Of a DNA stretch of 64,000 bases, positions 1-64,000 are shown one piece after another; positions within the stretch are counted from its first letter, which is position 1; each line of letters starts with the position of its first letter. Origin of the DNA: Rhizaria sp. SCN 62-66 (taxonomy: Eukaryota); contig MEDY01000002.1 in NCBI GenBank assembly GCA_001724265.1, positions 124,001-188,000 of the forward strand, read 5' to 3'. The position numbers were made by a program, and so were the translations under genes. The notes under the pieces were generated by a model. The model did not search any database. It worked only from the letters and a program-made list of their open reading frames with translations, and had not been told where the DNA came from.

Positions 1-3000
1 ACGCTGCACCCAGGCGGCGTCGGCCACGGGGTGGTAGAAGGGGAAGGGCGCGAACGGGCTGTTGGCCGTCAGCGCAGACCGGTCCGTCAGCACGGGCGGC
101 GTCGCGGGCGCTGTCGCAGCGTTGCACAGCACCAAGTCGATGACGCCGTTGTCGTCGGCAAAGTCCTCGATCTGCTGCACGTTGGTGACGGGCAGCAGCA
201 TCAGCGGGTGCCGCAGCTCCATGTCGCCAATCTTGCGCGTCGCCACCTTGTTCAGCGCCCGGAACGACGATACGACCTCTGCCCACACCTTGATAGACCA
301 GAACGTCGCCCGCTGCTGCTCCGCCGAAGCTTCGTTCGCCGCGCCCGACACGTCGCACCGCGGCAGCGTGAACGAAAACCACGGCGGCTGACGCACACCA
401 CGGGCGTCCGTCCTCGCGGGGCCGTAGCCCCCCGCGGCGCTCGCGCTGCCGGAAGTTAGGCCGCTGTCGTAAACGTTGATTGTAAGTCTGGGGTGCGCGG
501 ACGCCCGCGCGGCGAGGTCGTGCGACAGCGATGCGTGGAGCGCCTCGGTGCGGAACACGGCCGACTTGCGGCGCGACTGCGAGATGGCCTCGAGGCTCGC
601 CAAACGAGCGCGCGTGTCGGCCTCTGCGCTGCGCTGCGCGCGCTCGGCGGCGTTGAGTCGGCGCAGACGCAGCGGGGTGTAGAGCGAGCCCTCGTGCGGG
701 CAGGGCGAGCAGCCGAGCATTTTGACCGGGGCGGCACGTAGCAGGCCAGTCCATTGGTGGCTGCCGCGGCGGGCGCTGTTAGGGCCCGAAGCGGCGGAGG
801 CGGCGGCGGCGGGGTCGGTTTCGTCGTCGTCGTCGTCGTCGTCGTCGTCCCCGTCGCCGTCGTCGCCCGAGTCGTCGTTGTCCGACACCACGAACTCCTG
901 ATCCGGGTCATACTCATCATCAAAGCCCAGCGCCGTGACGAACGGCATCTGCTTCTGATTCGCCGCCGCCGCCACCTCAGCCATCACAGTCGCGACAGCC
1001 GTCAGCGTCACGGTGTTCGCGCTGGGCGTGCTGGCGGGCTTCTTCACGCCGCCGTTGTCGTCCTCGTCAGAGTCGGGCTCACGGTCGTCGTCGTCCTCGT
1101 CCTCGTCGTCCCCGCCGTTGGGCAGCAGGTCCGGGCGGAGGTTGCTGGGGCCCAGATGCGGCGGAGGCCGGACGGGCGCGGGCGCGAAGCCGCAGCAGGG
1201 ATGCACCACGAGCGGCATCAACGCGCTGCTGGCGCTGCTGTTACCATGCGCGGCCCCAGCGGCCGAGGTGGGGGTGGTGGCGGCGGAGGACTCGGTGCTG
1301 TTGACTGAGGAAGCCTTGCCGCCGCCGATGCGGAACACCTTGCTTGCGGCCCCGGCGCCTGCGGGCGTCGGCGCGGGCGCAATGGAGGCCTTGCTGATGC
1401 TCGAGGGCCCGCGCGCGCTCACGTTGCCGCTGCTGTTGGACGTCGCGATATTGCCGCCGCTAACGGGGTTGTTGGCGTTGAGGTCGGCGAGCTTCTCCGG
1501 GTGGCGCAGGCACGCGCCGCCGTGGTTGACGTCATCGCTGAAGTACCGCTGGCACTTGGTGCAGATGCGCAGCAGGCGGTGCCGCTCGTCCGCGGTCGCG
1601 TGCTCGGTCCAGCTGAACCGCGCCCCCGCGGCTGGCATCAGCACCACGTCGACGGGGATCACCACGGTGCCGTCCTGCTTCCACGCGTCTAGCTGCCGCT
1701 GCCGCTGGAGGTTCGCCGCGGTCGCGAGCGAGAACACGTCCGCGTCGGCGGTCGGCGGCGGCACCACGGCGGCCGTGGCGCCGATCGAGGCGCGGCGGCG
1801 GAGGTTCGGCACACCAGGTCCCCCGGCCGAGGCCCCCCCGCCTGCGGCGGCGGCGGCGGCGGCCGCGGCGGCCACAGCGGCGGCGCCGGAGCCTGCGGTG
1901 ATGCTACCGCGCGTCTTCTTGCTGTGCAGCTCGATCAAGTCCTTGACCGTGGCGCGGTACGCATACAGCAGAGGCTCGCCGGCGCATCCGGGGTCGTCAG
2001 GGAAGTTGGGGAAGCCGGTTTTGCCGCCGAACCGCTCCGCGCGGCGGCGGATGCCGTGTACGGTCTGGCTCACCGTCGGCGCCAGTGTCAGCAGCGATGC
2101 GAGGCTGTCGACGGCGTCGCCCGTGATGGGGTGGATGAGCGAGAACTGCTTCATCACCGTCGCCGGGGTCACTGAGGGCTGCACCGCAGTCTGTGCCGAC
2201 TTGCCCGCCGCCGCGCCGCTGACGCTGTTGTTGGCCGAGTTGCCGGGGCTGAAGAACACGCTGCTGTTGGGGTTGCTGACGCTCGACTGCGAGACAGAGC
2301 CCGGGCGCTGGAAGCCGGGCTTGACGCTGGCCGTGCGCGCCGAGGTAGGGCTGATCGCACTTTTACCAGCAGCAGCAGCACTGCTGCCGACGCTGCCCGC
2401 GCCGCCAGAGCCGCGCGCCGACACATCCCCGCTAGAATTAGCGCTGGTATTAGCGGCGGGCTGGAGGACGACGGCGGCGCCAAACATCTCCACAACGGCT
2501 GGGTTCGCCGTCTTAGATGCGGAGACGTTGGCACAGTAGTCCTCCGCGACCGAGAGCCAGATGTTCTGGAACGCGGCCATGTTGGTGCTCGTGGCCTTCT
2601 CGGTGATGCCAGTCTTGCGCTCGCGCTCCATCAGCTTGTGCATCTGATCGCGGGGGACGTCGACTGCGGCGACGGGGAAAACTGTGTCGCCCCGGCCGCG
2701 GCGCAGGGCGTCTTGGTGGGAGAACACCTGAACGCGGATGACGACCTTTTCGCGGGGGATTTCGCGCACTTTAACACCGACGACGGCGGCGGTGACGTTG
2801 CGGACCTCCTTGGCCAACGTTGTCGCCTGGGATTAAGTCGCAAGAACAAAGATAGAACATGAGAAAATATGAGTAATATACTCATACAATGGAACAAAAA
2901 TGACGTGAAACAGATATAAATATAAAATAAAGGTAAATATCATGAAACTATTACATAATATATTTGTTTTAAAGATATATTACTATTTACGTACTTGGAA

Positions 3001-5610
3001 CTCCTTCTCCTTGGCGCGCTCAGCGTTGCGCACGGCGATAGCCTTGGCATCAGCGGCTTCCTTCGCTGCTTGCTTGTCGCGCTCCATGCGCTCGCGGGCC
3101 TCGTCAGCCTCTTCCTGGGCGGCCTTGGCGCGCGCCAGAGCGGCTTCGGCCTCCTTGGTGGCCGTGGCGTCGTCGGCGGCGTCGCGCACCTCCTGAATAA
3201 TAGATATAACATAATTTGGGTATATAACACGCAAGATGGTGAGATATCGTAGTTAAGCTCTAAATTAATATCGACTCGCGTCATAAACGTATAATAATTT
3301 GAATGCATATAACTTCGCAACAATTAATGTCGATAACTACTCAATATAGTGATTCGTAAACGGGAAACGGACCTGTTGCGCCTTACGAGTCGCGAACTGC
3401 GCAATCGCGCGCTTCTTCTCGAACTCCTCCGCGGCGGCCTTGGCCTCCTTCTCATCGGCCTCCTGCCGCGCCTTTGCGCGCACGACCTCCTCCTTGGCCT
3501 CCTCGGCCTTTTTCTTGGCGGCGGCAGCGTCGCTCTTGGTCTTGTCCAGCACGCCCTGCGCCTTTGAGGTCATGGCGACCGTGCCTGGCGCGCCCGCGAT
3601 AACGCTTGCGCGCCCGCCCGCCGCCGACAGCAGCACGGACCCGCGCGATGCGTTGAACGCGCTCGACGAAAGTCCGCCGGCGCCAGACGAGCTCGCGCCC
3701 AGCAGACCCCCACCGGCCGAGGATGCGGAGAGAGAGAGCCCTATCACAGACTGGCGGGCCGCGGCCGAGAGGGACCCGGGGGCGCCGGGCCGCAGCATCG
3801 GCGACGCCGTCACAATCGCCATCAGGCGGTTACGCGTGCTCGGCGTGCCGCCCATGCTGCTGTCAGGCGTCGCTGTGATCGATCTGCTGTTGCTGCCATG
3901 AGCGTTTCCGTTGTTGCTGTTGGGCGAGCCCGCATCCCACGAGTTCCCCCCTAGGCCCCCCGCCCCGTCACTATTGAAGGAGGCGAGCGAGAGCCCCGGC
4001 AGCGCGGGCACCGCGGCGCCGCCCGACGGGGACGCGAACGACATCCGCGACAGCGCGGCCATGCGCGGGGTTTGCGGCGTATGCATGTTGCTGTTGCTCT
4101 GACTCATAGCGTTGGAGCGCGGCTGCAGCGCGGGGCTGGCCAGCTCCATGTCGAGGTCGCCCAGAGGGGACGGACTGGCCCCGAACCGACCTGTGTCACT
4201 GTCGGCCTGCTGTGGGCCGCCGCTAGCGTTGGGGCCAGAGCCTGTCTTCGCAGCGCCCGCGATGTCGATGTCGGAGGCGGTAGCGGTGCTGGTCATCGCG
4301 GCGGGACGCTTCTGCGGGGTCATAAACGACGAACTGCCGGAAGTCGTGTTGCTACCAAGGCTTTCATTGAGATCGGCGTTGTCAAACGCGGCCGTGTTGT
4401 CGAACGACATCCGGTTGCGGAGGCTCGCCAGCTGTGGGTCAGTGCTCGTGTTGCTGCCATTCGCGGAAGCGTTCGTGACGGAAATCTGTGCGTTTTTGCT
4501 CCGGCGTAACTCAGCCTCCTCCTCTTCATCGTCTTCCAGAACGCCCGCCAAATGACCGACACGGCCCGCCGGCGACCCAAACAGACCGCCGCCGTTGCCC
4601 CCCGCCCCGGTATTATGGGCGGCGGCGGGGTTAGGGCTCTCCAGGTCCATCTCGGTGGCGCCGAGCGCCGAGAGGAGCTGGTACGTGGTGTCCTCCGCGG
4701 CGCGTTGGGCGAGGATGCGGGTTAGACTGGCCGCCGCCTGCGCGGACCGGCCGGCCGGGGACAGCGACTCGTTGACCACGGTGCTGCTGCCCTGCGCGGC
4801 CGCGGCCGAGGCAACGGGGGCGCGGCGGTGGCTGCGGAAGGCCGGGTTGGAGCTGTGCATGTCGGTGTCGCACGATGCGCAGTAGCTTTCGCCGCACTGT
4901 TTGCAGTGGAACGCGGCGGGCGCGTCGTCGCACATGTCGCACGGCTGCATCTCCCCGCCCCCGCCCCCGCCGGCGCCACCGCTGTGGTTCGGTGAAGTGA
5001 CGTTGTTGCTATGGCTGGGGGTGAGGTTGCCGCGGGCCAGAGGGCCAGAACCTGGCGAGTGGAGAAAGCTGAGCCCGCGCGTGCCGCGGGAGCCGGGGGA
5101 CGCAAAGGGCGCGTGCGGGGTCGAGCCGGGGGCGAGCATCGGGCTCTTGCCAACGCTGTTAGGGGCGTTGCTGGCGCAGCTGTTGCTGTTGGTTGTGGTG
5201 TTGGCCGAGGTAGTGGTGCCATGAGGGGACATAATCGTCAGCATGAGACCCCCGTTGCCCCCGGCGGCGGCGTTGGGGTCGGTCGAGAGCCCGTCCGGCC
5301 CCACATGGCTGTGGTTGCGCGTGTGCGCGTTGCCGTTTGTGGCTGCAGTGGTGCCAGTGCGGGCGTACTCAGCTGCATCGTGCTCTAGCTGCGTCGCCAG
5401 CCTGCGTCGGTCGCCGATCTTGCTCAGCCCGATCGCGCGGAGGTCGTCCTGCGTGAGCGCGAAAAGTGTGTCCAGGTCGCTGACGGCCTGCGAGTGGAAC
5501 TGGTTGACGAAGCCGCCCCAGCCGTGGGCGACGAGCCAGGTCTTGACCTGGGCCTGCTTCGCGATCACGGCCTCGGACTTGACGAACGAGGACTCAACGG
5601 ACGGGAACAT
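1..5610 (-). CDS. Multidomain protein, 3'-truncated by the window edge (>1754 aa): SAM domain, B-box zinc finger, coiled coil, two putative beta-grasp-like repeats and a split CHORD-like Cys/His motif. Exons 5610-3373, 3192-2995, 2826-<1
   Basis: ATG at 5610 in GCCGCCGCCATG context, with an in-frame TAA upstream (5707-5709). SAM-like VKTWLVAHGWGGFVNQFHSQAVSDLDTLFALTQDDLRAIGLSKIGDRRRL. B-box CDMCDDAPAAFHCKQCGESYCASCDTDMH..HRR. Two AT-rich phase-0 GT-AG introns (3372-3193, 2994-2827). The last exon is open to base 1, which is why the ORF track omits it. Confidence 0.85.
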
Positions 5611-6243
5611 GGCGGCGGCCGGGGAACCAAGGCGCAAAGCGCGGACGTGGCGGGGGAAGCGGGGCGCTTTAGCTGTAGTGTGAGCTGAGGAGTGAAGACA
5701 GACGGGTTAACTCCAACGGGTAGGCGGGAGACGAGCACGCCTTGTCGGGGGAAACAACGCGCTTTTTTGGTAAAAAGCCTGTGTGTAGTCCCTGCTATAC
5801 GGATCAAGCAAAGTCAAGGTGTGAAATAGTGGAGAGCGAGTGGGGCATACGGGAGGAAAACGTTGTGAGTCGTTGGAAGTGCTATGACGGGTAACCTAGT
5901 ACTTGAAATAGGCACGCGTAGACGCAGGTATAGAAACAGTTGCAAAACAATATGGATGTGTTCAAGCGGTTTGATTGCATAAATTGAACTTTGGAGTGGA
6001 TTAACGGAGTTTAAGACACGCTAGGCCTGTTTCTGAGGGGTCCGTTACTGCTGTTCAGGATGTGTTGTTGCTCGTTTGTTTGGTTGGTTCGGCCCCGATG
6101 GGTCGAAAAAATGCGCTCGAAAGTATCAAAGTGGACCGGCGATGATGACGTAGCAAACCTTGCAACGAGTTGTTCGTGTGCACATCGTGTCCGTGTGGAG
6201 AAGATTCTTTCGCTACAGTAGCGTAGTTCTTCTTGATTCAGCA
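5611..6243. promoter_or_regulatory. Short intergenic region between divergent genes (putative bidirectional promoter)
   Basis: 633 bp of lower-GC DNA between head-to-head ATGs at 5610 (-) and 6244 (+). No specific element identified. Confidence 0.5.
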
Positions 6244-9200
6244 ATGAAGTTGACTATTTCGCGCATGTGCGCGTTTGCGTTTATCTCTGGCGCCGCTCTC
6301 CAGCTCACCGCCCTCACCGCCCTGGCAACCCCTGCCTCGGCCGCCGCCTCCGGTGCCCCCGCGCTCGCCCCCCGCGTCCTGGGCTACCCGCCCTCGGTCT
6401 ATGCGTCCCTGGCTGGGTCGACCTTCCGCTGCTCCGACGGCTCCGCTACCGTGCCCATCGCCGCGGTGAACGACGACTTCTGTGACTGCGCTGACGGCAG
6501 TGACGAGCGCGGCACTGCCGCCTGCGCACACCTCTCCGCCTCCCCGGCCGCCGACGCGCCCGCGACGTTCTACTGCCTCAACCCCGGGTACATCTCGTCC
6601 GCGATCCCGTCCTCGCGCGTCAACGACGGCATTTGCGACTGCTGTGATGGCGCCGACGAGCCCCACACCGGCGTCGCCTGTCCAAACACCTGCGCAAGCA
6701 AGCGCGCCGTTGACGAGGCCGGCATCACCGCCCGCCTCACTGCCGTGCGTGCGGGCGTCGCCGCCAAGACCGCGCTGACGGCCGAGGCTGATGCCAAGCG
6801 CGCAGCGGCCGCCGCGACGGTGACGGCGACGACGGCGCGCATTGAGACTGAGAAGGAGACGGTGGCCCATCTCAAGACCAAGCTCCAAATCGAGGAAGTA
6901 CGTGTATCCTCCACATATCCCGCACTCAACGAAATATAACTTGAATATTCAACTTTATTTAAGAGTTGTGTCTATCCTAATGTAATAATATATTCTTACT
7001 TTGACGAATTTTGTTGTGACATGTGCGGCACTTTGCAGGAGAAGGAGCGCGCCGTCAACGCCGAAGCCAAGGCCGCTTGGGAGGCCAATAAAGCCGCCAG
7101 AGACGCCGCCGTGGCCGCCGCGGTTGCGCCCGTGGTCGCCGAGGTGGAAGAGGTCGAGAAGCTCATCAAGGACATCGTCAGCGAGACGGCGGGCGCGGAA
7201 GCCAAGAAGGACGAGGCTGATGACATCGATCTCGACGCGATGCTCAATGAGATGATGCGGGAGAAGGGGCTGCTTCCGGACGACGACGAGCCCGCCGCCC
7301 CTGCCGCCGCCGCTAAGACCGAAACTGCTGCTGCTGCTGCCGCTGAGCCTGGGGCTGAGGCTGATGCCAAGAAGGAGGGCGAGGAGGAGGCCATTTTCTT
7401 CCCGTATCCGAAGGAGTATCAGCCTGGATACGATGCCGAGGCCGCGGCCAAGAAGGAGCAAGGTACGGATATAGCGCTTTTTTTACGTCCACATAGTGGC
7501 AAATCTTGTGTATAGCTCGCAATATGTGTGTTTTGATTGGTTTGAGTGCCTGTGCACGTTCGCCTTCCATATCCTCTCGCTTTTTTTTTTCAACCTCCAC
7601 TCAATGTTGTCACAACACTGCTTTGCTCCGCTCACTTTGCGCTCTCACACATACACACTTACACAGAGGCTGCCGCCGCCGCCGAGGCCGCTGCCGCCGA
7701 GGACGACGACGACGACGACAATGCCGCCAGCCCCGCCGTGCCGGCCGCCGATGCTGCTGCCGCTAGCAACAGTGACAGCATGAGCGACAACTTCACCCCT
7801 GTCAACACCGAGGGTACGTGGCGAGAAGAACCTGAGAAACAACTCCTGCATCGAATGATTTGAAAACTTGAACTCTTGTTTCTTCTGTGATTGAAAGGGT
7901 TAATGTAAAATGCGCAGATGAGAGACAAATAGTGAGACAAAACGAGCTTTTTTTATAGTTACGTTATAGTTTTGCACGATTTCTCTTTCAAGAACTGTGT
8001 CTTTTTTTACATAACTTGCTCGATTGTCTAAGGGGGACGGCTGCACTGCTCACCCCCCTTATCCGCGCTCACACAACAACTCTCTGTTTCTTCTTCTTTC
8101 TCGCTCTCTCTCTCTCTCTGCATCGATCTCTCTCTGGATTCTTCCCTTTACTATGTCTCTCTTTTGGTGGTCGATGTGTGACTATGTATGATTGTGTGTG
8201 TGTGTGTGTGTGTATGATGTCTCTATCTTGCGTTCTCGACTGTCTTTGGGGGTCTGGCGTGTGTGTTTGTCTCCGTCTCCCTCCACCGGCATATTGCGCC
8301 TCGCCGTGTATCTCTGCACCCCAGTCTCCACCCCCGCGCGCCTGTGGCGCTCTGTCCGCTCCTCCCTCCTCACCGCCCTCACGGGGCCACTCGTCGAACG
8401 CTTCTGCAAGCGGCCCTGGTCGAAGCTCTGCTGGGCGTTCCACCCGCTCGGTCACACTGACGACGAGGATGACAGTGCCAGAGTTGCCCGCGGCGAGTGG
8501 AACAGCGGGCAAGGGGGCGCGGATGCGGCGAGGCCGCCGGAGAACTATCGGAGCGCAAGTACGTTACTTACGAATAATTCGCAAAATGCGATTCGTTACA
8601 AGTTTGTGGCGACACGCAGACACCGGAATTGAGTACTAGTTGAGCAAAGTAAGAAAGAGAAAGAGAGAGATCACAGAGATTGAGAGAGAAACGAGAGAGA
8701 AGGAATGAATAAGCAAAGAGAAATTTGTCAGTCGTCATCCTATCAATCAAAGGTATCTCACCAAACCTATTTTTCCTACTTCCTTGCCCTCTTTGTTTAA
8801 CGCGACCTAACGTATCTGTGCGGCTTAACTTACGTCAACTGCAGAGGCGAACGTGCTGCGCAAGGACCTATCGGCGGCCGAGTCCGCGCTGTCCAAGAGC
8901 GAGACGGCTCTGATCCGCGAAACTCGTGCCCGGGATCGCCACAGTGAGTCCGACCGCGTCAAGCCCTTTTACGCGCTATCTGGACAGTGTTTCAGCACGA
9001 CGCAGGCGCAGTACACGTACGAGATGTGCTTCGACGGCAGCGCGAAGCAGCGGGAGACCTCCCATGGCGCCTCGGCGCACGGCACTTCGCTGGGCTCGAT
9101 GTCCGAGATCACCTTCGAGGGTGCGAGTGCCACGGTCAAGTTCACCGGCGGCGCCACGTGCTGGCGTGGGCCGGCGCGTTCGCTCACGGTCACGCTCGTC

Positions 9201-9594
9201 TGCGGCGAAGTGACCAAGGCCACGGCCGTGGACGAGCCATCGATGTGCGAATATACGATGCAGATGGAGTCACCCGCGCTCTGTGAGCAGACACAGGTAC
9301 GTTAAATTGTCATGATATAACACGAATAATATCCTACAACTGTGCAATTATGTTAAAATAATGTATTTGTTAGAGTTAGGGTGAAATTACATTATGTGTG
9401 GTTTGTTTGAAGTTTAACTAAATTCATATCTCACGACTTGGCACTCTTTTTTTTCTCTTTTTTTTTTTTGCGATTTGTTTTAGGTTGATGCGATCGAGAG
9501 TGCGATCAAGGGTGTGTTTAACGACTTCAATGTTAAGCCGCCCCAGGTTCCCGCTGCTGGCGCCCGTAATGGCAGTAACAAAGATGAGCTTTGA
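6244..9594 (+). CDS. PRKCSH: Glucosidase II beta subunit (PRKCSH/GTB1 family), 673 aa. Exons 6244-6897, 7039-7462, 7667-7813, 8325-8558, 8845-9296, 9484-9594
   Basis: Hydrophobic signal peptide. N-terminal LDLa-like region (FRCSDGSATVPIAAVNDDFCDCADGSDERGTAAC; FYCLNPGYISSAIPSSRVNDGICDCCDGADE). Acidic middle. MRH domain (FYALSGQCFSTTQAQYTYEMC...KFTGGATCWRGPARSLTVTLVCGE...VDEPSMCEYTMQMESPALC). C-terminal KDEL followed by TGA. All five introns are GT-AG with matching phases. Confidence 0.95.
8105..8213. repeat. Intronic (CT)n and (TG)n microsatellites
   Basis: (CT)n at about 8105-8119 and (TG)n at 8193-8213, inside the 511-nt intron 7814-8324. Confidence 0.85.
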
Positions 9595-10012
9595 AGTGTC
9601 TTATACGTATCAGACTCTCCAGACACACTGTAATGTACAGTGAGTGTATCTGAGTGATTGAGTGAAAGCATCCCTGCCCTGTACAAATGTGAGAGTGAAA
9701 GCAAATGACTGCCAATAGTGAAGACAAGCAAGCAGTGTTACTTTCAATACGCTACTATTTCTAGATTGATCTATCGTAGGGCCAGATTTTGTTCTATGTA
9801 ACAACCATATCCTCGTTTGAAGAATGTAAAAATAAACAGCAAATATGTTGTATTACAGACATTGTATCATTGTGGTAAAGCTAAATCATTGTGTGTTCGT
9901 TTGTTCAAATACAAAATAGTCTACGTAAGATTATCACTGTGTTTTTTCACTTGCATTGCAATGTTAAAACACAAGAGGGAATATTGTTCGGTTCGTGTTT
10001 TTGTTGCTGCGA

Positions 10013-10440
10013 TTACTCAAAGTCAAACTCGTAATCAACGTCTTCTTCAACAACATCATCGTTCTTCGCTACAGCACCAGTGTTTGTCGGACCACCAACA
10101 GCACTCTTCTTAGCGGTCTCAGGCGCAGCTGCGGGGAGTGTAGATGCAGTGACCGTGGGCAGGAACGAGTTGGTGTAAGTGTCCGTGTAAGTACCCGCAG
10201 CGTTGAAGCCGCCAACGTTGTTGTTGCTATTCGTGTCATCCAAGAACATGTTATCAGCGGTGATATCGACGGCGTTGTTTACGTGAGCGCTCGCAGTACC
10301 AGGGACGGCGACAGCAGCAAAATTTGCAGCAATATCATTCACCTTGTTGCTGCCATTGTTGTTGTCAAGTGAAGGAATGGCGTCCTCGATATCTTCCTCT
10401 TCAAACGCGCTGAGACGGTCACGTTGCTCACGGTCACTCA

Positions 10441-10471
<31 letters not shown>

Positions 10472-13400
10472 GTCACGCTCACTGGGCGCGTTGTTGTTGT
10501 TCGTGTTGTTCGTGGGCGTAGCAGCGGCGTAACGATCGAACGAGAACGACGTCCCCTCCTTCCAGTCAGGAGCAACGACCGGGGCAGCGCCAGCAGCAAC
10601 AACGTTGGCGTTATTGTCAATGTTGTTCTCAGTAGGAGTGTCGTTGAGCTGCTGCTGATTGGGGAATATAGACAAATAGTCGTAACCATTGGCATCGTCG
10701 ACATTTGCGTTGTACAGCGCAGAAATGCCACTTGTGACGGCAGCGTTGGTGTTGATCTTGTCCTCGTTCACAGCGTTGACGTTCTGGGTGTTCGCGTTGT
10801 TGTAGTAATCATCGTCGTCGTCAACGTACCCGCCAGGGCCAACAACACCGGCATTGACATTAACGCCGTCATCAGCGTTATCCTGAGCAGCAACAGCAGC
10901 GACAGCAGCGGGAGTCACATCGGTGTTGTCGGCAGCAGCATTTGCGTGAAAATACGTGGTGATGGGAGGTGCACTGAGCAGACTTGCATAGTAGCCACCG
11001 TCGTCATCATCATTCGTGGGGTCGGCGGCGGCGGCAGCGCCAGCGCCATGACTGTTGTTGTTCTCGTCATCATAGCCTTCGCTGGCAGCCCCAGCCTCGG
11101 CAGCCTTGTTGGTGTCGTCGAGCTCAATCTCGATATCAGCACTGTCATTGTGGTGGTTATTGCCGATAAGACTCTCGACAGCATCCTCAGCATCATCGGC
11201 CTTCATAACAGAGGCCTTCGCGTTGTTATCAGCGTAGCTCGGCAGGATACTCGGGTCAATGTCCGTCGCTGCAGCCACGGCCTCAGCCGTCACTGCGTAC
11301 ATGTTGGCCTTCGCAGCGATGCGCGCAGACAGGGAAAGCGGGTTCGTGCGAGAGTCGTCAAACTCGGCATCGTTCTCATGCTCAGGAACAGTGCCAGCAA
11401 CCGCACCAGTGGCAGCCTCGGGAACAACATCGAAATCAGCGATGTTCACAGCGTTTTCATGAGCGCTGCCCTGTTGCTGACCCAAGTGGAGAGCGTTGTA
11501 CGTCGCTGCAGCGTCACACTCCTCACCGCCGCCACCAATGCGCTTAGATTGCGCGTTAGAGGCACAGTTTTGCTCGGGCTATTCAGGTCCGTACACGTCC
11601 AAGTACGCCTGCATAACAGCGTGATGCGTTGCCTTCATCACGTGCTCAATCCGCGCACGCTTCGCCGCATCAGCGCCTTGAGGCTTGGCCGCATCCGCGT
11701 TGTCAGCAGCACCAGTCCTCGCCTCAGTGGCTGGAGCGGCAGCAACGTTATCAGCGTTGCCAGTGATGTTGGCGCTGATGTCGACAGTGCTCTCACCATA
11801 GTTCGAGTTTCGACTCTCCTCAGCGTCGGCATCGGCATCGGCCTCGGTCACAGTTGCACTCGCGGTCGCAGCTGCAGTGACTGGCACAGGCGCAGCGCCC
11901 TCAAAGCTCAGGTTCACATCGTTGTTGTTGTTGTTGTTGTTGTTGTTGACATGCACACCCGGTGCAGTGTTCTTGCTGGCTAGGTCACTGTTCATGGGAG
12001 ACGGGGTCTTGTTCGGCATCCGCACAGGCAACGCACTGACACCAGCGGCGTTGTTGCTGGCGACAAAGTCGTCGTCGTTGGCACCGACATCGACGTTGTT
12101 CATCGCAACATTGCCGGTGATTGGCACTGCGGGGGGAGCAGCGAACGAGTCGGCGTCAACAAAACCGACTGAATACGAGTTATTCGCAACGTTTACAGCG
12201 TTGAAACCCCCATGGTTCGAATTCGCCGCTGCGGAAGCGGGGACATGAGCAGGGACAGCAGCAGCAGAAGCAGAAGCAGAAGCAGGGGCAGAGATCAAGA
12301 CGGGCTCAGGAGCAGGAGTGGCAGCCGCAGTCATCAGCGTTGCGATGGGACTGCTGGTGTCGCCAGCCCCCTTACCAAGTTCTAAGTACCCCTTACCTGC
12401 ATCTAAGTGTTCGTCATCGTCGTCATGACGCCCGTCGTGGACGCAAGCAGTGATCGGGGACGGTGACGGCGACGGCACGGCGGAGACACCCTTAGACTTC
12501 TCGCCATCATCCTTAGAGCTGGACGGTTGTTGCTGCTCGACAACACCCTTGGATTGGGTGAGGGTCTGCGTGGGGTTCCGGCTGATGCTCACAGTCACCT
12601 CCCCGGTCCCGGGGACGATCGCGGCGCTCACAGTCGCTGCAGGCACCGGGACAGGCGCAGGGACCGGAGCCGACACCGGCACAGCGTTGCAGTACTGTTG
12701 CATAGAAGCGTTAGTCGCGAAGTTGTTGTTGACAGTCAGCGCAGTGTTGCTCACAGTCACCTGATTACCAACGACGCTCGGCACTGGCTGTTGTTGTTGC
12801 TGCTGTAGTTGTTGGAGTGCTTGTTGTGCAACGGCAGAGTGCGGTGGCAGCGTCATCGCGCCGTAAGTCAAGCCGCCGTCCTGTCCGAAATTCAAGCCAC
12901 CCGCGGGCCGCGCCGCGCGAGGCGGGCTCTGGGGCGGCTGCAGCGGGGCGGGGGGCGCGACGGGCAGCCCGCCGCTGTAGCCGTGCCCAGGGTGACCGTG
13001 GGCAGGCGCGGGGGCGAGGAATGACACAGGGTAGTATTGCTGCTGTTGCTGCTGCTGATGCTGATGCTGTTGCTGACGATGCTGAAGCTACAGTTGCTGT
13101 TGTTGAGGATAGTGAGGCTGTTGTTGCTGCAGGTAAGGACCTTGTTGCTGAGCGTAAGGGTACTGCTGTTGTTGGTACTGTTGCTGTTGAAAATAACCCT
13201 GAGCATTGTACGGAAGATTGTTGTTATTGTTGGGAGGCACCGCGTTTTGCACTGTTTGGTTCACAATGGCGGCAAACCACCCCGCGGGCACAGCCAGCCT
13301 TCCTTCACTGCACATATCCCCCGCGTGCCCCGAGGCGTTCGCAGCGGCAGTGGCCGCGGCGTTCGCAGCGGCAGTGGTCGCGGCGGTGTGGCTCACGACG

Positions 13401-16400
13401 CCGCCGTTCATCGGCGCTGCCATCAGCACGGACCGTGCCAATCCCTCCGCCGCCTCGGCCTTGGCGGCCGCCAGCGCGGGCCCGCGGATCGCGGCCGCTG
13501 CCACGCGCGCGTCCGCTGCCACCGCCGCAGCGGCGATGGTCGACAGCGCGGGCGCGAGCGTGTAGCGCGACGACGACAGCGCGGCGGCCTGGCTGTGCGC
13601 GGACACGAGGTAGTCGGGCGTGGTCGCGGCGGTCACTGCCATGGTGGCAGACGCTTTGTTCGTACCCGCAGCGTTGCTGGAGTTCGCCGCAGCGCCGCTC
13701 TCGCTGGAGAAGGGTGCACGGGGTGGCGGTGTTGAAGGCGGGAAAAACGCCCCCGCAGCAGCGGCAGCAGCAGCATCGACGGTCTTAGCATTGTGAGTGC
13801 TGTGAGCGTTCGCGTTAGTGTTGGCGTTCGTGGTTCTAGAGAGTAGAGGTGACGTGAGCACGACAGCGGCGACCGCATCATCCATCCTGCTCGCAGGCGG
13901 CGGCTTAACTTCCGCAGCGGGCGGCGTGACTTCGTCGACGCTAAAGTCGGTCTCAGCGCTCGCGCTGGTATCAGCGTCGAACACAGAGCGCAGCTGCTGC
14001 TGCGGTTGTTGCTGATGTTGCTTCTTCACAGCGCTGCGACTGTACCGCTGCAGCGAAGCCTGCGTGTGCGGATGCTGAGCACCAGTGACGGCGTTGCTTG
14101 CATCTGCGCCTGAGCCGTATAGAGGATGTTGCTGCGCGTATAAACTGTTGCGGTTCACTCCGGCAGCGACCAACGGCGGCACCGCAGTGTTCATCTGCGA
14201 CTGCAGCTGCTGCATCGCCTCGTTCAGCGCCGCCTGCAGCCGCTGCACCTTTTCCTCAGCGGCGCGCGCCCGCTCACTCGCCTTGCCGGCGGCCTCGTCG
14301 GCGGCGGCGCGCGCCTCGGCCCGGCCGTCCTCGCGCGCGCGCGTCACTTCGTTGCGGTGAGCCGCCTCAGTCGCCATCACGGCGCGCGCCGCCGCCGCGT
14401 CCGCGGTCGCAGTCGCGATCTCGGCCGCGGCCTTGACTTCGGCGGCAAACCGCGTCTTGAGTGGGGTAAGCTGTGCGCGCAGGTCGTCGACCTCGAGTTT
14501 GCTGTTCTCGAGCGCGGCGATGGCTTCCCGCACACGCCCGCGCTCGGCCGAGATGTCCTGCGACAACTCCGCGCACCGGTCCCCGAGCGACTTGACCTCC
14601 AGCAGCAGCCCGTCGCGCTGAGCCAGCACCTGGGCCAGCTCCCGGCTCGCCACGCCTGCCCGCGCGCGCGCCTCCGCGGCCTCGATCTCGGCCTCGGCAC
14701 GGCCACCGGCGCGGGCATCAGACACCGCGGCCGCCAGCGCGGCGCGCTCGTTCGCCAGCGTCGCCCGCTCTTGCTCAAGCACCGCGCGCGTCTTCTCGAG
14801 CGCGATTTTTTCGGTCCTGAGCGCGCGTTCGGCTTCGTCGCTGCGCTGGCGCGCGTCTTCCTCGCGCCGCAGCGACGCGGCGCGCGCCTCGGAGAGCGAC
14901 GACCGCTCGAGAAAGCGCTCGTGCTCGTGCTGACGGCGCAGCTGCGCGAGCTCGTCCATGGACCGGTTGTGCGCCTCGCGCGCCTTGGTTAGCTCGGCGG
15001 CCTTGTCACTCTCGAGCTCGCGGCGGAGGTGCGCCAGCTGCTTGTTGAAATCGAGCCGCGCCTCGGCGGCGGCGGCGGCGAGCTTGGTGCGCTCGATGTT
15101 GGCCACGCGGGCCGCCACCTCTGCGTCGGCCTTGGCCGAGAGCTCGCGCTGAAGCCGCAGCAGACGCAGCTCAAAGTTGGCCCCCGTGTCGCTGTTGTCG
15201 CCGTCCGCGGCGGCCTTTTGCTGTTGCAGAGTCGCCTCCGCGCGCTCCGACAGCTGCCTCAGGCGGGTCTCGAGGGAGCCGGCGGGCGGCAAGAGGGTCA
15301 ATAAGTCGTCAGTGCTGGTAGAGACTGTCGTAGTGACTGTGGGGGCCGCGGGCTGCGCGGAGAAGCTCTTGCAAATGACCGTGAGCAGCGAACTGCCTGA
15401 ACTCTGCTGCTGCTGCTGCTGCTGCTGATGTTGCTGTTGCTGCTGAGAGGGACTTAGATTGCTCAGGATGAAAGACTGCGCGGGGGTAAGAACAGGCACG
15501 GCTTGCGAGCCGCCGACGTGGTCGGGATCTAAGTGTCCCGCCGCCGCGGCTGTAAGAGCCTCCTTAGACGCTGCGGAGGACGTAACTGGCACGATATCAA
15601 GCACTTTGACTATGTCGGTTTCAGACAGAGAGTGGGGGCCCAGCTCCTGAGTGCGGGACTCAGGGATGAACACAGAGAGCGCCTTCAAGTACCCCTTAGA
15701 CCGCAAATGGGCCGCGATAAGCGCATTCATCGCCCGGTCGCACAGAGGACTCTCGATAACCGTGCTGTTACTGCCGCTAGCGCCGCCGCCGACCATCGCG
15801 ACAGTGCCAGCGCCAGTGCTACAGCTGCCAGCGCCAGTGTTACTCAAAGCGGGGGCTGCGGTGCCAGATAGATGCGCGCGCGCCTGCTGCTGCTGATACT
15901 GCTGCTGGTAGTGTTCCTGCGTCGCGTTCACAGGCAGTGCGGCTGAGGTCGTTAACATCGGGTTCGCGGTGACGTGAGAGACAACTTTTTGCCGCAAATG
16001 GGCTGTGAGATCGTTCGAGTGGCCGGCGCTCTTCAACGCTGATAGAAGCGCGGTCGTCATCTCAGTCGCAGACATTGTCGCGGGAGCAGCAGCGGGAGCA
16101 GGCCGCGCGGCGCCAGTCGCAGGTCGAGCCGCAGCAGAGCCAGAGCCAGCGGACGAGGCTGCGTTTGCGCTCAAGCTAGCGCGAATGTTAGCCACGGCGG
16201 TCGGATTGGGACGGGGCCTGGCGGCGGAGGCAGAAGTCTGAGAAGACGCCAGTGGGGCGGATGGGTACGGAATCGGCAAGGGGAATGCGCCGGCCGCGCC
16301 AGGACCGGCGGCGGCGCCGGTGGGGAAAGCAGAGGCGCCGTGAGCTGCACTGGGGTTGCTCGAACCGCGTGAGGCCGCAGGAGAAGGGCCCGCTGGAAGC

Positions 16401-16414
16401 CACTGGTGCGACAT
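10013..16414 (-). CDS. OFD1: OFD1-like centriole/basal-body LisH coiled-coil protein. Single exon, 2133 aa if the in-frame TAGs at 13090-13088 and 11581-11579 are read through (1108 aa if TAG is a stop)
   Basis: Ordered OFD1-like blocks: LSALKSAGHSNDLTAHLRQKVVSHV, LisH AMNALIAAHLRSKGYLKALSVFIPES, SLETRLRQL, FELRLLRLQREL...EARLDFNKQL, then a long coiled coil. Track ORFs 13088-16414, 11579-13027 and 10013-11485 share one frame and are separated only by single TAGs. The frame ends in TAA at the switch to AT-rich DNA. Confidence 0.85.
11579..11581 (-). other. In-frame TAG, putatively recoded (context YGPE*PEQNC)
   Basis: CCT GAA TAG CCC GAG CAA gives the repeat PEQPEQ if TAG=Gln. The frame stays open for 521 more sense codons. 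Confidence 0.75.
13088..13090 (-). other. In-frame TAG, putatively recoded (context QQQQL*LQHRQQQHQHQQQ)
   Basis: TAG lies inside a CAG/CAA-rich tract, with no intron-like sequence around it. Confidence 0.75.
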
Positions 16415-17019
16415 AACAAGCCAGAGCTCTGTGTTCTAAAGTCTGTGATGTGGCGAAAGCCTACGGGGTGATTAGATCGCTCAGCCGATGTGACAACGAA
16501 GAGCTGAGGAGAAAGGCGCGAGTTGAAATAGAGCAGGTTCGGAACGCGCTCTGTAGAACGAGCAATGAGCAGACAGGCGCTAATACAACGCGGCACCGCT
16601 ACTTTTATAAGCCGATATTCGTGTTAGCAGGTCAAGATTTGAAAAGAAACCTTTCTGGTAGCAGGGGATAAGGAAATTGGCGGGGCAAAGGCGAGGTGAG
16701 CAGGGCCCAACGGTCACTTCAGCAGAAAGGGATATGTGACGAAGAACGATAAAGAGTGAGATGTAAAAAGAATTTTGAAAATAAGTGTGCAAGAAAACAT
16801 AGGTTGTGGCATCAGCACTCCAAAACAATGATCAGAAACGCCACACGTCGCGTTCTCAATTCAACTTTTCGAACTGGCTCTCGTCCGTGACTGGGCCAGC
16901 CCTTCACACAGCTGAACTGAAAATACCAGTATATCAAGTCGTATCGTGCCTACATCGAGCTATTTAAGATCAAAAATTGAATATAGCGTCTAACTAATGT
17001 ATTTTTGTTATATAACACG

Positions 17020-19290
17020 TTATTTTTTCTGCTGCTCGTCGTCGCTCTCCTCCTGCCCGACGATATTTCCCTTGTCGTCCACCAGCAGCCTCTTCCGCTG
17101 CTTCACTTGCTCCAAGAACATCCTATGCGCCTGCGCCCACACCCCTTGCCCCGACGCACTGCTCGCGGCGTTGGACAGCGCCGCGGAGACAGCGCCGCCG
17201 GGCACGCGGCCGACGATCCCGCCCGTTGCAGTGGAGTCAGCCTCAGCCTCCGCGTTATGCCCATCATCCATGTTGCTGCTCATGATGCGCGCAGTGCCAG
17301 TGTGAGCGTTGGCGTTTGACTGGGCGAGCGGAACGCTGGCGCCGCCGACAAAGGCGCGCTGCCACCACATAATCAGCCCCGGTGGCGGCACCTTGCTCAC
17401 GGTCACGACAACGGCACGCATACGGCCATTAGCCGACTGCGAGCCCTTCGAGAGTGACTCTGACTGTGAGGGCTGCTCAAGAGCGAAAGGCAGCGCTGCC
17501 AACGCAGTCTCAGCCTTCGCCACAGTAGCACTGTTGACCGCAGTGAGGCTAGCGTTCACAGTCGCAGTTGTGCTAGGTGTTGAGTCAGTCGTGGTGTTGT
17601 TCAGGTCAAGGTTAAAGTCCTCAAGAGTCCACGCATGATCAATATCGGCTGTCTTAAAGGTAGGTCGCAGTGCCGCGGCCGCAGCAGCAGCCGTGCCTGC
17701 AAGCGGGGCCGAAGAAGCAGCACTAAGTCCGTCTAAGGGGTTCGACGGCGCAAGTACCCCGGCGCCGCCCTCGGACTCGTTGCTAAGACCGTCCATCAGA
17801 GGGAAAAAACTGCTGACATCATCGCCACTGCCGTCAGCAGTCCCCTTGCATTTGCTAGTATTGCCGCCGTCCGTGTCAACAATGAACGGGTACGCAAAGT
17901 GCCCGCTAAACCACTCTAAGGGGGCGGCGGAGCTACTTAGACCGCCCGAACTTACACTTCCACTTCCACTGGCAGCAGCCGCAGCGGCAGCGGCAGCGGC
18001 AGAGGAAGCCTCCGGTTGCGCCATTTGCTGAAAGACCGACTGCGGTGGCGTCAGCGTGACCGTGAGCCGGCCGCTGCTCACGGTCACCTGCACATGCTTC
18101 GACTTGAGCCCACTCGGAACAGGAACGGTTACCGTGACGGAGTGGCGGTCCTGCTTCCATGCGTACGGGGAGCCCCTTACACTGTCTAAGTGGGCACTTG
18201 AACCACTCACAGAAGAAGAAGCAAAGCTCCCACCAACGGAGGCAGCAGCTGTCGAGGCCGCAATGTGCTCAGTGCCATCTAAGGGGCCATCTAGGAGGTT
18301 GCTACTGAGGTTCCAGTCGACGGCGCCGTTCGTAGCAGCAGCAGTCAGCGCAGCGGCTAAGTACCCCGCGGTGCTCACAGTCACTTGCTGCTCACGGCCA
18401 CTCGCAGGCGTGCTCGCGTCACTCATCACGACAGTGTTGCTCCGGGTGTCCGTGTTGTTGTCGCTCTGGCGCGCGGAAGCAAGTAAGTGAGTGAGTTCTT
18501 TGGTTAACACTTCGATACGGTCCTCCGCCTGACGCTTCTTCAACAGCACCATGGCGGCCGCAAGCTCGCCAAGGTCGATGTCGCGGTCTGCCATCTCTTC
18601 TTCGCTCATCCCGCCCAGCGCGGCGTGAGCGGACGAGAACGCGGCGGCGGAGGCAGAGGAGGCGCAAGCTGCGGCGAGGTTCTCGCGCTGAAACATAAAA
18701 CGCACGCAAAGTGACAAAAAACAAACGGCAGTAGAAATAGAACAACGAATAAGTGTGAACAATAATACATTTCAAGTTATGTTTAACTTCTGTTAAGAAC
18801 AACATTCATTTAAGAGAAACACAGTGCGTCTTATCTAGGATGAAAGACGTACCTCGCGAGCAAGTTCGGTCTCGATCTCAGAAACCGTGCGGGGCGGCCT
18901 TTCGGGCCCAGCGATGATAGGCAACGTCGTCATCGTCACACCAGATGTGGTTGTGTTAGCAGTGGATGAGGCAGCAGCGTGAAATGAAGACGGGAAAGGC
19001 TGTGCAGAGCCGCCGTAGTAAAACCGTTGCTGAACGCCTCCTGCGCTGCCCACAGTCGCGAAGGCGCCGTTGGCTGTCATAGCTGCGACCGCGCCTGGAG
19101 TGGTAAAGCACAGTTCTTCGTCATCTTCTCCAGTAGCTCCCTGTCGCGCAGCGCTAATACTGGAGTTTGTTGTGGCTTGCTGTGCGCGTGCTTGCGCAGG
19201 GAGGAAGTTCTGCGGGTCGAAATCGTCCATCGTGGGCCGCTCCTCCTCAGCATCATCCCGGACACTGGAGCGGGTATTATTAGAGGACAT
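17020..19290 (-). CDS. NudC-family-like CS (p23/HSP20-like) domain protein, 701 aa. Exons 19290-18853, 18687-17020
   Basis: CS motifs in order: YAWKQDRHSVTVTVPVPSGLKSKHVQVTVSSGRLTVTL, WFSGHFAYP, DHAWTLED, VVVTVSKV, WWQRAFVG. Phase-0 GTACGT...TTTCAG intron (18852-18688). TAA stop. Confidence 0.85.
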
Positions 19291-20440
19291 TATATCCTAC
19301 CTCTAAACAGTATCTAAACAAAAGTCGAACTCGCTGTTGTCGGAGTCTATATCGTTAGAGACAAGTCTCGGAATGTGTTGTCAGTCCAGCCAGGTTTGTG
19401 TGGTGACTGTGGGCGGCGAGCCATCGGTCCAGTTCTCACTCGCTGCTGGTCACAAATAGACAGCCGGAGAGCAGAAAGCCTGCTCGCTCGGCCACACGAG
19501 TCAGATCGAATACCGCCGTGTATTCACACTTCGGAAACAAAAAACTGTGTTCGCAAGATACAACGCAGTTAATTCAAAATCTTATTTCTGCGCTTTTTTT
19601 TACACACTTGAATTGAGAGCGATATCAACATTTCCGCGACGTTCTCGGCCCGGGCTGATTTTTAACCATAGGTTTCTCTGCGGCTGGTGGTCAGACTGGG
19701 GCACTAGGAGGTGGGAGAGAGCTAAGAGAGTTGGAAAAGCTGTGGGATGCAATCGGCGCGGTTTGCATCGACTTGTTTGTATGCTGTGTATTGTGTTTTG
19801 CGACTTAAACTGTTATTGTGGGGAATTTACGTCGTTATCTTTGTGGAAATAACTTATTTGACTCGGTTTTACTGCGCAGTAATCGGCCACCTCTTGCTAA
19901 AGTTGGGCTTATCGACCATCAACAACTTCCTCAACCCTCCCTTCTTCCTTCTTGATTTCTGGGTCCCCGTAGCCTTTGGCATTGCTCTAACCAGGGTCTT
20001 CTTCTGTTGACTCTTGGAATATTACCTCCCGCAACCTCTTCCGGCTCATTCACAGGGCTCCGGCCCTTTTTGCGCCCGTTTCTTTCCTCTTCGCCCGCGG
20101 TCGCCCTTTCGACGACCTGGCCCAGCACACCGTCTCGCCCCGCCCCGGCCGCGACAGCGTCGCTTCCCCTCGTCCTGTGCGCGCGCCCCCGCGTCTGCTC
20201 CCTGCCTTCTACAGCTTCTGCACGTGCTCCCGTGTCGTCTCTTCCTACTCCGGGCTCGCAGCATTTAGTCTTAACTCTAGGCTTGAGGAGTCGTCGAAAG
20301 CCAGCCTCTGCTGCATCTCCCTCGACCTCACGCTCTCGCGCCCGCGTGCTTGCCTGCCTCCGCCTGCCACCACTCCGTCGTGCTAAAACACACCTTGTTC
20401 GTTCTTCGCGACTTCTTGTGTGCCGTTTTCGCGGACGGAA
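19291..20440. promoter_or_regulatory. Intergenic region and 5' leaders between divergent genes
   Basis: 1150 bp between head-to-head ATGs at 19290 (-) and 20441 (+). Pyrimidine-rich leader before 20441. Confidence 0.4.
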
Positions 20441-23400
20441 ATGGGTTGTATCCAATCGAAAGAGGATGGCAACGCTCCGACCCGCCGCCGCCCCCAGTCG
20501 AACACCGCTGGCGACGCTCCCGGTGACGGTGACGGCAACACGCAGCACGGCTTGGCCCCCAACTCACCCAGACACGCGGGTGACACCGCAGGTGACGCCG
20601 CTGCCGCGCGCTACAAGGTCTCCGCCCCTGGTGCGGGGAACGGTGCGAATGACGGTGTTGATGTTGAGGCAGAGGCAGCTGATGTTGTGACGTCGCTGTC
20701 GCCCGCGAACCACAGCCACAGCGGCAAAGACGGTTCTGCTGGCGGCGGTGGCACGGACGTTGTGCTCATGGCTGACGGCGACGGCGACAAAGCTGCTGCC
20801 GGTGCAGAGCTGACTGACCGGACACACAAGCAACGCGTCAGCACGAGTACTGGCGTGGGGTCTGCTGCGACTGCTGCTCACGGCTACGGCCACGGGCGCA
20901 CCCAGCTACCTGGCCAAGCCGACGACGACGATGACGGTGACGACTACAACGCGAACAAAGCTCTCAACACGAGCGCTGCTCTCGCAAACAACAACAGCAC
21001 CAACAACATGCCACCGGCGGGGGGTTCCCCAGGACACAGCAGTCACGCCTTAGCCTCTGGCTCCGCTGCGGGCGGCGCGGGCACGAACCGCACGCACACG
21101 AACTCAAGCAACAACAACAGCAACAGCAACAACGCCAACAACGCGAATGCTGCTGGGGCTTCGCCTGTCGCCGCCGGTGGCCAAACGCCTAACCAAAGCA
21201 ACACCAGCAGCCAGCGCCACTTAGCGAACAACAACACCAACGCCAACGCTGCTGCTGCTGGTGCCGCGAACCCCGCCGCTGTGGTCGCGGCCGCCGCGGT
21301 GGGCAACACGCCCCGCGGCCCTGTCACGGCCTCTGCACTGGCGCTGGGCAAAGCCGCGTATAACCCGGCCCCCGTGCCGCACCTCGTCGACCCCCACACT
21401 GCCGCCGGGCTTGACGGCGCGCATGGGCCCGTGTTTGACAGCAACGGCTTCATCATCGGATACAACCCGCCCGTGGGCGACGCGGCCGCGGTGGCTGAGG
21501 ACATTGCCGCCCGGTACATGTCGTTCCTGAAGCAGTCCCGCCGCAACCTCATCTCCCCCAACGGCGACGGCGAGCATAACAACGGCGACAACGGCCACGG
21601 CAACAACGACGATGACGACGACGATGATGACGACGATGACGTGCTCAGCGGTCTCATTGTCGCTGCCCCCTCGGCCATCCTCCCGCTCAAATCCGCCGCC
21701 GCCGCGCTCGCGTTCGCCGCCAACAGCAACAACCCAGCGTACGCACAGTACCGCAACAGCTTCGTCGCGGCCGCCGCGCGTATGTCGATCGCGGCCCCGG
21801 CCTCGGAGGCCTACCGCATCCCCTCCGAGGCCGCCGGTGACCCCCACACGATGCTGCTCGCCGCGGTCCATGCCGCCGCCGCCGCCCGTCGCGCGCGGCC
21901 CGACCTGGACCGGCTGCCTGCGTTCCGCGGCGAGGCGCTCGACGCGCGCGGCTACCCGGCGGGGCAGACCGAGGCCCCGCGGCCCACGTGTGAGGTCGCG
22001 CTGGCGGCCCGCATCCGCGTGCTGTTCCAGTCGCACTCGCGCAAGGTCGCGCGCGCCGTCGCGGCGGCCACGGCGGCCACGGGCGCGGCGGGGGCCGCGG
22101 GTGCTGTCGTCGCCGCGGCTGCTGTAGCTGCGGCGGAGCGGATGGCGCCGCATCTGCTGTGCTGCGGGCAGACGGACGCCGAGGTCGAGGCCGGGGTGTG
22201 TCCGTGTGTCGGCAAGTGTGAGCAATGCACTGGCGCGGGCGGTGTTGTGTGTTCCCGTCCCCCCGCGTCCGTGGTTTCGGTCAACAACGTCACACTTACG
22301 ACCACGACCTCTGGTAGCAACAATAACAACAACAACAACAACAACAGCAACAGCGGTGACAACAGCAACAGCAACGAGGACGAGGACGAGGACGACGACG
22401 AAGAGGAAGAGGAGACCGACGGCAGCGTCGTCTCCAAGCGCTTCGCCGCCGCCGCCGCCGCGCTAGTGACCAAGGGCCTTCACGGCCAGCTCGTCACGTA
22501 TCGCATGCTCGAGACACTCGGTCTGACGCCTGTGGCGCCCGTGTTGTTGTCGTCGATCCAGACAACGAACAACATCAACGGCGCCGCTCTGCTCCTGCAG
22601 CAGCAGCAGCAGGTGACGGCGAGCCCCAGCCCCGCCAGCGGTGCGCATGGCCACTTTGCCGCCCAGCAGCAGCTGCACATGCAGCCCCGTCCGCTGCCGC
22701 CGCCGCCCTCGCCTCCTCAAGCCACCGCCACTATCACCTCAACTGCGGCAGCGGCTGCGGCTGCGCCTGGGAAGAAGATGCATAGCGCGAGCAGCAAGCA
22801 AGAGTGCCGCCGCGCCGCCGGCGACCGCCGCAGCTCCAGCTCCAGCGACAATGGCGGCGGCAGCGGCATCGGCGCTCTGTGGGACGACCATGACGACGAT
22901 GATATTTTGCTCGCGGCTGAGCTCCAGTCGTCGCCGTCACGGCACATCGTCGTCGCCGCCGCCGACGGACAGCAGCTGCTCTCCCCGCATCAGCAGGGCC
23001 AGGGCCAGGCGCTGTCGGCGCTGCAGGGCAGCAAGAGCGGCGACGCTGCACTGCTCAACCAGTCATTCTTCGGTCCCGGCGCCGGTGCGTGCGGTGCGCC
23101 GTCGACACAACCGGCGTCGGCGGTGAGCTCGAGCCGGTACATGCACAACAACACCATCAACACGGGCAGCCAGCACGGCGGCTACAACAACAACACCGCC
23201 GGCACCAGCCCGAACATCGCAGACACGAGCAGCAGTCGCTGCAGCAGTAGTAACATCAACGCCATCAGTCTCCCCAGCGTCAGCATCCCGAACCTCGGCA
23301 TGAACAACAGCAACAACAACAGCAGCAACAACAACACTAATAACTGCATGGCGGTGGTTGGCGTCACGACCCCGGCCTCTCAGCTGCACCACCTCCCCTC

Positions 23401-26400
23401 CGCCGCCTCAGTCAGCGGCGCCAGCTCTCACTCCGGCACCGGTCACGGCACTGGCATGGGCATGGGTACGGGTACTCACGGGACGCATGGTGGCTGCACC
23501 GGCGCCTTCGCCCCCGTCAGAGTTGCCACCCCGAGCGCGATCAACTCAAGCCGCCTGGGCGCGCCCGGTGCTTTGGAGCGGTTGCGTACAAGCGAAGACG
23601 ACAGCCCCATGCTGTGGTCGCCGCGCGGCGGGTCCCGCGACCGTGGAAGCATCTCCTTCAGCACCGCCACGGCCACGCCAGGGCCCAGCGCGTCCCACAG
23701 CATCAGCCACAACCACAGCGCGGTCCAAGGTGGAGTGGCGTTTGGCGCCGGCGTTCCGCTGCCGCTGCCGCCCTCGACCCCGGGGCTGTCTATCCGCAGC
23801 GCGGCGCCCAGCCCGTTCCCCAGCGCCACCGCCACGGGCTCCGGCATGGGCACAGGGAGAGGCACGGGCGGCCGGCTGTCGTACGCGTTCCCGTCGGCGA
23901 CCACGCTCTCGGCCCCTCACTCCAGCAACAACAACAACAGCAACGGCAGCAGCAATATCGTCCTCAGCGGTGCGAGTGGTGGCTTGAATGCGGTGACGGC
24001 GTCTGCGTCTGCGGCTGTGGCGGCGCTCAACAAAGCCCTCGCTGCCAGCAACAGTCCCAACAACAACACCAACAGCAACAGCAATAGCAATAACAACAGC
24101 AGCAGCAACGGCGCTAAGGTCTCCGCCAGTGCGAATGTGAGCGTGAATGTGAACGTGGTACCCCCTGACTCCGCCGCTGCTGCTGCTGTTGCTGCCCCCA
24201 CGGGAAGCAAGAGCACCAAGAGCAAGCACCGCACGCACAAGCACAACAACAACAACAACAACGTTAGCACGAGCATGAACGACAAGCCCCACCGCACGAC
24301 TGCTGGCGACGACGACAACACCGGTCATCACAACCGCGGCGACGGCGACGACGGGGACAGCAGCAGCAGCGGCGGCAGCGACGGCGACGGCGATGACGAC
24401 GACGAAGAGGAAGAGGAAGACTGTGGCGATGAGAGCAGCGACCAAGTGTCTCACGTGTTCATCCCCACCGCCTCGGCGGCGCTCATCTCGTCCCCGGCGC
24501 CGCTCTTTCCCTCCGGACTAGGCCCCAACGGCGGCGCCGGCATGCCCGCAGCCCTGCGTCAGTCCTCAGTCGCGTCGTCGTCAACCTCGTCCTCGCTGAT
24601 GCCGCCGCCCTCACTCGCGCATCCTTTGTCGGTGCAGTCGGCTGCGCCGTCAACTGTGCTGCCGCCGCCGCCGCTGACGCAGTCGATGTCGTCAGCGAGC
24701 TCGCTGCCGTACAACAGCCACACCACGCAGAGCCAGAACAGCAACAACATCTCCAACAGCAACAGCAACAGCAATAGCAACAACACGACGACTAGCGTCC
24801 CTGTGCAGGGGAAGAAAGTTAAGTCGCCCGGGACTGCGGGCCACCGCAGCAGCTACACCGCCAGCAGCACCACGTACACGGTCGGCAACAACGGCAACGC
24901 GTTGTTCTTTGCGCCGTCCCAGAACATTATCATCACTGGCAACGTCACTGCTGTCACTACCATCATCAACGCTGGCAAGGAGAATGGAAGTGCTAAGAAC
25001 AAGACTCCGCCGTTGCCGCAGGCGTCGCGGCTCATGTCGCACCACTCTGCGGCCTCCGCTGCCTCCGCCCCGATGGGGATTGCGACGGACAACGGCGCCA
25101 GCAGCAGCAGCCCCACCGGCGGCGACTCCACGAACAACGGCATCGTCGGTCACGTCACGCTTGCCGCGGTCGCTGGCTCTGCGAGTAGCAACGCCAACAG
25201 TGGTCTCGGCTCTGGTCTCACTGGCTCTGGTGTCGGCGCAAGCGTGAGCTTCAATTCTGGCATCGAGAGCAGCCGCAAGACTGATGCTACTGCTGCTGCT
25301 GCTGCCGCTGCTTCTCCGACGGCTGTGGCTGCTGTTGGCTTCAGCGTCAGTGGGCTGCAGGGCAGCGTCAGCATGGGCTCCGTGCCGATCCCGACTAGAA
25401 TCAACAGCAACAGCAGCAACCACAGCGGCGCGGGCATGTACGCGAGCTTCGATCCCAGCAACTACCGCGGCAGCGGGGTTTGGGGTGAGAGCGTTGTCGT
25501 CGCCGCTGAGACTCCCGGCACTGACACGCGGGAAGTCTCCACAACCGCCGCCAACGCGCGTAAGAACAACGCGGGCAACAGCAACAGTGACGCCGACCTT
25601 GTGCCGGCCACGACTGCTGTCGGCTCCGGCAGTCATGCCAGCAAGAACGGCAGCGCGGCCGCGGCGACCACCTCCGCGCCCGGCTCCGCCCCCACTTCTC
25701 TCACGGTCACTTCGAGTGCCAGTGCCAGCGCCAGTGCCAGTGCCAGCCCAAGCGCGAGTCCCCCCGCTAACGCGGCGAGCAAGGCCGTCAGCAAGCTCGC
25801 GAACGCGGAGACTCTGGTGACTTCCCCCGGCCGCGCCGGTCCCGCGAGCTCCGGCACTCCCTTCATGAGCGACAAGACCGCCGCCCAGATCCTCGGTCTG
25901 TACCCGGTCCTCGTGGCGCCCGACGGCTCCATCACCGCCCCCGCCGCCCCCGCCATCGACGTCGACGGCAGCGTCAATAGTCTCGTTTTCCGCCAGCTGC
26001 CCCCCACGAACCTGGCCGTGGTCGGCCCGTCGTCGTCCGTCTCGTCGCTACACACCAACGCCGTGAGCACGAGCTCCGGCAGCACGGGCACGCGCACCGG
26101 TCCCCCGGGGCCCGTGCTGACTCCCACCACGGCCGCCGCCGCGCTCGCCGCCGTGGCCACGGCCGTGAACAACAACCCCAGCGGCGCCAACAGCACCGCG
26201 TCCCCGGCCAGCGGGTTGTATGCGCCCATGGGCACCGCGGCGATCGCGCCGCTGCCATTCCCGCTCACGCTCACCACGAGCGGCAGCAATGGCGTTAGCA
26301 ATGCAGGCAACAGCAACAGCGGCGGCAACGGCAACGGCAACGGGAGTATCGGCCGCCACATGCTGCCTCCGCCCAGCAGCAATCTGTCGCTCACCATCAC

Positions 26401-29400
26401 CGGCAGCAACGCCAACAACAGCAACAGCAACGACAAGACCCGCGACCCGCTGCTCTGGACGCCCGCCTCCGCGCTCGCGCCCATGCCGGCTCCGCCTCGC
26501 GCCCCGACCACGATCATCACCGGCACCCGCGGGTCCCTCACGAGTTCCGCCGCGTACATGCTCCACACCGAGACCGCCGACGCGTCCCCGGCGGCCGCGG
26601 CGGCCGCGCGCGCGGCTGCCCTGCCCGCGGCGGCCGCGGCGGCCCTGGCCAAGGCCGGCGACGCCGCCGCGGCCACTGCGGCGCTCATGGCCGCGGCTGG
26701 CGTCGACTTCGGCGGCGTCCCCGGCAACAGCAACGGCGGCAACAACACCGGCCGCAACGCCGCCAACGGGAAGACTGCCATGGGCGCCGGCAGCCCAGCA
26801 TCCCCCGCGAGCCCTGTCAAGGTCGGCGGCGGCGGCAACCGTTTCGGCATCGGCGGCGGCGACAGCAGCGAGAATGCAAACAAGAACAGCCACGCTGTGA
26901 TCATCAAGAGCCGTGAGTCGCTGCTGAGCCACCAGCAGCAGCAGAGTCAAAACAACGGCTACGCCGTCGACGGCAGCTACAACGAGATGCTTGCACTCGC
27001 GGCCGGCGCCGGCGTCAGCGCAAACGCGGTCGCTGCCGCCAACGCCGCTGCCGCCGCCGCCACTGGCGCTGAGCCCACCCCTCGGACGACGCGGACGACT
27101 GCGACAACGGCTGCAACGGCCGTTGCCACCGCCGCCGCCGCTGCTTTGCCGGCCACTGTCTCCCTCTCCGACTCGACTGGCACGACAAACAGCAACCACC
27201 ACCGCACGAACGCCGCCGCCGTCGCCGCCGCCACCGCCGCTGTGGGCGCCAATGCCGACGCTGCCGTCTATGCCATGGGCGGCCGCAGCCGCGCAGCCTC
27301 TAGCTCCACTGCCAACCGCTCTCTCCAGCAGCAACAGCAAGGGCAGCAGCTGCAACCGCCGTCGCTGTTTGGCCCCGGTGCCGTGTCCATCACACCCTCC
27401 ACCGCCGCGGCGTCCCTCAACACCCACACCCACGCCCACAGCAACAGCAGCGGCGGCGGCAATGCCAACGCGGCGATCCGGGGCAGTGTGAGCAACGGCC
27501 GCGGGTCTCGCTCCACTGGGAACACCGCCAGCGCTGACGACAGCGGCGGCGGCGGCGCGGGCGCGGGATCGCCGCTGCCGGCCTCGGTCGGCGCGCTTGC
27601 GCTGCTCAGCGGTCCGGGGGAAGACACGTCGCTCGTTGACCCGGACTCGAACCCGTTCATTCTCCTGCTCTCGCCCTGCATCTGCCCCTGCTATAACAAC
27701 AGCATCGGCAACGCTGCTGCTGTTGCGAACGCGAGTGCAAGTGCAAGTGCAAGTGCGACGAAGCGTGTGCACAGTAGGGGCGACGACGAGAGCATTTACC
27801 GCTCCAAGGCCTTCCGCGCACTTCTGCCCGCACTCACCGCCCGTGGCGCCGCCGCCGCAGAGGACTTCTTCACGCAGATCTCCGCCCTCAACAGCGCGGC
27901 CGGCGACGGCGACGCTGGCAGCGGTGGCGGTGACCGGACGACTCTGTTCGAGTTGTACCCGCTGGTGCGCGCCGTGCTGCACGAAATGCGCGAAGCCGCG
28001 GCCGAGACTGCGCGCGCGGGTGGGATCACGGTCGCTGTGGAGCCGCTGTTGGACTCGGACGCTGACTCGGAATCGGGGGACTCAGAGTGCGATTGTGACT
28101 CCGACTGTGAGTCCGACTGTGAGTGCGGTTGTGACCACAAGAAGGCAGGCACCACGGACGAAGAGGAAGCCAAGGACAACACCGACAGCTCCGGCCGCAA
28201 CAACAACAACTCCAACAGCGGCCGGAACAGCGCCAAGAAGCGCAAGCTTAAGCTGCAGCTGCGCCTGCGCGATCCTGCCGCTGGCGGCGTTGGCGGTGTG
28301 ACAGTCAAGTCGCGTGAGCAAGAGGAGCTGGAGGAAGAGCGTATGATGAAGCAGTTCCTCAACGCTAACACCAACAACAACAACAACAACATGAGCACGA
28401 GCGCTGGCGCTGGCGCTGGGAACAACAACTCGGCGACCAAGGGCAGCAGCTATAGCAATGGCAATGGTAGTGGCAGTGGTAGTGGTACGCACAATACCAA
28501 CGCTGGGAACTCTCACTCCAAGTCTAAGGGCGCTAGCCAGCCCCCTTGTACTGCATGCCCCTCGCTGCCGGCGACTGCGACCCGCAGCCACTACTCGGCC
28601 GCGCATGTCAAGCCGCCGCGCCGCGTGATGTCCTCCGCCCCACGCTGCCTGTGCGCGCCCCAGTCCTTCGGCCTCATGTTCGATCCCCTGCGCGGGAATG
28701 TCTTCGTGGTGACGCTGCGTTGGCACCCCTGGATCAGCGGGCTGTATGAGAACCCGCCTGTGATGCCCGTGTCGTTCGCGCACGCCCACGGCAGCCCCGG
28801 CCAGAGCTTCGGCGGCAGCAGCGGCCAGGCCAGCGCGAACGCGGCCGCGGCAACGGCGGCATACCTCAGTGCCGACGCCGCCGCCGGATTCGCCACCCCC
28901 GGTGCGCACCACTTCCAACAGCCGCTTTCGCTGACTGCCTCCGCCACCGCCGCGAGCCTCAACGCCAGCGGGTCCTACGAGGCGCCGCCGACGCCGCTGA
29001 CGACTGCGGCGACGCCGCTGATGGCAACCACGGTGCCCGGGGTCGGCACGTTCGCAGGCACTGGCACTGGCACCGGCACCGGTTCCGCCACGCCCGGTCC
29101 GATCCCGTCGAGCCGCCTCGCCTCGCCGGCGGCGCTGCTGGGCGCGCGCGCGTGCGCCAGCCCCTCGCTCGAGCTGGTTTCCTCGCGCGGCTACTCGCAG
29201 ATGCTGCTGCACCAGCAGCAGCAACTGCACCAGCAGCAGCACGGAGGCAGCGCCGCCGCTGCGGTCAACCGGCCGGGACACCAGCGCAACAGCTCGTTCA
29301 CGCAGCCAATGGGACTCAACATCGGCGGCAGCAGCGGCTCGCTCGCATCCCCGCTGCTGGCCCAGTCTAAGGGGCTGGGGGCACTTACACTGATGCAGCG

Positions 29401-32400
29401 CGCTCCCACCACGGCCGCCGCCACTGGGGTCGCCGGCCTCACTCTGGCCATCACCGCCAACGCCAACTCCGCGAACGGGGGTGCGAACTTGAACGGCAGT
29501 CTCAGTATTGGCAGCCCTACCAAGACCGCCGCCACCGACACCGGCGCTGGCACTGGCACTGGTAATGACAGCACGGGAGCGGCCGCAGCAGCGGCGTCGG
29601 CCCCGGTCAGGCTCTCTTCACAGGCCCAGACTCAGGTCCAACCGTTATCACAGTCGCCGGTGACCGCCCTTCCGCAACAATCTGTAACAGCCGCGCCCCG
29701 GGTCCCGATGTAGCCTATTCAACAGCAGCAACAACAACAGCAGCAGCAGCAGCAGGAGCAGCAGAAACAGCAGCAGTAGAAGCAGGAGCAGGAGCAGGAG
29801 CAGTCTGAACTGGGGGCGCAAGTGCTGACCACGACGGCGAGCCACAGCCACCCCCACTACAGCTCCAGCTCGAACTCTGGCTCCAGCTCAAAAGTCGTCG
29901 CGGGCCCCGGTGGACACAGCAGCAGCAGCCAGATGAGTATGGGCATTGTGTACCAGCACAGCACCGGCGGCGGTTTGGACAAGTTTCTCGTTGGTCACGG
30001 ACCGCTTTCGACCGACGGTGACTCGCGCGTGATCAGCACTGCTATGCCGCAGCCGCTGCAGGAACATCAGCAGCTGCAGCATGAGCGTGGCCGTGACCGT
30101 GAGCGCAACAGCTTCGTCGTCGCCGCCGCCAACAACAACAGCGGCGACAACAGAGGCACTTCGCCCACGTACTTGCCACCGTTCGACCACATCGGCACCG
30201 CCGTTGCGACACCAGCGGCCAACGCCACTGCGAGCACGACCGCCAGCGCCCCCCCTGCGCCCGGCACTGGCAGCGGGAGTCTCAGCGTGGCGCCCATGAC
30301 TGCCCGCACGCGAGCCGCGCTTTCGGCTATCACCGCGGGGGGCGCCGCCGCCGCGCCCGCGGTCACCATGGTCGGCATGATCGGCGGCGGCAGCGTCCGC
30401 AGCCCGAGCCACAGCCCCGTGGAAAACAGCAACGGTTCACAGTCGCTGGCGCAGTCCACCGTGCCGCCCTCTGTCCCGCCTGCCGGCTCCGGGGTTTCCG
30501 CCGGACTCAGTCTCGGCTCGGGGGCGATGCTGCTGCTGCCGCTGCCTGCAAACGCCAGCGCAAGTGGCGGAGGCAGTGGGCTCACTGTCAATTCGGTGCA
30601 CCCGACGCCTAGCACGCGTCCCCGCGGTCTCACGCCAGGTATGTCGAACGAAATTACATATCTTTGCCTATACAATCTGAAGTAGTAATCAATTGTGCAT
30701 TTGTGTATTCCCCGTCTATTCTCTTGTTTTGTCCCGATCTGAGCTTATCTTTGTCTATTTTGCGTTTGTTTCGTTTGTTTTCTCGACTTTAGGTCCGAGC
30801 GCGCGCTACCAGACCGGCTCGTTCCGTGACTTGTCTCTGCAGCGCGCCGCGGCCGCCGCGGCCGCCGCTGCCAACGCCGCCGCCGCAGTCGCCGTCGCCG
30901 TCAACGGCAGCGGTCCTGTCTACGGCACCAGTCCGCTTGCGAGCAACAATGGCAACGGCAACGGCACCAGCAGTGCGAACAACGCCAACGGCAACGGCGG
31001 CTTTGGCGAGCTGATGGTGGCGGTGAGCAGCAGCAGCAACAGCAGCTCGAACTTCCACTACGTCTACTCCAGCCCCAACAACGCTGCTAACGCCGCCACG
31101 CCCTCCCAGGGCCAGCCGCAGCTGTCGCAGTCACATTCGCACTCTCACTCCCATTCGCAGCCGCAGCAGCCGCCGCGGCTGTCAGTGTCCGGCGCCGTCA
31201 CTACCACGGCCGTTTCCGCGGCCAATGCGCTGGGCCAGTCCGTCGGCAGCGTCGGCGGCGGCGCCGGGGGCGGCGCGGGCGGACTCGGCGGCAGCGCCAC
31301 CGTCGCCCTGCCGGTCTCGGCCGCCGCCAACAACACCGCTCACCCCAGCAGCAGCAACGCTAACGCGCACGGCAACGGCAACGGTAACGCAAACGTTGCC
31401 GGCTCTGTGTCGAACAACACGACGGCGACGGACAGCGGCCACAGCAGCAACCAGAGCAGTTTCGCCGACAGCTACATCAACCCCCACGCGCACACGCAAA
31501 GTCTCGCCGCAGCCCACGGTCATCTCGCGGGGGGCGGCATGAACCCGCCGCAGCAGCCGCAGCCGCTGCATTACGCTCGCGATACGCCGTTCGTCCTCAC
31601 GAAGCAGGCGTCGACGTCGAGTGCGGCGTCGTCGTTCGTGGGCTCGATGGCGTCCTCCGCAGTCGCGTCGTCTTCGGCCGCGGCCGCGGCCACCTCGACT
31701 GCGGCGGCGCTGGCGGCGGCGGCGATGCAGAACTACCACGCGCAGCAGCAGCAGAAGCTCTACCAGCAGCAGCAGCAACAGCAGCAGAATCAGCGCGCGC
31801 ACCGCGCCAGTGCCAGTAGCGCTACAGTTATCACCAAGCACATCAGCGCCGCCGTGGACGGCAGCCCCACCGGCCCCGGCCCCACCGGCGCCGGCCCCGC
31901 CGGCACCGGCAGCACTGGCGGCGTGAGCGCGGGGATTGGCGGCGGCAGAAACGGTAGAAACGGCGCTGCTGCGGCCTCTATGGGTGCGAACAGCTATCAC
32001 CAGCGCCACAGCCATAGCCACGTGCAGCCGCAGGCGTACCTTTACGGAGGCGTCAACGTCGCCAGCTTAACGTCCACTGGCCCTGGCGGCGGCAGCGGCA
32101 GCGTCGGCATCAGCAACAGCAACACCGTCGCTGCTGGTGCCGTTGCCGCTCCCTCTGGAGGCGGCCCAACTTCCTCCTCGGCCTCGATGCAGAGCGGCTT
32201 AGCTTCCCCGATCCGCACCCCGCGCTACATCTCTGCGCCGCCCGGTGGCGCCACGGTCTCCGCCGTGTCAAACCACAACGCCCACACGCTGACTGCAATC
32301 AACACGCTTGCTGGCATCCCTCCCGGCTCCGCTGGCACCGCTGGCAATGGCAATGCCAACGGGTATCTGTCTCCGCGTGGTTCGATGCTTGCCCGCGGCA

Positions 32401-33467
32401 CGAATAACGGCACCCCAGGCCTCCCTGGCGCTATCATCACTAACGCCGCTGCCTTGAACGTCACCACTGCTGGTCTTGTTGTTTCTCCCGTCTCCGCCTC
32501 TGCGGCGACTGCTGGTGCGTCGCTAGTCTCGCCAATGAACAGCATCAACACCAACAACAATACCAACAATGGCGCCGGCAGCAGCGGCGCCAACGCCAAT
32601 GCGAACCCCATCAGCCCCAGAAGTATCCTCGTTAACGGTAATGTCAATGGGAATAATAGCAATGTCGTGAGTCCCGTCTCCGCCCGCGGCGTCAGCAGTA
32701 GCGGTGCCATCCCCGGCCTCGGCATGGGCGCTATGGGCGGTTACGTAACACCACGGCGCCCGCCGCCGTCGCCGTCTGCCGCGCCTGCGATCCCTCAGTT
32801 CCAGCAGATGCATTTGCTGCAGCAACAGCAATCGCAGATGCACCTGCTCCAACAACAGCAACAGCAGCAGATGCCGATGCACATGCACTTGCATCACCAG
32901 CACTCTTTGACGCACGGTCTCTACCCCACCGCCCCGTTAAGCTCCCCCGCGCTCGCCCACGGTCACCTTGGTCCCCCGGGCCTCGGCCATCACGGTCACG
33001 GCCACATGAGCTCGCCGCTGCACCCGTCACACGCACACGCCGCCGCCGCCTACGCGCATGCACAGGCACAGGCGCAGGCGCAAGCGATGGCGCAGGCGCA
33101 GGCGCACGCACACGCGCAGGCACAGATGCAGATGATGCAGCGCATGCACAGTATGCAGAGTATGCAGCAGCTCCATCTCCAGCAGCAGCAGTACGCGGCC
33201 GCCGCCGCCGCTGGCACTGCGAGTGGACAGTTGAGTGCGCGGACGCCGTGGTACCGGCCGCCGCCGTCGCCGACCTCGGCTTCGATGTCGGCCAGCTCGG
33301 CCGCCACGGGCAACCAAGGCGGGCTGATGCCCACGCCGCTGTCTATGTCCGCCTCCGCCGGCGCCAACGCTGCTGCCACCGCCAACGCCGGTCACCACGG
33401 CGGCGGCAACAGCGGCACCGTGGGCACTAAGACGCCGCTGGTGTCGGCACGCAGGGCTAACATCTAA
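20441..33467 (+). CDS. Giant low-complexity protein of unknown function with a predicted N-myristoylation/palmitoylation start (MGCIQSK). 4290 aa with read-through of TAGs at 29711 and 29777. Exons 20441-30638, 30793-33467
   Basis: 9.3-kb open frame, two in-frame TAGs around a poly-Q tract, then the same frame continues. One AT-rich phase-1 intron (GTATGT 30639...TTTAG 30792) joins it to ORF 30693-33467. TAA stop followed by T-rich DNA. Confidence 0.8.
29711..29779 (+). other. Two in-frame TAGs (29711-29713, 29777-29779), putatively recoded. Context PM*PIQQQQQQQQQQQQEQQKQQQ*KQEQEQEQ
   Basis: The second TAG directly follows CAG CAG CAG. The frame continues into ORF 29822-30685. Confidence 0.8.
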
Positions 33468-36208
33468 GTACCCCCTTAGACCTTAGACCTGAGACGGTGA
33501 CTAATCATGGCTCGCAGCTCGCAGGCGATTGCTGTGGACTTATAAAGACGTGAACCACTTCTAACATGTCTGCGTTGGAGCGTGTTTTTTTCTGCAAATT
33601 CTTTCTGGCAACCACTAGTCGTACGTTAACGGCTGGATACGAACTTGTTGCTTTAAGGTCTCTTTTCGTCGTATATTTCTTCACGAGTGTTTTATTATGC
33701 CTCAAAAGCCGCCGCTTGATCACGATGCTAAAGAGGGTGAAAGCCGCAAGCCAATTACGTGGCACTATTGTTGTGTGTGCCGCCACTTCGCTCCCGATTT
33801 TTCCTCTTTTGCAACGTCATCGTGTTGCTAGACTGCTGTCTTAGCGGTTATTCGTGCTTTTTCTTCTTATATGTCTGTATGTATGTTTATCACCATGCTG
33901 TATTCCTTGATCCATTCTTTCAGTGAGCTACTTTCATCGTGATTCCCCCATCGTCCCCAATATCTGTGTGTATTTTTTCATCTCACCTTCATATGGTATG
34001 CTTTTATTTTTATGACAGGTTTTGTTACATACGCCTTGTTTTATCTTGTTTCGTGATTGTGATCATCGTCGCCCTTTTACCACACGGACCCCTCCCACTC
34101 TCAGTTAGACGTAATTTTTAAGTTTTTCCTTTGCTCCGTGATGTATTTGCTTCTGTGTTCACATTATCAGCAAAAGCAGCTCCTCTGATTCTTCCGTCAC
34201 AATTGTAGTTGCAATTTCTGGCGTGCATACTAGTCGCTGCTATTTGTCGCTGTATTGTTGTCCTCATCCTTCTTGCCTTTCTTTCTCAGTAATCTAAAGC
34301 AACGAAGAACGGCCTGTATCTATACTCGCCCCGTGATAGCAAGACCAATAGCCGAGTGTTGTACTCGCATAATTATTGCTTTATTTGACATCACGTCAGA
34401 AATGATATTCGTTTGCATTAGAAATCGATTAACAATATTGTTCTTTTGCGCCATCACCTTTCACAGAGTCACCCAGTACTCACAGCCCGCACACTCAGTC
34501 ATCCAAATGCAACACTGATGTCGGACGTATAGTAAAAGCCGCCTTTCTAGCCGCCGCTGTTGTTGTCGTCATCTCCACTCACGCACACCTGTCTCGAAAG
34601 TACTCCCCAGAAGCACTGGTTACACCCAGGCACGTGCATTTGTATGAGTACTATCAAAACTAGTGGCCTGTGGAGCAAACGCAGCGCACGCCGCCGCTGC
34701 AACTGCCGCCTATCTGGACATTGCACTGTTTTTCCTCACACTGGAGCTTCAAATTGCAGCTACGGTGAAGTGTCTCTCTGCCCTGTCTCCCTCTTATCCT
34801 TTCTTTCTTATCGTCATAGGCCTCACCATAGGTTTCAATGTCTCATTTCTATCTCGGCCTATCGCGTCGCCTTTGTCAACTTTTTCGTCTCGCGTCGATT
34901 TTGTTTCTGTATTTTATCTGTGCTTGTGTGCTTTTTCTTCAGCCCGGTATTGGGGTAAATTTCGTCCAGATTGTCTTTGCGTTTTCCTCCTGTGTAAGTG
35001 TCTCTGTGTGTAGCAAATATGTTATGCTGGCTGAATGCGTGTTGCTTTACTCGCTTCCCTCGAACACATCTTTCGCAGAACTCTTCACAACACGCGAATT
35101 ATACTGTTTTCTGTGCTGCCATTGTGCCATGACGCGGTGCCGCTTCGAACAGTAAGTGTGCTCCTACATCTTGGGAGTTGACACTTAAAAAAGACATGTC
35201 ATGTTTATCCTATTCCTCAATCATTTTTGTGCTGTCGACGGTTTTATGTTGCTTATGTTTGCACGTGTGTCACTTCTGTGACGCTGCTTTTGCTTCGTGA
35301 CTGTTGACTTTGTTGGAGTATGCTTCGTGATGCGCTCTTGTTGCCGTGCTTTCTGAAACGGCCACAATTCGCGGCGCGAACAAGATGTTTACACAGAGAT
35401 CAATCAGAAGCTAAGGCATTCACAGAATGTGCCACATAATTAACTTGTGTTCTTTGTTTTTGCTTTCGTAGTATCTTCAAAGAAACATAATTAGAACTAA
35501 CGTTAATCGGAACTAAAGACAGCATCCACGGGGACGCCTAGAACGACACCACGAAAACGCCACTGCATTGCTGTGCACAATACCGTGATCGTTTTTTTGT
35601 GGATTGTTGTGTCGTCTTTGTGGTGCTTTTTCTTTCACTTGTTGTTCTTTTTTTCAGTCAAATGCCGACAGCTTTTCTTGTCGACACTTTGCATCCTTCC
35701 GTTTATAACACCTACACTGCTAGTGACTCGCACATGTAACCTATCATAGGTACGCTCTCGTACGAGAGGGCTGTGTCATATCTTTTGAGCTTAATCACTG
35801 ATTCCCCTTGATCGATTCTTTTTTTTTCTTGTTCCGGCCTCACATCGAGTAAGGGCAATCTTTACAAGCGGCTTCATTTTGTTGTGATTTTAGTTTAAAA
35901 AGAGCTGTCACATTGCTGAGTCCGACAGTTTATTTGTTGAATTCCCGTTCTTGTTGTCCTCTGTCCTTCAATGTATCCTTTTTTTCACTATTTCGTTTCT
36001 TTCTTATCTGTTTCGTAGTTTCGTTACACCGCACAATCAACCAGTAACGTTAACGCTATTTATGCGTACACGTACTTGGTGACTCACCGATGTGTGGCGT
36101 CGCAATTGCTGATGTCGCTGCTGTGTTTTATTTGTTCTTTGAGGGACGGACTAGACCTCGCCTCGCAAATTGTCCTGCCTTCCTGTCTTGTTTTTGTTGT
36201 TGTTTTTT

Positions 36209-36232
36209 TGTCTGTCTGTCTGTATGTCTGTT

Positions 36233-36299
<67 letters not shown>

Positions 36300-36305
36300 A
36301 TGTCT
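36209..36305. repeat. (TGTC)n tetranucleotide microsatellite with TGTT/TGTA variants
   Basis: Directly visible tandem array of about 24 units. Confidence 0.95.
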
Positions 36306-38651
36306 TGTCTGACTGACTGACTGTTATTTAATTGCAATTATTATCATGATACGTATTGTTTTCTCCACATTGTTATCTGCCTTGTGTCATTGGGTTTTCC
36401 TTTGGTACAGGTTGCTCCTATTTGCGTGTATTCCCGCTTTTTCCCCTCTCTTCTTGACTACAGTCCTCCATGTCTCTCTATCACTGACATGTTCACTCCT
36501 ACAGCATCCCATATCACACACATATACGCACCGCAAACAGACCATTGCAATTCCCCTTCTCTTCACGACAATCGTCAGAGCAGTATCACTCGAGCGTTGG
36601 CTCGGTTGCGGCGGGCGCGGCTAACTTTGTCGCTGTCTGCCGCCTCCGGCAGTAGCTGCTTTCGCTCTACTAGAACAGCTAGCAGTACGGGCTCGTGGGT
36701 TATGCATGCGAGAGTTGCTATTGGTGTTGCTTGTGAGTGTGGTGCTGTGTTATGTGATGTTGTGGAGATGACGTACTGACGTCGCTGTTGTATATTGTGC
36801 AATAAGCCTCACACAAGCAAACGACCAAGGTCTTTCTTTCTCATGCTCACTCAGTCAACTCAGACTCGTTACTATGAGAGAGAGTGAACGTGTTGTCTTT
36901 GTTTTGCGTGTGATGCGCTTGTTGTTTTGCGTGTGTAGCTTCAATCGTATCATGAACTCAGTTAAATAACGCCTTATATCGTTCCAATCAAGTCGTTATT
37001 CGGAATGATTCTCTTTTTGCTCCGAGTTGTTTTTGCTTTACTAATAAGTCTTGCATTGTCATTGCCTCAATCACTGTGTAAGAATCACTGATTCCGTTGT
37101 TTTTTTATCGTTGTCGCCACGCGTACTCAACTGTTGGCCTTCAATTCTACATCTTATTACAACAGCGTCATTGTGATTGTTTGTTCGTCCTGTGTTGTTA
37201 CGCTTCGTTTCTGTTTACGCTAATTTCGTCTTCGTGAACCTTTGGGCCAAGCTTACATTATACTGTCATTGTTCATTACTGTCTATCCGTATCTTGTTAT
37301 GATTGCCGTTCTGTGTCTAAATATTAATTACTACTTGTTGTAACCTCTAAGTGGTCTTCTCAGTGAATCGCTTTGTGCGTCGGTCCTTTTCTTTCCTCTA
37401 AACTGTTCCTTCTTGTGCGTCACTGTGTAAACATCAATGACCGGGCTACTGTGACCTCAGCCGCTTCTTGATTGGCGAAGGCACCCCTATTCGCACGGTC
37501 ATTCCCACAGTTGTCACCCCAAACACGCAATTGCCAGATTTCACGCCCCCATCCCCTATCTCTTAGTCACCACAGTCACTCTCGCAGTCTTAACTCCCAG
37601 CTGTGTGAAGTGACCTTCTCTCTACTGTCGCCCCCCAAAGCTTGCCCATAATTTGCTTGTTTCTTCTCTTTTGTGTTTGTCTTTAATTTTTTGTCTGTTT
37701 TGCGTTTGTAAAATGTGATATGCGTTGCTCTTACGCTTGTGCTTGGTTGGTTGTGCCTGGCACCCGCCGCGTTCAGGGTGTGGCCGCCGCTTTTATTTGT
37801 TTTGTGAGGATGTATGTGTTTTACACGACTTTTTTTCTAATTAAAACGCAACCATAATAATATTTTGGTTGTGTCCTACAAATACATTGACGTGATTTGT
37901 TTCAATATGTGCATAATCTCCTACAAATATCTTAAAAGTAGAATACTAAAAAAGGCGGCGCGGTCGAAATTTAGAATACATTACCTGTATAAAAAGTTTC
38001 ACATCTTCACATTTTTTTGCCCCAATCTTTTGATCTTGATGTATTTTTACGCCTGAAACACGTTTACATAAAATAAAAAACAGTAAATTTAAACAGAGCA
38101 CAAAGCGTTTAAAACTCCAGATATACTTCACTTTTGTAATGTTGAGACACGAATTGGGCTGTTGTGAGAGTCGGGGGAAGGGCGAGATCGCAGTCACTAC
38201 CTCGGGATATGATATAAGAGCAACACTATCAAGTATAAAAACAAGATTTTCACAAAAATTTAAGTGGTTTTACTAAGATACCTCAAAAGTGACATTGTTA
38301 GTAGCTGTTATAGTATTCAAATTCCATTAAAGGACATCTGTTGCAGATGGTTCTGGCGGATCGGCGTGGTGGCTGGCGAGACGTTGGGGTTGGGGGCAAA
38401 GTGAGGTTCAAAATATGCTGTTTCGATCGACAGACAACCTCGCTAGTTCAAAGATATATTCAACTATGTGTTATGAAATATACTCACCACCCGTAATTTT
38501 TAATTATATTCCAAATGCCACCTGTCCCACGTCTGTAGAGCGTCTTTCCTTCGTGCCTGTCGAGAGTGCCCTCGCGACCTTCTCTTTCGCTCGCTCTCCC
38601 ATTCATTCCTGGACGCGTTTACCCGTTATCCACCCGCCCCCGGTCCCTGCC

Positions 38652-40829
38652 ATGTCGGCACCCGGCACCAGCTCCCCCGAGGAGGCGGCTTCTAGAATGA
38701 ACGCCCTCTTCGCCCCTATCGGCGACGATACACTCGCTTCAGCTTCATTCTCAGCCTCTGGCACCGCTGCCGCTGCCGCTGCCACTGCTCCCGCTGCCAC
38801 AGCGGCGCTCGCGGCCTCCGCGACGTTAACTGCATCGCCCACCGACACGAGCTCTACCGCCACCAGCTCCACTGCACCGGGCGGCGCTGGCGCTGGCGCG
38901 GGCACTGCCGGGAGCCTCTACGTCAGCGATACAATGCTCACAGCCGCCGCCGCGACCGGCCTCCTCAGCGGCGGCGGCGGCACTGCGACACGGCTTAGCT
39001 ACCCTACCACGAACCCTGCGACTGCGACGATGGCGGCGGCGACGGCGACGGCGACTTTGCTCCCGTACAACTCGTCTCTCCCCCCAGTCGCCCCGGCCGC
39101 CACTGGCGGCGAACTCGTGACTGGGCCTTCTTCTTTCATTGGCAGCGGCTCTCTTGTTACTGGCCCTGCTGTGAACGCCCCCCCGTTTGGCAGCTTTACA
39201 CGCGCAACCACCGTGCCCGCGACGATTGCTGAGCGGAGCAACGAAGGCACCCCCCAGCCGTCCCCCTCTCACGCGACCACGCACACTGTTTCGAGCGCTC
39301 GCACCGACGCCCCTCCTGCTCCCGGTCACTCGGCGAGTGCTCACGGTCACTCCGGCGCGACTGCTGCGGCTCACGGTTGCTCGGCGACAGGCATTCCCCC
39401 GGCCCCTGTGCCGATGGCGATGCCTGTAACGGTGTCCGGTGGCTTTGGCTCTGTCTCTGGCTTTGGCGCTGGCGCTGGCACTGGCGCTGGCGCTGGCATG
39501 GGGACAGTGGAGTCAACCCTGCCGTCCCGGGCGTCTTCCCGCGCGTTCCCCGACGACCCCGCAGCGTTCGCGTCACTGCCGCAACCGGCGATGCTGGCTC
39601 TCCCTTCGATCGGCAGCGCCAGTGACGCGGTGCCCGTGCCCACTGGTGTTTCCACCCAGCGAGGGGGAGGAGGCATGGGTACTGGCTACGGAGGCATGGG
39701 TACCGGATATACAGGCATGGGTACTGGTTCGAGTTCGACGACCGAGAGCCCTACTGACAGCGCACACAGTCAAGGTCGCACTGGCACTGGCGCAGGTAAC
39801 AGCAATAACATGGCGAGGAATGCGAATGTGAATATGAACAACGTGAGCGCGGGCGCTATTACTGGCAGCAGTAATGCAAACAATAACGCTGCTGCTGCCG
39901 CTGCTGTTTATAGTGGGCAGAATGGGATGTTTTCATTCACTGCTCCCATTCTCACTACACTCCCCAACAACAACAGCAACAACAACAACGACATTAGTAA
40001 GAGCACCAACAACGCTGCTGCTGCTGCTGCTGCTGCCAATGATGCGACTGCGGTGGCGGCGAATGCGGCTGCGGCGAATGATAACAACGGCTTCACCAGT
40101 GCGCTGTCACCCTTCGCCGCTGCAATCATGCAGATGGCCACTGTTCCCTCACAACAGCAGCAAACGGGTACTTACACCAGTGTAGGTGCCTCACAGCAAG
40201 CTACCAGTGCGTTAGTGCCGCCGAGGCCGACAGGGGCTCTGTTATCGCATATCTTAGCGTCGTCAGCTGCTTCCAACGCTGTCACAGTCACAAGCTCGAG
40301 CTCTAGTTCTAGTTCTAGTTCTAGTTCTAGCTCTAGCAGTGGCACCGGCTCTGGCTCTGGCCTGGGATCTGATTTCGGCGTTGCTGCTAGTTCTGCGGCT
40401 TCGCAACAACATCAGCAACAACAGCAGGGCCGGCCTAACTTAAGCGCGGGCGGGGGGTCTTCGCGGCTGAACTTAAGCGCAATGGCGATCCCAGCCGGTT
40501 TGCCCCCGTCTATCCAGGCGAAGCTTGCGGAAGCTCTCGCGAACGCCACTGCGAGTCACCACCCTGGCCACACTAACGCTCACACCTCCCACAACAATCA
40601 TAGCAACAACAATACGGGTCTCAGTGCGGGTCATCCCAACAATGTAAGTGGGTTTGCCGATGTAAGTGCGATATCTGCTCACAATGTAAGTACTGTCGCC
40701 GCTCATAACACGAGCGCGCCGCAACAGCAGCAGCTGCAGCCACAGCAGCAGATGAGGCAGCAGTTGCAGCTGCACGAGTACTAGCGCCAGGCGACTGCAA
40801 TGCTGCAGCAAAAGCAACAGGAGTTGCGT

Positions 40830-40871
<42 letters not shown>

Positions 40872-42055
40872 CACCATGCTAGCTACGGTTCGCAGCCGCA
40901 GCCGCATGCACCGTCACAGCTCCAGAAGCAGCAGCAGCAGCAACAGCTACAGCAGCAGCAGCAGCAGCAGCAGCAGCGGCATGTTGCTCAGGACGACGAC
41001 GAGTACACTGGTCACGGCGACTACACGATCGATGAACTGCTATCGATGCCCGATAACGCGACATTGCCTCAGTCGCGTGCTCACGGTCACTCCGCTGCTC
41101 ATGGTCACTCTCAGAGCCGTGGCCGTTACCGTGAGCGCGTCCCAAGTGACCGTGAGCGTGAGCGCAACATCGCCCACAACACTGCTGCTGCTGCTGCTCT
41201 TGCTCACAGTCACTCCAGCTCACAGTCTCAGCCACAGTCTCAGCAGGCCCAGGCTCAGGCGCAGGCGCAGTCTCAGGCGCAGTCGCCGTGGGGCAGTCAC
41301 AGTCTGTTGACCCGCGGTTTGCCCCCCGGCGCCCGTGCTACGAACAGCACTGTCGTCCCCGATAACAACAACAACAACGCAGCAGCAACAACTGCGTCAT
41401 CGAGTAACGCCGCTAATGCGACTGCTACTGTTTCTGCGCAGAGCCAGCCTCAGCCTCAGATGCCTTCGCAGTCTCAAGCTCAGCCTACTCAGACGAAGCC
41501 GCCGCAGAGTGCGAATGTAGGTACCCCCGACGTCGGTGTAAGTAGCACGTCTCTCAGTGCACTGGCGCGTGCACATATCAACACCGGCCTCTATGCGAAG
41601 CCGCAGACGATCGCTTACAACGACAGTGTGAATGCGAACTCCGTTGCTGCTGGTGCTGCTGCTGGTGCTGGTGCTGCTGCTGGTGGTGGTGGTAATAATG
41701 GTAACACAAGCGTGGCTGCGGGCGCGTTTGACGTCACCATTGCCGGAGACCTCTCATTCTCCGCTCCCATTCACAACAACAACACCAACAGTAACAACAA
41801 CAACGCGAACGCTAATGCCATTGTTAATGCACATACAAGCGCGAATCCGAGCAATAACTCGTTTTTCGCGGATCCGTCGCTTTTTTCGGAACGGCCCGCT
41901 CCTAATCCCACTAAACGCAGTTGGTTGCAGCAAGGCGCTATCCCGGCGACCCCAAGTGCGGCGAACAGCAGTATCATGGCTGAGAACGAACACACTGTGA
42001 TGTCTCGTCAGAGCTACGGCAACAACGCTGCTCCTGCGGCCAACGTTCAGCAGCA

Positions 42056-42094
<39 letters not shown>

Positions 42095-42686
42095 CCAGCC
42101 TCAGCAGCAGTCTCAGTCTCAGCAGCAGCAGAACCAGGCTCAGTTTCAGCCTCAGCCTCAGCAATACCAGCAGCAGCTTTATCAACAGCAGCAGCAACAA
42201 CAATACCCTGGATTCCTACCTGCCCCTGAGACCGGGCCCCCTTTACAGAACGGACCCTTACATTCTCAGTCTAAGAGCCCTGCTGCTATGAAGCCTCTCC
42301 GCAGCAAACGTGGCGGTTCAAACACGAACAATGATGACGATGGCGGAAATGATGGGTTTGGTAACCTGGTACTTAAGTCCGAGTACTTACATTCCCCGGA
42401 CGCGTCGCGGGTACTTACACCGCGTGACCTCCCGCAAAACACTTACCCTGCGTCCAACAACAACATCAACAACAATAACAGCAACGTGAACGCTCGTCCT
42501 CATCAACAGCAGCAGCAGCACCAACAGTATCCTCAGCAACCGCAGCAGCAGCAACATTACCAGCCTTTGCAGTCACAGTTGCAGTTGCAACCGGGTCTTG
42601 TTCGCACTGGTGCTGAATCCTTAGTGCCGCACACGTACAGCTCTAAGGCTGGGGGTACTTACATTCACCCTGGCTGGCAGCAAGCA

Positions 42687-42717
<31 letters not shown>

Positions 42718-44053
42718 GGCCGTCTCAGCCTCAACCTTCGATCAATAGTGGTGATTTTGGCAGTGACCACGACAACGGCAACAACGGTAACGGTAACGAC
42801 TGGCAATTTGCCAGTTTGCCCGACAGCGCCCGCGACGCGCAGACCGACACGCATAATGCACAGTCTGTTTCTCGCCCGCAAGGCTCTGTTAGTGCTGCTG
42901 CTGCTGCTACTGCGGCTGCGGCTCCTGGTGATGTTTCGTCGCATTTACGCTTGCTCAAGGCCCGTAACCCCTCTGCCCGCGCCCGCAACAGCAGCAGCAA
43001 CAACAATGACTCTACTAAAAACACCGCTAGCGCTGCACAACAACAACAGCAGCAGCAACAGCAACAGCGGTTTGTAAATAACAATGCTAACATCGAGGCC
43101 GACAGTCTCGCTGGCTTTGGCAGTAGCTCGAGCGATGCGTTCACGAATGTAAAGGGTACTTACATCGGCGGCAATGACTCTGGAGCTGAAGTATTCCTGC
43201 CTGGTCCGGACGCGATCTCGCGCAACCCCACAGGTACCGGTGCACGTGAGGGCGCGAGCCCCTTAGACGGGGGTCTAAGTACCCACTTAGCCAGCGTCGA
43301 GCTCGGCCCTGAGTTCTCACAGGCGCGCTCGGCTCTCCGCGGCTTCACCCATCCCAATAGTACCGAGGCGGGGGACACGGGCGGCGCTTCTCATAGTAAG
43401 GAGGCGGGAGACGGCTGGTTTGCGAGAATGGAGGCTGAGCTTGGTCAGAGGCAAGATGAGTTGGTTGACATCACCCAGTCACGCCAGCAGCAACAACAAC
43501 AACAACAGCAGCAGCTGCAGCAACAGCAGCAGCTGCAACAACAGTTGCAAGAACTGCAGCAACAGCAGCAACAGCAACAGCTTCAGTTGCAACAGTTACA
43601 ACAACAGCAGCAGCAGTCGTTCACTGCTTCTGGCACGATGACTGATCCTAACGCAGCTAACTCTAACAACTTTGATAATGCCAATATCAACACCAACAGC
43701 AACAACGACACTAGCGTTCATGGCGGCAGTGGCAGTGGCAGTGGTAGTTACCTCGGTGTTGTGGTGCCGGCCACCGCAGCTATTGCGTTCAACCGCCCTC
43801 GCGTCAGTCTCCTTGACGACAACGATATGGACAATAACAACAACACCGCTATCACTGCTACGGCCCCCACTGTTCCGGTTCCGAAAAATGTCATCCCGGA
43901 GGAAGACGATGACATTAGTGCAATTTCGGACGTCGACGCTGATGCTCACAACGCCCACAACAAAGGCGGGCGCGGGCTCAACCTCAACAGTGGAGGTGAT
44001 ACTGACGATGACAACTTGTTCAACGACTTACGCGACCTCGGTCACAACACTGA

Positions 44054-44098
<45 letters not shown>

Positions 44099-45200
44099 TG
44101 CTGAGGCGGCTGAGGCGGCTGAGGCTGAGGCCAGGGCACTGGAAGCGAAGGCTCGGGCTGATGCCGAGAGGGACGAGGAGGAGAAGCAGCGTCACCTTTG
44201 CGCGCTCGCACTCGCATTGGCAACGCCGTTGCCGCCGACGCCGAGGCTGACTTCGGCGACGCCGGTGCCTGGGTACCCTCCGCCGCTGCCCACCCCTCGC
44301 ACCTCGGCCGCCGCCGCCGCCGCCGCTGCCGCCGCCGCCGCTGCTGCTGCTGATGCGGAGGCTGAGGCCAAGGCCAAGGCTGAGGCTGAGGCCAAGGCTA
44401 AAGCTGAAGCTGAGGCTGCTGCCGCCGCCGCCGCTGCTATTGCTGCTGCCGCTGCTGCTGCCGCGAGTGCGCCGGCCCCGCCGCCGCGGCCGCCATCGAG
44501 GGTCGCCCCCGTCCCGCAGCCACAGCCGGCGCCGCCGCCACCACCGCTGCGCGCGGGGCCAGCGAGTCTGTTCGACCAGATCATCATCGTTGCACCGACC
44601 GGCCCCATAGTATTCCCCCCGCCTTGCTTCGCCCCCACTCTCCTCTCGGGCAATATCAACGCCAACAGCGGTAGCGCGAGTGCGGGCAACGTCAATGCGA
44701 GTGTGAGGTTCGGGTGTAATAGTGACCGCGAGTTCATCTCCTTCAACAGCACCACCACGACGGACAGCAGCGCTAACAACTCAGCTGCGAGTGCCGGTTC
44801 TAATAAGGCGGGTGACGGTGAGCAGCCGGTGGGGTACTTACACGATAAGCCGCCCCCTTACGCGACTCCGTTCTTACCTCCGAATCACAGCAACCAAAGT
44901 AGCCCTCTTGCAGCAGCTGCTGCTACTACTAATAACAATAATAGCACTTTGCCCTCGTTTGCTGACTATGCACAGTGGCCTGTGCCGGCGTCCATCACGT
45001 TCAAGTACCCCTTACACTCCCCGTGCGGCTTAACTTCCGACGACCTGCTGCCGTTCATCCTGCCCCCCTTACCCGTGCCCTTAGACAATAACTACAGCGA
45101 GTTAGCTCCCAGTGCTATTAGGGCGCCCACGGTCACTGCCGCGCTCACGGTCAAGGCCGTGCTAGCCCCTTACACACCTCTAAGTATCACATCTAGCGCT

Positions 45201-45231
<31 letters not shown>

Positions 45232-48200
45232 CTGGTTTAGCGGAGAATGTAAGTACCCCCTTACAGCACGCGAACACGAGTGGACTCGAAGCCAGTCTCC
45301 CCTCAAACAACTCTAATGGTTCGAACGCGACGGCAACGACGACTGCTCCGACTGTCATCAATCCTCGTTTCGCCGTCTCATCTCCCGGCGGCGGCGGCTT
45401 AACTTTATCCCGCGCCGAAGCCTCCGCCTACAGCGAAAGCCACGCCCTGACCCCGGCGTCCGGGCTGCTGCTCTTCACTGGGCCGTACCCGCACAAACAG
45501 CGGTCCGCCACGGGCAGTTGGTGCTGGATGGCACGCGCCCCCCGCGGCCGCGGCGCCTCCAGGGTCGGGCTTGGCGCCGGCGGCGCGCTCGGCGACGCGG
45601 TGTACGGCTTAACTTTAGTGGCGTACCAAAAACTCGCAGTGACCAACACACACGCACACGCGAGTGCGAGTTCGAATGTAAGTACCCCTCAGACGCAGAC
45701 GCAGAGCGGTGTGACTGCCGATGACTGGCGCAGCGACGCGTGTGTGCGTGCGACGTCCGTTCTCGCCCCGCGGCTACTCACGGTCACGAGCCGTTACCCG
45801 TTCTTTCCGCTCATGTGGGGTGTGTTACAGGTCATTTCGGCGCACTTACACGCCGCTGACGTTGTGAAGAATCTAAATACCTTGCTGTTTAGTGTCGCTG
45901 CCGCAGCAGCGCAGTCGCCGCTGCAGACCGGGGTACTTACATCGGCGGCGCAAGTACTTACATCGAACAGCAGCAGTGGGCCGGGTGTGCCTGCGAGGCC
46001 CTCTAGCCGTAATGGCAGCGTGACCCGTTTAAGTGCCCAGGCCCCGGGAAGTGCTTCCTTCGCCGCCGGTGAGCCCGACTCCCCCCGGTATGCGCCGCCG
46101 CCGATTGACCCCACAACAGCAGCGATCACTGCAGCCGCCTCCGCCGCCGCCGCTGCTGCCACCGGCAACGCCAACCCTAGCGCTCACCATAGTGCGACCA
46201 CAGCGATGGTGCCGTATATCGCTGCCTGTGTTGTGAACACCGCGGGCTCCCCTGTGAGTTCCGGTCCGAGTTATAACCACACGGGGTTTCAGTATGTTGG
46301 CCCGGGCCAAGAGGAGGCTGCGGCTGCGGCAGAGACGAGCTACACGTGCCCTCTCTCCAACGAAGCCACGACGTACGTTCAAAACAATATCAAACAAACT
46401 TCAACTATATTTCACCCTTAATGTCGGTAATTCACGCTTGATTCGAGTAAAAAGCTACTTTTAATGGTAAAATCACGTCTTGATCCAATTCAGCTCTATT
46501 TTTACGTTTACCCCCTTAATTTTATATCTCTTTTTTTGAGTGTATTGTTGCTCTTCCTCTTGTTCCTGTTCCCTCTTTCTTAGTCCCACGGACATGCCAC
46601 AGCTGTTGCGCTTCATCGCACTCGCCTGCAGCCAGGCCGTGCCGTCCGCCGGCTACTCTCTGTCGCTGCCGCTGCCCCCAGTGCCGAGTTTGCCCGCCAG
46701 ACTGGCAGCCAGGCTCCGCGCCTCCTTGCCTCTCCCCCCCGCTTCTCCCTCGAACTCCAACAACAATAACCTTAGCACCAACAATACCAATATCAATACT
46801 AACGGATATTACGGCAATAACGTGGGTGGGAATGCTATTTTGGTGAGTACCCGTGCCGGTACGCCTAGCGTCGCCCGCGCCACCCCGACCCCCTTAGTCG
46901 GTAGTCTAAGTGCCCCCTTAGAACCGCTGTACCCTCTAAGCACCCGCCGCACCGCCTCCCTACCCGCGCGGCCTCTGCTGCTTCTCGCCCGCGGGACCCC
47001 CTTGCCGCCCGCGTCGCGCCGCCGCTGGCACGCACTCCTGCCGCTCAGTGCCGGTACTTACTCCCACGGCCTCCGCCTGACGCTGGCTCCGGTCACCGGC
47101 GCCGGACTCGGCTCGGGCGCGGCGGCCGCGGGGACGCCCGCTGCGGCCGCGGGCGCGGGCGAGGTCGCGGCGGCGCTGACCGAGCTGTACACGCCACCTG
47201 TCCTGGCGGCCGCAGTGCCTGCTGCGAGGGCCGGAGCCGTGACGCCCGCGCCGCCGCCGCACATGCTTGGCCTGGGCGCGAACTGCAACAATTACAACAG
47301 CGTCGTCACGGTCACGGGCACGGGTACCGGTAACGCGGGTGCGGGCGATGCTGCCGCGGTCACGGGGAACCAAGCAGCCCCCATAGGTTCCATGGGTTCC
47401 ATTGGCGGCGGCGCGAGTTCTGTCTCTGGCTCTGGCTCTGGCTTCGTTTCAAGTAGTGTAGATACGGTGTGCTACCTTACTTACACGCGTCCGGCGATCC
47501 CGGTCCTGTTCGGTCTAGTTAAGCCGCACCCCAGCATCCACCCCCCTTACATGACGCTCGCGCACACCCTTACACTGTCTGCGACGGCGGGGTGCCCACA
47601 GTCGCCCCACCCTGAGGCGCGCATTATCCCCTTAGATTCCGCTCTAAGTACCCCAGATGGCGGGAGCGCCAGCGGTTCTGCGTATTATAGCCCGGCTTAC
47701 GCACGCGCGCTGCAGCTATTGCGTGGGCTCTGGCTGCGGAAGCATCACCAGCAGCTACGCGAGCAAATCAACCCCGGTCTGAGCAACAACGGGGGGATCG
47801 GGAATAATATGCTCTTGCAGCAGCAGCTGCAGCAGCAGCAACAGCATCAGCTTCAGCAGCAGCAGTTTGGTGGCGGCGGCAACGGACTTGGTTTCAGTGG
47901 CAGCAGCAACAACTTGCTTATGAACAACGCTGCTTTGATGAGAAGCAATAACAATAACGCCCTCAACGCTCAGTACACCGCGTTGCTTTCACACCACCAG
48001 CATGCTTTGCAACAACAGCAGCAGCTGCAGCAGCAACAACAGATGCTCGCGATGCAGGGACAACAGCGTGGAGGTACTTACAACGCTTACTTGCCGTCGT
48101 CCGGTTTGCTCGACGCGTCCACTCTAAGTACCCTCCAGGGCCTTACTCCTCAAGAGGCCGTTCCTCGCTTGCTCATGCTTCTGCAGGCCAACGGTAGCGG

Positions 48201-51200
48201 CATCAACAGCAACATGATGATGGGCAATAATAATAATACCGCATTCCCCGGGTCCGATTTTTTCGGTCCCCTGCTTCCTCCGCCCGCGCCGCACCAAACT
48301 GGTCTCCCGTTCCCCACCAGCAGTCACGCGTACCGGCCGCGCTCGCGCACCCATGCTCCCAACAACACCACCAGCGGCGGCGCCTCGGTGACCGTGGGCA
48401 CCATGGGTACCGGGGGTGGTATCTCTGGCCTCGGGGCTGGTTTCGCTTTGATGCCAGCCTCCGCGGCCTCCGCCGCCGCGCTGTCAGCGCCTGGACTGTG
48501 CGCTGTTGCCGACCTCGCCAGCGCCGCTTCGCTCGAGGCGGCTTACATTCTCGCACAGTGGTGCGCGCCCGCGGCCTGGGGCGCCGGCCAGGACCTGCCT
48601 GCGCTGACGGCGCCGCCCGCGCCGCTGCCGCGCCTGCTGCCGACGGGCGGGGCCGTTGTTGTGGTCCCCGCGGCGGCGGTGTTGCGCGGCGACGGCGTCT
48701 ACCTGCTGTCTGTGCGCGCGGTCGGGGCGCGGCTGCGAGTCAAGTCGACGCTCATGGACGTGATCTCGTGCTCGTCGGGCTCCACCGTGGTGGAGGATCC
48801 GCCGACGATGTCCACGATGCAGCGGAAGCCGGTCAACAAGGCGCTCAGTACCACCACCAACGCGCTCGCGAACGCGCTGCTGTACGACAGCCCGTACTAC
48901 GACGACGCCACCGCCAACAACAACAACAGTGACAACGACTACTTCTCCACAGCGAACGGCGGCGCTAGCAGTCATACGATTGTGGGACTGACTGGCGCGG
49001 AGTTTTTCGGTCCCGCGAATCGCCATTTGTCGTTACTGACGGTCACGGCACCGGGCATTCGCCCCGCACGGCCCCCCGCGCCTCTGAACAACAGGTACGT
49101 TCCACTGTAATCTGACAACAAATTTAAGATTAGCTGGATATTTTCTAACTGAATGAAGTATTTGCTTTTGATTTGATGTTTCATATTTCATATCTTATTT
49201 TTGTTTTGTCAATGCACATCTTGAGGTATATTCAAACAATGTTGTTTTCCAGCCGCTTACACTTCAATCTCTGCCCTCATGTGCTTCGTATTTCAACCAA
49301 CTCATCACCCGCAGTTCTTCGAGGCGCCGCAGCGACTTTTTCGGTCCATCCGCGGCCACCCCTCTGGCGCAGAGTCCCCCCGCGCCCTTGTCCATCGCCA
49401 GCAACACCAACACTGGCACCGCCGCGGGCTCCGTGTTCATCGTCGGGACGACGCTCGCAGCGGCGGGCGCTGCCTCGGCGGCGGCTGGATGCGCCCCGAT
49501 CCACTTACAAACCGGTCTAAGTACCACGCCCGGCGTAAGTACCCCCGCGGTGAGTGTGAGTTTTGCGGTTTGCGCAGCGTACGGCTTCCTCGCCGCCCCG
49601 GCCGGCGGATGCTATGGCCGGACGCCCGCGGCCGCGGTGGCCGCCCGCCGCGCCCGGCTGCTGCAGTTAAACACGCTGCTGTACTCACACCAGCAGCAGC
49701 TTTCGTACCATTCCCAGCAGCAGCAGCAGCAACAGCAGCTGCAGTATCAACAACAACAGCAGCAGCAGGTTCTATGGCAAACTCCTTCTCAACAGCATCC
49801 GTCACAGCAACAGCAACCGGGACAGTTACAGGGACAGACTGTTTACGGCGCCAGCGACGGCTCTCCCGACCCCTTACCCGCCTTACTCTCTCTCGCCCAA
49901 CCCTATTCCCCCGCCGTCGCCGCCCTTCTCATCGCGTCCCACCCGCCTCTGCTGCTCGCCACAGCCACGGCCACTCTCCCGGCCCTTGCCACCGCCATCG
50001 CTACCGAACGCACTGCACTCGCCCGTGCGCGGTCGCGCTTAGATGCCGTCGAAGGGAAGATCTTTTCGGTCCTTGACACCTCCACCGCGGCTTTGCGCGA
50101 GGCGGGTGTGGTTTTACCCAGTATGTCCGTCGCAAGCCCATACGATTCCTCGGATAGCGGCTTAACTTCAGGAGCGAAGGGCGGCCTAACTTCCGCGCCA
50201 GGCAGCTTGACTTCCGCGCAAGATGCGATGTTACGCCGCCACGCGCGCGCCCGGTTTGAGAGCCGTGTTGTTGCGCTGTTGTTACACGGTTTAGACGTCA
50301 AGGAGTCGTATTTAGCACAACAACAAGCGACTGTCGTGCAACTAGCACTGACACTGGGCGGATTGGCGCAGGAGTTTGCTGTGACAATGGAGAACTATGA
50401 TTACAGCATTACAACTCTAAGTACTGCCTCCACGCAGCAGCCTTTGCCTGGTGTAAGTGGGAATGCCACACGTTTAGCTGGCGGAGTCATCCCGCCTGTC
50501 CCCTTAGCTGCCCAGAAGGCCGGCTATATCCAACAACAGCAACAACAGCAACAGCAACAATACGCTGGTGGTTTGCGCCCCCCCGTGCCCCTTGGCGCGA
50601 GCGTAAACACGGCCAGCAGCTCCGGCGGCGGCGTTCACGCCTTGTCACAGGCGCAGTTGCAGCAGTTGTCGCAGCTCCAGCAGCAGCGCCACTCCGCGGC
50701 CGCGCACTTCGCGTCTCTGGCGGCCGGAGCGCGCGCCGAGGCCGTCCGCACGCAGTTGGAGAACGATGCGGTGCTGCTGCGGCACGGGCGCGCGGCTGAG
50801 GGGGAGCTGGCTGCGCTGGCGGCCGCGGCCGGCTGGGCCACAGTCATCACGAGCAAGAGCTCGAGCGCGAGTACCAGAGGTACCGGCGGTACCACCGGTG
50901 CATGTGGCCCCTCGACTGCCGCCTGTACCGATGCGGTGAGTGCTGAGGTCGTGGTGTTGGATACCTCGGCGTTCTTTCCAGCGGCACAGAACAACGCGCA
51001 TAGCACAGCGCTCGTTGTTGCCAGTAGCAGTCGCCCCAGCACTCCGCGCATCGGCCCTGGCGCCGACCCTGGCGCTGCCGCTCTCAATAACCCTGCGAGT
51101 AGCAGTGGCGCGCCCGGCAACGGGTCTGTCGCGCCGCCGCCGATTCCGACGACGCCGCGCCGCACCAGCGTTGTTGCTGCGGCCGGCGCGAACTTTAACT

Positions 51201-54200
51201 TGAGCCGCTCTCAGACCCCGAGCAGCAGCAGCAGCAGCTCACAAGGACAGGGACCGGGGCAGTTGTCGCAGTCGCAAGTGCTGACGATTGCCCCAGGGGC
51301 TCTGATCCCTGGTGTGTCACCGACGGACCCCTGCGGCTTAATTTCCCTTTTGCTGTCCCCACATGGCACTCTCCCCGGTACGCGCACAGTGTCGTTCGTT
51401 GTCTCGAAACAAAACATCAATTGAAACTGAGTCATGATACCAACTATTTGATCTTTACCCGATTATATTATACTTCGCTCTCACGTTATCTCTCATTAAT
51501 TTTCTTTTTGTTTTTATGAAAATAGGTCAATTTTCATCGGCCGCAGCCTCTGCTTCCATGGCCGCCGCTGCCGCCGGTTACTACCCCAATCTGGCCACAA
51601 ACACTATCACCATCCCCGGCGGCCGCGCCACTCCGCTTGCCTACGCCCCAGCGCCCCCGGTTCCCACCGCAGCCCGGCCGTCCCTCTCCGCCGGAGCGGC
51701 AGGCGGCTTAACTTCCGTGGAGACCCCCGGATTAACTTCCGGTTCCGACGCCTCGCCGGCTGTTGTGGTGAGCAGCGAGGTTGCTCTCAGCACGCTTAAG
51801 GCAGGCACACTGGTTGATTTGCTCGAATACGCGCTTTTAGAGTTCAAGATTATCATTTACGACCCATCGCCGCAAATCGCTTCGGCGGCCGCTTTGTCTT
51901 TATTGCCGCTGTTGCAGCCGTTCGACTGGGAATGCCCGTTTCTGCCGCTCCTGCCCGCCGCGCTTCACACGGCGCTCGACTCCCCGGTCCCCGTGATCGC
52001 CGGTATCACGACGCTGCCAAGCTGGCTGCGCGGCCCGACTGATTTGCCGCTCGACACTGTGCTGTGGCTGCCGTCGCAGGGCCACGCACTGTGGGTGAAT
52101 CCGTACTTGCACTCGCGCACAGCTGGGCACACGTTGCTCCGCTCACGCTCCACTCTCCACGCCGCCGCCAACAACAACAACAGCAGCAACGCTGCGAGTA
52201 GTGGGAATAGCAACAACAGCAGCATTGCGAGCGCGATGCAGAAGCTTCCCCCTGAGCTGGGCACCGGCCTGGTCGGTGACGTCAACGACGACGTGTACGA
52301 CGCCGCCACGGCCCGTATCATCACCCCTACTCTGCCGCTGCGGCGCCGTCTGCTGGCTCTGCTGCAGCCGCTTGTGGCCGAGCTCGCGCGCGCCGCCGCG
52401 GGCGCCGCCGCCGCCGCTGACGCGCAGGCGGCGTGGGCGCTGGCCACTGACGCGGGTGCGGGAAGTCAGGTCGAGGCGGCCTTTCTCGCCGAGACCGCCT
52501 GGGCCCGCTCCGGCGCCAGCGCTGGCGGCGCGGGCACGCCGACGACGAGCACGGCCATGAGCGGCCTCACTGCGACAGCGGCCGACGCCGACGCCGCCGC
52601 CGCCACGGCCACGACCACGGCTGCCGCGCACGCCGCTGGCGTGCTGGATTACGACTTCGTGTACCGGTCACTCCTCGCGCACTACGGCGCGCTGTACACG
52701 GGCGCGGCGACGGCGACGACGACTACCGCCACGGGCCGCCTCTCGCCCTTCACGCCCACGGCCGCATACGTCGCCGCTGTAGATGCAATCACGGCGTGCG
52801 TCAACGGGTATCTCCTCGCGCTGGCGCTGCATTCGACGCGCACTGTCGTCGCCAACTCGATGGCGCTACACCAGGCGCTGTCCCCGGCCGCCTCCGCCGC
52901 CGCAGCAGCCGCTGCCGCCGCGAGCAGCAGCGCGGGCGCGGGTGGCATGTTTGGCATCTCGTTCAGCGGCGGCGGCGGCAGCGGCATTGGCGGCGGTTTT
53001 GCGACTCCCCAAGCGCGGCTAGACTTTCTGCACGCGCAGCTCGCGCGCGAGGATAAGCTGCGTCTTGCCGCAGCCTGCCAAGTGCTACCTGCCCTACACG
53101 CGCTCATCACCGGTGGACCCCTGGCCGGCCCGCCGCCGCCGCTGCCTGCGTTGCTGGCCCCGCTGCCAGTCGCGGTCTCCGCGGCGACCGCGGCTGGCGG
53201 GCTGGCCGTTGCGCCGCCGCAGTATTCGGCACTCACGCGTCCCCGTCTCGCGCGCGGCTTATCTTCCGCGGCAGGGAGCGGCTTGCCTTCCGACGGCGCC
53301 GCACGCTCGCCCTCGCTGCTCTCGCGCGGCAAATCCTGGGTGAAGAATCTGTTCTCTCCCTCCCGTAGCCGCCCCACGGCCGCAGACGCCGCGGCGACGG
53401 CGGCGGGCGCCGGTGTGCGCGTCGCCAGTGAAGTCACCGCGGCAGTGCCACGGGGCGCGCTGGTGCACCCCCTCGCGGCGGCGGCGCGGCTGCGGTGTGT
53501 GCCGTTCGCGGCTGACCCGGACCTTTCCGGCCTCAGCGCCGGCGCAGAAACTGGAGGGGGGAGCACCCCCTCCAGCTCTGGCTCTACTAGTGCGGTGAAT
53601 GGGTACCGTTTGCTCACGGCCGCCCCGTCGCGGTCGCTGATGCCGCTGCTGACCTCGGGGCTCGCCGCCGCCGCCGCGGCCGCCGCCAGCGCCACCGTGG
53701 CTTCCGGCCGGCCCGTCGCCGCGTCCCCGCTGGCGCTGACCCACGGGGACGACATGACGCTCGACGCTCTCTGCGCACCGCCGCTGTCCGCAGAGACCGT
53801 GGTGACCTCCCTGTTGCCACCACATTGGCCGCCGCTGCCGTCGGTCACCCCGCCGGCCTCCGCCTCCACCGCGGCGTCAGCGGCGGCAAACGCGGCGAGC
53901 GCCAGCGGCAGTGGCAACGGCAGCGGGGACGTGGACGCGTCTGCCGCGCTGGCGCCGCTGCCGCCCCAGTGCGACCTCGCGCTGCTGTCCGATCCCGACC
54001 TGGCGCCCGCCGCGACCGGCGCCGCCGCCGTGGCTGCACTCTACCCCGTCACCGAGCTGCTCTCTCAGTGGTCATTCGACGCCGCCGCGCCGTCCTTCAC
54101 AGCCGGCGAGCGGCTTTTCCTCTTCAAGTTTCGCGAAAAGGGCCAGCTGTTCCCGCACTGGCTCGAGTCGGCCGCCCAGCGCGCCGCCGACCGTACCGCC

Positions 54201-56399
54201 GCACTCGCGGGCACGGGTCCCACCGCCGCCGCGGAAGTTAGGCCGCAGGACCGGTGGTGGGCAACGGGCGGGTGGGACTGCCGGGCTCCTCTTACCGCGG
54301 GCACTGGCGCCGGTGCGGCTCACGGTCACTTTGCACAGTCGTCGGTGGGACCCGGGGCGACGGCTTACGGCGCGGGCCCCGGGTTCGGCTGGCCCCTGCC
54401 CCGCGCGGCGGCGGCGACGCTGAATATGCAGTCCGCGGCGGCGCAGAGCTCGGTGCTCGAGACCCACCGCTACTGGGGTCGGCTGCAGGCGGCTGCGGTG
54501 GCGGCGGAGGCGGCGGCAGTTGCGGCGGGGCGCGGCGTTGGCGGCGCGGCGGCGGCGATGGTCGCTGCTGCTGCTGTGTATAATGACCCTTACGCTGGCA
54601 TTCCGCCCACAACGAGCGCGAACGCTTACGCCAGCGGCGCCGAGACCAATGCTGGTGCGAGTGCGAGTGAGAGTGTGAATATGAGCACGGGATTTGGTGT
54701 GCGTCCGATCAACATCCCCCTCGCGCCGACAGTGCAGCAGCAGCAACAACTGAACAAGCAGATGTCGCAGTCGCAGCTTGTCCTACTCAACCAGTCTCAG
54801 ACGCAGCCGAATGCGCAGACTGCCCAACCGCATCAGCAGCCGAGTGTGCACCAGAGTCTGAACCAGAGTAGCGCTCAGGGTAATTTGCTGCAGCACGCAT
54901 CCCCGTCTGCCAATAATAGCTTTGCGCTGGGCCACCCGGCTGCCCACGGTCAGTCGGCCGGCGCCGGCCTGTTCGATCAGCAGCTGGGCCATGGCCAGGA
55001 CGACTCGCTCGTGCTTGCGCCTGCGGGGCTGGCCCAGTGGTTGCCGTTCCTCAACTCCGCCTCGGCCTCGCCGGCCCCCGGCGCCAACAACGCGAACAAC
55101 AACAACAATAACGACAACAACAATGCCGCGATGCCGTTTGCGCTCGGCTCCATCCCCCAGGCGCAGTCGCAGGCCCAGCTGCAGTCCCACGCGCCGCCGC
55201 CAATGGCGCCTCCGCGGACGCCGGCGCGGCCGATGTCTGCCGCGGGCGGGCGCCGGCCGCCGCCGCCGGTGCCGCAGTCAGCGCAGAAGCCCGGTGGGAG
55301 CGCCAGTCAGTTCCAATTCCAGCCGTTGTTTCTGCAACAGCCGCAGCAACCGCAGCAGCAGGCACAGACCCAGTGGCAACAACAACAGCAATGGCTTCAG
55401 CAACAACAGCAACAACAACAGCAAGGTCAGCAACAGCAGCAGGCGCTGGCGCAGACACAGGGGCAAGCTGCACAGCAGTGGAATAACGACGCTGGCCTGT
55501 TACAGTCATTCTCGACCCCTTTCCTGCCCACAATCACCGCCACCTCTGCCGCCAACGCCTCTGCCGCGGGCCTCGCGCCGCACAGCTTCACCACAGCGTC
55601 CACTGCTGCGCCTGCCCACGGCCACTTCCCGACCCACGGTCAGTTCCCTGCAGGCGGCGCTCATGGTCAGTTTGGCGGCGGTGGGCATGTGCCGGCCGCA
55701 GCGACTGCCAGCAGCGCGGCGAACTCTGCGCCAAATACTGCCACTGCTGCTGCTGTTGTTGGCGCGAGTAGCGCTGACACGATGGCGGCATTGTTGCAGC
55801 AGCAACAGCAACAGCATCAAGCAGCGTTGGCGGCATCACAGGCGCAGTCGCAGGCTCAGCTTTACAACGCGAGCAGTAGCGACAATAACGCGTATCAGCT
55901 GCAGCAGTTACAGCAGCTGCAACGACAGCAGCAACAGCTCCCTCAGTCGTTCTCAGCGGGCCCCTTACATCCGAGCACAGCGAATCCCGGTCTAAGTAGC
56001 TCTCCGATGCCCGACGCGCGCGGCACTCCCGGTCTCGGCGGCGCCAATGCGCAGATGGATCCGGCGACCCTGGTGCAGATGCTGCAGCAACAGCAGCAGC
56101 TGATCATGCTGCAGATGCAGATTCAGCAGCAACAGCAACAGCAACAGCAGCAAGGGCATGAACAGCAGGCGAACAGGAATATTAACGCTTTTGACATGAT
56201 CTCACCTTCTAGCTTTGCGAACAGCGACGGTTACCAGCAGCCCCAGTTCTCTCAGTCGCAGCAGCAGCAACAGCAGTTGCAACAGCAGCAGCAGCAGTAC
56301 TTGCTGCGGTCACTGCCGCAGTCAACAGTCGCGTCTCCGGGCCCGAGTGAGAGCGGCCTGGGTATGTTCGGCGGCTATCCTGGCTACCCACAGATCTGA
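38652..56399 (+). CDS. DENN-domain protein (putative Rab GEF) with very large low-complexity insertions. 5722 aa with read-through of the TAG at 40782. Exons 38652-46372, 46584-49094, 49315-51377, 51526-56399
   Basis: uDENN-like LFDQIIIV, ITFKYP, LLPFILP, VYGLTL. cDENN APRLLTVTSRYPFF and LLEFKIIIY...LLPLLQPFDWECPFLPLLPAALHTALDSPVPVIAGI. dDENN-like FLFKFREKGQLFPHWLE. Three AT-rich GT-AG introns with matching phases (2,2,1). GCCATG start and TGA stop. Confidence 0.85.
40782..40784 (+). other. In-frame TAG, putatively recoded (context QQLQLHEY*RQATAMLQQKQQ)
   Basis: Joins ORFs 38415-40784 and 40800-46421, which share a frame and lie 15 nt apart, inside a Q-rich region. Confidence 0.7.
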
Positions 56400-58511
56400 G
56401 CTTCTTGCTTAGCTTGAGTCTTCTTAATGAGCTTATTTGTTTTTATTTAGTATCAGATCGAATTTCTACTACACTTCCTTTGTAATCCTTCCTGATTTAG
56501 TATGGTCACCACATTCTTTTACAGTACAGTACTTGTCGTTAGAATACATTCCATTTTTCTTTACAGCCGACGCATGCGGAATAATTTTAGATTAGAATCA
56601 GCAGTTGCTGATGTGAAAAATACGGAGGATTTATTCTGGTTAGGCATATTGATAGATAACATCTTCTCATACGCGTTGTAATTATCTGTGTGCTGAGACT
56701 GTTTGTAGTTTAGCATTCCGGAACGAATCCGAAATGGAGTGTAGTAGTTGTACAGATTGAAATTTTCGTTATCGTTGTTGGGTCGCTTTTATCAGTCAGG
56801 TGAAGAGCCACGCTACATACGTACCATCCCATGAAAGGTGGTCCATATGATAACAACGAAAACAAGAAACTATTAACATAACATAACGTAGCAACACATA
56901 AAAAACGTGTGTGCGCGTATGCTGATGCAAATAAAAAATTTAAAGATAAGGTAAAGGACGAAAACGAACAGGTTGTTGTGGATTTGAAAAATGACAATTG
57001 TGACAATGCCGTTAAAGAATTGGCTTTACGGGACACAAAAGAAGCAACGGCTAAAGCACTAAAAGAAGAAACGTCAGATCTGTAAAAAGAAAGGAGAGAG
57101 CAAATAAACGAACGAGAAAACAAAGAAGAGTAACGACAAACACACAGGAGACATCGGACATTACGATGACGAAAGAGGGAGGAAGAGAGTGAGAAAAAGA
57201 GAGAAAAAGACAGATAGAAGTTGAAGCCAGTGTTGTCATTAGTCGAAATAAGTGAGGCAGAAAAGCTGCTGAAGCATGCTGTAAAGAAAAAAGGATTGAG
57301 GGTTGCTGTTGTAGATAAATTGACTGACTATGCGGGAAGTTGGCGATGAGAACGCGTGCCGCAACGTAAACGACAGTACACATCAGGTGCAGTGGGCACG
57401 TGGCGCTTAACGAGAACTAGCGTACAGTCCAGTCAATCCACACCCAAAGACACGATTGGATATGCGCAAGTACGCACGACTAGCCACAAGAGCAGCCGAG
57501 GCTGCAGACGCGTGGTGGCAGTGAAAAATGCACAAATCGTAACGTGTGAGATTAGAAACAGGACAAAGGAACGAAGTAGAAGTGGCGTACAGCGACACAC
57601 TCTGGTTTCTCATCGTGCGCAAGCGAGCAAGCGGAGAGAGTGAGATGTATCGCGACAGATGATGTAAGGGCGTAAGTGAGAGACAAAACAGGATGAAACA
57701 TGATAAGGGGAGATGTGGGTGTCAGGGGGAAATAAGAAAAAAGAGTATCGTCTACAGGGGTGCTTACTCAAAGACCTGTGGTTTTTGTTGCTGTTACGTA
57801 AACAAAACCGACAATCCGAGCGTTGTCTTTTGTCTCTCATCATCTTACGCTCGTTGTCCAAGCTACAGTGTGACTGAGGCAGTGGTAGCACAGCAAGAGT
57901 AACACGTGATTGTGGCCGTAAGAATGATTTATGTGACGAATGTACGACGTATTGCTACGACACTTGCGCGTCACAGTTACACATCAAAGGAGTCGTCATA
58001 TAGAACATTACAAACACGGGGCGCATGTGAAACATACACAAACACACAGTGTGACAAGGACGCTTGGAGTTGTGGGAGTTACGTTGAGATGTGCGATCAC
58101 AATTTTAGAGGAGATGCAAATCATTAATAATAAAAATAACATGTGGTCACAATGCTTCGAGCTGCTGCTAATCGAAGTGGTTCTAAAGCAAGATGACAAC
58201 AGTTGAATCGTGACTTAATGATCGTGAGGTCTCTGTCAAGGAGGAAAACGCATGAAAGATGCGGTAATGCGTTGAGTTGGCGTATTTTAAAGAAAACCAC
58301 GCAAAAAAAAAGTTTCAACGGCGAAAACGGCATCAAAAGGAAGTACAGCAACATGAACAACGACAATGACAGTGAGGAATGTCGAACGTTGCAAAACGAT
58401 CGAATTAGTGAGCGGCAAAAAATAAAAAGAAGATAACTCAGTGAGTTGTGATATACAAGCACCGTCAACCATTTCGAAAACGAGTGCAATTTGAGTGTTG
58501 ATATATGAATG

Positions 58512-58538
58512 AACAAACAAACAAACAAACAAACAAAC
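58512..58538. repeat. (AAAC)n microsatellite
   Basis: Directly visible, about 7 units, downstream of the DYRK stop. Confidence 0.85.
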
Positions 58539-59416
58539 GAGAGGAAAGAAACCAAGAGAGAAAAGAAATTGAGTAGATGAATATGAACAAAAACCCCGGA
58601 AAAACACACACACGCAAAACAAACATTGGTCGAACACCGGTCGACAAGACTAATGAGGCTCGATAATAAAAGAAACTTTCGCTCGCTCACTTGCTGTGTC
58701 TACGAGAGCATACACGAGCCAGAGGCTTAGTGTGCTGGGCTGGTGATGTAAGGCGAGGCTAGAGACTAGGTCTAGACTGAACTATCTTATTTTCTCTCGT
58801 TAACATAGTCAAAAGTTAGTGTCGTATACAGTAGTAAACCAATGTTTTAGTTCTGAAAAGGCGGAGGAAGGGACAGTTTGACAGCAAAAATGAAAAACAA
58901 GGGAGGGAAGAAACGGGGAAGAGAAAACCAACTGACAAGAAAAGAAACCAGAGCGGACCAACACAATAATTACACAATAATTAGAGTGTAATCGTATTGA
59001 AACTAACATTACACGAAAACAAATAAGAAATCTGATTCATTGGGCGGCGGCAGTTGTTGCCATCGCCGCATCACAAAAACAGCAGCCAAGAAGCCTCTGT
59101 GAGCAGAAACACAAGAAACACATGATTTGTGTGTCGGATTGAATCAACAGATAAACAAAAACAAAAAACAGTATGGTGATGAATAATGATGATGATAATG
59201 ATTATTGCTGACATGAGAATATGACATGACGAAGATGAAGACCGAAAAAGAGTGAACACAAACCAAAAGAAAAGTGAGAAAACGAATAAACACCAAAAAG
59301 AGAGATACATTGGTCTGAGTAAATCAACACAAAATACGAGTGGGTGAGGAGTGAAAAAGCACAGCAGGATTTTCGAAGCGAATCGAGTGGCCGCTATCAT
59401 CATAGACTAATCAGAC

Positions 59417-60712
59417 TTAGACTTGAGCTGGTGCGTAACCCGTGCTATTCGTATTACTATTGCTGTTGCTATTGTTGTTCGTGTTATTATTGCTGCTGCT
59501 GCTGAGATTATACGGATAGGGCTTGAGTCCACCGTTGATGTTCCCACTCATGTTAGAGCCAGCGCTGTCGGCGGTCGAGCACATACCGTTGAGGCTGTGG
59601 GAGTGACTGTGCGCATGTGGAAGCAGATAACCGTAACCGTTACTCGCCGCAGCAGCAGCGGCAGCAGCATTGTTGTTATTGTTGTTGTAGACGGCCCCAC
59701 CAGGAGGCTGCCAGCCGGCGTTGTAGCTGTTGTAGCCGCTCAGGCCGTGAGGGTTGGTGCTGTTGGCGCCAGCGGAGTTGGACGCCGGAACACCAAACAC
59801 GGCCCCCTGCCCCTGCCCCTGCCCCTGTTGCTGCTGCTGCTGCTGCTGCTGCTGTTGCATCTGCTGCAGTTGCTGCATCTGCTGCGGAGGGTAGTACCCC
59901 ATACTCGCAGCCGCAGCGGCGGCGGCGGCGGCAGTGAAGTCCATGCCGCCCATAAACGGGTTCGCCGGCGGCATCGTCATCGCTGCAACATTCGCACCAC
60001 TGGGCATGTAAGTACCCGCGGCGGGCATGTAAGGGCCGCCGGCGCCCGCGGTGCCGTTCGCGGCGGCGGTGGTGGTGGCGGGGTTGCTGTTGACGTTGCT
60101 GTTGTATGGAGCAGCGAGCCCCAGAGACATCATAAACGCCCCGAAGTCCACGCCGTTGGCGCCGTTTGTGGCGTTGTACAGGTACCCCCCGCCCGCGGCG
60201 CCGGTGTAGCTCGCGCTGTTGCTGTGGCTGCTGTTGCTGTCGCTGTCGTTGGGACTGGCGTTGGTCGCCGAGCGCACCGGCAGCCCTTGCTGCTGCCCCT
60301 GCTGTCCGTGCTGGCCCTGGCCCTGCTGCAGTTGCTGCTGCTGGCGCTGGTGGAGGGACAGCGGGTGCTGGCGCGGTGGTGTGTGCGCGTACATCCCGAC
60401 CCCACCGGCGTTACCGTTCGCATTCGCGCCCACGCCGAAGTTGAGGCTGGCGCTGCTGTGGCCGAGGCCGGTGCTCATCGCGGCGCCCGTCGACGACGAC
60501 GCGGAGGTCGAGGACGAGGTGGGGGCCAGCGACGGGACGGAGCCGGCGAAGCTGTGGCCAGAAACGCCGGAGACTGTGCTGGCCACGTGGGACGGCGCGT
60601 AGCCGGAGACCATGGACTCGGTGCCAGTGGTGGTCATGCGCGCACCGCTTCGCTGCTGCTGCTGCTGCTGGAGGCTGTAGGGGTACGCGTTGTACGCGGG
60701 GTAGCCAGCCAC

Positions 60713-60754
<42 letters not shown>

Positions 60755-63700
60755 GGGGTAGCCATAGCCGAAGTTGTTGTTGTTGTTCGCGTTAGCGTCA
60801 GCGTTGAAGTTGGCGTTGCCAGCCACAGCCGCAGCGGCAGCGGCCGCCGCAGCGGCGAAGGCTGGATGAGCGCCGGGGCCGTACTGGCCCGGAGGAGCAG
60901 CAGCAGCAGCAGTAGCATTAGATGCGGGCTGAGTGCCGCTGGTGGCGGCGGACATGAGCGTTGCAGCAACAGCCATAACGTCAACACCACCACCGGCAGC
61001 GCCAGTGCTAGCATTGTTAACAGTAGTGTTGTTATTGTTATTGTTGGCGTTATTGTTGTTGTTGTTGTTTCTCAGCGCCATCACAGCAGCTATGTTGCCG
61101 GCAGTGCTATTGCCCGAGTTGTACAGCGCTCCGTTGCCGTTGCCACCGGCATTATTGCGCGCATAATGCGGGCGGTAAACCGCTGCGAACGGCCCGGTCC
61201 CCGTGCTCGTGTCAGACGTCTCGTTACCGCTGCCGTTGCCGCTCGCGTTGCCGCTGGTGGTGCCGCTGATGCTGCCGCTGACATAGGCGCTATTGTACCC
61301 GCTGTTGGGACTCGAGAGATGGAACGTGCCGAAGGAGCCGTGGACGGAGCTCGACGGCAGCGAAGGCGGCGGCAGCATGTGTCCCAGCGCGCCGACCCCG
61401 GACCCCAGCCCGGGGCCCATGGCCATCCCCGTTGGACCACCCCCAGCAATGCCACCGCCGGTCATGGCGGCGGCTCCCATGGAACCGAGCGCGTTGAGGT
61501 TTCCCGTCACGCCCGCGGCGGCGGCGGCGGCAGCGGCGGCCACGGCGGCCGCGGCGGTGTACGGATTCATACCGAGGGCAAACTGATGCTGCAGCGGCAT
61601 GAACGTGCCGCCGTTGCCGTTCGCAGGAGTGGGGATGATTGCGCCTGTGGCGGGGTCGATGCTCATGCTGCCACTGCCGCTGGTGTTGGTGTTGTTGATG
61701 TTGCTGCCGCTGGTGTTCATGTTCCCACTGCCGTCATTGCCGCCAGCGCCGCCGCTGCCGGTGCTGCCCTGCATCAGTGCCAGCGCAAGCGGCAGCGGGC
61801 CGTACGCGCCCGCGGCGCCCGAGGCCAGCACGGCCTGAGCGCCCGCGCGCCCGTGCCCGAAGCCATCGGCCGTGACCACTGCTCCTCGATCCCGCTCGCG
61901 CTCGCGTTCGCTGTAGCTGTGGTGGGAGTTGTCGGAGTGGTTGCCGGTGCTGCTGGATGACGTGTCGCCGCCGGTGCCGGTGCCCGTAAACGACGCAGGC
62001 GTGTAGCCGGCGTAGCCAGACGCGGCGGCGGCGGCCGTGGCGGCGGCGAGCGCGGCGGCGGCGGCCGCGGCGGTGGGGGACATGTGCGGCGGGTTGGAAT
62101 GCGAGAGGGACATCGCCTGCGACGGCCAGAAGCTGCCGCTGTTGCTGTGGGCGCCGACGCTGCCGTTGTTGCTGTACTGCGACTGCGAGTTCGAGTACAC
62201 CCCACCGTGCGGCGACTGGCCAAGCGACTGGGAAATGATGCGTTGTGCCATCATGAAGCAGTGCGCGCTACCGCAGCCGCCGGGGTTGACGCCGTTGAGC
62301 ATACCGGCGCTCATGTTGCTGCTGTTGCTGCTCCCGCTGGTATTGCCGGAGCCGGAGTACGGGTCCTGGTTCGACTCATCACCGCTGCCGCTGCCGTTGC
62401 CGCCGTGGCCGTGGTTCTGGTTGTTGAGAACGGTAGCCAGGCACGTGCACGTGTTGCCGCCCGCGTTGGCGACGCCCGCGGAACCCATGGCACCCATGCC
62501 CGCGGCCCCCCCCGTCGCGCCGGCGGCGGCGTGCGACTGTCGCAGCAGGAGGTGAGCCTGCGCCTGGGCCTGGGCCTGCAGCATCATCATCGCCTGCGCC
62601 TGCGCTTGCGCCTGAGCCTGGGCCTGAGCCTGAGCCTGCGCCTGTGCTTGGGCTTGGAGGTGCAGGTGGGCCTGGATCTGGGCGTGCGCGTACGCGTGCG
62701 AGTGCGCGGAGCCTTCCTTAAGCGCTGCCGCGCGTGCAACACCGCTGTGGAAGTTGTTATTGTTGTTGCTCATGTTGAGATTCACACCGCTGCCGTTGTT
62801 GCTGTTGGCGTGCATCGACACCGAGTTCGCGGTGGACCCGGCGACCGACGAGTACCCGCTCGTGCCGCCGCTGTTGCTGCCGTTGTTGGCGCCGCCCGCA
62901 CTGCGCGGGGCGGCGGTGCTGGCCGCCGCCGTGGAACTGCTGCTGTTGCTGCCGGCGCCGGCGCCGCCCTGCTGCGAGCCGTACGCGTGCTGCGCGGCGC
63001 CGGGGCTGGGCCCGCCAGAGGCCGGCGCGGCGCCGTCGTCGGCGTTGGTGATAAACGGGTGGCGCATGCCTTGCTCGGGGGTCAGCCGCGCCGCGGGGTC
63101 CCACTGCAGGCACTCGCGGATGAACGAGAGGAAGCGGGCGTCAGTCGTCCGGGTCGCGTCTGACAGCGCCTTGGTGCCCGCGTGGCGCACCTTGCCGCGG
63201 GAGTTAGGCACCACGTTCGGCCGGTTGCTGTCGTCGAAGAAGGCGGAGCGGCGCGAAGCGGTTGATAGTAAGCGGGAGGGGGGAACGCCGAAGACTTCCA
63301 TGATGCACTGGATCTGCTCCGTCTCGTCTTCACCGGGGAAAATCGGGTAGCCGGTGTGGAGTTCGACGAGAATGCAGCCCAGAGACCACATATCGATTGG
63401 CAGACCGTAGGGGCACCCGAGGATGACTTCGGGGGAGCGGTAGAAGCGCGACTGGATGTACGTGTACACGCACTCGTTGGCGAAGCATGAGGAGCCGAAG
63501 TCGATGACGCGGATGTTTGACTTAGAAGTTGACTTGAGCAAGATGTTCTCGGGCTTAAGATCGCAGTGGATGGTGTTTTCCTTCTGTAAGAAGCAGAGAG
63601 TCTGCAGCAACTGATGCGCCATACGACGCACGAGCGACAGCGACATGCCACGGAAGTTATTCGCCTTGATGTACTCGTAGAGGTTCAGAGACAGCGGCTC

Positions 63701-64000
63701 GAACGTGATACACAGGTGGTTACGGAAGTAGAAGTAACCATACACACGGACGATGTTGCTCTTATGCTCACGGTCACGGTTCATCAGATGCTCGAGAATG
63801 CGGATCTCCACCAACGCTTGGTGGTGGAAGCGCTTCTTGTTGCGGATCATCTTGAGTGCGACGATCGAGTCCTTTTTGTAGTCATACACACGTGCAACCT
63901 GACCGAAGGAGCCCTTGCCGTACATCGCAAGAACTTCATACCGGTACTCAATATGGTCACCAAGCACGAACTTGTAGTCGCCACGCTCGTCATCGTACCC
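59417..64000 (-). CDS. DYRK2: Dual-specificity tyrosine-regulated kinase, class 2 (DYRK2/3/4-like), 5'-truncated by the window edge, with a ~1200-aa low-complexity C-terminal tail
   Basis: DH box GYDDERGDY, GKGSFGQV, VALKMIRNKKRFHHQALVEIRIL, IHCDLKPENILL, DFGSSC and activation loop YTYIQSRFYRSPEVILG. TAA stop followed two codons later by TGA. Confidence 0.95.

Follow-up and report, generated by a model that had tools for sequence, protein, structure and literature searches.

A single 12-mer, GCTCACGGTCAC, is present in 11 exact copies, against 0.01 expected, on the two strands of the 64-kb stretch of DNA analyzed here (hereafter the window), which forms the entire evidence base. They occur singly at scattered sites, in both orientations with respect to the gene and without common flanks. 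We consider the odds to be about even (probability of roughly 0.5) that this word, written as (T)GCYCACRGTCAC, is kept at the DNA level by a sequence-specific drive or by selection, filtered by protein and codon constraints, and we give the same weight to the kept entity being the double-stranded sequence rather than a peptide, an RNA signal or a mobile element.

The number of exact copies (eight on the + strand and three on the − strand) was not attained in any of 100 dinucleotide-preserving shuffles (mean of 0.01 exact copies), and GCTCACGGTCAC was the commonest 12-mer of the window when simple repeats of 1–4 bases were excluded. A further 20 copies had one mismatch and 29 had two, this last class including background matches (null mean 8–21); the degenerate form GCYCACRGTCAC was found 21 times, versus 0.08 expected. 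These counts correspond to densities of 0.17 (exact) and 0.33 (degenerate) copies per kb, and the ratio of exact to one-mismatch to two-mismatch copies would also fit a past burst followed by decay. The 11 perfect copies reported in the first-pass annotation, with an expectation of 0.01, were all recovered at the coordinates and on the strands it gave, as were the one-mismatch copies GCTCACAGTCAC that it named (12587, 12749, 18373 and 41202). The exact copies fall at nine loci and, being clustered, are not independent; the intervals between copies of the word are uneven, ranging between 17 nt and 9.4 kb. The copies with no more than one mismatch were as follows, beginning with the exact copies:

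9182..9193, +, exact: sense, exon 8829..9302 (+), glucosidase II beta-like, PRKCSH_1 domain; LTVT in RSLTVTLVCG
10426..10437, +, exact: antisense, − strand ORF 10016..16471 (LisH protein); S-DRE-Q
17395..17406, +, exact: antisense, − strand ORF 17023..18771 (CS-domain protein); VTVS
18056..18067, −, exact: sense, within the CS domain; LTVT; 12-bp inverted pair with 18076
18076..18087, +, exact: antisense, within the CS domain; VTVS; inverted pair with 18056, 8-nt spacer
30093..30104, −, exact: antisense, + strand ORF 20387..30685; R-DRE-R
39339..39350, +, exact: sense, + strand ORF 38331..46418; AHGH; 21 nt past the one-mismatch copy at 39318
41079..41090, +, exact: sense; AHGH; outer arm of the nested inverted repeat 41079-41157
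41146..41157, −, exact: antisense; S-DRE-R; outer arm of the nested inverted repeat 41079-41157
54318..54329, +, exact: sense, + strand ORF 51438..56396 (DENN-domain protein); AHGH
63766..63777, +, exact: antisense, − strand DYRK kinase gene, within the kinase domain; R-DRE-H
10149..10160, −, one mismatch, GCCCACGGTCAC: sense; PTVT
12587..12598, +, one mismatch, GCTCACAGTCAC: antisense; VTVS
12749..12760, +, one mismatch, GCTCACAGTCAC: antisense; VTVS
12992..13003, −, one mismatch, GCCCACGGTCAC: sense; AHGH
15375..15386, −, one mismatch, GCTCACGGTCAT: sense; LTVI
18373..18384, +, one mismatch, GCTCACAGTCAC: antisense; VTVS
18390..18401, +, one mismatch, GCTCACGGCCAC: antisense; GRE; 17 nt past 18373
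25699..25710, +, one mismatch, TCTCACGGTCAC: sense; LTVT
26263..26274, +, one mismatch, GCTCACGCTCAC: sense; LTLT
32955..32966, +, one mismatch, GCCCACGGTCAC: sense, ORF 30687..33464; AHGH
39318..39329, +, one mismatch, GCTCCCGGTCAC: sense; APGH
41097..41108, +, one mismatch, GCTCATGGTCAC: sense; AHGH; inner arm of the inverted repeat 41079-41157
41125..41136, −, one mismatch, GCTCACGGTAAC: antisense; YRE; inner arm of the inverted repeat 41079-41157
41152..41163, −, one mismatch, GCTCACGCTCAC: antisense; 6-nt overlap with 41146
41202..41213, +, one mismatch, GCTCACAGTCAC: sense; AHSH
44812..44823, −, one mismatch, GCTCACCGTCAC: antisense; DGE
45125..45136, +, one mismatch, GCCCACGGTCAC: sense; PTVT
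45143..45154, +, one mismatch, GCTCACGGTCAA: sense; LTVK; 18 nt past 45125
45776..45787, +, one mismatch, ACTCACGGTCAC: sense; LTVT in LLTVTSRYPFFPL
48388..48399, −, one mismatch, GCCCACGGTCAC: antisense, ORF 46540..49107; VTVG

Position −1 is occupied by T in 19 of these 31 copies (p = 6e-7), A was found at neither −1 nor +1, and no conserved flank position was found beyond −1. The single mismatches are unevenly placed, with 10 of the 20 at positions 3 and 7 (p = 6e-4). The observed/expected ratio for CpG in the window is 1.10, with no sign of CpG methylation decay; position 7 is therefore taken to be a soft position rather than a site of methyl-CpG decay. The word is non-palindromic, as it differs from its reverse complement GTGACCGTGAGC. 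A micro- or minisatellite was considered and rejected, because the copies are solitary or loosely paired (17–21 nt) and do not form head-to-tail arrays (GCTCACGCTCAC, 2 copies; GGTCACGGTCAC, 0; GGTCACGCTCAC, 1); TRF detected only three two-copy arrays, which differed in period. Two further words, ATGTAAGTACCC and GGCYTAACTTCC, are over-represented besides GCYCACRGTCAC.

The gene content of the window is eukaryotic (SAM/B-box, DENN, DYRK2 and glucosidase II beta proteins), with introns, and in-frame TAG codons were also seen. The number of host genes initially proposed for the word, six, is approximately correct; they comprise a glucosidase II beta-like exon, the genes for a LisH protein and a CS-domain protein, an ORF of 3,400 codons, a chain of ORFs on the + strand that includes a DENN domain, and the DYRK kinase gene. 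All 31 copies with up to one mismatch lie in coding DNA, and none was found in the 14.5 kb of the window outside ORF segments; this absence would be surprising if the word were a binding site used chromosome-wide, as non-genic sites would be cheaper to keep. The word is missing (density of 0) from two GC3-rich genes and reaches up to 2.9 copies per kb in other genes; its density per gene dropped as GC3 rose (Spearman coefficient of −0.56, p = 0.056), with higher values in low-GC3, low-complexity ORFs. CAG/CTG, GCC and AAC repeats saturate the window, in both orientations within one ORF, and microsatellites are present in its non-coding DNA too.

Coding-aware nulls were run on 48,999 nt of ORFs, with 200 shuffles per null. 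The observed numbers of exact and one-mismatch copies in these ORFs (10 and 20, respectively) were attained in none of the 200 shuffles when synonymous codons were shuffled with the protein kept (0.37 and 4.2), when codons were permuted (0.005 and 0.5) or when codon pairs were preserved (0.20 and 1.9). The 31 copies with up to one mismatch are read as AHGH (8), LTVT (9), VTVS (6) and DRE (8), the four readings that had been given at first pass, all of them correct, and are balanced in orientation relative to the gene (17 sense, 14 antisense). The frame containing a TGA stop is empty, as is the SRS frame (P = 0.001 under equal use of the five open frames), which requires two rare TCA codons (TCA accounts for 5% of Ser codons). 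The word thus occupies four frames in both orientations, and its excess persists under the codon-pair-preserving null, these being the two checks that had been named for it. Given its presence in unrelated genes, on both strands and in four frames, it is the DNA itself that is kept, and not a protein motif. The four unrelated peptides are each 10- to 50-fold enriched: AHGH was found nine times, versus 0.18 expected from amino-acid composition (about 50-fold), LTVT four times (0.28 expected), VTVS six times (0.34 expected) and DRE six times (0.57 expected), with CGT used in five of the six DRE peptides. For seven of the nine AHGH peptides, the coding DNA differs from the word at no more than one base. 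In unconstrained low-complexity stretches, the word writes AHGH, LTVT, VTVS or DRE into the protein.

Four of the 11 exact copies, at three domain loci, lie within Pfam-matched conserved domains, and the corresponding alignments are free of gaps. In the DYRK kinase loop, the counterparts of RDRE in homologues are NDRE, RDAE and NDPE; RSLTVTLVCG is aligned with RSTTVRLLCG of human glucosidase 2 beta; and, in the CS domain, VTVSSGRLTVTL lies opposite sHSP/CS strands. The copies in the DYRK kinase and glucosidase II beta domains are at variable residues. Given the domain peptides, the probability of the exact codons of the word, computed by hand from codon usage, is about 0.006–0.019 for each. 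The word thus fixes synonymous positions inside conserved domains, sometimes through rare codons. The absence of shared flanks beyond the T at −1, together with the gap-free domain alignments, indicates that the copies formed in place, without insertion, where the protein tolerates the imposed residues.

Selection on AHGH-, LTVT-, VTVS- and DRE-type peptides, combined with codon or codon-context bias and with no force at the DNA level, might be proposed from the fact that LTVT and VTVS are ordinary beta-strand peptides that, within the CS and glucosidase domains, occupy homologous positions of strands, and that AHGH is also written with other synonymous codons (six of nine differ from the exact word). 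The results come near to refuting this reading, since the synonymous and codon-pair shuffles gave 0.37 and 0.20 copies versus 10 (0 of 200 attaining 10), the four unrelated enriched peptides are exact translations of one DNA string, and many of the codons in the copies are not preferred ones (CGT, 17% of Arg codons; GCT, 20%; GGT, 20%). A single peptide motif or low-complexity protein repeat was rejected on the basis of the four frames, the two orientations and the same synonymous null (0.37 versus 10). It is also very improbable that the word descends from a mobile or inserted element, for example as the end or footprint of a transposon, as an introner or as a 12-nt insertion templated in frame. 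Twelve nucleotides make whole codons, tolerated in any phase without a stop, the TGA-containing frame is empty and the inverted pairs resemble terminal repeats; against this, the copies have neither conserved flanks nor target duplications, the inverted architecture is inconsistent (divergent for 18056/18076, convergent for 41079/41146), no residues are added relative to homologues at the three domain loci (4 copies), and the non-coding DNA, the most tolerant of insertion, has no copies.

Possible, although we doubt it, is that the word has no function and arose as a by-product when short tracts were copied in coding DNA prone to repeats, with slippage, template switching and very short ectopic conversion spreading a 12–20 nt unit in both orientations, and with survival of the copies tolerated by the protein. 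The saturation of the window with CAG/CTG, GCC and AAC repeats in both orientations, the greater density of the word in low-GC3, low-complexity ORFs, the frequent pairs 17–21 nt apart (18373/18390, 39318/39339, 41079/41097 and 45125/45143), the inverted arrangements that fold into hairpins (18056/18076, z = −2.6; 41079-41157, z = −3.1) and the two-copy arrays detected by TRF at three word loci (periods of 21, 18 and 12 nt) are all consistent with such a process; the short-range pairs and hairpin inverted arrangements suggest that local copying contributed. Copy-and-paste does not, however, predict the one-for-one replacement of residues, with length unchanged, in three conserved domains, and the nine loci, in at least six unrelated genes, have only 12–13 nt in common, which in itself counts against this process because conversion requires flanking homology. 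Perfect hexamer repeats of the type expected from slippage are scarce (GCTCACGCTCAC, 2 copies; GGTCACGGTCAC, 0), and the non-coding DNA has microsatellites but no copies of the word with up to one mismatch. A special case of the explanation we prefer would be a polar chromosome-architecture or “self-marker” word of the Chi/KOPS type, read on one strand by a machine linked to replication or repair; we regard this as unlikely, and know of no polar system of this type in eukaryotes. With up to two mismatches, 43 copies are on the + strand and 17 on the − strand (p = 0.001; a chromosome-strand bias of roughly 2.5:1), although the two-mismatch class holds background matches (null mean 8–21), and the split by locus is 29:11 (p = 0.006). 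The skew is 21:5 in + strand genes and, not being reversed, still 8:5 in − strand genes (Fisher test of orientation against gene strand, p = 0.003). At up to one mismatch, the skew shrinks to 21:10 (p = 0.07), or to 14:6 by locus, and a polarity switch is not resolvable at the 64-kb scale.

Under the preferred explanation, that of a word kept at the DNA level, the force would be a sequence-specific DNA-level process, most probably taking the form of a putative asymmetric DNA-binding activity that reads about 12–13 bp, with soft positions Y3 and R7, and that would be coupled either to repair or conversion favoring the word or to selection for carrying it. Protein and codon constraints would then limit where the word can settle. 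The core of the DNA-level proposal made in the first-pass annotation, that this is not a peptide motif, holds in every test that the window allows: the nulls based on synonymous codons and on codon pairs, the occupation of four frames in both orientations, the use of rare codons and the exact copies at synonymous sites within conserved domains. A chromatin protein and a DNA-modifying enzyme, both put forward at first pass, would be candidate agents. More speculatively, and with odds well below even in our view, a eukaryote might keep a small vocabulary of 12–14 bp words (GCYCACRGTCAC, ATGTAAGTACCC and GGCYTAACTTCC) in its exons by DNA-level drive or self-marking, at synonymous sites and against codon preference, with at least one word polar and with a putative reader protein, as a counterpart of uptake sequences, Chi and KOPS. 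Over-represented genomic words that shape proteins are classic in some bacteria (uptake sequences, Chi, HIP1), in which each marks a dedicated DNA-handling machine. To our knowledge, a complex, non-tandem 12-mer with uptake-like coding behavior has not been described for a eukaryotic nuclear genome; among the literature matches listed for the 12-mer string, all concerned cloning, nanobody or antibody work. If the pattern were genome-wide, it would imply that some sequence-specific process acts on exons, that this process measurably alters the proteome (AHGH being 50-fold enriched) and that synonymous sites of conserved genes are under a non-translational constraint.

Among eukaryotes, Eimeria has CAG and telomere-like coding repeats that produce homopolymeric amino-acid runs; these are accommodated where the protein structure is neutral, and the authors of that study propose that the repeats act at the DNA level (PMC4199364). 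Runs of the same type (CAG, GCC and AAC, in both orientations) are present in this window, and the Eimeria repeats resemble the word in being eukaryotic DNA-level repeats that prefer coding DNA and occupy several frames. They are tandem, with units of 3 or 7 nt, and only 3.2% lie in Pfam domains (PMC4199364), whereas the word is a solitary complex 12-mer, with 4 of its 11 exact copies in Pfam-matched segments.

HIP1 (GCGATCGC) of cyanobacteria is an 8-bp palindrome with a methylation site, hugely over-represented regardless of frame and thought to be maintained by a DNA-level process. The word is likewise short and hugely over-represented whatever the frame, but it is asymmetric, 12–13 bp long and eukaryotic, and the CpG ratio of 1.1 does not suggest any repair linked to methylation. 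Chi and KOPS are short and asymmetric, are over-represented in genes whatever the frame and are in excess on one strand, and their machinery (RecBCD and FtsK) is bacterial. The word shares their asymmetry, their frame-independent over-representation in genes and their strand excess (43:17 at up to two mismatches), but its skew is weak and was measured over 64 kb.

In behavior, the word resembles the uptake sequences of Pasteurellaceae (USS) and Neisseriaceae (DUS), which are also non-palindromic words of 9–12 bp, dispersed as single copies on both strands. Their hosts are competent bacteria, whereas the host here is a eukaryote, and we know of no DNA-uptake machinery in eukaryotes. Inverted pairs of uptake sequences lie in terminators, in contrast to the inverted pairs found here, which lie inside genes. 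The genome of H. influenzae has a size of about 1.8 Mb. A count of 1,471 uptake sequences is given for this genome (PMC2817400), a density of the same order as that of the word here (0.17 exact and 0.33 degenerate copies per kb). Uptake sequences in coding DNA are described as occupying several frames, with codon-acceptable frames favored, as lying at tolerant residues and as increasing the frequency of the encoded peptides (PMC2817400); the word resembles them in its several frames, its tolerant residues and its raised peptide frequencies. It differs in that 35–65% of uptake sequences are placed outside ORFs (PMC2817400), versus 0 of 31 copies of the word (up to one mismatch) outside coding DNA. 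The analogy with HIP1 and uptake sequences drawn at first pass holds for manner of working, in that the frames follow codon acceptability and the copies are found at tolerant sites, and does not extend to family membership, as the word is non-palindromic, unlike HIP1, and has none of its copies outside coding DNA in this window. Not a member of that family, the word works, by analogy, like bacterial uptake sequences in coding DNA.

All 11 exact copies of the 12-mer GCTCACGGTCAC reported by the first-pass annotation were recovered at the positions it listed, eight on the + strand and three on the − strand, against 0.01 in dinucleotide shuffles, none of 100 of which reached 11. With repeats of 1–4 bases excluded, this word is the commonest 12-mer of the window, which also contains 20 one-mismatch and 29 two-mismatch copies and 21 copies of the degenerate form GCYCACRGTCAC (0.08 expected). 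Three nulls, with 200 shuffles each, were applied to coding sequence defined by ORF-based gene models, namely stop-to-stop ORF segments totalling 48,999 nt. The 10 exact and 20 one-mismatch copies observed in these segments compare with 0.37 and 4.2 after synonymous-codon shuffling with proteins kept, 0.005 and 0.5 after codon permutation, and 0.20 and 1.9 after an Euler shuffle preserving all codon pairs; no shuffle in any null reached the observed values, which, like all counts here, come from one window with clustered copies. The excess thus does not vanish under the codon-pair-preserving null and is not a coding artefact. The two-mismatch class in ORFs (28) lies near background (8–21). Among the listed matches of a full-text search with the 12-mer and its reverse complement (20 of 47 papers), all of them cloning, nanobody or antibody work, none describes the string as a genomic word.

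The 12-mer was not confined to one strand or frame. Of the 31 copies with no more than one mismatch, 17 are sense and 14 antisense relative to the gene, and they take four readings: AHGH (8), LTVT-type (9), VTVS-type (6) and xDREx-type (8). The frequent AHGH of these proteins, which the first-pass annotation had linked to the word, does match its imprint (9 observed vs 0.18 expected), and LTVT (4 vs 0.28), VTVS (6 vs 0.34) and DRE (6 vs 0.57) were also in excess; CGT is used in five of the six DRE peptides and accounts for only 17% of Arg codons. The two frames without copies are the antisense frame containing TGA and the sense frame xGC-TCA-CGG-TCA-Cxx, which needs TCA (5% of Ser codons) twice; assuming five equal open frames, the probability of 0/31 in this sense frame is 0.001. 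A peptide-level explanation of the word fails a direct test.

Alignment of the 31 copies revealed T at position −1 in 19 (P = 6e-7) and A in none at −1 or +1, with the flanks otherwise unconserved; the unit is therefore 13–14 nt long and not part of a longer element. Half of the 20 single mismatches fall at two of the twelve positions (P = 6e-4; T3C five, G7A four, G7C one), and 13 of the 20 are transitions. Decay of CpG as the source of the G7A variants was not supported: the observed/expected CpG ratio is 1.10 in ORFs and 1.11 outside, with no depletion, and position 7 thus appears soft rather than a product of methyl-CpG decay.

The DNA of the window is nuclear and eukaryotic, has a GC content near 0.6, and shows GC-rich exons (GC3 0.62–0.88) alternating with AT-richer DNA (GC 0.46). 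Among the domains encoded by its long ORFs are SAM plus B-box, LisH, CS, DENN, a DYRK2-type kinase and glucosidase II beta (PRKCSH_1). The DYRK kinase domain (gene 59417–64000, − strand) has a best identity of 63–67% in protein collections, the best matches including a jakobid, arthropods and Thecamonas, and the CS-domain protein (17023–18771, − strand) matches only itself in a collection of 5.8 billion proteins; protein collections contain no close relatives of the organism. CAG/CTG, GCC and AAC runs are abundant throughout, in both orientations; within single ORFs, (CAG)n and its complement (CTG/GCT)n, (GCC)n and (AAC)n give poly-Q, poly-A and poly-N. Arrays of hexamers, for instance (CCAGYG)n and (CAGGCG)n, are also present, and a (TGTC)n microsatellite of ~29 units (36209–36324) lies in a large AT-richer intergenic gap.

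Examples of coding trinucleotide runs
40830-40981
42048-42110
41645-41691
44054-44098

All exact copies of the 12-mer (11/11) are coding. Four lie in Pfam-matched segments, which by our estimate make up only ~4% of ORF length. RSLTVTLVCG of the glucosidase II beta domain shows a gap-free alignment to human RSTTVRLLCG; in the DYRK kinase, RDRE stands, again gap-free, opposite NDRE, RDAE and NDPE of the homologues; and the VTVSSGRLTVTL encoded by the inverted pair 18056/18076 of the CS domain lines up with the matching strands of an sHSP and a CS-domain structure. There is no extra sequence at these three sites, so the copies there are not insertions. For the peptides concerned, the probability of the exact codons is only ~0.006–0.019 per site (computed by hand from codon usage); the 12-mer is therefore being maintained at synonymous sites within conserved domains.

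Individual copies and arrangements of the 12-mer
9182, + strand exon: exact copy absent from the ORF list, in the PRKCSH_1 domain (E 7.5e-22)
18056-18087, coding: inverted arrangement, perfect stem with 12-bp arms and an 8-nt spacer
41079-41157, coding: inverted arrangement, nested stem of 13 + 9 bp
19403, between two genes: GCYCACRGTCAC copy with two mismatches to the 12-mer

Density was 0.17 per kb for exact copies and 0.48 per kb with at most one mismatch; it ranges from 0 in two genes (GC3 0.82–0.88) to a maximum of 2.9 per kb, in the CS-domain gene, and tends to be lower at higher GC3 (Spearman −0.56, P = 0.056). Spacing is irregular, pairs 17–21 nt apart are frequent, and the two inverted arrangements fold as DNA hairpins beyond shuffles (z −2.6 and −3.1). 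Regardless of gene direction, the + strand of the window carries more copies of the 12-mer and its near variants than the − strand, at 43:17 with up to two mismatches (exact 8:3, one mismatch 13:7, two mismatches 22:7). Genes on the + strand have 31 sense and 10 antisense copies and those on the − strand 6 and 12 (Fisher P = 0.003); with neighbours within 100 nt merged the split is 29:11 (P = 0.006), and only 14:6 at one mismatch or fewer. This may reflect a chromosome-scale polarity, which is suggestive rather than established.

A scan of all 10-mers with at least six ORF copies against the codon-pair null placed three dispersed, non-tandem families at the top: the 12-mer, ATGTAAGTACCC and GGCYTAACTTCC; the other high scorers were local hexamer arrays. 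The second word, (A/G)TGTAAGTACCC(C), resembles a consensus 5' splice site. All 16 copies of its core, GTAAGTACY, lie within ORFs (12 antisense, 4 sense); they are read in four frames, as NVST in sense and as GTY, YLH and VLT in antisense, with rare codons used, and stand 13–20 fold above the codon-pair null. The third word, GGC(T/C)TAACTTCC (GGCYTAACTT), reads mostly GLTS in sense (8 of the 11 in ORFs), always with the rare Leu codon TTA or CTA; it reaches up to 30 fold above the same null, and pairs 24 nt apart are common. Flanks are not conserved in either word and close pairs occur in both. Pairs of the 12-mer and the GTAAGTACCC word at most 40 nt apart numbered 3 vs ~1.6 expected (a rough estimate).

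Copies of the second and third words
Second word, + strand: 10187, 40686, 45249, 45678, 49535, 60008
Second word, − strand: 40167, 42382, 42410, 42654, 43155, 44833, 45932, 45953, 47053, 48073
Third word: 453, 8822, 13902, 40432, 45027, 45396, 45606, 50159, 50183, 51705, 51729, 54235

None of the 31 copies of the 12-mer with at most one mismatch falls in the 14.5 kb outside ORF segments, and no copy of any of the three words lies wholly outside them. Equal density would predict 15.9 such copies for all three words; for the two AT-richer words alone the figure is 6.8 (P = 0.001). We estimate that base composition cuts the non-coding expectation of the 12-mer about four-fold, which is not enough for the restriction to coding DNA once the other two words are counted. 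Two of the three words are AT-rich enough to be favoured in non-coding DNA (GC 0.46).

Examples of non-coding DNA without the words
33.5-38.3 kb
56.4-59.4 kb

Five in-frame TAG codons each link two long ORFs in the same frame, the joined ORFs having 2,152, 3,433 and 2,696 codons.

In-frame TAG codons
13088-13090, − strand
11579-11581, − strand
29711-29713, + strand
29777-29779, + strand
40782-40784, + strand

No in-frame TAA or TGA was found in ~16,300 codons, and the visible gene ends in the window are TAA or TGA. C follows four of the five TAGs, and one lies inside a CAG run; TAG may be a sense codon (perhaps for Gln) or be read through. The ends of two ORFs (30681 and 3339 regions) read ...G|GTAGT..., which suggests 5' splice sites of the GTAGT type, and the TAGs there are therefore probably intronic. 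In the DENN gene, an AT-rich intron (46419–46583) separates two GC-rich ORFs.

Several other explanations were considered. Mobile elements and microsatellites each fail a direct test: only T at −1 stands out in the flank logo, and a repeat search of 38.3–49.2 kb returned trinucleotide-type families only, so that a longer repeat or mobile element was rejected; the 12-mer resembles GNTCAC twice, but a simple hexamer microsatellite was rejected on its perfect repeats, of which GCTCACGCTCAC has two copies, GGTCACGGTCAC none and the swapped order one. The idea of splicing signals, in which the 12-mer would supply a branch-point-like CTCAC and copies of ATGTAAGTACCC would be genuine 5' splice sites, was not supported, as copies occur in both orientations within single long ORFs and excising candidate mini-introns breaks the frame (e.g. 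43 nt at 49535). A possible likeness of the three words to segments of 5S rRNA was dropped, the orientations being inconsistent; Rfam identified no RNA family at the gathering threshold, and ARAGORN no tRNA.

The main rival is functionless copying of short tracts in repeat-prone DNA. It accounts for the 12-mer pairs and hairpins, but leaves unexplained the gap-free copies in domains, the sharp 12–13 nt boundaries at nine unlinked loci and the absence from non-coding DNA. A DNA-level word accumulating in place, filtered by protein and codon-usage tolerance, fits the data. Such accumulation would most likely be driven by recognition of an asymmetric site of 12–13 bp, two of whose positions are soft, linked either to biased repair or conversion or to selection favouring the site.

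The first-pass annotation had proposed a DNA-level force like that behind uptake sequences or HIP1. The behaviour of the 12-mer in coding DNA fits the uptake analogy, accumulation in coding regions filtered by protein and codon-usage tolerance being described for bacterial uptake sequences in PMC2817400. The word lies outside USS/DUS, HIP1 and Chi/KOPS, because the host is eukaryotic, the word is non-palindromic and no copies with one mismatch or fewer lie between genes. Among eukaryotes, the closest parallel is provided by the coding-sequence repeats of Eimeria, which, as described in PMC4199364, are tandem and avoid domains, unlike the 12-mer; it is the (CAG)n, (GCC)n and (AAC)n coding runs of the window that resemble them.

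Follow-up and report, generated by a model that had tools for sequence, protein, structure and literature searches.

The DNA analysed here, a stretch of 64 kb that we refer to as the window, derives from an uncultured, GC-rich eukaryote found in wastewater and bioreactor samples, and three of its seven genes carry TAG codons in frame. This raises the question whether UAG has become a sense codon in this organism, as in the original prediction, in which UAG was probably read as Gln and UAA and UGA were kept as stops. From the sequence we consider it somewhat probable that UAG is a rare sense codon, most likely for Gln and making up about 0.5% of the Gln-type codons, while UAA and UGA terminate translation. 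The 64 kb analysed are too short to prove that the code has changed.

Five in-frame TAG codons were found, at 13088 and 11579 on the minus strand and at 29711, 29777 and 40782 on the plus strand, and the predicted positions and peptide contexts were all reproduced exactly. The first two lie in a single-exon gene of 2133 codons on the minus strand (10013-16414, TAA end at 10013-10015), at codon 1109 (13088-13090, context QQQQL*LQH, with the asterisk marking the TAG) and codon 1612 (11579-11581, YGPE*PEQ). The TAG at 11579 is the only one of the five situated in non-repetitive sequence. This gene, which we refer to as the LisH gene, consists of a weak LisH match followed by a coiled coil and a long low-complexity tail, and its other two frames hold 58 and 106 stops as compared to the 2 TAGs in frame. 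The LisH_2 match (E 0.0011) is below the Pfam cut-off; it is the sole family match of the gene and the only basis for the earlier label OFD1-like, which we do not retain.

The second gene, on the plus strand, is a giant one that starts with MGCIQSK and consists of exon 1 (20441-30638), an intron (30639-30792; 154 nt, GTATGT..TTTAG, GC 0.36) and exon 2 (30793-33467, TAA end at 33465-33467). Its spliced product of 4290 aa matched no Pfam family. Both TAGs, at codon 3091 (29711-29713, RVPM*PIQQQ) and codon 3113 (29777-29779, QQKQQQ*KQEQ), precede the phase-matched intron, which preserves the phase set upstream of them. The third gene, also on the plus strand, has four exons (38652-46372, 46584-49098, 49253-51377 and 51526-56399, TGA end at 56397-56399), three introns and a spliced product of 5744 aa, with the TAG at codon 711 (40782-40784, LQLHEY*RQAT) and an in-frame ATG 5 codons after it. 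A DENN domain (PF02141, E 2.6e-16, residues 107-191 of the frame 51438-56396) is encoded in exon 4, downstream of the TAG and within the same gene model. Phase-matched introns had been predicted for both of these genes. This holds for the giant gene, whereas in the DENN gene the end of exon 2 assumes the donor GTTCCA at 49099, needed for phase, in competition with a better-looking GTACGT at 49095. The four modelled introns are all of the GT..AG type, with a length of 148-211 nt and a GC content of 0.29-0.36.

The TAGs are real, in frame and coding-scored on both sides. In the 11 long coding frames of the window (16,298 codons) there were 5 TAG, 0 TAA and 0 TGA codons in frame, which bears out the predicted lack of in-frame TAA and TGA. 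The other two frames of the same stretches contained 353 and 548 stops, showing that GC richness does not account for the open frames. Once TAG is read through, neighbouring frames join into open reading frames of 2152, 3433 and 2696 codons, and the three gene models together (12,167 codons) contain no frameshift. As predicted, frame and coding composition continue past each TAG: a codon model trained only on TAG-free genes preferred the same frame before and after each site by 17-81 nats (100 codons either side). In the 30 nt flanking each TAG on either side the GC content is 0.50-0.58, coding-like and not intron-like, which argues against a gene boundary at any of them. Three further TAGs were read through in the open reading frame listing with TAG as Gln, and were rejected as coding: the TAG at 3337, also rejected as a gene end, sits in an AT-rich GT..AG intron, that at 16436 is part of a 5' leader and that at 30683 is intronic.

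Six gene ends are visible, four with TAA, two with TGA and none with TAG, in agreement with the original prediction. Besides those of the three genes described above, they are the TGA after KDEL in a glucosidase II beta-subunit gene (9592-9594, plus strand) and the TAA codons of a CS-domain gene (17020-17022, minus strand) and a DYRK-type kinase gene (59417-59419, minus strand). UAA and UGA are thus never found in frame and both serve as terminators. The lack of TAG among six terminators is uninformative, as the sample is too small. In the ambiguous, context-dependent codes of the Condylostoma/Blastocrithidia type a codon that is read as an amino acid inside genes also ends translation close to their 3' end; for such a dual use the window offers 0 TAG in this same small sample of six ends.

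Independent assemblies covered two of the five sites, 11579 and 13088, and both recur unchanged in samples of several studies, collected from 2015 to 2025. Contigs of the sequencing runs that we denote X2 and X3 carry the TAG at 13088 (contigs covering 11959-13308) and that at 11579 (covering 10484-11912) with 0 differences. A contig from a separate study (X4, 11444-12341) retains the TAG at 11579 in a strain with 4 other differences in 20 kb, and contig L001 of a separately assembled JGI metagenome is a 100% match over 11083-13384, including both TAGs. The original prediction had left room for CAG>TAG errors and had called for a check in raw DNA reads and RNA-seq. Sequencing error is excluded for 11579 and 13088, that is for two of the five sites, by the DNA contigs, and one site, 13088, was also found in RNA-library material: a contig from a poly(A) RNA library (X6, 12890-13232), which may contain DNA, keeps this TAG and is collinear with the DNA and unspliced. 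Contigs of this RNA library were also present at 10133-10434, downstream of both TAGs of the LisH gene. Three coding SNPs between strains were seen in the 20 kb compared, at codons 1132, 1565 and 1852 of the LisH gene; all are non-synonymous second-position changes downstream of the TAG at 13088.

The codons CAG (791) and CAA (241) together number 1032 in the 16,298 codons, compared to 5 TAGs, which confirms that UAG would be rarely used. Because CAG is so common in the window, 62-69% of random nonsense mutations would give TAG, and finding TAG at all five sites (P = 0.09-0.16) is not significant. In a context model scoring the five sites jointly, Gln was ahead of Leu by 14.2 nats and of Tyr by 16.1 nats; for none of the 19 other residues did more than 1 of 300 control sets attain the 14.2-nat margin. 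This is in line with the claim that the TAGs sit where Gln fits, and two of them are inside poly-Gln runs, although two sites gave no clear preference for Gln. The test scores the neighbourhood and not conservation. None of the five TAGs is within a Pfam-matched or otherwise alignable position, as the original prediction had noted in placing them in non-conserved regions, and with the 601 aa around the TAG at 11579 the only hit among 8000 scored candidates was the window's own fragment. The sites lie in Gln-type neighbourhoods, so that Gln is suggested by context, and untranslated CAG>TAG nonsense alleles would be expected to show such a context just as well. In sum, the sites, frame and context behind the proposed UAG = Gln code stood up, whereas the exclusive use of TAG carried no statistical weight and 0 of 5 sites fell at a conserved position. 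The window held no tRNA gene, no Rfam match and no eRF1 gene.

Under the standard code the TAGs could be leaky premature stops, with CAG>TAG changes tolerated in disordered Gln-rich proteins and UAG misread by tRNA-Gln(CUG); no dedicated suppressor tRNA would be needed and UAG would still terminate elsewhere. We regard this as unlikely. In yeast (Saccharomyces cerevisiae), nonsense codons in a Gln-rich domain are read through by tRNA-Gln inserting Gln, and readthrough rises with the number of Gln codons in the mRNA (PMC13192750). The likeness is that in-frame stops lie in Gln-rich low-complexity proteins: the three genes are extremely Gln-rich, all five TAGs are in non-conserved low-complexity sequence and sense use of UAG is very rare. 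The yeast cases, however, are laboratory nonsense mutants under the standard code that depend on a Q-stop-Q motif (PMC13192750). This reported readthrough promoter was present at none of the five sites, with Gln at -1 in only one of them, and the TAGs at 11579 and 13088 are shared by natural populations over years. Nor was there a stable or shared RNA structure just 3' of the TAGs (z +1.38, -1.91, +1.39, -1.52 and -1.38; 103 nt from each TAG), a result that does not fit programmed readthrough aided by such a structure. A C at base +4 of four of the five TAGs is uninformative, since C also follows 59% of the CAG/CAA codons. Much of the product would also be lost if a gene with two successive stops relied on partial readthrough. 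Alternatively, and in our view quite unlikely, the TAGs are truncating alleles under the standard code and the frames beyond them are dispensable tails of low complexity, orphaned recently and not yet decayed. In the DENN gene it would instead be the sequence before the TAG that is left over, with translation restarting at an internal ATG, for which the one 5 codons past the TAG is available. That TAG is the expected outcome of most nonsense mutations here would fit, as would the fact that the LisH gene has its sole family match upstream of its TAGs. The three non-synonymous SNPs downstream of the first TAG of this gene are also what an untranslated tail under relaxed constraint would show, although n is 3 and the tail is of low complexity. 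If the nonsense changes are recent, the open downstream frames are no evidence of selection. However, five nonsense changes would have to be fixed in three of seven neighbouring genes, identically in the samples of 2015 to 2025. By our estimate, made from the weights of random nonsense mutation used above, two of the genes would each have acquired their second neutral nonsense change only at about 1% neutral divergence. Divergence of this order should also have brought frameshifts and some TAA or TGA codons, none of which occur in the three gene models. Codon usage is as coding-like downstream as upstream, and RNA-library contigs cover downstream parts.

We consider it very improbable that the TAGs are assembly errors in CAG repeats or are spliced out in small unrecognised introns. 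Four of the five sites adjoin CAG/CAA repeats, to which metagenome reads of other organisms cross-map, partial matches ran into the thousands in the contig comparison, which also produced spurious joints, and independent contigs confirm two sites only. GT and AG dinucleotides are also frequent near the sites, for example in GTCCCG just upstream of 29711. Against this, the two covered sites read the same in the JGI assembly as in Logan contigs from several runs, the RNA-library contig runs unspliced across 13088, and the coding-scored surroundings of the TAGs differ in GC content from the modelled introns. Equally improbable would be a sense UAG for a residue other than Gln, such as Leu, Tyr, Glu or Lys. 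The sole rhizarian known to reassign UAG, exLh, reads it as Leu (PMC5304391), one site has the context L*L (the others being E*P, M*P, Q*K and Y*R), and two sites are without a clear preference. In a tree of a single gene, that for DYRK, the sequence from the window branches together with Mataza sp. D1, a cercozoan (clade support 1.0), which hints at a lineage within Cercozoa. The joint preference for Gln over Leu and Tyr, a weak neighbourhood measure, and the two sites within poly-Gln runs speak against another residue.

Codes of the same type have been described in other eukaryotes. In the fornicate Iotanema spirale UAG is Gln and UAA and UGA are stops (PMC5304391, PMC9161772); its terminators are 104 UAA, 15 UGA and 0 UAG, and 204 in-frame UAGs in 126 genes make up about 8% of the Gln codons, many of them where Gln is hyperconserved, with the GTS motif of eRF1 changed to GGS (PMC5304391). 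The window resembles it in that only UAG occurs in frame, UAA is the commonest end, UGA the second and UAG ends no gene, and in that Gln is the likely meaning with UAG as a minority Gln codon. It differs in having 5 UAGs in about 16,300 codons (~0.5% as compared to ~8%), none at a conserved position, and in belonging to a GC-rich organism living free in sludge; nothing beyond a 63% identical DYRK match to Carpediemonas would link it to the fornicates. The phyllopharyngean ciliates Hartmannula sinica and Trochilia petrani also read UAG as Gln with UAA as the preferred stop, the same table as proposed here, and reassigned UAG is in widespread sense use in this group; two related TARA genomes in which UAG stands for Leu have suppressor tRNA genes (PMC11687900). 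The window for its part has ordinary GT..AG introns of 148-211 nt, GC-rich exons and 0 tRNA genes. In exLh (Sainouroidea), UAG is Leu and UAA and UGA are stops, with 56 UAA and 15 UGA ends, 384 in-frame UAGs in 71 genes and Leu at 82 of 86 hyperconserved sites (PMC5304391). The proposed UAG-only reassignment and the pattern of the six terminators are shared, possibly also the supergroup if the hint from the DYRK tree is right, whereas the contexts in the window favour Gln over Leu and UAG is rare.

For UAG as a sense codon we infer translation through the TAGs, the amino acid inserted, the tRNA and a change in eRF1. By analogy with known cases, a tRNA-Gln with the anticodon CUA, which a single mutation of tRNA-Gln(CUG) could produce, would read UAG in competition with an eRF1 that is weakened in recognising G at the third position. 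CAG>TAG transitions would then be near-synonymous and could persist. The rarity of UAG would fit a young or inefficiently decoded reassignment. If true, the organism would provide a further case of the already known UAG-only type of reassignment.

All five in-frame TAG codons, their contexts and the six terminators were found as the original prediction had stated them. On the minus strand, TAGs lie at 13088 and 11579 in a gene with a LisH match (10013..16414; first called OFD1-like); on the plus strand they lie at 29711 and 29777 in a giant gene (20441..33467) and at 40782 in a DENN-domain gene (38652..56399). In 11 long frames with 16,298 codons we counted five in-frame TAGs, no TAA and no TGA, and 353 and 548 stops in the two off-frames. 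With a codon model trained on TAG-free genes only, the same frame was preferred on both sides of every TAG, with margins of 17-81 nats per 100 codons. The GC content around the TAGs was 0.50-0.58, unlike that of introns. The six gene ends, which are weak evidence, carried four TAA, two TGA and no TAG, similar to the counts (104, 15 and 0) of the fornicate Iotanema spirale and those (56, 15 and 0) of the rhizarian exLh in the accessible part of PMC5304391. Two of the six defining features of a UAG-only stop-to-Gln code were thereby observed, namely UAG within the coding frame, and UAA and UGA that terminate and never occur in frame. TAGs at 3337 and 30683, inside introns, and at 16436, inside a 5' leader, were rejected as sense codons or gene ends.

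The introns had originally been described as phase-matched. This proved true of the giant-gene intron and of two introns in the DENN gene; the remaining DENN intron, the second in order (49095-49252), keeps the frame only with the donor GTTCCA (49099). Its consensus-like donor GTACGT (49095) misses the phase of the sole good acceptor (TTTTCCAG, 49252) by one base. Possible explanations are an atypical donor, alternative splicing or an assembly error of 1 base close to a C-run at ~49070.

Seven genes were recognised in the window. Incomplete genes extend past both edges, a SAM/B-box gene at the left end and a DYRK-type kinase gene at the right end; between them are a glucosidase II beta-subunit gene terminating in KDEL-TGA, the LisH gene (2133 codons, a weak LisH match and coiled coil), a CS-domain gene, the giant gene (4290 codons) and the DENN-domain gene (5744 codons). 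The giant-gene product matched no Pfam family, and begins with the residues MGC, which we take to be a possible N-terminal acylation signal. Exons throughout the 64 kb are GC-rich (third-position GC 0.62-0.88) and lie between AT-rich introns and spacers; the introns are of the GT..AG type, 148-211 nt long, with a GC content of 0.29-0.36. Low-complexity runs of Gln, Asn, Ala and Ser are abundant in the predicted proteins, and the products of the adjacent giant (20441-33467) and DENN (38652-56399) genes consist mostly of Ala, Asn, Gln, Ser and Thr low complexity. The AT-rich stretches at 33.5-38.3 kb and 56.4-59.4 kb held no convincing genes and so gave no further gene ends. The 4.8-kb spacer between the giant and DENN genes is AT-rich and pyrimidine-skewed, and contains a (TGTC)n microsatellite of ~140 nt (36173-36312). 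Scans of the 64-kb window gave no tRNA genes and no Rfam matches, and the only dispersed repeats in it were low-complexity triplet repeats.

The DNA derives from a metagenome, and 94-97% of sampled words from the window were present in bioreactor and wastewater runs. A 2025 run from another study contained 61% of the sampled words, and a poly(A) metatranscriptome of that study contained part of the window. The organism is recurrent in metagenomes of wastewater, bioreactors and fuel cells. Contigs from two DNA runs, X2 and X3, covered 10484-11912 and 11959-13308 without a difference; their records are identical, perhaps one data set, and we counted them once. A contig (11444-12341) from DNA run X4, of a different study, retained TAG 11579, and this run had SNPs of its own at 10860, 11721, 13020 and 20388. 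A contig (12890-13232) from the poly(A) RNA library X6, which may contain DNA, was collinear with the DNA, retained TAG 13088 and carried the SNP at 13020. A 2302-bp JGI metagenome contig from a separate assembly matched 11083-13384 at 100%; it was the sole match in a metagenome scan with a 26-mer adjoining TAG 11579 and adds no sequence, and the same 26-mer had no match among prokaryote genome contigs. Runs X5 and X7-X11, which contained few of the sampled words, were left out of the evidence. In primary data the TAGs were therefore confirmed independently at two of five sites (11579 and 13088), one of them (13088) also in the RNA library, a count that excludes 29711, 29777 and 40782. That the TAGs are artefacts or are removed by cryptic splicing seems to us very improbable.

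At 15820-15825, in the N-terminal part of the LisH gene, the X2, X3 and X4 contigs were short by 2, 2 and 1 bases. Since the depths of these contigs were very high, the losses probably reflect cross-mapping low-complexity contigs of other organisms. In a public protein collection, the LisH product (2133 aa) was present only as a 478-aa C-terminal fragment cut at TAG 11579; this fragment, P0121, is recorded on two contigs, the longer of 70,629 bp. A search for mis-binned contigs of the organism among prokaryote genome contigs via (CAG)8 gave at least 120 loci, of which 7 were inspected, with nothing in them to mark any as the organism's. Among 81 of the loci, the best tetranucleotide correlations to the window exons were 0.61-0.50, versus 0.57-0.79 for the window's own parts. 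One locus, a 5916-bp contig in a Hyphomonadaceae MAG, encodes a poly-Gln run at the N terminus of an 1814-codon ORF, and this ORF gains 77 codons when TAG is read through; its translation is partly endonuclease-like by eye, and the contig has the appearance of a eukaryotic retroelement that was binned with a bacterial MAG by mistake.

None of the five TAGs falls inside a Pfam match, and when 601 residues around TAG 11579 (TAG as X) were searched against the database, the window's own 478-aa fragment was the only match. Alignment to conserved residues, the usual test, was thereby ruled out, and a naive-Bayes classifier of the ten flanking residues, trained on the same window proteins, was used as a substitute. 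Jointly over the five sites Gln ranked first, 14.2 nats over Leu and 16.1 nats over Tyr. In controls with five true sites of one of the 19 other residues, no residue attained this margin in more than 1 of 300 trials; with five true Gln sites, Gln was called in 280 of 300. The joint result is driven by two sites in poly-Gln runs; 11579, which is in non-repetitive sequence, and 40782 had no clear Gln preference. An amino acid other than Gln as the meaning of UAG is given very little credence here. The analysis shows, at the level of sequence, that the TAGs occupy surroundings of Gln codons, which fits UAG as Gln and untranslated CAG>TAG alleles alike.

As far as the accessible parts of PMC5304391 and PMC11687900 go, nuclear codes that alter UAG but not UAA are rare, being those of Iotanema, the rhizarian exLh and a few phyllopharyngean ciliates. 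The table proposed here, UAG as Gln with UAA and UGA as stops, is given in these texts for Iotanema spirale (PMC5304391) and for Hartmannula sinica and Trochilia petrani (PMC11687900), whereas in the parts seen of the literature UAG means Leu in exLh and three TARA ciliates. The text consulted counts 204 UAGs for Iotanema, spread over 126 genes and equal to ~8% of its Gln codons, with many of them at hyperconserved Gln positions (PMC5304391); the window, in contrast, has 5 UAGs in ~16,300 codons, ~0.5%, and none at conserved sites. Among the matches listed, with supplementary files outside their scope, we found no report of a variant code in Rhogostoma, Thecofilosea, Cercozoa (except exLh) or wastewater eukaryote MAGs.

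Best matches of the DYRK kinase and the glucosidase II beta subunit were scattered over Mataza, Carpediemonas, Saprolegnia, Closterium, Rigifila, Diphylleia and others, and a protein atlas gave only generic kinase clusters for the lineage. A FastTree phylogeny of the DYRK kinase domain and its 120 best matches placed the window in an 11-member clade (support 1.0) whose sole named member is the cercozoan Mataza sp. D1. A placement in Cercozoa is only a lead, from one gene and one named taxon in an unrooted tree of best matches. Within that group, a thecofilosean such as Rhogostoma, which is common in treatment plants, would be a speculative candidate. For the glucosidase II beta subunit, the metagenome protein P0122 (544 aa) was markedly closest, with 48-53% identity and alignable linker regions. 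In the comparison with 6373-7446, its gene continues as one open reading frame through the point at which an intron splits the window gene. Because of this close relative, public data can be said to contain relatives of the organism, and P0122 probably marks a related lineage of use for comparison.

The exclusive occurrence of TAG was rejected as a statistical argument. With 791 CAG, 241 CAA and 14 CGA codons, TAG is the likeliest nonsense product, expected 62-69% of the time from random nonsense mutations, so that five of five is weak evidence (P = 0.09-0.16). The +4 base was C at four of five TAGs (P = 0.016 against all codon first bases), and was rejected as a stop-context signal, with P = 0.32 against the bases following CAG or CAA (59% C). 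The main rival, which we consider unlikely, is that the code is standard and that near-cognate readthrough of Gln-rich messages is tolerated, a behaviour newly described for yeast in the accessible part of PMC13192750. However, a Q-stop-Q flank was present at none of the five sites, and no downstream RNA structure was common to them.

The other account under the standard code, that the TAGs are truncating alleles, appears more doubtful still. It is in line with the position of the LisH match upstream of that gene's TAGs, which counts against a sense reading, and with an in-frame ATG five codons after TAG 40782, at which the DENN protein could start. X4 differs from the window at three coding positions (10860, 11721 and 13020), always by a non-synonymous, second-position change (N>S, A>V, F>S) in the LisH tail beyond TAG 13088; a fourth difference, 20388, falls within a 5' leader. 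With n = 3, this pattern fits a relaxed, possibly untranslated tail, and is also not unusual for disordered sequence. Recent stops would, moreover, make the open downstream frames uninformative. Truncation would nevertheless need fixed premature stops in three of seven adjacent genes, twice in two of them, identical across 2015-2025 samples from several studies. The three genes have no frameshift, TAA or TGA in 12,167 codons, and codon usage after the TAGs is as good as before. As ~2.4% of substitutions create a stop (estimated from codon weights), for two orphaned tails each to acquire another neutral stop would take ~1% neutral divergence, which should also have given indels. We favour the sense reading because the standard code needs fixed, persistent stops in intact frames.

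The observation behind the original proposal that UAG encodes Gln stands, and the code change is plausible and the best single reading, short of being demonstrated. On balance, we consider UAG to be a sense codon, probably for Gln, which would be decoded by a putative tRNA with a CUA anticodon that arose from tRNA-Gln(CUG), while eRF1 would recognise UAG less well on the model of Iotanema, whose eRF1 carries T32G and for which such weakening has been proposed in the accessible part of PMC5304391. The observations are facts of sequence, from which we infer the tRNA, eRF1 and translation. More tentatively, an uncultured sludge protist, possibly cercozoan, may be early in an independent reassignment of UAG only to Gln: UAG would already be lost as a terminator and be read by a new tRNA-Gln(CUA), but would so far have reached only ~0.5% of Gln positions, chiefly in disordered, Gln-rich regions that evolve fast. 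Such a code, if true, probably had an independent origin.

Gene callers using the standard code truncate the proteins of this organism at TAG, as in the 478-aa fragment. UAG-only reassignments show that eRF1 and tRNAs can distinguish UAG from UAA. If the more tentative reading is true, the present case would be a second rhizarian UAG reassignment, with a meaning different from the Leu of exLh, and its very low UAG usage would be a notable feature. It would offer a rare snapshot of ongoing codon capture in a GC-rich genome and help to decide between loss of the terminator first, with slow CAG>TAG capture, and ambiguous decoding. As an independent case, it would be a data point on the onset of reassignment in a GC-rich, Gln-rich genome with sparing use of UAG.
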